Source: Mobula hypostoma | Lineage: Eukaryota | NCBI RefSeq assembly: GCF_963921235.1 | Contig: NC_086097.1 | Coordinates: 67,830,001 to 67,894,000, forward strand | Reading direction: 5' to 3' | DNA: 64,000 bases | Part shown: in pieces, positions 1-64,000 of the stretch | How positions within the stretch are numbered: the first letter of the stretch is position 1 | How the letters are laid out: each line of letters starts with the position of its first letter | The notes under the pieces: model-generated | Seen by the model: the letters and a program-made list of their open reading frames with translations, nothing else | Told to the model about the DNA's origin: nothing | The model's database searches: none | Translations under genes and position numbers: made by a program

Positions 1-21
1 AATAAACCTGATTCTGATTCT
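1..21 (+). mobile_element. 3' tail of a Rex1/Babar-type LINE (truncated by window edge)
   Basis: AATAAACCTGATTCTGATTCT, same tail as the Rex-type LINE ending at 53651-53678. Confidence 0.5.
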
Positions 22-2091
22 ACTCCAACTCCAAATAGACATTTAACAAAATGGCCAAGCCCAAACACCACCTTTCTCCTGATGATTCCTATTAAGTGTC
101 CAATAAATTACAGTAGCCAAGCACTTACAATTTTGAGGTGAAATCCTCTGAGAATTTGGAAAATGAGTGTGACTTAAGTGTTGTGGTCTTGACAAACATG
201 TTTTAATGTGCTTCACAGTCCATATTTATTCCTCCAACAGCATTGATCTGGCAAAGGAACCTTTTAAATATTGAGTATAAGTAACATTTGAAATCAACAT
301 CAAAGCTGTGTTTACACTGAAACAGCTAGTTGCTGCTGGGAGAGGACATTGGTTGAATTGCTAGCCACTGCAATACCATGCATTTTTTAATGAGTGCCAG
401 CAGGCATTTCAAGTGGCAATTAGCTGTTTAACAAGCCTCTGGACAGCTGCTCCTGCTGCTGCCGTCAACTTGTTCACTAATATAGCAACTTCTGCTTAAT
501 AGCAGCTAAACCATTTTGGTCAACTAATCAGTATTTAACAAAAATACATTTGCCTGTTTGAAAACAAATTTAGTATTTTGTTTGAAGGTGGCCAGTAGTA
601 GTTGCTTTTAACCAAATTAGTTTCAAGTAAAAATGCCAAACATTCAATGCCTTTCAAGTATCTATAATAGTTAAGCATTTCTAAAGTCATTTCCTAATTT
701 GTGACTTTTTATTACAGTGACCTAAGTTTGTATATTTTCCTACAGAAAAGAAATATTAGTCTGGTCTTTGGGAAGTCACACTGCAGTTACTGAAATCCTA
801 CAGGACTGAGAGTGCTTGTCAGTGTCAACGACCCTTTAAACTGAATTCAAACCTAATCACTAACAAAAAAGAAACAGAAATCATGCAAATCATATTAATT
901 TCAGCATATCCCTTGTGTGCTGGGCATAAACTACTGCCTAATTAAATATTTTTTAACGATGTGAGTAATTTTTGCCAAGGGGCGGATTCAGGGGAAAATT
1001 TAATATGAGATCACAAAAGCTGTTCCCAGCGTTGATTCTGTAAATTAATGACTATCTGCCTTATGATAAAAGCTCGCTGCCAAGAATGAAAATGAAGTCC
1101 GTAAGGCTTAGTCTATTTGCCTAATAACCAAGTGTACACAGAACAAAAGGCTAAGGCAGTTTGGAAATTTTCCATTATATTTTACACTGCTCTGTTGCCT
1201 GCATAATACATCAAATAGCAGGTGGTTTTAAATTAGAAATCATATATAATTTTATAGATTTATTGCCACTATATCTGTCCCTAAATTTCTAAATAATGCT
1301 CCTAATAATTTCACATTCCATCCCCACACCCTCTTCCTGAAGCCTGTGAAACAGATTGGTAACAGTTTTATGCACATAGAAAGCCCTACTACATCTCACT
1401 CATGTGTACAAGTGTGATGCATTTGTGTGTAAGTGATTGTGTACAACATTATGTGTATGACCAGACAGTTTAAGTTGGCAGGCTTTTCTACTGTCCAGAA
1501 AACTACAATTAAACTAGATTCCACATCCAAACTTTCCTACAGGGATCAGAGGTTGGCAATCCCACGTGGGAACACTGGAATGATTCTACTTTCCTGAACA
1601 CACTGAAAATAATACCAGATACTTGTCCTCATTCCCAGCTGGTCATATATCCATTCTGTCTTATAGTGATCTAATAATAGATATAATGAAATGAAATACT
1701 TAACTTAGTACTTTTTTTCTGTCAGTAAAGGAAGAAAATCAAAAATGACCACGGTTATAAATAATTACTGTAAATTGCAATTGAGTTACATTTAACAAGG
1801 GACCTTGCTAGATTTTTTTCTTCTGCTTTCAGGGCTGGCAGTGGCCAACATAAAGGGCTGGCTGATTAATGAGGAATGGCACCCAGCAATCAGGAGGGAG
1901 AGGGAACAAGTGATGAGACTGTTGGGGTTGGCAGGATACAAGGAAGAGGGATGACATTATGTAAGACAATATTTGGAAATGGGAATCAGGTGATCATATA
2001 AGACATAGTTGGTGGGGCTACTGCGGGGAGCCTACTGCCATGGAAAGTGGGAGCAGCTGTTAGTGTCTCTGCCTGAAAAAAATGAAAAAGA

Positions 2092-2287
2092 CAAATGCAG
2101 ATTCTGAAAATCTGAAATGTGAAAATGCTGAAAGAGTCAGCCATTCAGGCAGAATCCATGAAAATAGAAAGAGAACTAACATTTCAAGTTGAAATCCCTT
2201 TGTCAAGACCATTCTAATGAAGGTTCACTGAGCTGAAATATAAATTCTTATCATTCAGTGTTTCCTGCAGATTCTGTTTCATTTATT
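2092..2287. mobile_element. Old palindromic PLE-derived mini-element relic
   Basis: GCAGATTCTGAAAATCTGAAAT..AAATGCTG..TTTCAAGTTGAAATCCCTTTGTCAAGAC / TTCTAATGAAGGTTCACTGAGCTGAAA has the same layout as the 8141-8358 element, with decayed CTGANGA/GAAA boxes on both strands. Confidence 0.5.
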
Positions 2288-2386
2288 GTTAACTGAGGAT
2301 TTAAGTTTGAACCTGAAATCAGGCATTGTCTGTTGAGCATATTGCTGGATATTGTTAGTTTGCTACAGTAAAGAGCAAAGAGAGTT

Positions 2387-2425
2387 GGGGGGTGGGGGGT
2401 GGGGGGTGGGGGGTTGGGGGGGCGG
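2387..2425 (+). repeat. (GGGGGGT)n G-tract array, G-quadruplex-capable
   Basis: Five runs of 6-7 G separated by 1-2 T. Confidence 0.85.
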
Positions 2426-2439
2426 TAACATGGGCAAGC

Positions 2440-2555
2440 ATGCAGGAAAGGAATGGTTATAAGTCTATAGGGATATAGGGAAAAGGAATGGTGGGATTGC
2501 TCTGATGAAATCCGGCAAAGATGCAAAGGGCTGATAGGCCACTTTGTGTTATAAG
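2440..2555 (+). mobile_element. Decayed CR1 3' end fragment
   Basis: GGGATATAGGGAAAAGG..AAGGGCTGATAGGCCAC..TGTGTTATAA resembles the CR1 3' UTRs at 14670-14790 and 25150-25260. Confidence 0.4.
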
Positions 2556-4584
2556 AGAGAAACATTTTGGGGCTGGGGAAATTGTAATTGTGATAAACAT
2601 TTATGTAAGGAGTGAGCAAATGATTATGAATGGGCTAAGGTTGGTATCCAGCAGGAGTAGGAACAAGTGATCAGGACAATCCAAGTGAAAGGAAGGCCTT
2701 TGTGCACAAGAGGGAGCGAGTGATCAGGAGAGAGAAAAGGATTACTATTGTGTGATAGCAATGTGAGGCATGCGGTGGGACTGGATGACTTGGACCTGTA
2801 GGCAGTCACTTGAAGAAAGGAGCAAGAGTTTGGGAGAGGTGGCCTGTGCACGAAGATGGTGAAAATTGGGGTAAGGTGGGAAGAAGGTGGCAAAGAGAGT
2901 AATAAGTGGATAGGGCATAAGCCATTGCAGTCATAATTGGAATTGGATTGGTGGAGATACACTATGAGAGAAGCTGTTATCGTGTGGACTTCAAACTATA
3001 GTCGAAAGGAGAATGAAAGCTTTCTTGAGGGGTCAGAAATTGCACTCCTGCTCCTAGCCCAGAACATTAAGAGGCAATAGCATCAACACCTTTGCAATGG
3101 TTTAGAATCTCAATATTAAATATGATTATGTAAAATAGAAATGCCAATGGATTGTGGATGTATCCTTATTCTAAATATATTACTCCATGCAGCTCATCAT
3201 AGATAGCAGTGGCATATTTGTGGCAAAAACGTTTTCTTATAGAGCTTATTTTAAATATATCTCACATCTTTGGTGACTCAGATCTAAGTGTATAGTGCAA
3301 TTTGGGATGACCTTTGTAGACTACAATGGTGTTAAGATCAATCACCAATCTATACTGTGTCAAATGATCTCATCTACAGCATACAAGCCGGGCTGGCTGC
3401 AGCTGGTCACTACTATGAGTGCAGGAAAAGGCAGATCCGTCAATGCGGTCACGTGCCAACAATGTGAACATCAGAATGAGCACAGAACTGAGATCAGCTG
3501 CAATTCCCTCTGAACAGCTGATCATCAGTTCATAATCTAGGCCTGCTACCTGAACACCTTCTAGGAAAAGGATAGAAAATTAATCAGAAAAATTAATAAA
3601 AAAATGAACCAGCTCTTAAAGAGATTAAATTAAAACTGTTGCTGTTTTGTTAGATACAAAGACGGAAGCAATGGTCTTGCAACGGATTCCTTTGCGAAGA
3701 GCTGGTGTAGTACCTTTAATTGCCAGTAGATAGCTTCAGCACACTATGAAAATATTCAGCTATGGACACCTCATAGTGGAATCATCAGCTCAAAGCAAAG
3801 TCAATACATTTCCATGCAGATACATATAAAATAATTAGTAAGGGACCAAGGAACAAAAAGAAAAATCTTTGTTAAATGGAACAATGGTAAGTTGTATGGT
3901 GTGCAGATCGCAAATGTAATCTAGGGATTAGGGTGTATAAATCAATAACCCCATCTGCAAAATATTTAACTGCATTAAAAAGTGCAGGACTGTTTTAAAA
4001 CAAAGCTGAAAGATAAAGATTACCTTGGTACTGTGCAAGTCTTTAGCCAAACCCCAGCTGTGTACTGTGAATAATTCTGATCACCTGATCATAGGGAAAG
4101 TGAATGGAAACTGAGACATCTGTACAGATGGTGCTGAACAATGTTGCGACATTAAGAAAGCTGGATTGCTGCTCTTGGAAAAGGAAAAAGAGAATGATAA
4201 TGAAATTGATAAAGGAAATTATCAAAATTGAGCTTTGATGAATTATTTCTGAAGAAGACAGACCTCTGTAATGGGTGTGACATTTAAAACTAGTGGTTAG
4301 AATTTGAAACGAGATTGTATTTTGCTCAGAAGGAGGGACAATTAACCAGGCTAGGCTACAATGTGGCAGATTTTGATGGCACAACTCTGCTCTTCCCAGT
4401 AATAGGTGGTAGTCATGCCCATACTTGCCCATGGAGAACCTATCTAACTAATCTGAAGTACCCTGGATTCTAGCAAAGAATACTGAGTGATGACCAAACT
4501 TCAAAAGGTACACTGAAGGAGGATTGCCTTAATTCCCTTTCCTACACCCTCAGTTTTGACCATCCATACAGTTCTGCTTGCAAT

Positions 4585-4860
4585 TATTGGTATTAGTTTA
4601 TTATTGTCCACGTGACCAAGACACTGTGAAAAGCTTGTGTTACATACTTGTTCATATAGATGAAATCATTAGACAATGATTTGATCTGTTTGAAGAGTAT
4701 GCAGAATGAAGTGTAAAAGCTACTGAAAAAGTGCAGTGCAGGTAAACAATAAAGTACAAGAACTTTATGAGGTAGGTTGGAGATCAAGGGTCTATTTTAT
4801 TGCACAAAAGGTCAGGTCAGGAGGTCTGACAATCGTCTGATTAAGGGGTTTGAAACGATA
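4585..4860 (-). mobile_element. Decayed LINE 3' UTR fragment (Rex/Babar-like)
   Basis: Reverse strand ends ..GACAATAATAAACTAATACC, with TTTATTGTTTACCTGCACTGCAC upstream, typical of LINE 3' UTRs; no coding remnant seen. Confidence 0.4.
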
Positions 4861-5265
4861 TTTACAAATTATTAAAATGAAGTAAATAGTTTTATCAAAA
4901 ATTAGAAGTTATAATTTTTTTTTGCAGTCTCAGAGCAGAGGAACCTTTGCAAATAGGAGATTGTAGGGTGTTCAGTGCTGAGTTGTTCTGCTCACTAATT
5001 TTGGAATTTTTCATTGAACTACACATATGCATAATTTCTGAACATGCTTCTATTTAAATGGGTAAATACTACCAATTCCATTCAGAACCATTGGCGTTTA
5101 TCAGCAGAAACTGGACCAATGCAAAGGATTCCGTAAGACAAATGAGTGAGTTTCTGAAAAGCACTGAGAAACATGTGATTTTATGAAGTGCAAACATTTA
5201 TTGTTTCTTGAAAATATATATTCTTAAAAATCAGAACCTCAGCAGAGCCAGATGTAATTTATAAA

Positions 5266-5492
5266 CGACACACACAAAAAATGCTGGTGAATGCAGCAGA
5301 CCAGGCAGCATCTATAGGAAGAGATACAGTCACTGTTTCGGGCTGAGACTCTTTGTCAGGACTAACAAAGGGTCTCGGCCCGAAACGTCGACTGTACCTC
5401 TTCCTATAGATGCTGCCTGGCCTGCTGTGTTCACCAGCAGTTTTTGTGTGTATTGCTTGAATTTCCAGCATTTGCAGATTTCCTCGTGTTTG
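5266..5492. mobile_element. Palindromic PLE-derived mini-element (inverted pseudo-LTRs plus tail)
   Basis: Inverted arms about 5268-5356 and 5364-5455; tail TTGAATTTCCAGCATTTGCAGATTTCCTCGTGTTTG; 13-bp TSD TGTAA(T/C)TTATAAA at 5253-5265 and 5493-5505. Confidence 0.85.
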
Positions 5493-8140
5493 TGTAACTT
5501 ATAAATATTTTAATGAGCAAAATTTTGTTAAAATAAATAAAGGAAATGTTTTATTTGAGTGCCCAAGCAATTAGAATGATTTTTAAAACTGTGTTTAAGG
5601 AAAGCTTCTTTCTTGTTGATATATAATGACCTCACTTTGTCACTACATAATCAAAGTGTATATTAGTTCAGTAAATGTTTGTTTCCTTTTTAAGAAATTC
5701 TATTTTTTTTAACCTACTGTAATACGTATAGAATCGTAGCAGTTTGTTAGGGTCAATCTTGACATAACCAATCACATGCAACAGTAATCACATGACATGT
5801 CATCTTTAACCTACAGCTTTTTCATCCAATTTACATTTATAAAAAAGATTTTGCATAAATTATTCAAAACAATGAAATACATCTACAAAAAAATTCTACT
5901 GAGAGCTGCAAGAAGAAAACTAGAACAATTAACTCAGAAGGGCAAAAGTATAGAATTTCTCCCTGCAGCCTTTGTCTAGTTTATCAAGCTCACAAAGCCC
6001 CTTTAGATCATTTTAATCCACTGTGGCTAAGTAGTTGAATATGTGATTCAGATTGCCTCTGAAAATTCTGTGCTACCAATCAGCTCTCTGACACCACTCT
6101 TCTCTTCAACCTTCAAATATACTGACAGCAAAGACCAAAAGCCAACACACAAAGGAACAACAAAATGGCAAACTCAGTGTACTCTATATTTAACCCTTAG
6201 AAGAATGTTTTTCTCAACATTTCCTGAGAAACCCAGCTTTTACATCCAAAATATCAGCTCTGTTCTTCTTATTTTAAAATACCTTCAACTAGAAGCACCC
6301 CTCCATTTGGAAAAATACATGGTTATTTCAATTTCTTAACACAATGTCTCCTTCATTGATTCTACCTACAAACATAAAGCATTACATTTTACCACACAAA
6401 AAAATGCTTCATACAGGATAAAATAAAGAAAATAGATTATACAATCCAGATTTTTTGTGTTAAGTAAAATGAAGATTTAATGCTTTAACTTCTGAATAAA
6501 ACTGTACTGCTACTGGAATGCTTTGGGAATTCAATTAGGTGAATTAGAGAGACTGAGTGAAATACTGGGTTATAGTGCTGTATTTTCACCCCTAAGACCT
6601 GTATCTGAAAAGCAGCCTAGATTGATGCAACACAAATCTCCTCACTTTGACAGCTATTTAGGGTCCTAAGTGAAATGAGTTTGTGCTGTCTCAACTCAGT
6701 TCCTAGGAGGTGAATCTACAACCAAAAAGTGCCAATAAATCACAGTGACTACATGCTTAGCTGCTGTAAGTAATAGGAAGGCCACATTAGTTCAAATACA
6801 GGATCATCTTCTGCAACTTGTATGTTGATGGCAAATCAGAAGTGGTTTATTCTGCATTTACATATGTACTGCTACCTAATTGGTAATTAGTGATAAAACT
6901 GTATCTGAAATATTAAAGTATGTTCACTTTCCAAGCACAGAGTTCACTTTAACAAACCATCAATCCATCAAATTATAATAGTTATTTGACTGCAATAATT
7001 TGTGCTAATAAAGTAACAATTCACTTATTTTTGAAAACTGTTTTAAAATTCTTAAACCTTGATTGAATAGAATAGCCAGCTTTGCTGAAGCATCTCAACT
7101 GCTCTTTAACAACTCACTGATTTTCTAAATTACCAATTTACTTATCAAAGTTTCTATTTATATCCAGCAACTAATTAAAGTACTTGCTACCAACAGCTGA
7201 ATAACATTCAACATTTCTATCACTATTTGTAGAACTTATGATAATATTATCAGGGAAAAAAGACACAGCACTGCAATCGAATAAAATGAACATTAATCTG
7301 CTATCATTTGTTTTATCATAAGACAGCAACATTTGTTTCTTACCATTAGTTATACTATTACCCAAACTGAAGGAAAGATGACTAGTCAGTTCCTATAAAT
7401 CACTGATCTAAAACCACCGACATAAGACTGTTATTTGGAAACGGTTAAAGAATCCTTTATACTAAAGAAAATAAATCATAGACTGCAAAGCTATTTGAAG
7501 ATACGAGTAAGACACAGTTGTCTACAATGTTCTGTCTTCAACAAGCAGGAAATTAAACAAAGTCTTACTAGAATAAAGAGCCTAATATTTTTCTAAAAAT
7601 CTCTCTAAGAGCTGTTGTTAATAATATTTCCAAATTAAACTTCATTAATCTCTTATTGGATATTTTTATGTTTTTAAGCTTCATATTTATGATACAGAAT
7701 AGAACACACAGCCACTGTTGGCATGCTTATCTAATTGAACACGAGATTAATATTGCCCTGTTGGTGCACTATGTACTGTCACAGAAACACAATGCAGACC
7801 CAGGATGATGGCTTCCCAAACTGCACTCCCCAGTCTAAAACAAAACAGCTGGAGGTGTAACATAGTATTATGGGAAAATATCATCTACGGCTACAGGGCA
7901 GTGAAGTATCCTGTAGGTCACCATCCATGAAAAAAGGCTGAAAATAGGGCTCAATAGCAATTAAATGCAGAAGCTCGAAATGGATTCTACCAAGATCAGG
8001 ATTTCACCTAGTCAATTGGAGCTTAACTATTAACATTCTGTCTGTAAAGATCTAATACAGGCAGTAAACGTTGAAAGTAACTCTCATTTAAATTCAGAAC
8101 TTTTATCCATATTTTGACAAAAATATAATGAGAACAGTAA

Positions 8141-8358
8141 ACAACAGGAATTCTGTAGATGCTGGAAATTCAAGCAACACACACACAAAAGTTGCTGGTG
8201 AACGCAGCAGGCCAGGCAGCATCTCTAGGAAGAGGTGCAGTCGACGTTTCAGGCCGAGACGTCCTGACGAAGGGTCTCGGCCTGGAACGTCGACTGCACC
8301 TCTTCCTAGAGATGCTGCCTGGCCTGCTGCGTTCACCAGCAACTTTTGTGTGTGTTGT
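8141..8358. mobile_element. Palindromic PLE-derived mini-element (inverted pseudo-LTRs plus tail)
   Basis: Near-perfect inverted arms 8175-8260 and 8274-8357; perfect 13-bp TSD ATGAGAACAGTAA at 8128-8140 and 8359-8371; nearly identical to the 3' end of the PLE at 15235. Confidence 0.9.
8261..8295 (+). ncRNA. Minimal hammerhead ribozyme motif, GAAA box mutated to GGAA
   Basis: GTC-CTGACGA-AGG-GTCTCGG-CCT-GGAA-CG-TC-GACT. Confidence 0.6.
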
Positions 8359-8959
8359 ATGAGAACAGTAATGTACAGTTTTGTCAGATACCAAGCTGAA
8401 CATCCAAAGGTAGTTGATTGATAAGTACAAAAGTCACCTACCATCTCTTTTCTGATAATCAAGAGCAGGCTGGTAGGGAAGGGACGGAACTGGTTCGACT
8501 AGTTTCTTCCATTTAAAAAAAAACTGTGGCTAGGTGAGAAGCCCTCCACAAGTTTAAGGCTCAACAGCTAAAATATTGTTAGGCTACACAGTTCTGAGAG
8601 ATCTCAAGCATTTTTTGGTGTTGCATGTAGTGAATTAAGTTGTCTGGAGACTGGTTCCTGTGACAATAGAAACAATAAAAAAAGTCAGGATGCAATTGGA
8701 ACTTCTGGCTGAGAGAGATTGCAATTGCTCCTATACTAGGACTTTAATGAGTTATTCATGACTCATGAGTCTGGAATGCAAATTTCTCAGGGATTTGGCG
8801 AGATGGAGGCCAACAGAACTGCTCTTCCAATTTTATCACATACACCTAACTGGCGCAAAGATTTTTCGGGGCTGACCTGGCTCAGTGCCCTCTCATCAGA
8901 TTCAGTGCCTAAATTGACAGCAATTTATCTTACTTTAGTCTTAACATTGATTTTAATAT

Positions 8960-9245
8960 AAGTGGCTGATTAGATCATTCCAGAGTGATGCCAGAGTCAT
9001 GTAGTTGAAGTCTGAAGTCATGTAACAATAGACAGCCTCAGGATGGCACATGTCAATCTTTGAAGAGCTTAATATGCCAGATTAGTTATTACAACATTCC
9101 ACAGGCTACACATTCATTTTTATTCCAAATTTAAACAATTAGCTGTCACTTTATTACAGATTTATCAATTAATTTTCCAGCTACTGTTGGATTATTGATC
9201 CATGCCTCCGTGTTACAAATTTAGAAAGATAAGTACAATATTACA
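8960..9245 (-). mobile_element. Old SINE, reverse copy of the family at 16838-17172
   Basis: Decayed reverse-complement similarity to 16850-17110. Confidence 0.35.
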
Positions 9246-9926
9246 AAGTCTATGGTTTCAGAATACACTTCTTCTAACAATATAAAAATATCACTATTGC
9301 AGTGGTTGATTATGTTATTAGGGTTCATCTCATCATAGTAAGAAATTTATCAAAGTTAATGTTGAGAGATCTTGAGGGATAATCCATTTTGCAGACCACA
9401 ACCATTTCTGCAATGTTTATAGCCACTGCACTTATGATTAGCCTCACTAATTAATTGTCAGTTTTGCTGCCCAAATATACTGATTGATGTCAGACCCAGT
9501 GAAGGTCACAAGGAAGTTGTTAGCTTAATTTGAACATACTGACTTTGGAGATATACAATCCATCCCCAACTTAAATACAAGAAACCTTAGATAAACTTAG
9601 ATAATTCCAAACTTGGACATGGCCTGTATTTCAAAGTAATTTATTAACACTAGATGCCAAAAGATTAACATTATTGTATTGAACTGCTACAGAGTTCAAA
9701 GTGGATGGTGAGAGCCTTACTTACTTTTAATTTGTAGAACTGAGAAATAGGATTTTTGTCTTGGGTCAGAAAGTGTCGCTGAGAGTAGTAGGAAACTGGA
9801 AGATTGGGGAAAACTTTTAAAAAGCTTTAAAGAATCATTATAGCTAGCAACAAAGAAAGGGAAATAAATTACAAAATAAACAGGCACAAAATATAAACAA
9901 CAGGTTGTAGAAGTTTTTATAATTAC

Positions 9927-10350
9927 GAACTCAATGGCTGGTTTATTAGGTACACCTGTATATCTGCTCATTAATCCAAATATCTTATCAGCCAATTATG
10001 TGGCAACAAATCAGTGTATGCAGACATGGTCAAGAAGTTGTCTTTTTGTTCATACCAAACATCAGAATGGGAAAGAAATATGATTAAGTGACTTTGACCA
10101 TGGAATGATAGTTGGTGCCAGATGGGGTGGTTTGAGAATCTCAGGAACTGATGATCTCCTGAAGTTATCACACACAAGTCCCTGGAGTTCACAGAGAAAA
10201 ACAAAAAGAACATCCAGTGAGCTCAGTTCTCTGGGTGAAAATACCTTGTTAATGAGAGAGGTCAGAGGAGAATAGCCAGACTGGTTCAAGCTGACAGGAG
10301 AGGGATAATAACACAATTAATCATATGTTACAAAAGTGGTGTGCAAAAGA
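9927..10350 (+). mobile_element. Tc1/mariner DNA transposon 5' relic (TIR plus transposase N-terminus pseudogene)
   Basis: TIR-like ACTCAATGGCTGGTTTATTAGGTACACC; from 10066 MGKKYD*SDFDHGMIVGARWGGLRIS..LVNERGQRRIARLVQADR, the Tc1 HTH region. Confidence 0.8.
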
Positions 10351-11026
10351 ACTTAATCCTCTTCCTATTTTTCATGTTCTTATGATTAGAAGTTAAAATT
10401 TTCACTTGTGGTAATTCTGACATGTTGACAGTTAAAAATTAAATAGGATGCTCAAATTTAAACCTTGAGGTTCTGAGACATATTTGTTTCTAAATTAGAA
10501 GTAATCCAGAATCATGGCTTATTTATTTATAACAAGAATGAGGCAATTGTAAAACTCAAAAGTAATTTCAAGAGTACATAATTTTGATTTGAGGTTTATT
10601 TTCTTTTCAAACAGTAGTTTTGGAATAATTTATTTCCCACTCTGGAAGACCGAGCAGTCTCAATTTACTTATCTGTTTGTTCCTGCATGCTAAGGACTAG
10701 AGGACTACAGTGCTGTTTGTGCACCAATGATTAATTCATTTCCCAACCGAAAAACAGATAACCTTTACAAAAAATAAAGTGCAGGAAACAAAGCATGCTT
10801 TTGTAAGTAATAGAATACAAGTCAGGAAGACTCTGGAGTAGACTTCTGAGTTGCAAAGAAACAGGTCTCCATGTCTGTCAGGTATTTCAGAGATCAGACA
10901 AGGTAGAATTCACAACACAGCTGAAAGAACAGGTCTCCAAGATGCTGTATCAGTGAGAGATCAGGAAAAGGGAAAACGTTCTTCAAAAAAACAACTGATT
11001 ACATCATATTCACTTTAAGCTATCAT

Positions 11027-11126
11027 AAACATAAGCAAATCTGCAAATGCTGGGAATCCAGAGCAACACATACACACAATATGCTGGAGGAAATGTTAGA
11101 TGCTGCTGAGTTCTCCCAGCATTTTA
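11027..11126. mobile_element. Short PLE-derived inverted-repeat relic
   Basis: AATCTGCAAATGCTGGGAATCCAGAGCAACACA..ATGCTGGAGGAA / TGCTGAGTTCTCCCAGCATTTT matches the PLE tail and pLTR end. Confidence 0.6.
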
Positions 11127-11354
11127 GGTCACTAAGCAATTGCCTGCGTCAAAGCTTGTGCCAAACTCAACATCACACTAATGTTTTGCAACTGAATGGT
11201 TGCCAGGGATTTCATGGCCTTGAAGCTGTGACCATTCTGGAATGAAACCACATTCTGGGATGAAACACAAATGATCCTCAGTGCTGACCTGACAAACTTT
11301 CACAGTTCATGTGTGCTTTGCAGGTTAGAATGCACTGACGTATACAATGCAGTT

Positions 11355-14300
11355 AGTTAATGGTTCTAAATGGTGCAGGAGGGAGGGCTTCAGATTTATA
11401 GATAATTGGGCAGTTTTTCAGGGAAGGTGGGACCTGATTCTGGTGAGACAGTTTACATCTGAACTGGAGGGGGACAAATATTCTTGCAGGTAGGTTTGTT
11501 AGAGAGGCTCCAGTTGATTTAAGCTAGATACAAGGGGGCAGGGGAACCAGAGTGCAGGAACAGATGTAGGGGAAAAGGAAGAAAAAGGAGATAGTAAAAT
11601 TGTTTGCACTGTCAGTGATAAACAGAGAGTAAGAGGTGAAAAATTTCTTAAATGCATTTATTTTAATGCTAGGAGCATTGTAAGAAAGGTGGATGAGCTT
11701 AGAGCATGGATTGATACCTGGAAGAATAATGTTGTAGCTATTAGTGAAACGTGGTTGCAGAAGGGGTGTGATTGGCAATTAAATATTCCTGGATTTCGTT
11801 GTTTCAGGTGTGATACAATGGGAGGGACAAGAGGGGGAGGTGTTGCATTGCTTGTCAGAGAAAATATTACAGCGGTGCTCTGGCAGGATAGATTAGAGGG
11901 CTCATCTAGGGAGGCTATTTGGGTGGAATTGAGGAATGGGAAATGTGTAGTAACACTTATAGGGGTGTATTATAGACCACCTAATGGGGATCAAGAATTG
12001 GAGGAGCAAATTTGTAAGGAGATAGCAGATATTTGTAGTATCTGCAGATATTTGTGTTGGGCACGTGGCCAAGTGGTTAAGGCGCTCGTCTCATTACCTC
12101 AAGGTTGCTAGTTTGAGCCTCAGCTGTGGCAGCGTGTTTGTGCCCTTGAGCAAGGCACTTAATCACACATTGCTCTAGTCTGTGCAAGGAGTGGCGCCCC
12201 ACACAGACTTCCAATCTGCGCCTTGTAAGGCATGAAAATGCCTGACGCAGGCCCCTCATGGTCTGAGTCGACATTCCCCCTGTAGTAAGCACAAGGTTGT
12301 CATTGTGGGAGATTTTAATTTTCCACACATAGACTGGGAAGCCCATACTGTAAAAGGGCTGGATGGTTTGGAGTTTGTAAAATGTGTGTAGGATAGTTTT
12401 TTGCAGTAATATATAGAGGTACCAACTAGAGAAGGGGCAGTGTTGGATCTCCTGTGAGGGAATGAGATAGGGCAAGTGACAGAGCTATGTGTTGGGGAGC
12501 ACTTCGGGTCCAATGCCATTAGTTTCAATATAATTATGGAGAAGGATAGGTCTGGACCCAGGGTTGAGATTTTTGATTGGAGAAAGGCTAACTTTAAGGA
12601 GATGCGAAAGGATTTAGAAGGAGTGGATTGGGACAAATTGTTTGATGGGAAGGATGTAATAGAGAAATGGAAGTCATTTAAAGGTGAAATTTTGAGGGTA
12701 CAGAATCTTTATGTTCCTGTTAGGTTGAAAGGAAAGGTTAAAAGTCTGAGGTTAAAGGTTAAAAATCGTTTTCAAGGGATATTGGAAACTTGGTTTGGAA
12801 AAAGAGAGATATCTACAATAAATATAGGCAGCATGGAGTAAATGAGGTGCTCGAGGAATATAAAGAATGTAAAAAGAATCTTAAGAAAGAAATTAGAAAA
12901 ACTAAAAGAAGATACGAGGTTGCTTTGGCAAGTAAGGTGAAAATAAATCCAAAGGGTTTCTACAGTTATATTAATAGCAAAAGGATAGTGAGGGATAAAA
13001 TTGGTCCCTTAGAGAGTCAGAGTGGACAGCTATGTGTGGAACCAAAAGAGATGGGGGAGATTTTGAAAAACTTATTTTCTTCGGTATTCACTAAGGAGAA
13101 GGATATTGAATTGTGTAAGCTAAGGGAAACAGGTAGGGAAGTTATGGAAACTATGATGATTAAAGAAGAGGAAGTATTGGCACTTTTAAGGAATATAAAA
13201 GCGGATAAGTCTCCGGGTCCTGACAAGATATTCCCTAGGACCTTGAGGGAAGTTAGTGTAGAAATAGCAGGGGCTCTGACAGAAATATTTCAATTGTCAT
13301 TGGAAACGGGGATGGTACCAGAGGATTGGTGTATTGCTCATGTGGTTCCATTGTTTAAAAAGGGTTCTAAGAGTAAACCTAGCAATTATCAGCCTGTGAG
13401 TTTGACGTCAGTGGTGGGTAAGTTAATGGAAAGTATTCTCAGAGATGGTATATATAATTATCTGGATAGACAGGGTCCGATTAGGAACAGTCAACATGGA
13501 TTTGTGCGCGGAAGGTCATGTTTGACAAATCTTATTGAATTTTTTGAAGGGGTTACTAGGAAAGTTGATGAGGGTAAAGTGGTGGATGTTGTCTATATAG
13601 ACTTCAGTAAGGCCTTTGACAAGGTTCCACATGGAAGGTTAGTTAGGAAGGTTCAATCGTTAGGTATTAATATTGAAGTAGTAAAATGGATTCAACAGTG
13701 GCAGGATGGGAGATGACAGGGAGTAGTGGTGGATAACTGTATCTCAGATTGGAGGCCGGTGACTAGTGGTGTGCCTTAGGGATCTGTACTGGGTCCAATG
13801 TTGTTTGTCATATACATTAATGATCTGGATGATGGGGTGGTAAATTGGATTAGTAAGTATGTTGATGATACTAAGCTAGGTGGAGTTGTGGATAATGAAG
13901 TAGGTTTTCAAAGCTTGCAGAGAGATTTAGGCCAGTTAGAAGACTAGGCTGAAAGATGGCAAATGGAGTTTAATGCTGATAAGTGTGAGGTGTGACATTT
14001 TGGTAGGACTAATCAAAATAGGACATACATGGTAAATGGTAGGGCATTGAAGAATGCAGTAGAGCAGAGTGATCTAGGAATAATGGTGCATAGTTCCCTG
14101 AAGGTGGAATCTCATGTGTGTAGGGTGGTGAAGAAAGCTTTTGGTATGCTGGCCTTTATAAATCAGAGCATTGAGTATAGGAGTTTGGATGTAATGTTAA
14201 AATTGTACAAGGCATTGGTAAGGCCAAATTTGGAGTATTGTGTACAGTTCTGGTCACCGAATTATAGGAAAGATGTCAACAAAATAGAGAGAGTACAGAA

Positions 14301-14791
14301 AGGATTTACTAGAACGTTACCTGGGTTTCATCACCTCAGTTTCAGAGAAAGGTTGAACAAGTTAGGTCTTTATTCTTTGGAGCATAGAAGGTTGAGGGGG
14401 GACTTGATAGAGGTATTTAAAATTATGAGAGGGATAGACAGACAGAGTTGACGTGGATAGGCTCTTTCCATTGAGAGTAGGGGAGATTCAAACAAGAGGA
14501 CATGAGTTGAGAGTTAGGGGGCAAAAGTTTAGGGGTAACACGGGGGGAACTTCTTTACTCAGAGAGTGGTAGCTGTGTGGAACGAGCTTCCAGTAGAAGT
14601 GGTAGAGGCAGGCTCGATATTGTCATTTAAAGTAAAATTGGATAGCTATATGGACAGGAAAGGAATGCAGGGTTATGGGCTGAGTGCAGGTCGGTGGGAC
14701 TAGGTGAGAGTAAGCATTCGGCATGGACTAGAAGGGCTGAGATGGCCTGTTTCTGTGCTGTAATTGTTATATGGTTTTATGGTTATATGGT
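11355..14791 (+). mobile_element. CR1 LINE (copy A), 5'-truncated in ORF1; ORF2 pseudogene
   Basis: ORF1 esterase C-terminus; EN motifs YFNARS, ISETWL, GGGVALL, YYRPP; RT motifs KSPGPD, SQHGF, DFSKAFD, YVDD; several stops and frameshifts; CR1 3' hairpin and (TATGGT)-type tail. Confidence 0.95.
12056..12280 (+). mobile_element. tRNA-derived SINE with CORE-like domain, inserted in the CR1-A endonuclease
   Basis: A-box TGGCCAAGTGG, B-box GTTTGAGCC, CORE-like TGTGCCCTTGAGCAAGGCACTTAA; TSD TGTAGTA at 12034-12040 and 12281-12287. Confidence 0.85.
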
Positions 14792-15330
14792 AAATGGAAG
14801 TACTGAGTAGCCGACAACACAACCCACCCCAAACAGCACAGGGATAGCTTCTGAAATCAGGCTTGGTGATTTATTGGCTCCAATGCAATAAATATCGAAC
14901 TTTTTTTCTGTTGCCTATTTAACAAGTTTACTAATGTAAACTAAAGCTAACTGAGACTACTTAAAATAAATTTGTACTTCTTGGTGAGAAGTATTCACTG
15001 TGGTTGGTGGTGGATTTAATCAGAATACCCTTGTATAGTATATAATATACAAGAAGCATAGACAATGTATATACTATTTCTTGATAAAATACAATTTTTC
15101 TCTGCATCCTCTAGTCATGTATGTTCTCTTGCTGATGTCCCATCCTCTCCTCTTTGTGCAGTTTATCCTACTCTGCACAGTCTCTGCTCATTTTACTGAT
15201 CATGCTCAATTTCAAATGAAATATCTAATAGAAAACAACAGGAATTCTGCAGATGCTGGAAATTCAAGCAACACACATAAAAGTTGCTGGTGAACGCAGC
15301 AGGCCAGGCAGCATCTCTAGGAAGAGGTGC

Positions 15331-15366
15331 AGTCAACGTTTCAGGCTGAGACCCTTCGTCAGGACT
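15331..15366 (-). ncRNA. Minimal type I hammerhead ribozyme in PLE pseudo-LTR (intact core, GUU site)
   Basis: Reverse strand AGTC-CTGACGA-AGG-GTCTCAG-CCT-GAAA-CG-TT-GACT; AGTC/GACT forms stem I, AGG/CCT stem II, palindromic ACGT stem III. Confidence 0.8.
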
Positions 15367-16217
15367 AACTGAAGGAAGAATGAGTAAGGGATTTGAAAGT
15401 TGGAGGGGGAGGGGGAGATCCAAAATGATAGGAGAAGACAGGAGGGGGAGGGATGGAGCCAAGAGCTGGACAGGTGATAGGCAAAAGGGGATACGAGAGG
15501 ATGCAGAAACGAGTTCGGTGGGGCAGGAGCAAGCTGAGACAATAGGTCGGCCAGGACAGGCAGGTTTGTGGATCTTGGGTAGGAGGTAGAAACGGGAAGT
15601 GCGAGGTGTGGGAACTATAAGGTTGGTAGCAGTGGATGGGAGATCCCCTGAGCAGATAAAGTCGGTGATGGTGTGGGAGACAATGGCCTGGTGCTCCTTA
15701 GTGAGGTCATGATCGAGGGGTAAATAAGAGGAGGTATCCGCGAGTTGTCGCTGTGCCTCGGCAAGGTAGAGGTCGGTACGCCAGACTACAACAGCATCCC
15801 CCTTATCGGCGGGTTTAATAATAAGGTTAGGATTAGTGCGGAGGGAGTGGAGAGCAGAGCGTTCCGAAGGAGTGAGGTTGGAATGGGGACAAGGTGCGGT
15901 GAAGTCGAGACGGTTGATGTCCCGTCGGCAGTTAGCAATAAAGAGATCCAGAGCAGGCAGAAGACCAGAGCGGGGTGTCCATGAAGAAGAGGAGGGTTGA
16001 AGACGGGAGAAGGGGTCATCGATGGGTGTGGAAGAGTCCTTGCCGAAGAAGTAGGCTCGGAGACGGAGATGGCGGAAGAAAAGTTCCGCATCATGGCGAA
16101 CACGGAACTCGCTGAGGTGTGGGCGAAGGGGGACAAAGGTGAGGCCCTTACTGAGGACAGAGCGCTCTGCCTCCGACAGTCGAAGGTCAGAGGGGATGGT
16201 AAAGACCCGGCACGGAT

Positions 16218-16638
16218 GAGAGCTGGGATCAGAGGGGGGAGGGGGGAGGCTGCGGGTGTCAATGGAGAGGGGAGGGTTGGGGTGAGAGGAAGATGGAGCC
16301 TCCGAGGGCCCAGGAGCTGACAGTGGGATCTGAAGGAGATGGGATTGCAGAGTATTGGTGGGGGAAGGGGAGACGGGAGTCACAATAGCAGCACATAAAG
16401 ACCCGGCCTGGAGTTCAAGGCTGGAATCTTGAGAGCTGGGATCAGAGGGGGGAGGGGGGAGGCTGGGGGTGTCAGTGGAGAGGGGAGGGTTGGGGTGAGA
16501 GGAAGATGGAGCCTCTGAGGGCCCAGGAGCTGACGGTGGGATCTGAGGGAGACGGAGTTGCAGAGTGGTGGTGGGGGAAGGGGAGACGGGAGTCACAATA
16601 GTAGCACATAAAGACCCAGCCTGGAGTTCAAGGCTGGA
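16218..16638 (-). repeat. 213-bp in-frame tandem duplication (Pro/Ser-rich) in the PLE ORF
   Basis: Units start at 16218 and 16431; both encode DSSLELQAGSLCA..PSAPGPSEAPSSSHPNPPLS..PPPPSDPSS. Confidence 0.9.
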
Positions 16639-16837
16639 GTCGCAGTTGGTGGTTGCGCAATCACTTCGAATGTGTCCATGGAACACATAATAGAAACCTC
16701 ACTCAAGGTAGCAAGTGGTCTTGCAGAAGCCTTGAAATTAGGATAAAATTATTCAGCATTTGTCATGTCACTTCAACAACTTGAATATTTGTAGAATGAT
16801 AGCAACATACAATATATAATGATGGTGTGATAAAATG

Positions 16838-17172
16838 ATTAAGTGGTTGAGGTACTGGACTTGTAAATGAAAAATCCAGAGTCCAGAGTCCAAATCTCAC
16901 TAAGGCAAATGGGGAATTTAAATTGCAAACAATCCAAAATTTTTTAAAATAGCCAGTCTGGGTAATTAATTATGAAATTTTGGATTGTCTTAAAAACACA
17001 CATGTCCATCAATGTCCTATGAGGGAGAAAGTCAAGTTTTGGACTTCATATGGCCCCAAAACTGTAGAAATAGGTTGACTCTTAACCATCCTTTGACGTT
17101 GTCTGGCAAACTAGTCTGTTCCAGAGCAAATAGACGTGGACAATAAATGCCAGCCTATCAAGTGACGCTCAT
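16838..17172 (+). mobile_element. Old tRNA-derived SINE with LINE-derived tail
   Basis: Decayed A/B boxes (AAGTGGTTGAGG..GAGTCCAAATCTCAC); tail GGACAATAAATGCCAGCCT..GTGACGCTCA resembles the 3' end of the LINE at 17545. Confidence 0.5.
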
Positions 17173-17544
17173 AGCTTAGAAAATAGCAACCAGCATGCCA
17201 TTGAAGCTCCCTGGCACTTGCACTGAGCGGCAGGATTTAGTGAGGCAGATGAATCATTCCTCTTTTTTTCCCCCTAGTGTTAAGAGAAGACAATAGTTGG
17301 CAGCATTATCTCTGCTTGATGTTATACTCTGACTAGTTCTAGCAGCATTAGCAAAGCACATGCCATATGATAACTGGCATTATTCACTCAGCAAATATGT
17401 AATCAAGAATCAGATACCATTTCAGTATTGAATTGAAAACAATGATGTCCAAAAGAACTCAACACAAAATTTTTATGTGAAGTGTTAGGTATCTTTATAA
17501 TAATGTATGAAAACATGTTTTCTTTCATTTTATATGCAAGGTAT

Positions 17545-18640
17545 TTGAGCATTGCAGGCTATGTTAGCATTTAACTGCTAATTACCCTTGAGAAGGTGGT
17601 GGCGAGTTGCCATCTTCAACTGCTACAGTCCTTGAGGTATGGGTATACCAACAATGATGCTAGGGAGAGAGTTTCAGGATTTTGACCCAGTGACAGTGAA
17701 GGAAGAGTGATATATTTCCTAGTCAAGATGGTGTGTGGCTTATAAGGCAACTTCCAGATGGTGTTCCCATGCTTTTGCTCTCTTGTCTTTCCATATTGTA
17801 GAAGTTATGAGTTTGGCAAGGGTAGTTAGTTACATCAGTGCATCCTGTAGAGGGCACAAAGTGCTGCTACAGTGCATCAGTGGTGGAGTGAATGAATAGT
17901 TGTGAATGGGGTGTCTATCCAGTGGGCTGCTGTGAACTGTATGGTGTCAAGTTTCTTGAGTGTTGTCAAAGCTGTACTCGTCCAGGAAGGTAGTGAGTAT
18001 TCCACCACTCTCCTGAATTATAGATGGTGGTTAGGTTTTGGGGAGTTAAGGATGCAAGTTACTTCTCGCAGGATTCCTAGCCCATGACCTGCTCTTGTAC
18101 CCACAATGTGTACATGACTATTCAGGTTCAATTTCTCGTCCAGTGTATCCCTTGTGGAGAGATTCAGCAATGTCTGTTTGGTAGCACAATCAATCATCCT
18201 TTCCAGCCCTTTGTTGATGATCAAGAGTTCACTGATTGGGGTAGTAATTGGTCAAGTTGGATTTGTTCTGCTTCTTGTAGACAGGACAGACCTGGGCAAT
18301 TTTCAACACTGCAGAGTACTTTTGTAGTTCTACTGTAACAGCTTGGCTGAAGGTGTGACAAGTTCTGGAGAACAAGTCTTCAGTACAACTGTTGAAATGT
18401 TTACAGGGCCCATCATCTTTGCTGTATCTAATGTCTTTAGCCATTTCTTGATATCACATGGAGCGAATTGAATTGGCTGAAGGTTGACAACCATCATGTC
18501 TGTGGATCACTGGAAGAGGCTGGGATGGATCATCCATTCAGCATCTCTGGCTGAAGGTCCTGGCAAATGCTTCAGGTTTCCATTTTGTGCTGATGTGCTG
18601 GGGTCCCCATTTGTTGAGAATAAGGATATTTGTGGAGCTA
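17545..18640 (-). mobile_element. Old CR1/L2-group LINE fragment (RT and 3' end)
   Basis: Minus-strand KIAQVCPVYKKQNKSNLTNYYP (RT N-terminus) and HSSFTVTGSKS*NSLP..QLKMATRHHLLKG (ORF2 C-terminus). Confidence 0.75.
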
Positions 18641-21600
18641 CTCATAACTGGATCTGACAGGAATATAGGTTCAACAAGTTGATTCCTCATTCCTATATAT
18701 AGGCAGTCCAATTCAAAGAAATACTACTTTCCAAGACACAAATTTGAGAGAGGAGTTAACCAGGAAATACAGGAGGAGAAAAAGCAGCATGATGGCCCAA
18801 AGGTTAGAAAAATAATCTCACACAAGGTATTATTGGCTGTTGTATATTTTGGATGACAATATACATTTGCAAAGGGACTAATTAGATACAGACACGGATA
18901 TGTCTTTTTTGACAGTACCTTCATTTACATGGTGGAGAACATATTTCTGATGTGGGATATGTTTGCTTTGGTTCCAGTTTTATGCCTTTGAAATATGTAA
19001 GTAGATGTCATTCCACTTATGTAACATAATTTTCAATGTACTAGATTTCGTAAATTGAAATTAGAATTCCACGAACAATGTAAACGAATCTCCTTGGATT
19101 TCAAACTGAGCTACTTAACTCGGGCATGAACTTTTAAACTGTAGAATTCCCAAGTGATGGAAATCAAATCTAAACTTAAATAAGCAATTTAAAATCCTCA
19201 GTATTTCAGACATTCGACTGATGCAATATAGCAGCTATATTCTGATTAGAATTTAAATATTACTGATACAACTATAGGAGAAAAATAGTGCATATTTAAT
19301 GTTCCATAGTTTGGGGAAGTAGGGACTGAAATTTGACTCCAGACCAATATGTGCACTGATTCCAAACATCCTCTAAAGGTGTCATTTTTATTTTACGGAG
19401 CAATTTCTATTAAAATATTCTATCAATAAATTGGAATATAACTTCTGATTTTGAAATTTACAGTGTACAAAATATAAACCCCAGAACTCTTCTGATGCTA
19501 GTGCTTCTCATAATCGCACTGAAGTGACAACAAAATATAGGATTGCGTATATTGATGAAAATAATTTATATGGTAATTTCTAGATTCAGCCAATTTGGCT
19601 TTTTTTTATTAACTATCCATAAAATGTTACTGTTGTAATACTGCAAATTGATTAAGAAACGATTATTACTCTAAGAAAGATTAAACATGCTAGTGCTATT
19701 GTTCTCTCTCAGTTCTGAACCTCTGTCACATTCTTCTCTGTCTGCGTATTGAAATCACTTATCTATAGCCGCTCAGTGTATCTGAATAAAGCTTGCTACA
19801 AGAACATCCTAGGCTTAAAACAATCAATAAACTCTCATTTTCCCTTAACAGTTTAATATTAATCTGAAGTATGGAGCAGAATCTTTAATGCACCATTACT
19901 GTCACTCTGGGCTCCTATAGAGTGGACTAGACCAAACAGAATGTGAGCACGATGTGAAAAAGAAACAAAAAGACAGGACACAGCAGGAGATCAGAGATGA
20001 TCTGTTAATGAAACTTCTGTGATACCTTCTGTTTTGATGAGTTCCTATAGTGATCAAATAGAATTATAAATAGCTTCTGTTGTTGTGGTCAATTTTCTAT
20101 CTATTGACATAATAAAAACAGACATGACACAATCATAGACCATAAATCTCCCTCTTCCCTGCTGCTGAGAATCAATGAGTCACTGAATGCTAACTTTGAA
20201 AAACAAATGAGTGAAAAGGAAATTTATTGAGCTAAAAATTTTCCATGATATAATGAGAAATTTCATTAATGGCTTGAAGTTCTTTTTGAAATGGTATTGA
20301 ATATCTCATAAATATTTCAAATAATCTCATGAAGGTCAAAGGCAGAATGTATATATACCAATAAACTTGACAAATTGCTTAGTCTATTTGCTAATATCAA
20401 TAACTATTCAAAGTACAGCATTATACCGAATTTCCAATCAGATATAACGGCCTACCTTTGCTCTTATTTTACATTGACTGTAACTGGACTCTCCTTTATC
20501 TATCTCATTATCCCTTCTTTGATATTACTCCATTTCCTGTAACTATATTTTCAATATAGATTTTTATAAATATTATTTATACATTAATAGTTTTTTATTG
20601 TTAGTGTTTTATCCACTAGACGAACAATAAGGAACAGAAATATCAGTGCACTTACTAAATCCATTCAGGTCTGCACACAAACATTACTTTTAACTTTGCA
20701 GGTACAGTATTAAAAAATGTAAGATTGAATGGACTTGCTGAAATGTGAGACATACTCAACTGATAACAGCATTCAAATTAGATAGCCATTAATTTGTGTA
20801 AAATGTAGTGTTTCAATGTCTATCAGGATTTAAAGCATTTGAATCTTGATGCATCAATGTATTAGAACAACTAACAATATTGGATCACTGCTACCTGATA
20901 ACTCAACTTAAGGACTTTCAGAAAGTCTTCATATAGTATGGACAGGAACTTTCATATTTTTATTAGAGAGTATAACAATTTAAGACACCAACAAAGGGTT
21001 AGTTGAATGTTTGGTTTTCACTCGTGGTAACATGGTTATGCACATTTGCATCAGAACTTAAATTGTTTAAATACCTAGACAGTGGCAATTTTACACTGTT
21101 CCTCAAATATGAAAGATACTGCATAGTTTGATGATGATTAATATAGTCTATCCATGTTTAAAGAAATATTAGTGAGGCTCACATGTACTCTATAGATCAG
21201 CATTACCTGTTGCAGGCTGCAGAAATCTGTCAAATTGAAACTATGCCATTAATCTGACTTAAACGTCTGCAGTGAAATGCAAGCAATGACTGGACAGATA
21301 CAGGAAGAAGCATTTTTAATAATGGCAATGAAGCCATGTAAAGATAAAAGAAGTTCTACTAATTTCACAAAGCCATTTGTCAAAATTAACTGTGTGAGGT
21401 TAGTGGACAAAATCAATTTTAATTTACAAAATTTCAAATCCATTTCTGTGCCCAAAGAGTTGACAATGGCCACATCTGAAAAGTGCTTTTTAAAAAATGG
21501 ATAAATAATGGATTTGCAATGTGAAGTAGTGATACTTCAAATGCCCAATGTAATAGTTAATCAAAGAAACTAGAATATAATGTATCAAATGGAAATCTAT

Positions 21601-21975
21601 CTCTGTTAACACTTCACAATTTCTGAATTGGAATTTCAATCTTACTGTAGCCCATTTCCAGAGGTACATACATTTAATATAGCTATGCCCTGTTGTTTGA
21701 ATGAATCTATGGCCTCGAGTTCCTTTCGTGAGCACAGCTGGGAAACGTGTCACCAAATTGGATTTAAATGAGGGTAGGAATAGGATGCTCTGGAGGAGGA
21801 ACAAGTGGCTGAGGAACTGGTGTAGGGGGCAGGGTTTCAGATTTCAGCATCATTGGGACCTCTTCTGGGGCAGGTGGGACCTGTACAAGAGAGACAGGTT
21901 ACACTTGAACCACAGGGGGACCAATATCCTTTCAGGGAGGTTTGTTAGTGCTATTGGGGAGGCTTTAAACTAGAT

Positions 21976-24900
21976 TTGCAGGGGGATGGGAACCAGAGTG
22001 CCAGAGCTGACAGTGTGGCTGGGGTGAAAATAAATGATGTTGAAAGTTTAAGCAAATCCGCTGATGGAAAGGTTGTGAGTGGTGGTAAAAATCTTCTGAG
22101 GTGTATATATTTCAATGCTAGGAGTATTGCGGGGAAGGCGGATGAGTTGAGGGCGTGGAGGGGATTATGATGTTGTAGCAATTAATGAAACTTGGCTACA
22201 GGAGGGGCAGGACTGACAGCTTAATATTCCAGGGTTCCAATGTTTCAGATGTGATCGAGGCAGAGGAATGAAAGGTGGGGGAGTAGCATTGCTTGTTAGG
22301 GAAAATATTACAGCAGTGCTCAGGCAGGACAGATTAGAGGGCTTGTCTACTGAGTCCTTATGGGTGGAGCTGAGAAACAGGAAAAGTATGGCCACATTAG
22401 TGGGATTGTATTACAGACCACCCAATAGTCAACGAGACTTGGAAGAGCAAATCTGCAGAGAGATAGCAGGCAACTGCAGGAAACATAAAGTTGTGGTGGT
22501 AGGGGATTTTAATTTTCCATACGTTGATTGGGACTCCCATACTGTTAGGGGTCTAGATGGTTTAGAGTTTGTAAAATGTGTTCAGGAAAGTTTTCCAAAT
22601 CAATATATAGAGGGACCAACTAGAGGGGATCCAATATTGGATCTCCTGTTCGGTAACGAATTAGGGCAAGTGACAGAAGTCTGTGTAGGGGAGCACTTTG
22701 GTTCCAGTGATCATAACACCATTAGTTTCAATTTGCTCATGGACAAGGATAGATCTGGTCCTAGGGTTGAGGTTCTGAACTGGAAGAAGGGCAAATTTGA
22801 AGAAATGAGAAAGGATCTAAAAAGCGTGGATTGGGACAGGTTGTTCTCTGGCAAAGATGTGATTGGTAGGTGGGAAGCCTTCAAAGGGGAAATTTTGAGA
22901 GTGCAGAGTTTGTATGTTCCTGTCAGGATTAAAGGCAAATTGAATAGGAATAAGGAACCTTGGTTCTCAAGGGATATTGCAATTCTGATAAAGAAGAAGA
23001 GGGAGTTGTATGAAATGTATAGGAAACAGGGAGTAAATCAGGTGCTTGAGGAGTATAAGAAGTGCAAGAAAATACTTAAGAAAGAAATCAGGAGGGCTAA
23101 AAGAAGACAAGAGGTTGCCTTGGCAGTCAAAGTGAAGGATAATCCAAGCAACATACATCAAAGTTGCTGGTGAATGCAGCAGGCCAAGCAGCATCTGTAG
23201 GAAGAGGTGCAGTCGACGTTTCAGGCCGAGACCCTTTGTCAGGACTAACTGAAGGAAGAGTGAGTAAGGGATTAGAAAGTTGGAGGGGGAGGGGGAGATC
23301 CAAAATGATAGGAGAAGACAGGAGGGGGAGGGATAGAGCCGAGAGTTGGACAGGTGATAGGCAAAAGGGGATACGAGAGGATCATGGGACAGGAGGTCCG
23401 GGAAGAAAGACAAGGAGGGGGGAGGTTGATAATCCAAAGAGCTTTTACAAGTATATTAAGAGCAAAAGGATTGTAAGGGATAAAATTGGTCCTCTTGAAG
23501 ATCAGAGTGGTCGGCTTTGTGTGGAACCAAAGGAAATGGGGGAGATCTTAAATAGGTTTTTTGCGTCTGTATTTACTAAGGAAGCTGGCATGAAATCTAT
23601 GGAATTGAGGGAATCAAGTAGTGAGACCATGGAAACTGTACAGATTGAAAAGGAGGAGGTGCTTGCTGTCTTGAGGAAAATTAAAGTGGATAAATCCCCG
23701 GGACCTGACAGAGTGTTCCCTCGGACCTTGAAGGAGACTAGTGTTGAAATTGCGGGGGCCCTGGCAGAAATATTTAAAATGTCGCTGTCTACGGGTGAAG
23801 TGCCGGAGGATTGGAGAGTGGCTCATGTTGTTCCGTTGTTTAAAAAACGATCGAAAAGTAATCCGGGAAATTATAGGCCGGTGAGTTTAACGTCAGTAGT
23901 AGGTAAGTTATTGGAGGGAGTACTAAGAGACAGAATCTACAAGCATTTGGATAGACAGGGGCTTATTAGGGAGAGTCAACATGGCTTTGTGCGTGGTAGG
24001 TCATGTTTGACCAATCTGTTGGAGTTTTTCGAGGAGGTTACCAGGAAAATGGATGAAGGGAAGGCAGTGGATATTGTCTACATGGACTTCAGTAAGGCCT
24101 TTGACAAGGTCCCGCATGGGAGGTTAGTTAGGAAAATTCAGTCGCTAGGTATACACGGAGAGGTGGTAAATTGGATTAGACATTGGCTTGATGGAAGAAG
24201 CCAGAGAGTGGTGGTAGAGAATTGCTTCTCTGAGTGGAGGCCTGTGACTAGTGGTGTGCCACAGGGATCAGTGCTGGGTCCATTGTTATTTGTCATCTAT
24301 ATCAATGATCTGGATGATAATGTGGTAAATTGGATCAGCAAGTTTACTGATGATACAAAGATTGGAGGTGTAGTAGACAGTGAGGAAGGTTTTCAGAGCC
24401 TGCAGAGGGACTTGGACCAGCTGGAAAAATGGGCTGAAAAATGGCAGATGGAGTTTAATACTGACAAGTGTGAGGTATTGCACGTTGGAAGGACAAACCA
24501 ACGTAGAACATACAGGGTTAATGGTAAGGCACTGAGGAGTGCAGTGGAACAGAGGGATCTGGGAATACAGATACAAAATTCCCTAAAAGTGTCGTCACAG
24601 GTAGATAGGGTCGCAAAGAGAGCTTTTGGTACATTGGCCTTCATTAATCGAAGTATTGAGTATAAGAGCTGGAATGTTATGATGAGGTTGTATAAGGCAT
24701 TGGTGAGGCCGAATCTAGAGTATTGTGTTCAGTTTTGGTCACCAAATTACAGGAAGGATATAAATAAGGTTGAAAGAGTGCAGAGAAGGTTTACAAGGAT
24801 GTTGCCCGGACTTGAGAAACTCAGTTACAGAGAAAGGTTGAATAGGTTAGGACTTTATTCCCTGGAGTGTAGAAGAATGAGGGGAGATTTGATAGAGGTA

Positions 24901-25140
24901 TATAAAATTATGATGAGTATAGATAGAGTGAATGCAAGCAGGCTTTTTCCACTGAGGCAAGGGGAGAAAAAGACCAGAGGACATGGGGTAAGGGTGAGGG
25001 GGGGAAAAGTTTAAAGGGAACATTAGGGGGGGCTTCTTCACACAGAGGGTGGTGGGAGTATGGAATGAGCTGCCAGACGAGGTGGTAAATGCAGGTTCTT
25101 TTTTAACATTTAAGAATAAATTGGACAGATACATGGATGG
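21976..25140 (+). pseudogene. CR1-B ORF2 (APE endonuclease plus RT), disrupted
   Basis: Frameshift near 22160, stop near 22214, 290-bp PLE+TSD insertion, G-run frameshift near 25005; RT region 23438-25014 is open. Confidence 0.9.
23148..23427 (-). mobile_element. PLE 3' fragment inserted in CR1-B, with mutated hammerhead (CTGACAA) at 23211-23246
   Basis: Nearly identical to 15268-15502; 10-bp TSD GATAATCCAA at 23138-23147 and 23428-23437. Confidence 0.92.
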
Positions 25141-25409
25141 GAGGTGTATGGAGGGATATGGTCTGTGTGCAGGTCAGTGGGACTAGGCAGAAAATGGTTC
25201 GGCACAGCCAAGAAGGGCCAAAGGGCCTGTTTCTGTGCTGTAGTTTCTATGGTTTCTATGTGCAAGCACAACATTTTGCCAATCTCAAATTATATCCAAG
25301 TAGCCTAACAATCTAATTGCCATAAGATCAAGTATAAATGAGTCCATAAAGCATAAATGCGGTCGAAACATGTCAAGATATACTAGCAAGGAAAGTCAAT
25401 TTTTAAAAA

Positions 25410-25693
25410 AATTTTAGTGATACAGCAGGGAGCAGGCACTTCTGGCTCTTCAAGGCACGCTGCCCCGGAAGCCACGACAAATCGATTAACACTAATCTCA
25501 TCACAGGACAATTTACAATGACCAATAAATCTACCCGGTGTGCCTTTGGACTGGGAAGAGACCGGAGCACCAGGGGAAAATTCATGCATTCCACAGGGAG
25601 GATGTACAGAGACTCCTTACAGATTGGTGCCGAATTGAACTCTGAAACGTCCTAAACTGTAATAGTGTCACAGTAACTGCTACACTATTGCAC
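25410..25693 (-). mobile_element. V-SINE (HE1-like tRNA-derived SINE)
   Basis: Reverse strand TAGTGTAGCAGTTA..GAGTTCAATTC (A/B boxes), V-domain GGTGCTCCGGT..CAGTCCAAAG..ATTGGTCATTGTAAATTGTCC, CR1-like tail. Confidence 0.8.
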
Positions 25694-25877
25694 AATTCTG
25701 TTTTAAATCAGCATTTTGAAGGTGGTTTTACAATCTTTTCCGGGCAGTACATCCCAAATTCCAACATCTTTTGGTGAAAATAACATATCTCAGCTACCCT
25801 TCAAACCTTCTGCCTTTTAATTCTAAATTTCTGCATCTTGGGTATCAACTTAACTGCTAAGAAAATGGGCACTTCCT

Positions 25878-25913
25878 AGTCCTGACGAAGGGTCTTGGCC
25901 TGAAACGTCGACT
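25878..25913 (+). ncRNA. Minimal type I hammerhead ribozyme (intact core, GUC site)
   Basis: AGTC-CTGACGA-AGG-GTCTTGG-CCT-GAAA-CG-TC-GACT; predicted cleavage after 25909. Confidence 0.82.
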
Positions 25914-25974
25914 GCACCTCTTCCTAGAGATGCTGCCTGGCCTGCTGCGTTCACCAGCAACTTTGATGTGTGTT
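25879..25974 (+). mobile_element. 96-bp PLE pLTR insertion consisting of a hammerhead plus 3' flank
   Basis: TSD ACTTCCTA at 25871-25878 and 25975-25982; sequence matches the right arm of 8141-8358. Confidence 0.9.
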
Positions 25975-26005
25975 ACTTCCTATTCTGTTTTTTTTTGCTG
26001 TCGCT

Positions 26006-26205
26006 CCAATCAAATCAGGAGTGAGGGAGGAGGCAACTCAAGTTTGTGAGTGAGACTTTAAAAAGGAATGCTCATGGGCTCTTGGTGTGTTTCCCGTGAT
26101 CCAATCGAGAGTGAGAGAGCAGGCAACTCACAGGTCTGTGAGTGAGATTTTAAAAAGTAGCATTCACGGGCTTTAGGTATTTTCCAGCAGTCCAATCAAA
26201 TAGTG
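26006..26205 (+). repeat. About 2.2 diverged 91-95 bp CCAAT-containing monomers in the CR1-C 5' UTR
   Basis: CCAATC starts at 26006, 26101 and 26192; shared GGCAACTCA..TGTGAGTGAGA.TTTAAAAAG. Confidence 0.7.
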
Positions 26206-27753
26206 ATTCATTAACAAGGGCAAATAAAAAAAAGTAGGGACAAGCAGAGGAGCCATTCTGTGAGTGGACCAGTGTTAGAGTGGGGAGGCTCATCAGGCTT
26301 CGGTGAGGTACGTATCTGGCAAGTTTCTTCTTCATTCTTCATCTATTATTACATAGCTAGAGCAGTGATGATGGGTCCAGGGGCTGTCTTGTGTTCTTGC
26401 TGTGAGATGCGTGAATTCTGGGAGACTGCCAACCTCCTGGATAGCCAGTGCACCATGTGTTAAGGAACTGGAGCTGCAGCTGGATGACCTTCGGCTCATA
26501 TGGGAAACCGAGGAGGTGATAGATAGGGGACAGGGTTTCAGATTTCTAGATCATTGGGGTCTCTTCTGGGGAAGGTATGACTTGTAAAAAAAAAAATAGG
26601 ACAGGCTACACCTGAACCCGAGGGAGACCAATATCTTTGTGGGCAGGTTTGCGAGAACTGTTGGGGAGGGTTTAAACTACCTTGGTTTGGGGATGGGAAA
26701 GTACATGATAGGGCTGAGATGGGGCAGTTGGTTTATAGGAAGAGGCAGTGTGTTATGAGACAGTCAGCAAAGACAGGGCAAAATTGCAGTCAGTGGGATA
26801 AGATGCAGTGAAACAAGGGGAAAGAATGAAAAAGGGTGATAATACAGGACTTAAGGCATTGTATTTGAATACACACTGTATACGGAATAAGGTAGATGTT
26901 CTTGTAGCGCAGTTAGAGATTGGCAGGTATGATGTTGTGGGCATCACTAAGTCATAGCTGAAAGAAGAATATAGTTGGGATCTTAGAATCCAAGGATACA
27001 CATTGTATCAAAAGGACAGGCAGGTAGGCGGGAGGTGGGGTTGACATAGCTCTATTGGTAAAAAAAATGAAAACTTTTTAAAAAGAGATGATATGATCAG
27101 AAGATGAATAATAATTTTAGGTAGAGTTAAGGCACTGCAAGGGTAAAAAGACCCTGATGGGAGTTATATACAGGCACCTGAACAGCAGTCAGGGTATGGG
27201 CTACAAATTACAATGGGAGATAGAAAATGAATGTGTAAAGGCCAATGTTACAATAATCATGGGGGAATTCAATATGCAGATAGATTGAGAAAATCAGGCT
27301 GGTGCTGATTTTGGCTCCCAAGGGAGAGATCTTGTAGGATATCTACAAGATAGGTTTTTAGTGCAGCTTGTGGTTGAGCCTATGAGGGGATCCGCTATTC
27401 TGGACTGGGTGATGTGTAAATAACCAGATGTGATTAGGAAGCTTAAGGTAAAGGAACCCTTAGGAGACCGTGATCATAATATGATAGAATTCACCTTGAA
27501 ATTTGAGAGGAAGAAGCTGAAGTCAAATGTATCAGTATTATAATGGAGTAAAGGGAATTACAGAGTCATGAGAGAGGAGCTGGCTAAAGTTGATTAGAAG
27601 GGAACACTAGCAGGGATGACGCAGAGCAGCAATGGCTGGAGTATCTGGGAGCAATTCAGAAGGTGCAGGATAGATAATGCACATCCCAAAGAAGAAGTAG
27701 TATTCTAAAGGCAGGATGACACGACTGTGTCTGATAATGGAAGTCAAAGCCAA

Positions 27754-28237
27754 TTCGAAGAAGGAAATCTGAGAATCGGAGTGGGAGTGTGGAGGAAGCC
27801 ATTTTTGAATTTTCCTTTTTTTTTCCATTGGCGTTCAGAGAGGCGGGACTGCGCAGGCGTGTGACGTCGGGCAGTGAAGCACGGAAGATTTAAAAGGACA
27901 GAAATCATGCTTCGGGTTTAATTCGAAGAAGGAAGTCTGAGAATCAGAGCGGGAGTATGGAGGAAGCCATTTTTGAATTTTTCGGTTTTTTTTCCATTGG
28001 CGTTCAGAGAGGCGGGACTGCGCAGGTGTGTGACGTCGGGCAGTGAAGCACGTTAGATTTACAAGGTGCAGAAATCCTGCTTCGGGTTTAGTTCGAAGAA
28101 GGAAGTCTGAGAATTGGAGTGGGAGTGTGGAGGAAGCCATTTTTGAATTTTTCGGGTTTTTTTCCATCGGCGTTCAGAGAGGCAGAACTGCGCAGGTGTG
28201 TGACGTCGGGCAGTGAAGCGCGGAAGATTTAAAAGGA
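27754..28237 (+). promoter_or_regulatory. Tandem 168-170 bp CpG-rich monomers (x3), putative internal promoter of CR1-D
   Basis: Units start at 27754, 27922 and 28092; each has YY1-like GCCATTTT, ATTGG (units 1-2), GGCGGG (units 1-2) and CRE-like TGACGTC. Confidence 0.75.
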
Positions 28238-28398
28238 ACACAGCCTCATACAGCGGGCAGCGTAGTTTGCGGGCGGCGGAGTGAGCCGGGAGCAGAGTGA
28301 AGGCTTAAGGGCTTCGGCTCAACGGGCTTAGGCGGAGACGGGCGAGGCGAGGAAGGTTTGGTATTCATTTTTTGTTGTTATTTGAGGAGAAGGGCAGT

Positions 28399-29334
28399 AT
28401 GAGTGTGAGGGCAGTTTGTTGTCCTTGGTGCCAGATGTGGGAGGCCCTGGAGTCTCCAAGCCTCCCAGACGTCCACATCTGCATCAGGTGCGCCGAGATG
28501 CAGCTCCTAAGGGACCGCGATAGGGAACTGGAGCTGCAGCTCAATGACCTTCGTCTGGTCAGGGACAGTGAGGAATTGATAGAGAGGAGTTACAGGCAGG
28601 TGGTCACACCGGGGCCATGGGAGGCAGACAAGTGGGTCACGGTTAGGAGGGGGAAGGGTAAGAGTCAGGTAATAGAGAGTACCTCGTAGGCTGTGCCCCT
28701 TGACAATAGGTACTCCTGTTTGAGTACTGTTGAGGGGGACAGCTTACCTGGGGGAAGCGACAGTGGCCGTGCCTCTGGCACAGAGTTCGGCCCTGTAGCT
28801 CAGAAGGGTAGGGAAAGGAAGAGGAGGGAAGTTGTGATAGGGGATCCGATAGTAAGGGGGTCAGATAGGCGATTCTATGGAAGCAGTCCAGAGACTCGGA
28901 TGGTAATTTGCCTCCCTGGTGCCAGGGTCCGGGATATTTCTGATCACGTCCAAGATATCCTGAAGTGGGAGGGTGAGGAGCCAGAGGTCGTGGTACATAT
29001 AGGTACCAATGACATAGGTAGGAGAAGGGAAGAGGTCCTGAAAGGGGAATATAGGGAGCTAGGAAGGGAGTTGAGAAAAAGGACCGCAAAGGTAGTAATC
29101 TCGGGACTACTGCCTGTGCCACGCGACAGTGAGAGTAGGAATGCAATGAGGTGGAGGATAAATGCGTGGCTGAGGGATTGGAGCAGGGGGAAGGGACTCA
29201 AGTTTTTGGATCATTGGGACCTCTTTTGGCTCAGGTATGACCTGTTCAAAAAGGACGGGTTACACTTGAATCCTAGGGGGACCAATATCCTGGTGGGGAG
29301 ATTTGCGAGGGCTACTGAGGTGACTTTAAACTAG
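28399..29334 (+). pseudogene. CR1-D ORF1: CxxC zinc finger/leucine zipper plus SGNH esterase, one in-frame stop
   Basis: CPWC..CIRC, LELQL; TAG at 28687-28689; VIGDP(S), VHIGTND, DGLHLN. Confidence 0.9.
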
Positions 29335-29339
29335 AATGG

Positions 29340-32300
29340 TTGGGGGGTGGGAATCAAATTAAAGAGACTAGGAGAGAGGAGGTTAGTTCACAACAGGGGG
29401 ATGGGAACAAGTGCAGAGAGACAGAGGGGTGTAAAATGAGGGTAGAAGCAAAAAGTAGTAAGGTGAAAAGTAAAAGTGGCAGGCCGGCAAATCCAGGGCA
29501 AAAATCAAAAAGGGCCACTTTTCAACATAATTGTATAAGGGCTAAGAGTGTTGTAAAAGCGAGCCTGAAAGCTTTGTGTGTCAATGCAAGGAGCATTTGT
29601 AACAAGGTGGATGAATTAAAAGTGCAGATTGTTATTAATGAATATGATATAGTTGGGATCACAGAGACATGGCTCCAGGGTGACCAGGGATGGGAGCTCA
29701 ACATTCAGGGATATTCAATATTCAGGAGGGATAGACATGAAAGAAAAGGAGGTGGGATAGCATTGCTGGTTAGAGAGGAGATTAATGCAATAGAAAGGAA
29801 GGACATTAGTCGGGAGGATGTGGAATTGATATGGGTAGAGCTGCATAACACTAAGGGGCAGAAAACACTGGTGGGACTTGCGTAAGGCCACCTAACAGTA
29901 GTAGTGAGGTTGGGGATGGTATTAAACAGGAAATTAGAAATGTGTGCAATAAAGGAACAGCAGTTATAATGGGTGACTTCAATCTACATATAGATTGGGT
30001 GAACCAATTGGTAAGGGTGCTGAGGAAGAGGATTTCTTGGGATGTATGCGGGATGGTTTTTTGAACCAACATGTCAAGGAACCAACTAGAGAGCAGGCTA
30101 TTCTAGACTGGGTATTGAGCAATGAGGAAGGGTTAATTAGCAATCTTGTCGTGAGAGGCCCCTTGGGTAAGAGTGACCATAATATGGTGGAATTCTTTAT
30201 TAAGATGGAGAGTGACATAGTTAATTCAGAAACAAAGGTTCTGAACTTAAAGAGGGGTAACTGTGAAGGTATGAGACGTGAATTAGTTAAGATAGACTGG
30301 CAAATGACACTTAAAGGGTTGACGGTGGATATGCAATGGCAAGCATTTAAAGATCGCATGGATGAACTACAACAATTGTTCATCCCAGTTTGGCAAAAGA
30401 ATAAATCAAGGAAGGTAGTGCACCCGTGGCTGACAAGGGAAATTAGGGATAGTATCAATTCCAAAGAAGAAGCATACAAATTAGCCAGAGAAAGTGGCTC
30501 ACCTGAGGACTGGGAGAAATTCAGAGTCCAGCAGAGGAGGAGAAAGGGCTTAATTAGGAAGGCAAAAAAAGATTATGAGAGAAAACTGGCAGGGAACATA
30601 AAAACTGACTGCAAAAGCTTTTATAGATATGTGAAAAGAAAAAGATTGGTTAAGACAAATGTAGGTCCCCCACAGACAGAAACAGGTGAATTGATTATGG
30701 GGAGCAAGGACATGGCAGACCAATTGAATAACTACTTTGGTTTAATCTTCCGGAAATAGTAGGGGACAGAGGGTCCAGTGAGATGGAGGAACTGAAGGAA
30801 ATACACGTTAGTAGGGAAATGGTGTTAGGTAAATTGAAGGGATTAAAGGCAAATAAATCCCTAGGCCAGATGGTCTGCATCCCAGAGTGCTTAAGGAAGT
30901 ACCCCAAGAAATAGTGGATGCATTAGTGATAATTTTTCAAAACTCTTTAGATTCTGGACTAGTTCCTGAGGATTGGAGGGTGGCTAATGTAACCCCACTT
31001 TTTAAAAAAGGAGGGAGAGAGAAACCGGGGAATTATAGACCGGTTAGCCTGACATCGGTGGTAGGGAAAATGCTAGAGTCAGTTATCAAAGATGTGATAA
31101 CAGCACATTTGGAAAGTGGTGAAATCATCGGACAAAGTCAGCATGGATTTGTGAAAGGAAAATCATGTCTGACGAATCTCATAGAATTTTTTGAGGATGT
31201 AACTAGTAGAGTGGATAGGGGAGAACCAGTGGATGTGGTATATTTGGATTTTCAAAAGACTTTTGACAAAGTCCCACAACAGGAGATTAGTGTGCAAACT
31301 TAAAGCACACGGTATTGGGGGTAAGGTATTGATGTGGATAGAGAATTGGTTAGCAGACAGGAAGCAAAGAGTGGGAATAAACGGGATCCTTTCAGAATGG
31401 CAGGCAGTGACTAGTGGGGTACCGCAAGGCTCAGTGCTGGGACCCCAGTTGTTTACAATATATATTAATGACTTAGATGAGGGAATTAAATGCAGCATCT
31501 CCAAGTTTGCGGATGACACGAAGCTGGGTGGCAGTGTTAGCTGTGAGGAGGATGCTAAGAGGATGCAGGGTGACTTGGATAGGTTAGGTGAGTGGGCAAA
31601 TTCATGGCAGATGCAAGTTAATGTGGATAAATGTGAGGTTATCCACTTCGGTGGCAAAAACAGGAAAACAGATTATCTGAATGGTGGCCGATTGGGAAAA
31701 GGGGAGGTGCAACGAGACCTGGATGTCATTATACACCAGTCATTGAAAGTGGGCATGCAGGTACAGCAGGCGGTGAAAAAAGCAAATGGTATGCTGGCAT
31801 TCATAGCAAGAGGATTTGAGTACAGGAGCAGGGAGGTACTACTGCAGTTGTAGAAGGCCTTGGTGAGACCACACCTGGAGTACTGTGTGCAGTTTTAGTC
31901 CCCTAATCTGAGGAAAGACATCCTTGCCATAGAGGAAGTACAAAGGAGGTTCGCTAGATTGATTCCTGGGATGGCAGGACTTTCATATGATGAAAGACTG
32001 GATCGACTAGGCTTATACTCGTTGGAATTTAGAAGATTGAGGGGGGATCTTATTGAAACATATAAAATCCTAAAGGGATTGGACAGGCTAGATGCAGGAA
32101 GATTGTTCCCGATGTTGGGGAAGTCCAGAACGAGGGGTCACAGTTTGAGGATAAAGGGGAAGCCTTTTAGGACTGAGATTAGGAAAAACTTCTTCACACA
32201 GAGAGTGGTGACTCTGTGGAATTCTCTGCCACAGGAAACAGTTGAGGCCAGTTCATTGGTTATATTTAAGAGGGAGTTAGATATGGCCCTTGTGGCTAAA

Positions 32301-32360
32301 GGGATCAGGGGGTATGGGGGGAGGCTGGTACAGGGTTCTGAGTTGGATGATCAGCCATGA
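29340..32360 (+). pseudogene. CR1-D ORF2 (EN plus RT), frameshifted
   Basis: NARS, ITETWL, SDH, NYRPVSL, SQHGF, GVPQGSVLGP and FADD spread over several frames. Confidence 0.92.
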
Positions 32361-32935
32361 TCATACTGAATGGCGGTGCAGGCTCGAAGGGCCGAATGGC
32401 CTACTCCTGCACCTATTTTCTATGTTTCTATAAAAGCAAGAGAGGGGGCATATAATTGAGTAAAAATTATTGGGACTTTAGAGGATTAAGAAGCTTTTAA
32501 GAACAAACAGAAGGAAACTTAAAAAGCCATGAGGAGGGAAAAGATGAAATATGAGGCTAACCTAACCAATAATTTCAAAGAGGTTACCAAAAGATTTTCA
32601 GATATATAAAGAGTAAAAGAGGCAACAGTAGATATCGGACCTCTGGAAAAATTACGCTGGAGAGGTAGTAATGGGGACAAGGAAATGGTAAATGAATTGA
32701 ATAATTATCTGCATCAGTCTTCACTGTGGGAGGCACTAGCAGTATGCCGGAAATTCGACAGTGTCAGGGGGCAGAAGTGAGTATAATTATGATTACTAGG
32801 GAGATGTTGGTTGGGAAGGTCTGAAAGTAAATAAGTCACCTGGACCAGATGGACTACACCCCATAGTTCTGAAAGAGGCAGCTGAAGAGATTGTGGAGGC
32901 ATTAGTAATGAACTTTCAAGAATCACTATATTCTG

Positions 32936-33030
32936 ACCGATCGTTTCCACGGATGCTGCCCGACCTGCTGAGTTCCTCCACCGTGTTGTGAGTGTTGCTT
33001 TGACCCCAGCATCTGCAGATTATTTTGTGG
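32936..33030 (+). mobile_element. 95-bp PLE 3' fragment (other subfamily) inserted in CR1-C
   Basis: GATGCTGCCCGACCTGCTGAGTTCCTCCA..CCAGCATCTGCAGA; perfect 13-bp TSD TCACTATATTCTG at 32923-32935 and 33031-33043. Confidence 0.88.
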
Positions 33031-35084
33031 TCACTATATTCTGGCGTGGTTCTGGAGAACTGGAAAAATACAAATGTCACTCTACAACGAGGGAAGAAGG
33101 CATAAGAAGGGAAATTATAGGCCAGTTAGCCTGACCTCAGTGGTTGGGAAGATGTTGGAAATGATCGTTAAGGATGAGGTTTCGGAGTACTTGGAGGCAC
33201 ATGATGAAATAGGCCAAAGTCTGCATGGTTTCTTTAAGGGAAAATATTGTCTGACAAATCTGTTGGAATTCTTTGAGGAAATAACAAGCAGGATTGACAA
33301 AGGAAAATTGGTGGATGTTGAATACTTGCATTTTCAGAAGCCTTTAAAAAGGTGCCGCACATGAGGTTGCTTGGCAAGATAACAGCCCATGGTACGACAA
33401 GAAAGAAACTAACATGGATAGAGCATTGGCTGATTGGCAGGAGGCAAAGAGTGGAAATAAAGAGAACCTTTTCTGATTGGCTGCTGGTGATTAGTGGTGT
33501 TCCACAGAGGTCAGTGTTGGGACCTCTTCTTTTTATGTCGTATGTCAATGATGTGGATGAGGGAATTGATGGCTTTCTGGCCATGTTTGCAGATGATACA
33601 AAGATAGGTGGAGGGTTATGTAGTGTTGAGGAAGCAGGGAGATTACAGAAGGACTTGGACAGATTGGGAGAATGGGCAGAGAAGCAGCAGATGGAATACA
33701 GTGTCAGGAAGGTCATGCACTTTGGGAGAAGGAACAAAAGTGTAAACTATTTTCTAAATGGGGAGAAAATTAAAAAATCCGAGGTGCAAAGTGACTTGGG
33801 AGTCATCATGCAGGACTCCCTAAATGTTAATTTGCAGTTTGAGTTGGGGGTGAGGAAAGTAAATTCGATGTTAGGACTCATTTCACGAGGACTAGAATAT
33901 AAAAACAAGGACATCATGCCAAGGCTTTATAAAGCATTGGTGAGGCCTCAGTTGGAGCATTGTGAGCGCTTTTGGGCCCCTTATTTAAGAAAGAATGTGC
34001 TGTCATTGAAGAGGGTTCGAAGGAGATTCAGAAGGATGATTCTGGGAATGAGAGGCTTATCATATGAGGAGAGTTTGATGATTCTGGGCTTGTACTGATG
34101 GAATTTAGAAAAATGAGTGGGGATCCCATTGAAACTTATCAAATGTTTTAAGGCCTAGATAGAAAGGATCTGGAAAGGATGTTTCCTATAGTGGGGGGAG
34201 CTTAGAACCAGAGGTCACAACCTCAGAATAGTGGGACATCCACTTAGAATGGAGATGAGGAAAAACTTCTTTAGCCAGAGTGGTAAATCTATGGAATTCG
34301 CTGTCACAGGCAGCTGTGGGGGCCAGGTCATTTTGTGTATTTAATACAGAGGTTGATAGATTCTTGTTAAGTCAAGGCGTGAAAGATTACGGGAAGAAGG
34401 CAGGAGAATGGGGGTTGAGAGGGAAATGGGTCAGCCTTAATCAAATGGTGGAGCAGACTCAATGGGCCGAATGGCTTAATTCTGTTCATTTATGTTATGG
34501 TCTTATAGTCTTATTCATCTTATTTAAGCCTCTTATAATTTTACATCACTCATCAGGCTCCTTTGTTCTGATGAAATCCAGTGCAAAAGCGAATCATTTT
34601 TATAGTTATAATTGCTTAGCCTTGGCAACATCCTCATAAAAATCCTCTGAAACTTTTTTTCACATCCATTTTACACATTGGTGACTAGAACTGAAAGCAG
34701 TTGGTTACACCTTACAACCACATCAGCTTTTTGAGCCTGAAATGATTCCACTGATGACAGTTACAATAAATAACCTTTGTCAAAATTTTTCACCTTTCCA
34801 TTTCTTCATCTCTGGACATGCACAGCGCAATGAAAACATTGCAGCAGTTACCCAAATACCATGTCTTTGCAAGATGTATATTAAAATGACTCAGACTGTC
34901 AGCACCGCGAAGGTTTGGAGGTGTGAATTTTGAAATAAGAAACAAAAAAATGCCAGCAAGAGTCTCTGAATTACCATCTGAAATCTGACAATGCCAGCAA
35001 TTTTCTGTGACCATAATGCCACCCTATAAGATACAATAAAAACCAAACGATTCAAGAAATGATCAGCAGCCCATTCCATGCCAT

Positions 35085-35240
35085 TAGAGTAAGGAACAGT
35101 TAAAGTTTCAGGTTACAGAGCTTTCATCAGAACTGATGAAAGATTATTGAACTAAAATGATAGCCTCGTCTTTCCCTTGCAGGTGCCACCATCATGCTTA
35201 ATTTTTGAAGAATTTTTGTTTTTATTTCAGATTTCCAAAT
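35085..35240. mobile_element. Old palindromic PLE relic with back-to-back hammerhead cores
   Basis: Centre CTTTCATCAG-AA-CTGATGAAAG; minus strand 35099-35133 reads GTT-CTGATGA-AAG..CCT-GAAA-CT-TT-AAC; tail TTTATTTCAGATTTCCA. Confidence 0.6.
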
Positions 35241-37039
35241 TTCCTTTTCCCTCCAACCTTAGTTCATGCCATTCGTATCAAATTCAGGGAAATTCTAAAC
35301 TATGAAACAAGGAGCCAGCTAATTGTTACTTGTCACTCTCTTATGCTCTCTTGACCTTCCACTGGAATACTTCATTCTTTCAGCATCCTGGCTCTTTACC
35401 CAGAATACAACAAAAATCCATTTAACAAATGATCCATTTTCTTCATTTTTCAGGAACAGATTAATGGCCATCTGCAACATTATGTGATGATGGTACTGTT
35501 GGATCCTGATGCTTTTGTGATCCAAAGGTTCTTTGGAAGTCAAGAATGAGGCAAATAAACTCGTTGGTTATGTTCGCTCTATTAAATATTACAAAAGCAA
35601 AGAAGAGGAAGGAAGAAGCAGCATTGAGAGAGACAAAAGAAATGAAAAGGTAGTCATGGCCTTTTCATATGCAACTAAGATATCAGAAATTAACTAATAA
35701 GATAGCCTGATTCAAGTAATATGACACCTGCCAATGAAACCATGATGTTTCCTGAAAAATATAGACAATTATAACCACGAGAAACCACACTGAACAATTA
35801 CATAAGTATATAGAAAAGATGATTTATAAAAATACAAGCAAGCATATGAAAGTTAATCTACAAAAAAAAAAACAATTCTACACCTTAATCCAATAGTGCC
35901 TTTAATTTACTCCAGGCCATTAAATTGAAGTAACTGGATGGCTGAATGTTTGACGATCTGTAACCCGGTATTTACTGGTTTTTTATTGTTTAATATACTG
36001 TACATTCTGAAATTTTTTTTGTTCTCCCTACCAAATACACTACATTCCCAGATTTACCCTATCTGCCACCTTTATTCCACACTCACTTAACTTGCCTGTA
36101 GCCCTTTGCAGAGGTTCAAGAGTAAAATTGATTTCAGAATTTCACGATGGACTTTGCTGCCAGATTAAAAATGTAAACTACATTTCCTTATGTCAAAGGA
36201 TGTCCCAAGTATCAATTAAATCATAAAGATCAACGCAATGTCATTATATTCAATGCATTTTGTATCTACACTGTTATCCAGCCACTCGTAAGTGATCTAG
36301 CTTGTGGGATGTTTTTTTTTGACTGCTCAAGAATTAAATTATTGTCAATGACAAACAGTTGTCAACATTGCAACCATTTTATTTTTGCTGAGCTCCTAGC
36401 AATAGGATTTTTAAATGGCTTGTTTAAGGCAGCCTCCACGATAGTAGGGAAGTAGAATGGTCATGAATTAATTTAATTAATATCATATAATAAAACAAAT
36501 GTTTCTTCCAATTTTGTTCCTCAGCTCTGAAACTTAGATTAATTGGTACCAATCACGGACCAATGTAACCCAATGGTTTTATATTTTATTATATAATATT
36601 AATTATATTAATTCATGGCTGGAATAGGATTTAACTAATAAATAGTAACTGGCATGGTGTTTAGGTTACACAATGAGGAAGGTTTACCTGGATCCATGAT
36701 ACGGTGCACTTACTGCCTGGGTAAAATAAGTAACAATAACTTACATGAGAGTGAATGTAAAGTGAAACCAATTTTCTTTCTATTTACACGCATGAGCTAC
36801 AAAGCACGATATTTATGATGCCTGAGCAACCTTGCACATCTCGGCACAAAACTAAAAAAATTAGCCCTCATGTGTCCATTCCTAATGTTCTTCTTTTATT
36901 TACGACAAAGTTTCATATGAATTATCAGCATGAATTATGTGCTGGATTTCAAACAATTTCAATTTTCTAGTTTATGGGGGATTAAAACCCAGTCAATTAC
37001 TAGCTGCTTCTGGGATTTTCCAAGGATCAAAACTAGAAC

Positions 37040-38335
37040 AGAGAACATAGAACAGTACAGTTCAGGAATAGGCCCTTCAGACCGCAATGTTGTCCTGAAC
37101 CAATTAAATTAGCAATCAAATAGCCAACTAAACTAATCCCTTCTGACTCCACAACATCCATAACCTTCTATTTTCCTTCCATTTATGTCCCTATCGAAGT
37201 GCATCTTGAAAGTCATAGAAACATAGAAAACAGGTGCAGGAGTAGGCCATTCGGCCCTTCGAGCCTGCACCGCCATTTATTATGATCATGGCTGATCATC
37301 CAACTCAGAACCCCGCCCCAGCCTTCCCTCCATACCCCCTGATCCCCGTAGCCACAAGGGCCATATCTAACTCCCTCTTAAATATAGCCAATGAACTGGC
37401 CTCAAATGTTTCCTGTGGCAGAGAATTCCACAGATTCACCACTCTCTGTGTGAAGAAGTGTTTCCTAATCTCGGTCCTAAAAGGCTTCCCCTTTATCCTC
37501 AAACTGTGGCCCCTTGTTCTGGACTTCCCAACATCGGGAACAATCTTCCTGCATCTAGCCTGTCCAATCCCTTTAAGATTTTATACGTTTCAATCAGATC
37601 CCCCCTCAATCTTCTAAATTCCAATGAGTACAAGCCCAGTTCATCCAGTCTTTCATCATATGAAAGTCCTGCCATCCCAGGAATCAATCTGGTGAACCTT
37701 CTTTGTACTCCCTCTATGGCAAGGATGTCTTTCCTCAGATTAGGGGACCAAAACTGCACACAATACTCCAGGTGTGGTCTCACCAAGGCCTTATACAACT
37801 GCAGTAGTACCTCCCTGCTCCTGTACTCGAATCCTCTCGCTATAAATGCCAGCATACCATTCGCCTTTTTCACTGCCTGCTGTACCTGCATGCCCACTTT
37901 CAATGACTGTCCCTAATGTATCTGCCTTTACCACCATCCCAGGCAGTGCAATTCATGCACCCACCAGTCTCTGTAAAATACTTGCCCCTCACATCTTCTT
38001 TGAAATTATCCCCTCTCATCTTAAATGCATAATACCTCTGGTATTAGATATTTCACCCCGGGGAAAAAAAAGATACTATCTGTCTACTCTACCTACGCCT
38101 CTCAAAATCTTATAAACCTTTATCAGTTCTAAAAAAAGGATCTAGCTCTTTTCTGGTGTATATGATGAATAAACTCTTCTTGGGCTTCCAGCAGGGTACA
38201 GATCTCCCCTCAGCCTTCATCACTCCAGAGAAAACAACCCAAGTTTGACCAACCTCATGTTATAGCACGTGCCCTCTAATCCAGGCAACATCATGGCAAG
38301 CCACTTCTGCACCCTCTCCGAAGCCTTGACATCTA
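37040..38335 (-). mobile_element. Older CR1 3' fragment, interrupted by a younger CR1
   Basis: AGAACATAGAACAGTACAG tail; ERVQKWLAMMLPGL..LGLFSLE on the minus strand. Confidence 0.75.
37215..37908 (-). mobile_element. Young 5'-truncated CR1 (copy F), same family as CR1-D
   Basis: Reverse complement nearly identical to 31738-32431 (KVGMQVQQAVKKANG..; same 3' UTR). Confidence 0.95.
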
Positions 38336-40799
38336 AAAAGACTATGGGACAGGAACAGGAATAAATAGCATAAAATCTGCTGTCCAAAGTGATGGTCCAA
38401 TTGAGAAACCCTTTCAATATAGAAGCAGAAAGGGTCTCGAGAAGTTGATTTATTATGGACAGATTACATTGTCAATTGACACATTTAGTTGAACTTTCTA
38501 TGCTCACTAACAGTGATGAGTCTGTTGACAATAATTGTGTCTTTAAAATTGTGTACACCATTTTGTTCCTATTAGTATACCATGGTTCCAATAGTTTAGA
38601 ATGCTGGATAATAAGTAGCAGTTAATTTGTTTTAGTGATATTGGATGAAGAGTAAACATTGGCTGGAACCTCAAGTGTACAGTGTTTTTCTACCTTAAAT
38701 TTTGAAATGTAATTTTTACAAAGTCATAAACAGATTTTCTAGTTCTAAACTCTCATGCAAAAGACTAATAATAATAATAATAATGTATCTTGTTACCACT
38801 CTAGCGATGTGTTAAAACAGAACTGATGCTGATTCAGATGAGTCTGCGAATACTAAAGATGAACAGTTATTGTTTAGTTATGAATGGAGTGGGAAAATCA
38901 GATAGTGAAATGGTGATTAGTAAGTTTCTGAGCACTGCAAGAAGTCTTTGCTATTATCATAGCAAAAGACATTATTGGAACTGCTCTTAAAGTATTGAGT
39001 TTCACTAAACCTCCAAAGAGATATTGATTTACCAGCGAGAAAGCAGAGAGTATGGACAGATAAGATTCCAAGTTAATAGCAATATATTATAAAGACAAAT
39101 GAATGTCTTATTTGTAGAGGCAAATGAAATCCAAATCATCTGGAGAAAAAAAACAGTAAATTGATTTGCATTTCCTTTACAAACACAATGAATTTGGACA
39201 ATTCAAATTAGGGAGTTCACACTGGAAGATTTTATTTATTTGAATCTATTAAATTCAAGTTAGATATCCATAACTGATCTGAGGCAGAGGATACATCCTG
39301 TTTCCAGTAGATACAAAAAGAGACTGAAAATGTTGAGAGATTTTATTTAAAAAATTCTTAGCATCAGCGAATAACTACAATTAATATTATGTAAAGAGTG
39401 TAGGTTACTTTGGTGTTGCTGCAAGGGCCATCATTCTGACAAGGTGATACCATAACAGTACATATTTTATTGAAGTCAGACATTCTTAATTAATTTGCAG
39501 TGGTTGATACAATAACATAACAATAGTCATACCACATGATGTAGTCATTTTTGAAGACACATTTGCATTTACATACACTGCTGTTTCTTGTTTTTAAACT
39601 CAAACTATCATTTTCTGATATAATTTAACTGTTTACAAACATATATATTTGATCAATTCTAAATACACTCACATGAGTTTTCTCATTTATAAAACCGTTT
39701 ACTATAAGTATATGTAGCATCTCTGAAGTGTCTACTTCAGGCATTAATGATGATAGTAAATTATCTCTGAGTGTAGCTTATGTACACTGTTGGTCTGGTG
39801 TGCCACTCTATAATAGTTGTATTATCATAATTATCTCCATAACTTTGTTCAGACTGCATTACTTACTGTAGATCACCTTCTTATTCATATGTTTAAAAAC
39901 ATAGACTACATAAATCTTAACAGATGTCCAATAATGGAATAATAATTTCAAGAAATAACTGTAAGATATATTTTCTGCTGAAACAGCACAAATCCAGTGC
40001 CTTACTATTAGGTCTCTTCGTTGTCTTGCTTTTGCACTCATGGTCTCTTGCACCCAGACTTTCCTTCTCTTCTAAATCTTAAATCTTCTCTTTTTAAGAC
40101 ATTACTGTCTTTGCTTCACCAGAACATTACAGTTGTGATAGACAGAAGTTTAGCATATTGACAGGATACATGACTACCAGGTTACTAAGGCTCTTCAGTT
40201 GCCCAGGTTAGTAATAAAACTGCTTAATTTTGCTTGTTTTTGGACTAATTGTTCTTAGTCTGAAACTAAGGGTTCTTAATCTGAAGCTCTGAGTTATACT
40301 GATGTGTCATGTTGATTTGGATTATTGGAATTACTGTGCATGTTCTGTAAAATTCTCTCAGAGAGCCATAAAGGCACACAGATTGGACATGTCATTCAGC
40401 CCCTCAACCACAATGACAAGGAGGCAGCCATCCGTATTAACCCCTTCTCCTATCACTTGGCACATACCCTTCCATACCTTAGCAAAAAAGTTGAACAATT
40501 CACTTAAACAATCCTTAAATGCTGTCAGCCCCACTTCAGCCACTAAGGCAGCACATTCCAGGTGCTTAGGACTTGCACTGAATGCAGAAAATTGGGACTA
40601 GTTAAGTGAAAATGGCAGTTCTGTTTTGACTTAACTTGATAATTCTCTAAATTTGCTGCATAGTTTCATTTTGCAGATGTTATTTGGCCATTTCCTCAGC
40701 AAAACAAATGGGAATCTTGAGCGATTTAAGAAAGAAAAAGTTCTTGGTACACTTAAACCACTACTGCCTTTTACATCTAAATTAACATACCCAACCCTG

Positions 40800-41105
40800 T
40801 GAGACAGAGAGCCTGCGGTACGTTGAACTGTCGGGTAAACAATCGTTTTTGTTGACTACAGATCATGGTCTCTCTTTAGGTAATTTGCTATTGCTTGGTG
40901 GGTGCTGGGCACTGATGCATTTTGCTGAGATGGGGGAAGGGTGTGGTTGATGCTTTGCTGCTGTTTGTATGGAGAGGGGGCTTTGGGGTTCTAATGTTTT
41001 CTATCATTCATTCTTTGGGGATCTTCTGTTTCTTGTGGATGTCTGTGAAGACCAAGAATTTCAGGTTGTATACTGTATACATTCTTTGATAATAAATGGA
41101 ACCAT
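40800..41105 (+). mobile_element. Non-coding retroposon fragment with Rex-like 3' tail
   Basis: Ends GAATTTCAGGTTGTATA..CTTTGATAATAAA, like the tails at 47648-47710 and 60398-60470. Confidence 0.5.
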
Positions 41106-41620
41106 TTGTATATCAAAACATACAGAGAAATGCATCATTTGTGTCAAGGGTATCTTGTACACAGCCCGCAGGTGTTACTACACATTTCCGAGCCAAAGTA
41201 GCATGCCCAAACTGTTCCACAGAACAACAAAACAAAACAAGTCACACCAGCAAATTAAGCCCCTTTCCCATTCCAGCCCCTCCCCACACTCACCCATACA
41301 CCCATCCGACCCAGGACAGGCCACCGCTGGGTCTCCAGTCCCTGTCTCTGAATTCTCAGACTTGCAGACATCGGGCCTCCAAATTCGGACTTCACCCCAG
41401 AATGCCAATCACGGGTCTGACCTTTGTGCCTCGACTTATGGATGCACTCAGAACTCTGACCTGGGGGGAGGGGGAGTCACTGGCACTTGTGACTCCTGTC
41501 TGTACCCGTGACTCACCACCCGCATGGAATTCCAGCCCATTGCTCTCCTCAGCACCAGCGACATAACCTCCAGGATTGCTGATGTTCCACCATTTTGACC
41601 TGAAAGCATCTGCTACTCCC
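41106..41620 (-). mobile_element. Probable non-autonomous retroposon fragment, tail-to-tail with the previous element
   Basis: Reverse strand ends ACAAATGATGCATTTCTCTGTATGTTTTGAT, a LINE-like 3' UTR; GC-richer body. Confidence 0.35.
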
Positions 41621-42351
41621 AAGCTTGTTTTTCTTTCTCTAATGATTCCCTGAACCCACTCTGACTTCCAGCCTCACTGTTCACTAATCCTCTTATTTCC
41701 TAATTGCACCCCCAGCTTCCACTTTTCCACCCAAGACATCTATTTCATCTTCTCAGTTTGTGTTTCTTGCAAATCCATTGTGACAGATATCTTCCTGCTG
41801 GCTCTGTTCTCCAATCCTCCCACTCCCAATTGTTAGGCTTAAGCCTTACTTCAGTTTCCTCATTTCTTTTACCTCATCCAATATAAGCCCATATCTAATT
41901 TGATCTTGGTTAAATTTCACCAGTTGACCTTTCAATGCTGACACCACCAAAAAAGTCCTGAGGTTCAATATTAGTAAGGAAATGCGTCTCATCAATAAGC
42001 TGGAGTATTTGCCAATGTGTAGGATTCCATTTTACTAAAGGAAACTCACAGGCTTATCCAATCACCTAGAGGGTTTTCTATTAACTATAGAAAAGTGCTC
42101 TTTATCAGCGAGACAGTGAACTGGAGGCAGCTTTCCTAACTTTTTGGAATTCACATTTGCAAAGGTAACCCTGGAGATAATCTTCCATTTTAACATACTG
42201 GTTATCAAGAAATAGGTTCTCACTGCCATCCAATGATGGAATCTTGTTTCAACAGAATTCACCCAGTATGAACAAATATCAGCAGTAAGTGAGGCATCAT
42301 CAAGTGCATAATGACTAAAAGGACATTCAACAGGACAGCAACAGAACATAG

Positions 42352-42881
42352 AACAGACACTAGAGATTTTGCAGATGCTGGAAAATCTTGAGCAACACAC
42401 ACAAAATGCTGGAGGAATTCAACAGGTAAGGCAGCATCAACGTAAGGAAATAAACAGTCGACGTTTCAAGCAGAGACCCTTCATCAGGACTGGAAAGAAA
42501 GGAGGCAGAAGCCAGAATAAGGTGGAGGGAGGGGGAGGAGTACGAGCTGGCAGGTGACAGGTGAGACCAGGTGAGGGGCAAAGTGGGTGCGAGAGGGGAG
42601 ATAATGTGAGAAGCAGGGAGGTGAAAGGTGGAAGAGGGAGGAATCTAATAGGATATGACAGTGAACAATGGAATAATGGAAAGGAGGTTGAGAACCAGAG
42701 GGAGGTGATGGTAAGGTCATGAGGGTGGGGATTAAGAGGGAAACTAAAATGGGGAATGGAAATGAGGAAGGTGGGAGAGGGGAACAGAGGCCAGTGATTA
42801 TTGTAAGTTAGAGAAAATGATGTTCAGATTGGGGGCTACCTAGATGAATACGAGGTGTTGCTTCTCCAATCCGAGTTTGAC
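42352..42881 (-). mobile_element. PLE 3' fragment with GIY-YIG C-terminal remnant and pLTR
   Basis: Minus-strand LEKQHLVF..NIIFSN resembles the PLE ORF end (LEEQHLIF..NIEFSN type); pLTR and tail as in the other copies. Confidence 0.8.
42456..42491 (-). ncRNA. Minimal type I hammerhead ribozyme (intact core)
   Basis: Reverse strand AGTC-CTGATGA-AGG-GTCTCTG-CTT-GAAA-CG-TC-GACT. Confidence 0.78.
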
Positions 42882-42884
42882 ATT

Positions 42885-43417
42885 ATGTAGATATAGGAAC
42901 AGACCCTTCACCCGTGATGATCTAACTAAACCCAGGTGCCTGCACGAGATGAGAATCACTTTATTCCCTGCCTGGTCAAATGTCTGTCTACATGCCTCAG
43001 CCTGCTTCCACTAACTCCTCCGGCAGCACAGTTTCAGGCCTGTAACACACTTAAAAAAAACTTGCCTCATAATCTCCTTGAAATGTTCCCCCTTTCACCT
43101 TGAAGTTATGTCCTCTGGTATTTGACATTTCCACCCTGGGAAAAAGACTTTGACTATCCACCCTATCTAAGCCTCTCATAATTTATATACTTCTATCTGG
43201 TCAGCCACTCCATATCCAAATGTGTCCAACCTCTCTTTATTGCTCACACTCTATGATTCAAGTAACGCTGGTGAACCCCTTACGTACCCTCTCAAAACCA
43301 CAACATTCTTCCAATAATGCAGCAACCACAACAGCATGCAATACTCCAAGTGTGGCCTAAACTAACACTAGTTCCCTGCTTTTATGCTGAACACTCCAAA
43401 CAATGAAGGCAAGTATC
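42885..43417 (-). mobile_element. Old CR1 3' fragment (tail start at 42343, split by the PLE)
   Basis: CCCTATCTAAGCCTCTCATAATTTATATACTTCTAT and ATACTCCAAGTGTGGCCT are reverse CR1 ORF2 C-terminal motifs. Confidence 0.7.
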
Positions 43418-44459
43418 TTGGAAACTTCTCGGAGAAAAGCACTCACTGTTAGGGTGCATTCAAATACTGAGTCTCATGAATCTGACAATATGCAGATACC
43501 TGGACATGCACAGCCTCCACATACTCCATCAGTACAAGTATACCACAGGTCTGTGTGCTTAGCCCCCTGCTCTACTTGCTTTATACCTATGGCTAAGCAC
43601 AGCTGCGATGCCATATTCAAGTTTGCTGATGACAACGCCGCCGCTGGTCAATTTCAAGGATGGTGATACATCGTCATATAGGAGAGAAGTGGAAAATCTG
43701 GTTGCATGGTGCCATAACAACAACCTCTCACTCAACATCAGCAAAACTAAAGAGCGAACTTTTGACTACAGAAGGAAGAAACCAGAGATCCATGAGCCAG
43801 TCCTCATTAGGGGACTGAAGGTGGAGAATTTAAATTCCTTGACGTTATCATATCAGGGAACTGTATTGGGACCGGCATACAAGTGCCATTATAAAGAAGG
43901 CATGGGCAGTGACTCTACTTTCTTAGAAGTCTGCACAGATATTGCATGTCATCTAAAACTTTGACAAAGTTCAACAGATGTACAGGGAAAAATATCTTGA
44001 CAGGTTGCATAATGGCCTGGTACGGAAACACCTATACCCAAGAATGGAAAAGCCTGCAAAAATGGTGAGTACAGCCAGTCTATCATAGACAAAGTCCTCC
44101 CTGCCGCTGTGCACATCTAAAGGGAGTGCTGCCACAAGAAAGCACTATCCATCATCAAGGACTTCCACCATCCAGATGATGCTCTGTTCTCACTGATTTT
44201 GGTAAAGAGGTACAATAGCAGTTGTTACGCTACAACAATTTGTATTCTGAACCAGCGTTAATAACCTCAACCCAGAACTGATTCCACCACCGAGGGACTC
44301 ACTTCCACACACTCTACAGTTAATGTTCTCCGTATTATTTACTTATTTTGCACAGTTTGTCTTCTTTTGCATATTGGTTGTTTGTAGTTCTTTGTGTGCA
44401 GTTTTCATTAATTATATTGTATTTCTTTCTTCCACTGTGAATGCCTGAAGAAAATGAAT

Positions 44460-47400
44460 AGATCAGGCCACAATGAAGTGCTTGGAGCAGGAGAGAGCAT
44501 CGCTGTACACAGGATTTACTCCTGATGAGATGCAGGAGGAGACCAACCTGGAGTCACCCCTCAGAACCTCCCATTCCATGCAGAGTAACAGAACACTGGC
44601 AGGTTAACTGGCCTCCAGCAAGCCATTGGAGGGAGTAGCTGCAGTCTGAGGAGGACGTTGTCCATATCATTGAGACAATAGATGTCTCCAGACCATGTCA
44701 ACTATCATTGTCAGCTTTGTTATTGGGAGATTTGGCCTAGTGGAGAAGAAAATCAGCAAAGCCCCCTACAAGATGAACTACAGGGCAGCCAAAATATACC
44801 AGCTGCACCAAGAGCTCCAATCCCTGGCTAAACAGTACAGGTGGGCAGGTGAACAAGAGAAACCACCACTTGCTGAGCTCTGTAACCTCCTCAGAAGTAA
44901 GCTTATGTCACTGCACAAGGCAGAATGGCACAGAAGATGGGGGAGGGGGGAGGAGAGATGGCCAGTAAATGAGCTGCCTTTATTGTGAACCCTTATGGAT
45001 TCAAGCAGCTGCCAGGACTGAAGCATAGTGGACAACTCACATTCTCCAAACAAAGGATGGATCTACACCTTCAGGACTCCCTCAGCAACTCAGCTAGAAA
45101 ACCATAACACCCATGTAAGTCCTCCAGCTCCTGTGGTTGAGTTCAATGGCAAGGAGATCCAGGAAGTAGGCCGAGCAGTCAGAGCTCGTTCTGTCCCTGT
45201 TCCAAGTGAGGACCCTACAAAGTGTACAAACACTGCCCTAAACTCCTCCAGCTGCTTTGGATATTCCTGCGGGTTATCTGGCATAAGCAAAAGGTCGTGG
45301 GCCAGTGGACGTGTGCAGAGGGAGTCTCGATCCCCAAAGAGGAGACAGATCAGCCATGATCTTATTGAATGGCAGGGCAGGCTTGATGGTCCAGATGGCC
45401 TACTCCTGCTCCTATTTCTTATGTTCTTATTAACTCCACGGACACTGAGCAGCTTAGAACCATCTTGCTGCTCAGAGTGGAAGGGAAGATATTTTACATT
45501 ATCACTTCTGGTCGCCTGACTGAGTTTCTTCTCAAAAACAGCTACATTGATACATCAGGGATGGGTTCTCAGAATGCCAGGGTGCCTGGAAAACACCAGT
45601 GTGGTTTCCCAGCTAATCAGGAAAGCGAATGAAGGAAAAGGAGACCTAGTCATACTATGGCCAGACCTTGCCTAAACATTACCACATAAACTGGTGGAGA
45701 TCACACTGAACAGACACTACGTTTCCAGGAAGATAGAAAACCTCATCCTGGAGAACTACAGGAACTTAAGATTGAGAGACTCTTCAGGAATGACCACATT
45801 GGGCTGGCGCTGGTTTAAGAAGAGGATTATAACCAAATGCAGTCCTCTTCTCCCTAACCATGAACATGCTGGTTAAGGCAGCCAAAATGGAGTGTAGAAG
45901 CCCTCTTACAAAGACAAGTATAAGGCAGCCTCCAATCAGTCTTCATGGATGACCTTACGGTGACAACTACATCAGTCCAGGCAGTAGATGGACTCTCCAG
46001 GCGCTAGAGAGGTTCATCACATGGGCAAGGAGGAGCTTTAAGCCAGAAAATTCAAGGTGTCTGGTGTTAAAGAAAGGCAGGCACAAGGTCAAGTTCCATT
46101 TCTGCTTGAATGGTATTGCTACCCTATCCTATCCTACCCATCTCTGAGAAACCAGTCAAGAGACTGTGGCTGGCATCTGGAATACCACCAATGAGTTAGA
46201 AGTCTGACTCATCAGTGTTGACAAGTCAAGCCTATCTGGTAAGTTTCAGGCCTGGATCTACATTTCTTGGCATCCTTCCCTGAATCCTCTGGTTCATGCT
46301 GGTATATGAGGTACCTATCTCAACAGTTGAGGCTCTTAAAAGAAGTTCAATAGCTACCTTTGGAGATGGCTGAGTCTCCAACGTAGCCTGAGCAGCATGG
46401 CTCTGTATGGGAAGAAGAATAAACTGCAGCCTCCCTTCAGCAGCCTGAATGAGGAGTTCATGGTTTCCCATACAAGAGAATTGCTGCTGTCCAGAGACTC
46501 CAAAGCAGTGGAGATGGCTGAATCACGTCTGAGGCACGAGGATCTGGTAAGGACAGTAACAACAGGTCAGGTGGGGCTGGGCACTTCCCTTCCACCCACT
46601 TTGACAGGGTTCCAGGGACAGATGGAAACTGATCCAGGAAGAGGTACAGGCAGCTGTTGAGGAAGTGCATAACACCAGGATAGTAAGAATGGGGCAGCAG
46701 TGATCTTGGACAGGGTGGGAAGGTGAACTGAAGCGAATGATCTCCTGGTCCAACACCTGGCAGGTAGAACCCTAGCGCATCAAGTTCATGATCCAGACTG
46801 TGTACAACTTCCTGCCTAGTCCAGCGAACCTTTTTGCTTGGGCCAAAACTGAGACACCATCATGGCCTCTCTATCCTGGTGAAGAGACTCTGGAAGACAT
46901 CCTCAGCAGCTGCCCAGAAGCCCTGGGAGAAGGTTGCTACTGCTGACAGCATGACCAGGCGCTGAAGGCAGTGGGAGAAAGTACCTCCTCAGCCATTAAC
47001 AGCAGTAAGCACCTCCGCCAACCCAGAAAGCTCATAGTCTTTGTCAAAGCTGGAGACCAACCACAGCCTCAGCCTAGATCACCAGAAGGCTTGCTTGCCA
47101 CAGCGTCTGACTAGCAACTGAAAGTTAATCTTGGCAAGAAATTAAAGTTCCCTGACTTCATCGCATCATCATCACTGAAGCCTGACATGGTCATTCAATC
47201 AGAAACCTCGAAGCAGGTGGTCATAGTTGACCCTGATAGTTCCTTGGAAAGACCAGATTGAGGTGGCACTTGAACACAAGAAAGCCCAGTACCAGGAGCT
47301 AGTAGAGCAGTGCGAGAGACACGAGGTGGAGTGCACGATGTCAGCCTATAGAGGTGGGGTGTAGAGGGTTTGCTGGCTGGTCACTGTGCAGAACTTACTC

Positions 47401-47646
47401 CCTCCCTGGCATTATGGAGGCTGCAAAGAGAACAGCCATCAAGACCATCACAGAGGTTGCTGAGCATTCCTCCAAATGTTTATGGATCAAGAGGGTGATC
47501 CATGGACTAATGCTGCTGGGACACATGCCAGGGCCTAATCAACCCTGGCTGTGTTGCCTTGGCGAGGGTGTCTCTTTGTTGGAAGACCTGAAACACCTAA
47601 TGACCCCAGGTTACATTACTGAAGATGTGTCCCAGTGCTTCTTAGG
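44460..47646 (+). mobile_element. Decayed HERO/R2-group non-LTR retrotransposon (RT plus restriction-like endonuclease)
   Basis: FMDDLTV (45942), ILSSC..HDQAL zinc-knuckle region (46896-46965), KPDMVI (47178), EVGCRGFA (47351); candidate TSD ATGAAT at 44454-44459 and 47647-47652. Confidence 0.8.
45347..45430 (+). mobile_element. Short CR1 3' tail inside HERO
   Basis: GATCAGCCATGATCTTATTGAATGGC..TGGCCTACTCCTGCTCCTATTTCTTATGTTCTTAT. Confidence 0.8.
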
Positions 47647-48039
47647 ATGAATCTCAGCATTATGGTAGTATATGGTGACATTTTGATAATAACTTTAATT
47701 TAAACTTTGTTGATGCACTTCAAGGAAGGAGCAATAATAAAAACATTGAAGTTAAGGAAAGACCGTCTGAACTTTTTGCTCAGCTGGATACAGATGCTGC
47801 ACATTGCTGAACAGAAATTTTTTGGAACAGCAGCATAGAATCTGATCTAAGCAAGACTCTTTTACATTCAATTACATTGCTATGGTCAGGGCTGTCACTA
47901 TTGCCATTGACCAGGTGTTTGACATAAATACCACAAGGTCAGATGGGAGGCTGGGGTGTATGTTATGCAGTACACAACACAACATATTTCAGCATACCTG
48001 GTTCCCCCCCCACAAACAGCTTTCATCTGCTCTTCACCT

Positions 48040-48245
48040 TCTCCTCATCTGATTCCATTTATCACCCAGTCAACGTACAGTCTCCATCAACAGCCCCTTC
48101 CCCTCATACTGCCATATATGTCTTAGCATTTCCCCTTTACCCTCTCAGTCCTGATGCAGGATTTCCTGCACAGATGTTGCTTCACCTGATTCCAGTATTC
48201 TGTTTCTTTGTTCGGCATTCTAGTATCTGCAGTCTCATTTGCTTT
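48040..48245 (+). mobile_element. Decayed PLE 3' relic
   Basis: CAGTCCTGATGCAGG..CAGATGTTGC..TCCAGTATTC..TAGTATCTGCAG. Confidence 0.45.
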
Positions 48246-49925
48246 CACAATTTTAATTCATTTTTGAGACTATACAGTAATATAATAAATTTGATTTATA
48301 TCGTTTACATGGGCTACAGAGCTTTCATCATCCCGTATTAAATTCTTTGATCCAATAATAGGGTGCATTTTACTTTGTGTAAGACAGATCCTAGTGAATC
48401 AATAGCCTTTTTTTTCGTGATTTCATTCAGCAGAGGGTTAAACATCAAAAAAACAGAATTATTCTTAATTCTCTTCAGCTTCTAGTAAGAATGGGAGTGG
48501 GTATCAACAGTGTTCCATATACCATTTACTCACCTGTAAGAGAGGAATGATTCTAGCATTACAGGAATGTCCCTGCAGGTATAAAAGTGGATTGCTGCAA
48601 CCAGAAACAGGAACATCAACTGACCTAGCTTTAATGCCTGCAATATGATTTCATACTTCACGATTTCATACTAAATGATAAAGACTCTTATGTTGGTGGG
48701 ATCAGACACCCAAGGCTTATTATCTGACGGTCGGTAAAAGGGAGCCCTTTCCATTAGAAGTAATGGAATGTGTCTGCACTCAACTTGAACGGTTTATCAG
48801 GGATCTCACAAAAATTAGACATTTCTCATTTAAAGTAAGTCACAGCTTCAAATTCAGAGGCAGTATGCAGCAAGTTAATAACATTAATCCATTAGGAACC
48901 AAGGAAGAGAGCCCAAAGCCCTATTTTCATATACCCCTTGTCTCAAAAAATAACAACAGTGATACAAAGAGAATGGAATAACCTTATTGTTATTAAACAT
49001 ATACAAAAAAAAGACTACAAATAGTACAAGAGTAATAGATTTCCAATCTCTTGATATAGTTAATGTTGGCCATCTTATTCAGAAATAACTGAGAAGGATA
49101 ACAATTTTATTTTATGGCATGTGTAGTTTCTTTAACAGAAACAGACAGGACATTTTCATATTTAAAAGTCTAAATAATAAGTTGGGCATAGGTTCTGCAA
49201 TTCTACAGAGATTGCAAAACATCAGAAAATACTTAATTCTGACTAGACTGACTTGAGAACAGGCCTTTGACAAAGCATTTGTATGTGCTGAGTATTTGGG
49301 TGTAAGATATGAAGGAAAAGGTAACAATCAAATTTACTTTATCAGATATAAAACAAACAGGAAAGCACTAAAAGAAACTGTGATTTCAAAACATGATAAT
49401 AAAAGAAATGACAAAGTAGGATCCAGCCTATTTGCAGAAAGCAAACATTAAAATAGTTATTTACTCGTGGGCATACAGCCAGGGTTATTCAGTGTGAGGC
49501 TACATACTGAATCCTAATGCTAGGTTCAGAGATACAGATCAATGAGTCTCAAAAGAATATTTCTCTCAATCTCTGTGCATTCATTAGTTCCCACCTAGAG
49601 CTTGTTTATGGCTAGTTAACTCTTTAACACAGGCGAAAGCAACAGTGGAAGGGCCACTGGGACATCCCGTCTTCCCAGCTGCACTTGAGCTGTCAATAAT
49701 TTCTGCAACACAGTGTTCAAACAGGTTAGGCTAATGGCTAAACAGAAGGTACTTGTGGGGTTTGCAAATCTTAACTAACTGGAGAGTGGCTAAGTGGTCA
49801 TGTGTGAAAAGGCTGAGCAGTTAGCTTGTCTGAATACCGAAGTGCACAATCTATTGTTTGAAATAATATCAGCAAATCGGAGAACAGCGTTTCTTGGTTA
49901 GAAGAGTGTCTCTAAATCAACTTCT

Positions 49926-50172
49926 TGTTATGTACTTAATATTTAAATAATATTTGAATAATCTTGTGTATATATATAGGTCTATTAAGTATTCTTATTT
50001 GCATAAATAACTCATTATGAGTTATATATAAATATGAATTACATACGTAATCAAGCGACCACGTGATAGTGCATGCCTCGCTTAAAGTAAAGAATGAAGT
50101 TAAACCCGCATTCCTGGAGTTCCATTTCTTCCTTTGAATTAGTTTAATGTTTTAAAGTTATAAAACATAAAG
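49926..50172 (+). repeat. 5' LTR
   Basis: Direct repeat of 53865-54144 (shared GCTTAAAGTAAA, TTTGAATTAGTTTAAT, AAAACATAA). Confidence 0.85.
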
Positions 50173-50461
50173 GTGGTGCCGAGGTATTTTTAAGACAAAC
50201 CAAAGCCGACTATCGACCCACTGAAGTGCAGCAAGACGTTCAAACTGAAAAAAAAATGTAGCAAGGAGCGATGAGTAAAAACTGCAGCCCAGCATGTGCA
50301 GAGACAGTCGAGTTAATGAAAAAGAGGCAGCAGAGCACATGTTCTTTTGAAGGGAAGACATGGTCGAGTACACTATTTAAAAAAAGGCAGAAAATGGAAG
50401 AATTCACAGATTCATAAAGAGTGAGCACCAGGTGATAAAAATCATAAAAATAGGAGCAGAA

Positions 50462-51660
50462 ATGGCTAGCTACATTGGGAAGATTGACATGTTTAATTGC
50501 ATAACAGATAAGTGCATTTTATATACTGAGCAGATTGAACAGTATTTTGAAGCAAATAAAATAGCCAATGAGAAGCAAGTACTAATTTTGCTAGGCGCAT
50601 TGGGTTCAAAGGCATACAGTTTGCTTCAAAGCTTAACTGCTCCAATCAAGCCAACAAATATGAGCTTTGCTAATATTGTCAAAGTATTGCAGGAACATTT
50701 AGAACCAAACCTATTGTTGATTGTAGAATGCTTTAGGTTTCATAAGCAGAATGAGAAACAAGAAGAGTCCATTTCAGCGTAGATGACTGAACTGAAGAGA
50801 TTGGCTGAGCATCGTCAGTTCAGTAATGAGCTTTAAGAGACACTAAGAGATTGTTTAGTTTGTGGAATCTCACAAGAAACCATTCATGAAAAGCCCCTGA
50901 CTGAAACACAACTTGCATTTAAAAGAGCAGTTGAAATTGCTGTTTCAATAGAAACCATAGACAGAGACGCAATTAAGTTGCAGACAGGAATAAAAGTGAG
51001 TACGAACAAAATTGCAACTAAACAAAAACCAGCCTGGCCGAACAAATCTTGTCACCATTGTGGCAGAGGCTCACATACCACCAGACCACTGCAGAATTAA
51101 AGGTGAAACTTGTTAAAAAAATGCAACAAAGTAGGACACATACAAAGAGTTTGTTGGGCAGACAAAATAAATGGACTGCACGGAGAAGAGAAAAAGATAT
51201 AAAGCCAAGTTGCCATTTCAAAAAGAACACTAATTTGCATGCTATTGATGAGAAACCTGATAATGATGAGAGTAACACAGGACTGTATAGATTTGAGATT
51301 TACAATGTGAAAATTAACAATAGGCAAGCAATATGGCTTACACCAGAAGTGAACACTGACTCAGCTGTTTCAGTCATTCCACAAAATGAGTTTGAGAGGC
51401 ATTTCAAAGATACTAAACTGAAGCTTGCAGATATCCAACTAAGAACTTGTATTAGAGAAAAGATAACTCCTGTAGAAATGACATTTGTGACAGCGAAATA
51501 CAACATCCAACAAGTCATATTGAGCTTGTATGTAGTAAAAACAGGAGGAGCAGCATTGTGTGGACACGAGTGGCTGAGACAACTACAACATGATTGGAGA
51601 TCCATCCACCATTTGCATGCCACATTCCTTGCAGTGAAGCTAATTGGAAGTGAATTAAGA
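50462..51660 (+). pseudogene. Gypsy gag-protease pseudogene
   Basis: EQYFEAN, GSKAYSLL, EHLEP..FRFH, LRDCLVCG, CCHC knuckle remnants near 51045-51155, TDSAVSVI (DTG-like protease). Confidence 0.85.
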
Positions 51661-51718
51661 TGATACCACAACTATCTCCATGCCGAACACCATGAACCAT
51701 TGCCCAGAGGACAAACAG

Positions 51719-52065
51719 GTGTTGGTGCCAACTTCAGTGCTTTTGGCTGGAAAGCATATCGAACTGAGGAAGTACCTCAGAGGAAGCATGATCGTGACAA
51801 AAGCAGTGGTCCAACTACAACAGTTTTAGGAGGCAGCATATCTGTGAAAGCTTCTGATGTGTTAATCGGGCAGTTAATTGCAAAATGTGGCTTGGTTTTA
51901 AGCCGGAAGGGAGTTCAAGGAGCTTCAGGGAAGTTGCAAGCATTCTCCTTTTGTGAGTATAAAGCACCAGAATTTACTCTGCGTGCATTACAGTTATTGC
52001 AAGAACAACAAGTACGAGACAAAAGTATGCTTGTAAAAGTAGATGTGAAGATCAATGCCCAGCTG
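51719..52065 (+). pseudogene. RBM25: Processed retrocopy fragment of RNA-binding motif protein 25 (RRM domain)
   Basis: VLVPTSVLLAGKH, then after a frameshift GPTTTVLGGSISVKASDVLIGQLIAKCGLVLSRKGVQGASGKLQAFSFCEYKAPEFTLRALQLL..LVKVDVKINAQL; matches the recalled RBM25 sequence GPTTTVFVGNISEKASDMLIRQLLAKCGLVLSWKRVQGASGKLQAFGFCEYKEPESTLRALRLL..LVKVDAKTKAQL. Confidence 0.9.
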
Positions 52066-53678
52066 TGTGGCTAGGCATAGCTCAAATACCATCTATAAAT
52101 TTGCTGATGATACAGCCATTATTGGTAGAATCTCAGGTGGTGACGAGAGGACGTACAGGAGTGAGATATGCCAACTTGTGGAGTGGTGCCGCAGCAACAA
52201 CCTGGCACTCAACGTCAGAAGACGAAAGAGCTGATTGTGGACCTCAGGAAGGGTAAGACGAAGACATACCAATCCTCAAAGAGGGATCGAAAGTGGAGAG
52301 AGTGAGCAGTTTCAAGTTCCTGGGTGTCAAGATCTCTGAGGATCTAACCTGGTCCCAACATATTGATGCAGTTATAAAGAAGGCAAGACAGTGGCTATAC
52401 TTTATTAGGAGCTTGAAGAGATTTGGTATGTCAACAAATACACTTAAAATCTTCTATAGATGTACCGTGGAGAGCATTCTGACAGGCTGCATCACTGTCT
52501 GGTATGGGGTGGGGTGTGGCTACTGCACAGGATCGAAAGAAGCTTCAGAGGGTCGTAAATTTAGTCGGCTCTATCTTGGGTACTAGCCTACAAAGTACCC
52601 AGGACATCTTCAGGGAGCGGTGTCTCAGAAAGGCAGCGTCCATTATTAAGGACCTCCAGCACCCAGGGTGTGCCCTTTTCTCACTGTTACCATCAGGTAG
52701 GAGATACAGAAGCCTGAAGGCACACACTCAGTGATTCAGGAACAGCTTCTTCCCCTCTGTCATCCGATTCCTAAATGGGCATTGAGGCTTTGGACACTAC
52801 CTCACTTTTAGATTAGATTAGATTATGAGGACACGCAGTCCTCTTTTGTTGTCATTTAGTAATGCATGCATTAAGAAATGATACAATGTTTCTCCAGAAT
52901 GATTATCACAGAAACACATGACAAACTGACTGAAAAACTGACAAAAACCACATAATTATAACATATAGTTACAACAGTGCAAAGCAATACCGTAATTTGA
53001 TAAAGAACAGACCATGGCACAGTAAAAAGTCTCAAAGTCTCTCGAAAGTCCCATCATCTCACGCAGACGGTGAACCTCCAGCACCACAAACTTTCCGATG
53101 CAGCATCCTGGAAGCATCCGACCACAGTCCGACTCCGAGTCCATCCAAAAACTCCAAGCCTCCAACCAGCTCTCTGACACCGAGCACCAAGCACCATCTC
53201 TGCCGAGCGCTTCGACCCCGGCCCCGGCAACAGGCAATAGGCAAAGCTGAGGATTTGGGGCCTTCCCCTCCGGAGATTCTCGATTGCACATTAGCAGCAG
53301 CAGCGAAGCGGGCACTTCAGAAGTTTCTCCAGGTGTTCCTCCATGCTTCTCACGGCTGTCTCCATCAAATCAGGATTGTGCATGGCCCCTAGTTACACAT
53401 ATGATATCATTCGGAACGGGCGTGTGCGTTCCAATATACTTTTAAAACATACTATACTTTTTAAAACATATATAGTATTTCTGTTTTTTGCACAATGTTT
53501 AATCTATTCAATATATTGTATAAAGTATACTGAATAAGATTTACTTATTTATTATTACTACCATTATTATTTTATTTTTTTCTTCTACATTATGTACTGA
53601 ATTGAATTGCTGCTACTAAGTTAACAAATTTCACGTCACATGCCAGTGATAATAAACCTAACTCTGATTCTGATTCTG
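52063..53678 (+). mobile_element. 5'-truncated Rex1/Babar-type LINE (interrupted at 52811-53437)
   Basis: CVARHSSNTIYKFADDT, ERVSSFKFLGV, FYRCTVESILTGCITVWYG, HPGCALFSLLPSGRRYRS; tail AATAAA..(GATTCT)n. Confidence 0.9.
52811..53437 (-). mobile_element. Non-autonomous CpG-rich retroposon with (AATCT)n tail
   Basis: GATTAGATTAGATT tail at the left end; candidate TSD ACTTTTA at 52804-52810 and 53438-53444; the host LINE 3' UTR resumes after it. Confidence 0.7.
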
Positions 53679-53864
53679 AAGATGTTATCCCACAAGGGTA
53701 AGAAAGCCTCTACGGCAATTAAATCTTTAGGCCTGACTGGGAGTATTTAAAATTACTATGTGTGGACATCGTCTGTATATAGTGGTTGTATTAAATAGCA
53801 TACTGTGTATCAAGTTGAGATACATTCTATATGGAGTTGGAATTTATAGCTAAGCAGGGAGGAG

Positions 53865-54144
53865 TAAAGTGCATTCAATATTTAAGTAGTATTTGAGTTT
53901 AAAAAAAAATATATATATATACACACACACACACCAAGCATTCCTGCTTGTATAAATAATTCATTATGAGATATACATATACACACACAAATACACATAC
54001 ACATGAATTGCATATATGTCATCACGCTACCACATGATAAGTGCACGTCTTGCTTAAAGTAAATTACAAAATTAGACCTACATTCCTAGACTCCTGTGTC
54101 TTCTTTTGAATTAGTTTAATATTTTGAAGTTACAAAACATAACA
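53865..54144 (+). repeat. 3' LTR (with TA/CA microsatellite expansion)
   Basis: Follows the PPT; diverged direct repeat of the 5' LTR; ends TAACA. Confidence 0.85.
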
Positions 54145-55990
54145 CTTCTAACATATTGGCTTCTCTTCCATTTAATCTGCCACAATAAGTGTGATTATTT
54201 TTCTACTATAAACTTGTTTTCCATATTCCCTCTATTTCTTCCTCTTGGCAATGCAGGTCACCAGTGAAGTAACCCTGTTGTAATCTATACAGGCTGCTGA
54301 GCAAGTGACACGAGTACCAAGGTGGCTGTGGCTCCAGTTACCTCTTCCTCTCTACAGTGGCTGACTTGAAACGAGCACTTCTGCACACTTACTGTTATCA
54401 TTTGTACTGAAAGCAGAATAATGGGCCCAATGACTAGATCCAAAAACTGCAGAGTCCACTGTACCACTGAGGATGAATAGGGAAGAATTCATCACAACCA
54501 AAATTAGTGTTTTATTTTCAATGAGCCAACACTTCTCTTACTAAGCACATCAGCTTATTATTTTCAGGTATAATGTTTGTGTAAGCTTTCTACTGAACTT
54601 CAGTCACTGAAAGGATCCTTCCAAGCAGGCTTATGTTTCAAATGTGGAAAACTGTCCTGTTGCTGTACTGTTCTGAAAAAAAAACCTTTTAAGAATCATC
54701 ATTCATGATCTCTTTAAGGATCAGTGATCAGGCCTTTTGAACACCTGCAGATAACCAAATGTGCAAGTACTTAACATGCTCAACCACCTCTCTGAAAATT
54801 GTTTTGGAGATTCTACAACCAATTTAGGATATCAATTTGCATCTTCAAACAGATTACAACATGGAATTCCACTAAATGGCAATTTAAATGAATAATCAAG
54901 GTCTCCACCAGATTTTACGTGGCTTGTTTCCATTTTCCAGCTGTGAAAAAGGAAGCAGATATGCTACTTATGGACTCAGCACAATAATGTTCCACAAAAT
55001 ACCATCATTATGCTGAGAAAGGTTCTGTGTCGGTGTAGAAACTTCCCAAATATTGTGAGCAGCAACAAAGTAAATGGTAACAGAAAAGAGTGATATCATG
55101 TTTTTCATGTAGAGTGCATGGATGAATTTGAATCAGCTGTTCTGGACAATTGGAGTTTCATTTGAAATTCAGTAGTGTTTAAGGAGCTGATTGGCTGGGG
55201 GTCAGGAATCAGGTGTAGGTACCGTTTGTCTGAGGTACTAATTCTTCCCCTTATTCTTCCATCTGTCAGGTGTAACTTCTTATGAAGTTCAAAATCACAA
55301 AAAATAGAGTAAACAGTACTTTTGCTTTTTCAGTTCTATGTGTTACTCTGCAAAGTGTCATTGGCAAACAGAGGAATCCCAACAGATACATACTATTTGA
55401 ATCCTCTGTCTATCTCCACATGCCAATGTTGAAGGATGTTTCCATCTGGTTGCTCTTACAGTCAACAAATGCTTTGCTATTAAAAATTGGAGTTTAAATG
55501 AAGGTACTAGGCAGTGAACGGCAACAAAATGTGCATATTCTGAATGTATAACACCACTCTAACAGTAACCAGCTGGCATGTTGGCAAGCAATCAGGTCCT
55601 CTCATTGAAACATTGATTCAGAGAGTAATTTTAACACAATATACCAAACAATTGTAACAGCTGTTCTTGCAATGATCAGCTAGAAATTTCATTCCGTTAG
55701 TGGAAAAAAATACAGAGAAAGTCAGAACAAGAATTTAGTCTTGATGTGATGAGACTTTGATTGGAGAAGCGACAGTAGTCAGTGAGATTGTGTACGTGGT
55801 GGCAGCTCATCTGCGCCATCTTTCTCTCGTCTATTCTCCAGCATGCTTTCCTGACGTGACAAAGAAATCAAGTTATCACCCTGGACAGCTAAACACCGAG
55901 TCTGTCAAGGTCATTTTCCACTTGTGATACGAGTTAGATCAAAACATAACTCTTACTGCAAATAGAAAAGATGAATGCTAAAATTCTATC

Positions 55991-58900
55991 AGACACTGTC
56001 TGCAGCTTTTTGCAGTCTTTGGCAGAGCAATTGCCATGACAAGCCATGATGCATCTGTATAGGGTGCATGCTATGGTACATCTATAAAAATTAGCGTCGT
56101 AAGAGTCATAAAGAAGTACGGCACAGAAACAGGCCCTTTGGCCCATCTTGTCTGTGCCAAACCATTTAAACTGCCTACCTCACCGACTAGCATCAGGACC
56201 ATAGCCCCCAATATCCCTAACATCCATTTACTTATCCAAACTTCTCCTAAACATTGAAATTGAGCTTGCATGCACCACCTGTGCTGGCAGCTTGTTCCAC
56301 ACTCTCACGACCCTCTGAGTAAGGATGTTTCCCTTCATGTTCCCTTAAACTTTTTCACCTTTCACCCTTAACACATGACCTCTAGTTGTTGTCCCACCCA
56401 ACCTCAGTGGAAAAAACCTGTGTGCATTTACCCTGTCTATACCCTTCATAATTTTGTATACCTCTATCAAATCTCCTCTCAATCTTCTACATTCCAAGGA
56501 ATAAAGTCCTAACCTATTCAATCTTTTCTTCTAACTCAAGTCCTCCAGACCCGGCAATATCCTTCTAAATTTTCTCTGTACTCTTTCAACCTTACTTACA
56601 TCTTTCCTGTAGGTAGGCAACCAAAACTACACACAATACTTCAAATTAGGCCTCACCAATGTCTTATACAACTTCAAAATAACATCCCATTTCCTGTACT
56701 CAATACCTTAATTTATGAAGGCCAATGTGCCAAAAGCTTCCTTCACGATTCTGTCTGCCTGTGACACCACCTTCAATGAGTTATGGACCTGTATTCCTAG
56801 ATCCCTTTGTTCTACCACAGTCCTCAATATGCTAGAACACTGTGTATGGCCTACACTGGTTGGTTCTACTGAAGTGCAGTGCCTCATACTTGTCTGCATT
56901 AAATTCCATCCACCATTTTACAGTCCATTATTCTAGTGGACCCAGATCCCTCTGCAAGCCACGACAGCCTTCCTCGCTATCCACTACACTCTCAGTCTTG
57001 GTGTCATCCGCAAATTGTTGATACAGATGACAAACAACAATGGACCCAGCACCGATCCCTGTGGCACTCCACTACTCACAGGTCCACAAAGCCAACGTCT
57101 AATCCAATTTACTGCCTCATCTTGAATGCTGAGCGACTAAACTTTATTGACCACCTCCCATGCAGGAACTTGTCAAATGCCTTGCGAAAGTCCATGGAGA
57201 CAACATCGACTGCCTTGTCTTCATCAACTTTCCTGGTAACTTCCTCGAAAAACTCTATATGACTGGTACATAATAGCTGTCATGCATGAAGCCCTGCTGA
57301 CCATTCTTAATCAATCCATGTCTACACAAATCCTACTACTGATGACAGGCTCATGAACAGCAGAACAACATTCGCTATCCTCCAATCCTCTGGTACCTCA
57401 CCTATACCCGTCGCAAAGGATGATATAAATATCTCCGCTAGGGCTCTGCAGTTTCTGCCCTTGCCTCCTGCAGGGTCCGAGAAAACACTGTGCCAGGCCC
57501 TGGGAAATTATCCATCATAATTTGCCTCAGAAAAGCAAACACCTCCTCTTCTGTAATCTGTATAGGGTCCATGAAATTGATGCCATTTTGCCTCACTTCT
57601 ATAGAGACTGTGTCCATCTCCTCGGCAAATAGAGATGCAAAAAATTTATTTAAGACCTCCCCCATCTCTTTTGGCTCCACCCCATGGATTACCATTCTGA
57701 TTTTACAGAGGACCAATTTTGTCCCTTGCAATCCTTTTGCTCTTAACATATCTGTAGAATTCCTAGGGATTCTCCTTCAGCTTGTCTGCTGAGGCAACTT
57801 CATGCCTTCTTTTACAGATGGTCTGTAATATAACCCCATTAACATGTTTTCTCAGTTCCACCCATAACGTCTCACTAGCCAAATTCTCCACTCTGCCCTG
57901 ACTGAGCACTGTTATGACATTTACCCTGACTAGTAACGCCACCCTTTAATCTCTCCTGCTCTGTCGCATCTAAAACAATGGAACCCCGGAAGACTGAGCT
58001 GCCAGTCCTGCCCCTCCTGTAACTACATCTCACTAATGGCTACAATATCATAATTCTAGTTGTTGATTCATGCCTTTCCTACGATAATTCTTGCATTGGA
58101 ATATACTCAACTTAGGACAACAGTTGCACTATGCTCAAACTTTTGGTTCCTGACTTTGCCTGAAGTCTTAACTCGAAAACCTACCCACTGGGATAAACTT
58201 CCCTGGAAGAAAGCCCAATGATCCAAAAATCTTATGCCCTCCCTCCTACACCAACTCCTTAGCCACCTGTTAAACTGTATAACGTTTCTGGCCTCAATAG
58301 CATGTGGCACGGGTAGCAATCCTGAGATCACAATCTTGAAGGTCCTGCCCTTGAACTTAGCACCCAACTCTCTGAACTCTCTTTGCAGAACCTTGTCATT
58401 CTTCCTACCTGTGTCATTGGTACCTACATGGACCATAACCTCGAGTTCTTCATCTCCCCCCGCCCCCCCCCCCCATTAAGTATGCTGAGGACTTGATCCG
58501 AAATGCCCCTGACCCCAGGCATTGGAGAGGCAACATTCCGGGAAAGATTCCGGGAATCTTGTTCATGCCCACAGAACCGCCTTTCTGTTTCCCTAACTAA
58601 TAAATCCTCTATCACCACAGTTCGCCTCTTCTTCCCCCCCACCCCCACTTCCTTTCTGAGTCACAGACCAGAATCAGTGTCAGAGACTGCTGTGAATTTC
58701 TCGGCAAGGTCATTCCCCCTCCCCCCAACAGTATCCAAAATGGTATACCTGCTGTTGAGGGAGATGACCACAGGGGTTCTCTGCTCTGGCTGTTTAACCC
58801 CTTTCTGACTGTCACCCAGATTCCTGTGTCATGCATCTTGGGTGTAATTAGCTCTCTTTATGTCCAATCTATTACCTGAGCCTCCTGAATGATCTGGAGT

Positions 58901-59990
58901 TCATCCAGTTTCAGATCCAACTCCTTAACGCAGAGTATTAAAAGCTGCACCTGGATGCACTTCTCGCAGGTGTAGTTGTCAGGGACACTGGAGGTCTCCC
59001 TGCCATCCCACGTCCAGCAAGAGGAGCTTTCCACTATCCTGCTTGGCATTGATACTGTTCTCACTCAGCAGATATAAAGAAGGAAAACAATAAACTGTGG
59101 GTTTAAGGAAACTCTATCTGCATCCTTTTTTACCTTCTCTCACTCAAGCCTCACCTCAGTAAAGGCTCAAAATCCCCTCTCTAAATCTGTCCACTACAAT
59201 AATGGCAACTATGACAATAGCCGATCCACTTGCTTCTGCCTTATTTGAATTTGTTCTTGCCAATCAACCCCAAATGCTGATTGGCTGCTGCTCCATGCTT
59301 CACACTGTCGCGAGTTGCTGCCTTTTCTACTCAACTGACCAACCTGAGGGAACCATGTCTTCTCAGGTTTCTGATCTCTTTAACTGGACACTGTTCAAAG
59401 CCTTCAGTTGATAAGGGGCAAAAGGGACATGCTGAAATTTTTAGCGCTCTGGGGAAGTAGAGGTACTGGTGCACTTTCTTGGCCATGGTGTCAATGTGGT
59501 TGTATCTGGACAAGCTTTTGGTAATGCTTACATCTGTGAACTTGAAGCTCACATCCTCAGGACCATGGCATAAACAAGAGTGTGTGCATTGTCTCACTTC
59601 CTGATGTCAATGACAAGCTGACTTTGATGGACATAACGTCATGTCACTAAGCTCTCATCCTCCTTCCTGTACTCTAATTCATCATTATTTGAGATTTGGC
59701 CCACTACAGTGCACAGCCATCCACAAACTTGTAGATGGAGTTCAAGCAGAATCCGGCCACACAGTCGTAAGTGTACAGGGAGTAGAGTAAGGGGGATGAG
59801 GCACCAGAATCAGGTTTAATATCAGCAACGTCTGTCGAGAAATTTGTTCACCAGTGTTGGGGATAATCATAGTGGAGGTGTTGCTGCCTAACCTTACTGA
59901 TTATGATCTGCTGGTCAGGAAGTCAAAGATTCAGTTGCAAAGGGAGATGTTGAGTCATAGGGCCAGGAGTATGGAGATGAGTTAAAATAG
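55991..59990 (-). mobile_element. Old Rex1-type LINE fragment (55991-56097 and 59405-59990), split by CR1-E
   Basis: NFYRCTIACTL..HGNCSAKDCKKLQ and HIDTMAKKVHQYLYF on the minus strand; a tiny tail insertion at 59805-59847. Confidence 0.7.
56098..59400 (-). mobile_element. Older CR1 LINE (copy E) with ORF1 and internally deleted ORF2
   Basis: DNYTCEKCIQ zinc finger, VHVGTND esterase, EPKEMGEVLNKFFAS, QRDLGIQVHNSLKV; CR1 tail at 56100-56160. Confidence 0.88.
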
Positions 59991-60397
59991 AATTAGTGGT
60001 ATTTAAGTCAAAGAAAATAGATCCCAATGAGAAAGCATCTTACAAGCTTTCATCCTATTTGGAGATCCCGCTTTTAGAGGTTGAGATTCTTGAGCAAACT
60101 TTGGAAAAACATTGTTGCTGATAATGGTGGTCTCATAACATTAATGCACACAGTGTTTATATATCATGCACATAGTGGAATCACACAAAGCTAAGTGCTG
60201 CAGGATTTCTAATAGTTGTGCCTGGTGCATTTCCTTTAAGCAAGTATTATATCAATATATACAGAATACTCATTATAAGTTATAAACCAATTACCAGGTT
60301 CAATATTGAGACTTGCAATTGAAATCAGTTGGATTTACCAGAAATTTATGACTGGTTTATAATTACACATACTTTTGAGTCTTCTTGTGTTCTGCTA

Positions 60398-60555
60398 CAA
60401 AGTTCAAAGTAAATTTTATTATCAAGGTACAAATATGTCACCATATACAACCCTGAGATTCATTTTCTTGTGGGCATACTCAACAAATCTATAGAATAGT
60501 AACTATAACAGAATCAATGAATGACTACCAAACTTGAGCTTTCAACCAGAGTGCT
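60398..60555 (-). mobile_element. LINE-type 3' tail fragment
   Basis: Reverse strand AAGAAAATGAATCTCAGGGTTGTATATGGTGACAT..GATAATAAAATTTACTTTGAACTT matches 44445-44459 plus 47647-47710. Confidence 0.7.
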
Positions 60556-60579
60556 TAATGTAAAAATAATTTTATTTTG

Positions 60580-60851
60580 ATTTATTTACTTAGCAATACA
60601 GCATGGAGAAAGCCCTTGCAGCCCTTTGAGCCACACTGCCCCAGCAACTCCACAACCTCGATTAACCCTAACCTAATCACGGGACAATTTACAATGACCA
60701 ATTGACCTACCAGTACGTCTTTGGACTGTGGGAGGTAACCAGAACAATCCATGGGATGTACAGAAACTCCTTACTGAATGGCGCTGGAATTGAACTCCGG
60801 GATGCCCTGAGCTGTAATAGCCCTGCACAAACTGCTATGCTGCCATGGTGC
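60580..60851 (-). mobile_element. V-SINE (HE1-like)
   Basis: Same family as 25410-25693 (GGACAATTTACAATGACCAAT, TTTGGACTG, AATTGAACTC). Confidence 0.8.
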
Positions 60852-60890
60852 AAGGTCAGAGATAAGGTAATACAATGACCTTTTAGCCAA

Positions 60891-61042
60891 GCTCCAGAGT
60901 GTCTATTGACATCACTGTAACAACTGAAGAGTTTTAAGTAGACAGCTCTAGAGCGTCTATTGATGCCACTGTAAAAACCGATGAGTTTTAAGTGGACAGC
61001 TTCAGAACGTTTATCGACACCTCTGTGACGGTTAATGAGTTG
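60891..61042. repeat. 54-bp minisatellite, about 2.8 diverged units
   Basis: Units start at 60891, 60945 and 60999 (GCT..AGAG.GTCTATTGA..CACTGT..GA.GAGTTTTAAGT.GACA). Confidence 0.85.
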
Positions 61043-64000
61043 GAGGTGGGGCAGGTCTCCCAGCTGAATTTATAGTGAATTGCCTGGTTTACACCACATT
61101 CCATTTGCTCAGCAAACCAAGTACAGCTTATTCACTGAATCCATTTGAAAACAATGAATGAAATTATTTCATCTTCTCCCTATAAAAGTCACTTTTTCCC
61201 CTCCAAAAGGAGTGGGGATTGCATATTTAAAATTTGTTCATTAAAATCAATTGCAAATCATTAATCAGTACTGCCTGTGGAAATTATTACTCAATCAAAT
61301 CCATTCTGGCCTTGAATAATGAGATCACTATGATTAGCTGAGTTTAAAAACAAGACTACTGTAATGTTAGATCGGATGGATTAGTAGAAAATGGTCTGGA
61401 AACCTGATTGTTCAGGTATTTTCCTCAGTGACCATAAACTTGGCATATATCCATGTGCTTAAAATGCATTACAGATGATTCTACCTTTACAATTTTCATT
61501 CCTGGCATGGATATCTAGTTTCTCTCTAACACAATAAGCAACTTGAAGATGTGTAAATGAACAATTCCAATTAGATTTTAATTGCATTGTTCACAAAAAG
61601 GACAGATCAAAATTTGATTCAGAGTGTTTAAGTTTGCAGCAGAAACATATTCTTGTAAAACAAGCACTTCTCAGCCTGAGGGACCTGTGTTTTGTGACAC
61701 TAACATTATGCTACGGAATAGAAATCATTGACAAGCCACAAGCATGCCTACACCATTTGAAATTACACTCAAATCCTTTATTTACAACTGAGTACAGAAT
61801 TTTGGAGAATTATTTGGAAAAAATTGCCATAAAAATCATCAGACATAGTACATCGTAAGTACATTTACTTGATATTTTTCAGCCTTTGCAAGCAGAACTT
61901 ACCATTTGTTAGAGTCACACTGTGAATCTCTAGTTTGCAAAATGGCACACCAATTCTTATCCCTGCCCTCCATCCATAACATGCCTAACACTTTGCTGTG
62001 ATGTCCGTCTACCCCTGTGCTTCCTACTGAAATTTTATAGTGGTTCAGTTTGCTTTCTTCTAGTGGTTAGGGGAGGTCTGATTAAGCTGACTGATGTGAA
62101 ACTCTCTCTATCCATATAACATTGTTGATATTCCCACAGAGCTAAAAGTTGATTTTTCCACCTGATTGCACACCATTTTAACAGATGCCCAATTCAGCTT
62201 TTTTATGAACACACAATAAAAATTAAAGAAAATAGGTTGTATTTTTCATCTTGTCATTTTCCCAGACACATAATAAAAGATTAAAGTGCACATCTGTTTG
62301 CTGGATAAACAATGAGTTCATATTTTTAACAGTACCACTTGCTACTTATGAATAAATATTGCAAAACATGGCTCCTGGATCATGAATCGAACAACACTGC
62401 TTTGCAGCATCTTATTGCAGAAATCCATGCAGCAATTGAGCTTAAATGAACATGATTATGGCAGACCACTGTGCTGGAAAAAAAACACCATTAACTCTAT
62501 TGATATCTGAACAGGAAAAAGTAAATTTAGGTTTCTAGGCTTGCATAAATGTTTCAAGAGGATCAGTGCATTCATATCAATTAGAAAGCCATGAAAATGT
62601 AATTGTTATTTTTATACCTACTCAGTGTATGATGCTTAGAAAATACCTTAATGAATGCCTTAGATGAGGAAACAACAAGAAGAACAACTGGAGGCAGATG
62701 TTTCGATTTAATCACAAATGTCATCTGAAGTTGTGCGTCAAATCATGTCCAAATAAAATAGTATAATTGAAAAGTTCAAGTGGAAGTTAAAAGACTCAAA
62801 AACACGTTTTGATTTAAAAAGCAAAAAAAATGTCACAGTTTACAGAGGCATTGTTAATTATACCAACCAGTACTCTATATTACTTAAGACAATGGATTTC
62901 AACAGAATACCACCTCAAAATTGACCGTGGTGCACAACCAAAAATAGCTACCCAGTCAAGTATTAACAATTAAATAGGAATTCATAAAGTATTTGATCAA
63001 ACAATTGTTAATTTCAAAAGTAATATTCTCAAATACTTCGAAGACAGGGGCTTCAAAGACAACTTTGATACGACAAAAAAGAATTTATGCTGATGTACAT
63101 GCTTATTATGAATCTACTGCCAAATGAATATGAACAATTATAGAATAATAGTTCTACAATCCAATTACACTGTTTCTTGCTCACAGAATTTAGTAGAGTT
63201 TTGCATTGTTCTTTTGTGAATAGAATCTGTAAAGATTTTGTCCAATATTTTGGTGTTATTATTTGGCTTTTTAGTTACTTCCATATGCTACAATGTACTA
63301 AGGCCCCACCTTAAATTATGCAGAAATCATATAAATCCAGAGTAGGAATAATTTATCCATAAATACAGTATACTTAGGTTTAAAGTAGTCCTGATAATTA
63401 TGTATTCATATTAAAGTTCTGTGAAGAACAAAAAAAAATGTTCAAAATGTGCAGCAAGGAGGTCAAGAACTGGGCAAAGCTAGAAAATGGGTCAAAACTG
63501 TAAAGAATAAGGAGCACAAGATCTACTTGAATCCAATAAAGCCCCAAAAGTTGTGTTATTTTTGCCAATTTTGTAACTAACTAGCTTTTAACAGGTCAAG
63601 AAAATTGCACGTACAAAATTGTGCTTATTTATTCATGGGATAGACAGCTATGTTCTGGTTTAATCAGGAAGTAAGCAAAAGTAAGACTTCAGGTCAGGAA
63701 AAGAGTATAATTTTCTTCAGAAGTAAAGAATTCTGGGTCTTTGTAGTGCTATTGGAGTTCAAAACACCTTAGAGGTAATTTAAGCAAAATGGCGTCAGTG
63801 AACTATAATGATGTTCTGGGGGCTACATATAATACTTCCAAGTCTACTTCTTTTGAATTACTCTCACTGCAATCTGCAGCATGTAATTTCCTTTGAAGCA
63901 ATGTACTTATAAATAAACTTAATGATCTACAGACTTCCTGATCTTCTGAAGGACTCGGCAGACTAAACAGGTACAACACCTTTAAGTGGACGAAGGTTCA

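What the first reader, a model, noticed from the sequence alone, without database searches (positions are those of the whole stretch)
5266..48245. Dispersed family of hammerhead-ribozyme-carrying Penelope-derived elements
About ten insertions share a PLE pseudo-LTR (at 2.1, 5.3, 8.1, 11.0, 15.2, 23.1, 25.9, 32.9, 35.1, 42.4 and 48.1 kb). Most retain AGTC-CTGANGA-AGG-loop-CCT-GAAA-CG-TH-GACT. This is a type I hammerhead core with stem I (AGTC/GACT), a 3-bp stem II, and a 4-nt palindromic ACGT in place of stem III. Cores are intact at 15331, 25878 and 42456 and mutated at 8261 and 23211. Minimal dimerising hammerheads are established for PLEs. The density here, and the many short TSD-flanked non-coding derivatives, suggest a high-copy ribozyme-bearing non-autonomous retroposon system (inference).
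Basis: partly seen in the sequence, partly recalled or inferred. Interest (0 to 1): 0.75.

Follow-up and report, generated by a model that had tools for sequence, protein, structure and literature searches.

The report
Penelope end-pieces with minimal hammerheads
These eleven scattered insertions are mostly decayed end-pieces of a Penelope-type jumping gene in what is likely a ray genome; three keep the complete tiny hammerhead-ribozyme motif already known from such elements, and they are likely dead by-products of the full-length element rather than a separate ribozyme-driven family.

Summary
The repeat family is real at all 11 loci. A minimal type I hammerhead descriptor finds 3 complete motifs (15331-, 25878+, 42456-; chance mean 0.015), so 'most retain' the core is overstated: 3 of 11. 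The 15.2-kb copy joins the motif to a Penelope RT fragment with Neptune-type relatives. Public contigs show two 3' ends 34 nt apart, the known PLE 'tail'. Six of 11 copies have convincing TSDs; up to five are head-to-head inversions. No tandem hammerheads exist, 5' ends vary, and the one internal deletion is not the family form, so a non-autonomous retrozyme system is not supported. All structural features are published PLE traits. Residual interest: 5 of 14 arms start at the hammerhead's first bases (likely the RNA 5' end), and the 32.9-kb copy starts at the predicted scissile bond. The scan noted this family kind before on other DNA (28 notes). Cleavage is untested.

The parts
2084..2280 (.). 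Old, degenerate copy; left arm 2084-2209 (-) starts at -31 relative to the scissile bond; possible inverted right arm; core damaged; no true TSD
   Evidence: (left arm 0/1000 null; right arm 132/1000, not significant)
5266..5492 (.). Head-to-head inverted insertion: short (tail-less) left arm on -, long (tailed) right arm on +; both arms carry G8>A and C11.1; TSD 5253-5265 / 5493-5505 (13 nt, 1 mismatch)
   Evidence: (I18)
8141..8358 (.). Head-to-head inverted insertion: tailed left arm starting in stem II (-18), tail-less right arm starting at -31 with A13>G; TSD 8128-8140 / 8359-8371 (13 nt exact)
   Evidence: (I20)
11027..11129 (.). Small inverted remnant lying wholly downstream of the hammerhead; no core; no convincing TSD
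   Evidence: (0/1000 and 1/1000)
15235..16687 (-). Longest copy: N-terminal PLE ORF piece joined by an internal deletion at 15501/15502 to the pyrimidine-rich 3' region, intact hammerhead and tail; TSD 15226-15234 / 16688-16696
15502..16680 (-). PLE ORF fragment (Pro-rich N-terminal repeat, then the region up to the start of the RT core); 72% identical to a Chiloscyllium protein, 89% over 63% of the query to a Mobula protein
15331..15366 (-). Intact minimal type I hammerhead (H17 = U; predicted cut between 15335 and 15334)
15233..15267 (-). 34-nt PLE tail between the family's two 3' end points
   Evidence: loose ends (692 and 162 contigs in X1)
23148..23427 (-). Tail-less 280-nt copy inserted in a CR1-type LINE ORF; core 23211-23246 with G8>A; TSD 23138-23147 / 23428-23437
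25879..25974 (+). 96-nt solo stub starting at stem I of an intact hammerhead (25878-25913); tail-less; TSD 25871-25878 / 25975-25982
32936..33030 (+). 95-nt tailed stub of a different subfamily that begins at G1.1, the base after the predicted scissile bond (that G is shared with the TSD); TSD 32923-32935 / 33031-33043; inserted in a CR1-type LINE
   Evidence: profile position 33
35064..35248 (.). Old inverted copy centred on the hammerhead start; left arm keeps the catalytic boxes but not stem II or the palindrome; right arm weak
   Evidence: 0/1000 and 12/1000
42357..42896 (-). About 540-nt tailed copy of a diverged subfamily with intact core 42456-42491; borderline TSD 42351-42359 / 42897-42905
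48094..48246 (+). Old tailed copy; stem I and first core box present, second half deleted; upstream boundary and TSD not defined
   Evidence: 0/1000

Best explanation
These insertions are truncated and inverted end-pieces of endonuclease-bearing Penelope-like retrotransposons, likely Neptune-type, that carry the known minimal hammerhead motif in their pLTR and were likely written into the genome by the full-length element's own RT-endonuclease and then left to decay. Shown: family membership, three complete motifs, TSDs, linkage to a PLE ORF fragment, two 3' ends 34 nt apart, CpG-type decay of the core. Inferred mechanism: the protein nicks target DNA and primes reverse transcription inside its RNA at one of two sites about 68 and 102 nt downstream of the scissile bond. 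If it starts in a downstream pLTR of a read-through RNA, the copy extends into the 3' region and ORF (15.2, 23.1, 42.4, 48.1 kb). If it starts in the first pLTR, it soon runs off the RNA 5' end, which likely lies at the hammerhead's first bases, giving ~100-135-nt stubs (about 55% for this sub-claim). Priming on both target strands likely gives the head-to-head copies with one tailed and one tail-less arm. The ribozyme would act only in the parent's tandem transcripts, as a dimer and probably with protein help; the dispersed copies are likely inert, and cleavage is likely not needed for insertion.
For: PLE ORF fragment in cis with the motif; 976 homologues, full-length ones RT + C-terminal GIY-YIG, 28 of 46 long relatives with the CX2-5CxxC linker. 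Contig loose ends at 15233 and 15266/7 in three of four runs match the two RT starts bounding a 30-40-bp tail in PMC11167929. Inverted pLTR, one-sided tail and 8-10-bp TSD are described in PMC8557442 and PMC3846280. 5 of 14 arms start at -35..-31 (uncorrected binomial p 4e-4 to 2e-6, bin chosen after seeing the data). In 5.3 and 8.1 kb each arm holds sequence the other lacks. Both 5.3-kb arms share G8>A, as expected if a catalytically dead template was copied; PAc core mutants still insert in vitro. The monomer folds into a rod that pairs G5-G8 with C15.2-H17 (p 0.73-1.0), and the active double hammerhead is 11-21 kcal/mol above the best dimer in a secondary-structure model.
Against: No full-length element or EN domain is in the window; my test for an EN C-terminus at 42.8 kb was negative. 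Neptune assignment rests on relatives 44-57% identical, not on a tree. The transcription start was not measured; the idea came from earlier scan notes, and loose ends at 15366 are partly other subfamilies. Four of the five arms starting at -35..-31 are inversion centres, only one is a solo stub. A perfect palindrome with later asymmetric deletion could also give the inverted copies. ViennaRNA has no hammerhead tertiary energies.
Confidence: 0.78

Rival explanations
1. A dedicated non-autonomous family (SINE-like or non-LTR retrozyme): the short ribozyme-bearing unit is transcribed on its own and mobilised in trans by PLE protein.
For: Short non-coding copies dominate and carry TSDs; pLTR sequence alone can drive insertion in trans (PMC3846280); tandem retrozymes were found in one chondrichthyan genome and linked to PLEs (bioRxiv 10.64898/2026.07.22.740005); 5' ends cluster at the motif start.
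Against: No tandem hammerhead unit in 64 kb; 9 of 14 arms start elsewhere; 25.9-kb stub and the ORF-bearing 15.2-kb copy match at 93 of 97 nt; the 15.2-kb deletion is not the family form.
Confidence: 0.12
2. The hammerhead cleaves in vivo and the 3' product, or a circle made from it, is sometimes the RT template, so some copies start exactly at the cut site. This can hold alongside the best explanation.
For: The 32.9-kb copy starts at G1.1; one listed contig piece covers exactly 15233-15334 (table 8, record 1). All 10 listed variable sites in the 36-nt motif are CpG positions, and other subfamilies leave the alignment at 15330 and 15366, the motif borders.
Confidence: 0.2
3. Inverted copies arise by fold-back self-priming of one cDNA, with later trimming at the hairpin tip, not by two primings.
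For: Arms are 86-99% complementary and share private variants; self-priming was proposed for such palindromes (PMC3846280).
Against: At 8.1 and 5.3 kb the tail-less arm reaches further 5' while the other arm alone has the tail, so neither arm can template the other without a later deletion; PAc extends both target strands in vitro.
Confidence: 0.3
4. The motif is kept as a promoter or protein-binding hairpin and no longer cleaves in this lineage.
For: Predicted inactive rod; U11.1 in about 69% of X1 depth weakens stem II; 8 of 9 Xenopus dimers did not cleave; Penelope has an internal promoter in its pLTR (PMC2377424).
Against: All catalytic positions and the palindrome are kept in two diverged subfamilies (15.2/25.9 and 42.4 kb); G8>A is rarer than C7>U at the same CpG (4.9% vs 13.9% of X1 depth); PAc's motif cleaves with protein.
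Confidence: 0.15

Closest known systems
Minimal hammerheads (min-HHR) in pLTRs of metazoan PLEs (Cervera and De la Pena 2014, PMC4209133)
   Same: Type I topology, 4-bp stem I, extra nucleotide between A9 and 10.1, G10.1 pair, palindromic 15.2-16.2, mostly single dispersed motifs, some close pairs on opposite strands, thousands per genome.
   Different: The text I read names fish, coelacanth, Xenopus and reptiles, not sharks or rays (supplements not read). Here stem II is short (4 bp with G-U pairs) and the main subfamily has G10.1-U11.1.
EN+ PLE insertion units, Neptune/Nematis type (PMC8557442; PMC3846280)
   Same: 5' truncation, adjacent inverted copy, 30-40-bp tail on one end, TSD of about 8-13 bp; relatives have RT, CX2-5CxxC linker and C-terminal GIY-YIG.
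   Different: No full-length or partial-tandem copy in this window; most inserts are only 95-280 nt.
PAc, Poseidon element of Anolis carolinensis (Frangieh 2024, PMC11167929)
   Same: Two RT start sites downstream of the hammerhead bounding the tail; copies keep an uncut hammerhead.
   Different: Different clade; PAc's ORF starts inside the hammerhead, which I could not test here; the 5'-end cluster at the motif start is not described in the parts I read.
Non-LTR retrozymes (PMC7229834; bioRxiv 10.64898/2026.07.22.740005)
   Same: Non-coding, type I hammerhead, pLTR-derived.
   Different: Retrozymes are tandem repeats of 150-450 bp units giving circular RNA; here copies are solo or inverted, of variable length, and carry the PLE tail.

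Membership tests
Minimal type I hammerhead (min-HHR) | CUGANGA and GAAA boxes, UH cleavage site, open stem I | tested here: met
   3 complete motifs, null mean 0.015 in 200 shuffles
Minimal type I hammerhead (min-HHR) | Extra nucleotide after A9 and G10.1-C11.1 pair | tested here: met
   Bulged-A register favoured; 11.1 is C in 31% and otherwise mainly U in X1 depth, both pairing with G10.1
Minimal type I hammerhead (min-HHR) | Palindromic stem III replacement allowing dimers | tested here: met
   ACGU in all 3 complete motifs
Minimal type I hammerhead (min-HHR) | Self-cleavage as dimer or with protein | not testable with these tools
   Needs in vitro assay; contigs cannot show RNA ends
Rfam hammerhead families | Covariance-model match | tested here: not met
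   No hammerhead family at E<=5 (window) or E<=10 (25860-25930)
EN+ Penelope-like element | PLE-type RT ORF in cis with the pLTR | tested here: met
   15502-16680(-), profile iE 4e-95
EN+ Penelope-like element | C-terminal GIY-YIG endonuclease | tested here: inconclusive
   Present in 3 of 3 full-length relatives scanned, one below the curated cut-off; absent from the window
EN+ Penelope-like element | 30-40-bp optional tail, inverted truncated copy, TSD | tested here: met
   34-nt tail; inversions; TSDs at 6 of 11
EN+ Penelope-like element | Partial-tandem pLTR-ORF-pLTR copy | tested here: inconclusive
   None in 64 kb; no genome held
Neptune clade | CX2-5CxxC linker between RT and EN; RT phylogeny | tested here: inconclusive
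   Linker in 28 of 46 relatives of 850 aa or more; also a Nematis trait; no tree built
Non-LTR retrozyme | Tandem units, at least two consecutive complete hammerheads | tested here: not met
   0 of 8 tandem arrays contain the motif; window only
Non-LTR retrozyme | Abundant linear and circular monomer RNA | not testable with these tools
   Only contigs of guessed RNA runs were available
Non-autonomous PLE-derived family (SINE-like) | Shared 5' end or shared internal deletion across copies | tested here: inconclusive
   5 of 14 arms share a start near -32, 9 do not; 15.2-kb deletion not the family form

The most novel reading that the evidence does not exclude
The stubs are a genomic fossil record of the PLE RNA's own 5' ends: most run off a capped start at the hammerhead's first base, and a minority, like the 32.9-kb copy, run off the ribozyme-cut end, which would be direct evidence that a metazoan minimal PLE hammerhead cleaves in vivo, countable over many thousands of copies.
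Probability: 0.2. Interest if true: 0.55.

Novelty: new member of a known kind. Interest (0 to 1): 0.22.

Why it matters
As it stands it is an ordinary, very abundant PLE family in a cartilaginous fish, useful mainly for repeat annotation. It would matter more if the start points of the stubs map the element's RNA ends: whether minimal PLE hammerheads cut in vivo is open (PMC4209133 gives no in vivo evidence; PMC11167929 found no RNA ends at the cut site), and a genome with this many copies makes a simple count of 5' ends at the scissile bond possible.

Tried and rejected
Rfam scans: no hammerhead hit, only hairpin-driven miRNA matches. Whole genome not held. Pfam found nothing on the window's PLE fragment. 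EN C-terminus at 42.8 kb, suspected by eye: not supported by profiles. Collection scans: viral 6 loci, metagenome 0 then 119 loci; none of 125 aligned over 40 nt, so chance. Raw-read runs X21 and X22 laid 0 reads: no test. Summed contig depth is no copy number and cannot rank parts, so no genome-wide figure is given. RNA status of X9 and X17 is a guess; transcription not shown. The 2.1-kb 'TSD' was rejected as element-internal. The apparent G5>A at 5.3 kb right arm is ambiguous: inversion junction or mutation. Stem I T-A at 35.1 and 2.1 kb may be covariation but sits at inversion junctions in degenerate copies; not counted. 2.1R and 35.1R were left out of the 14-arm count because their alignments were weak (132/1000, 12/1000). 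In one search the G8 column was tied, so it was counted as non-CpG with A as majority; the printed counts overstate non-CpG change in the core. Luense et al. 2017 (PMC5785218) is not held; I saw only its reference line and the summary in PMC6765202. Look-up of earlier findings by sequence returned nothing.
Full report
Setting. The window is repeat-rich vertebrate DNA with several CR1-type LINEs (RVT_1, APE and GDSL matches). The PLE protein fragment's best named hits are Chiloscyllium (72%), Mobula (89% over 63% of the query) and Hypanus, so the host is a cartilaginous fish, likely a ray (inference). No whole genome is held.

Observation. Single-copy nhmmer searches hit all 11 loci, three only weakly (2.1, 35.1, 48.1 kb). 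The weak arms 2.1L, 11.0L, 35.1L and 48.1 each outscored 1000 of 1000 random window pieces. The family is therefore real at 11 of 11 loci. A descriptor needing stem I, both core boxes, stem II and UH finds three motifs, with C3 at 25882(+), 15362(-) and 42487(-); 200 shuffles gave a mean of 0.015 and never more than 1. Damage: G8>A at 23.1 kb, both 5.3-kb arms and 2.1 kb; A13>G at 8.1 kb; no core at 11.0 and 32.9 kb; half a core at 48.1 kb. Rfam has no matching model.

Structure. In contigs of run X1, position 11.1 is C in 31% of depth; C and U both pair with G10.1, whereas C cannot pair with the A. This is the min-HHR consensus of Cervera and De la Pena (PMC4209133; parts 1-2 of 4 read; supplements not read). 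The monomer is predicted to close into an inactive rod, G5-G8 pairing with C15.2-H17 (p 0.73-1.0), and the double-hammerhead fold scores -3.5 to -9.5 kcal/mol against -17 to -30 for the best dimer. The model lacks tertiary terms, so this only suggests a need for help, in line with the protein-assisted PAc ribozyme (PMC11167929; parts 1-2 of 4 read).

Origin. The 15.2-kb copy carries, on the ribozyme strand, an ORF piece at 15502-16680 that matches positions 164-408 of a profile of full-length relatives (iE 4e-95). Three full-length relatives scanned have RT plus C-terminal GIY-YIG, and 28 of 46 relatives of 850 aa or more have the CX2-5CxxC linker that marks Neptune and Nematis (PMC8557442, 12 of 20 passages seen). 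Neptune is likely; no tree was built. At 15501/15502 the ORF jumps to the 3' region. Contigs of X1, X2 and X9 leave the alignment there and run on into normal RT sequence (58, 54, 10 contigs), and X2 and X9 contigs run on into the 3' sequence seen in the 23.1-kb copy (144, 8). The deletion is thus not the family form.

Ends. Relative to the scissile bond (+1 = G1.1), 3' ends fall near +100 to +104 or +60 to +69 (35.1L fades at +38). Contigs show the same two points, 15233 and 15266/15267, in X1, X2 and X9 (X1: 692 and 162 contigs). The 34-nt gap is the PLE tail, which Frangieh et al. tie to two internal RT start sites. Every copy that has the motif keeps sequence beyond the cut site, so the templates were uncut there. 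TSDs of 8-13 nt are convincing at 6 of 11 loci. The 5.3- and 8.1-kb inserts are head-to-head inversions with one tailed and one tail-less arm; 11.0, 35.1 and perhaps 2.1 kb are older cases. This layout is described for EN+ PLEs (PMC8557442; PMC3846280, 12 passages seen). In both clear cases the tail-less arm reaches further 5', so each arm has sequence the other lacks; two primings explain this most simply, and PAc extends both target strands in vitro. Fold-back with later trimming remains possible.

5' ends. Of 14 arms with a usable alignment, five start at -35 to -31 (stem I begins at -32), two inside the motif (-25, -18), one at +1, two downstream and four far upstream. Earlier scan notes on other DNA proposed that the RNA starts at the motif, sometimes with an extra G (AI notes, leads only). 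My tests are partial: the cluster is unlikely under uniform truncation (uncorrected p 4e-4 to 2e-6, bin picked afterwards); 410 X1 contigs leave the alignment at 15366, but their consensus partly resembles the 42.4-kb subfamily; 3 of 12 listed joint rows show one extra base, a G on the sense strand, at 15365-15366. No extra G is visible in the window's own copies. Penelope of D. virilis has an internal promoter in its pLTR (PMC2377424, 8 passages seen). The 32.9-kb stub begins at G1.1, and one listed contig piece spans exactly 15233-15334. This is a single window case, and its G is shared with the TSD.

Selection on the core. All 10 listed variable sites inside the 36-nt motif are CpG positions, while 10 of 12 listed sites in the 98 nt downstream are not (40 of 58 rows shown). 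Other subfamilies part from the reference at 15330 (392 contigs) and 15366 (410), the motif borders. At the C7-G8 CpG, the tolerated C7>U is 13.9% of X1 depth and the damaging G8>A 4.9%. These hint at selection in source elements. Within the window, non-CpG change does not separate core from flank, and copies decay after insertion: G8>A in 3 of 6 young arms.

Against a non-autonomous system. None of 8 tandem arrays holds the motif, so the defining retrozyme feature is not met in this window (PMC7229834, 12 of 34 passages seen; bioRxiv 10.64898/2026.07.22.740005, parts 1-3 of 5 read; its supplementary tables, unseen, include a chondrichthyan and may bear on this). Inverted copies fold into long hairpins that mask both motifs. 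The 25.9-kb stub matches the ORF-bearing copy at 93 of 97 nt. Abundance is real: about 95,000 contig records of one run lie on 306 nt, and holders come from several coded organisms, but this gives no copy number.

Novelty. Five literature searches found no paper on this family in sharks or rays, nor on stubs starting at the motif; Repbase and Dfam could not be searched, and Luense et al. 2017 was not available (seen only through the review PMC6765202, 6 passages). Every structural feature is otherwise in print. The scan has 28 earlier notes with these key words in at least 17 genomes. Verdict: new member of a known kind, interest 0.22. The open thread is whether stub start points record the RNA's capped and cut ends.

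Noticed in passing
window 23143-25014 (+): The 23.1-kb PLE piece sits in frame inside a CR1-type ORF and creates an apparent 623-aa open frame with RVT_1; such fusions could mislead gene prediction.
   Followed up: partly
window 11340-14790, 21730-25260, 28300-32430, 32430-34510 (+); 37215-37909, 56100-58700 (-): Several CR1-type LINE copies (APE and RT matches; boundaries by eye); the one at 28.3 kb has a GDSL-esterase ORF1 (28690-29331) and 170-bp 5' tandem repeats (27752-28237). 31737-32431 and 37215-37909 are 94-95% inverted copies.
   Followed up: partly
window 44500-47620 (+): Decayed element that by eye resembles a restriction-like-endonuclease non-LTR retrotransposon (zinc-knuckle-like stretch near 46.85-46.96 kb); label recalled, not tested.
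   Followed up: no
window 50380-51660 (+): Broken frames that by eye resemble gag and protease of an LTR retrotransposon; no Pfam match; label recalled.
   Followed up: partly
window 51664-52074 (+): 136-aa frame with a weak RRM match (Pfam E 0.017; poly(A)-binding protein chain E 8e-7); resembles a processed fragment of RBM25 from recall, lying between two retroelement remnants.
   Followed up: partly
run X9 laid on window 15215-15520: The guessed-RNA run shows 14 T>C places against 4 in DNA run X1, and fewer core-damaging variants (G8>A 0.9% vs 4.9%). Could reflect A-to-I editing of inverted copies or expression of younger copies, but the runs are from different organisms.
   Followed up: no
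window 35098-35133 (-) and 2210-2250 (+): Two old arms show T-A instead of C-G at the first pair of stem I; possible covariation in older subfamilies, but both lie at inversion junctions.
   Followed up: partly
window 16217-16641: 213-bp tandem duplication inside the Pro-rich N-terminal part of the PLE ORF; a Hypanus relative also has short N-terminal repeats.
   Followed up: no
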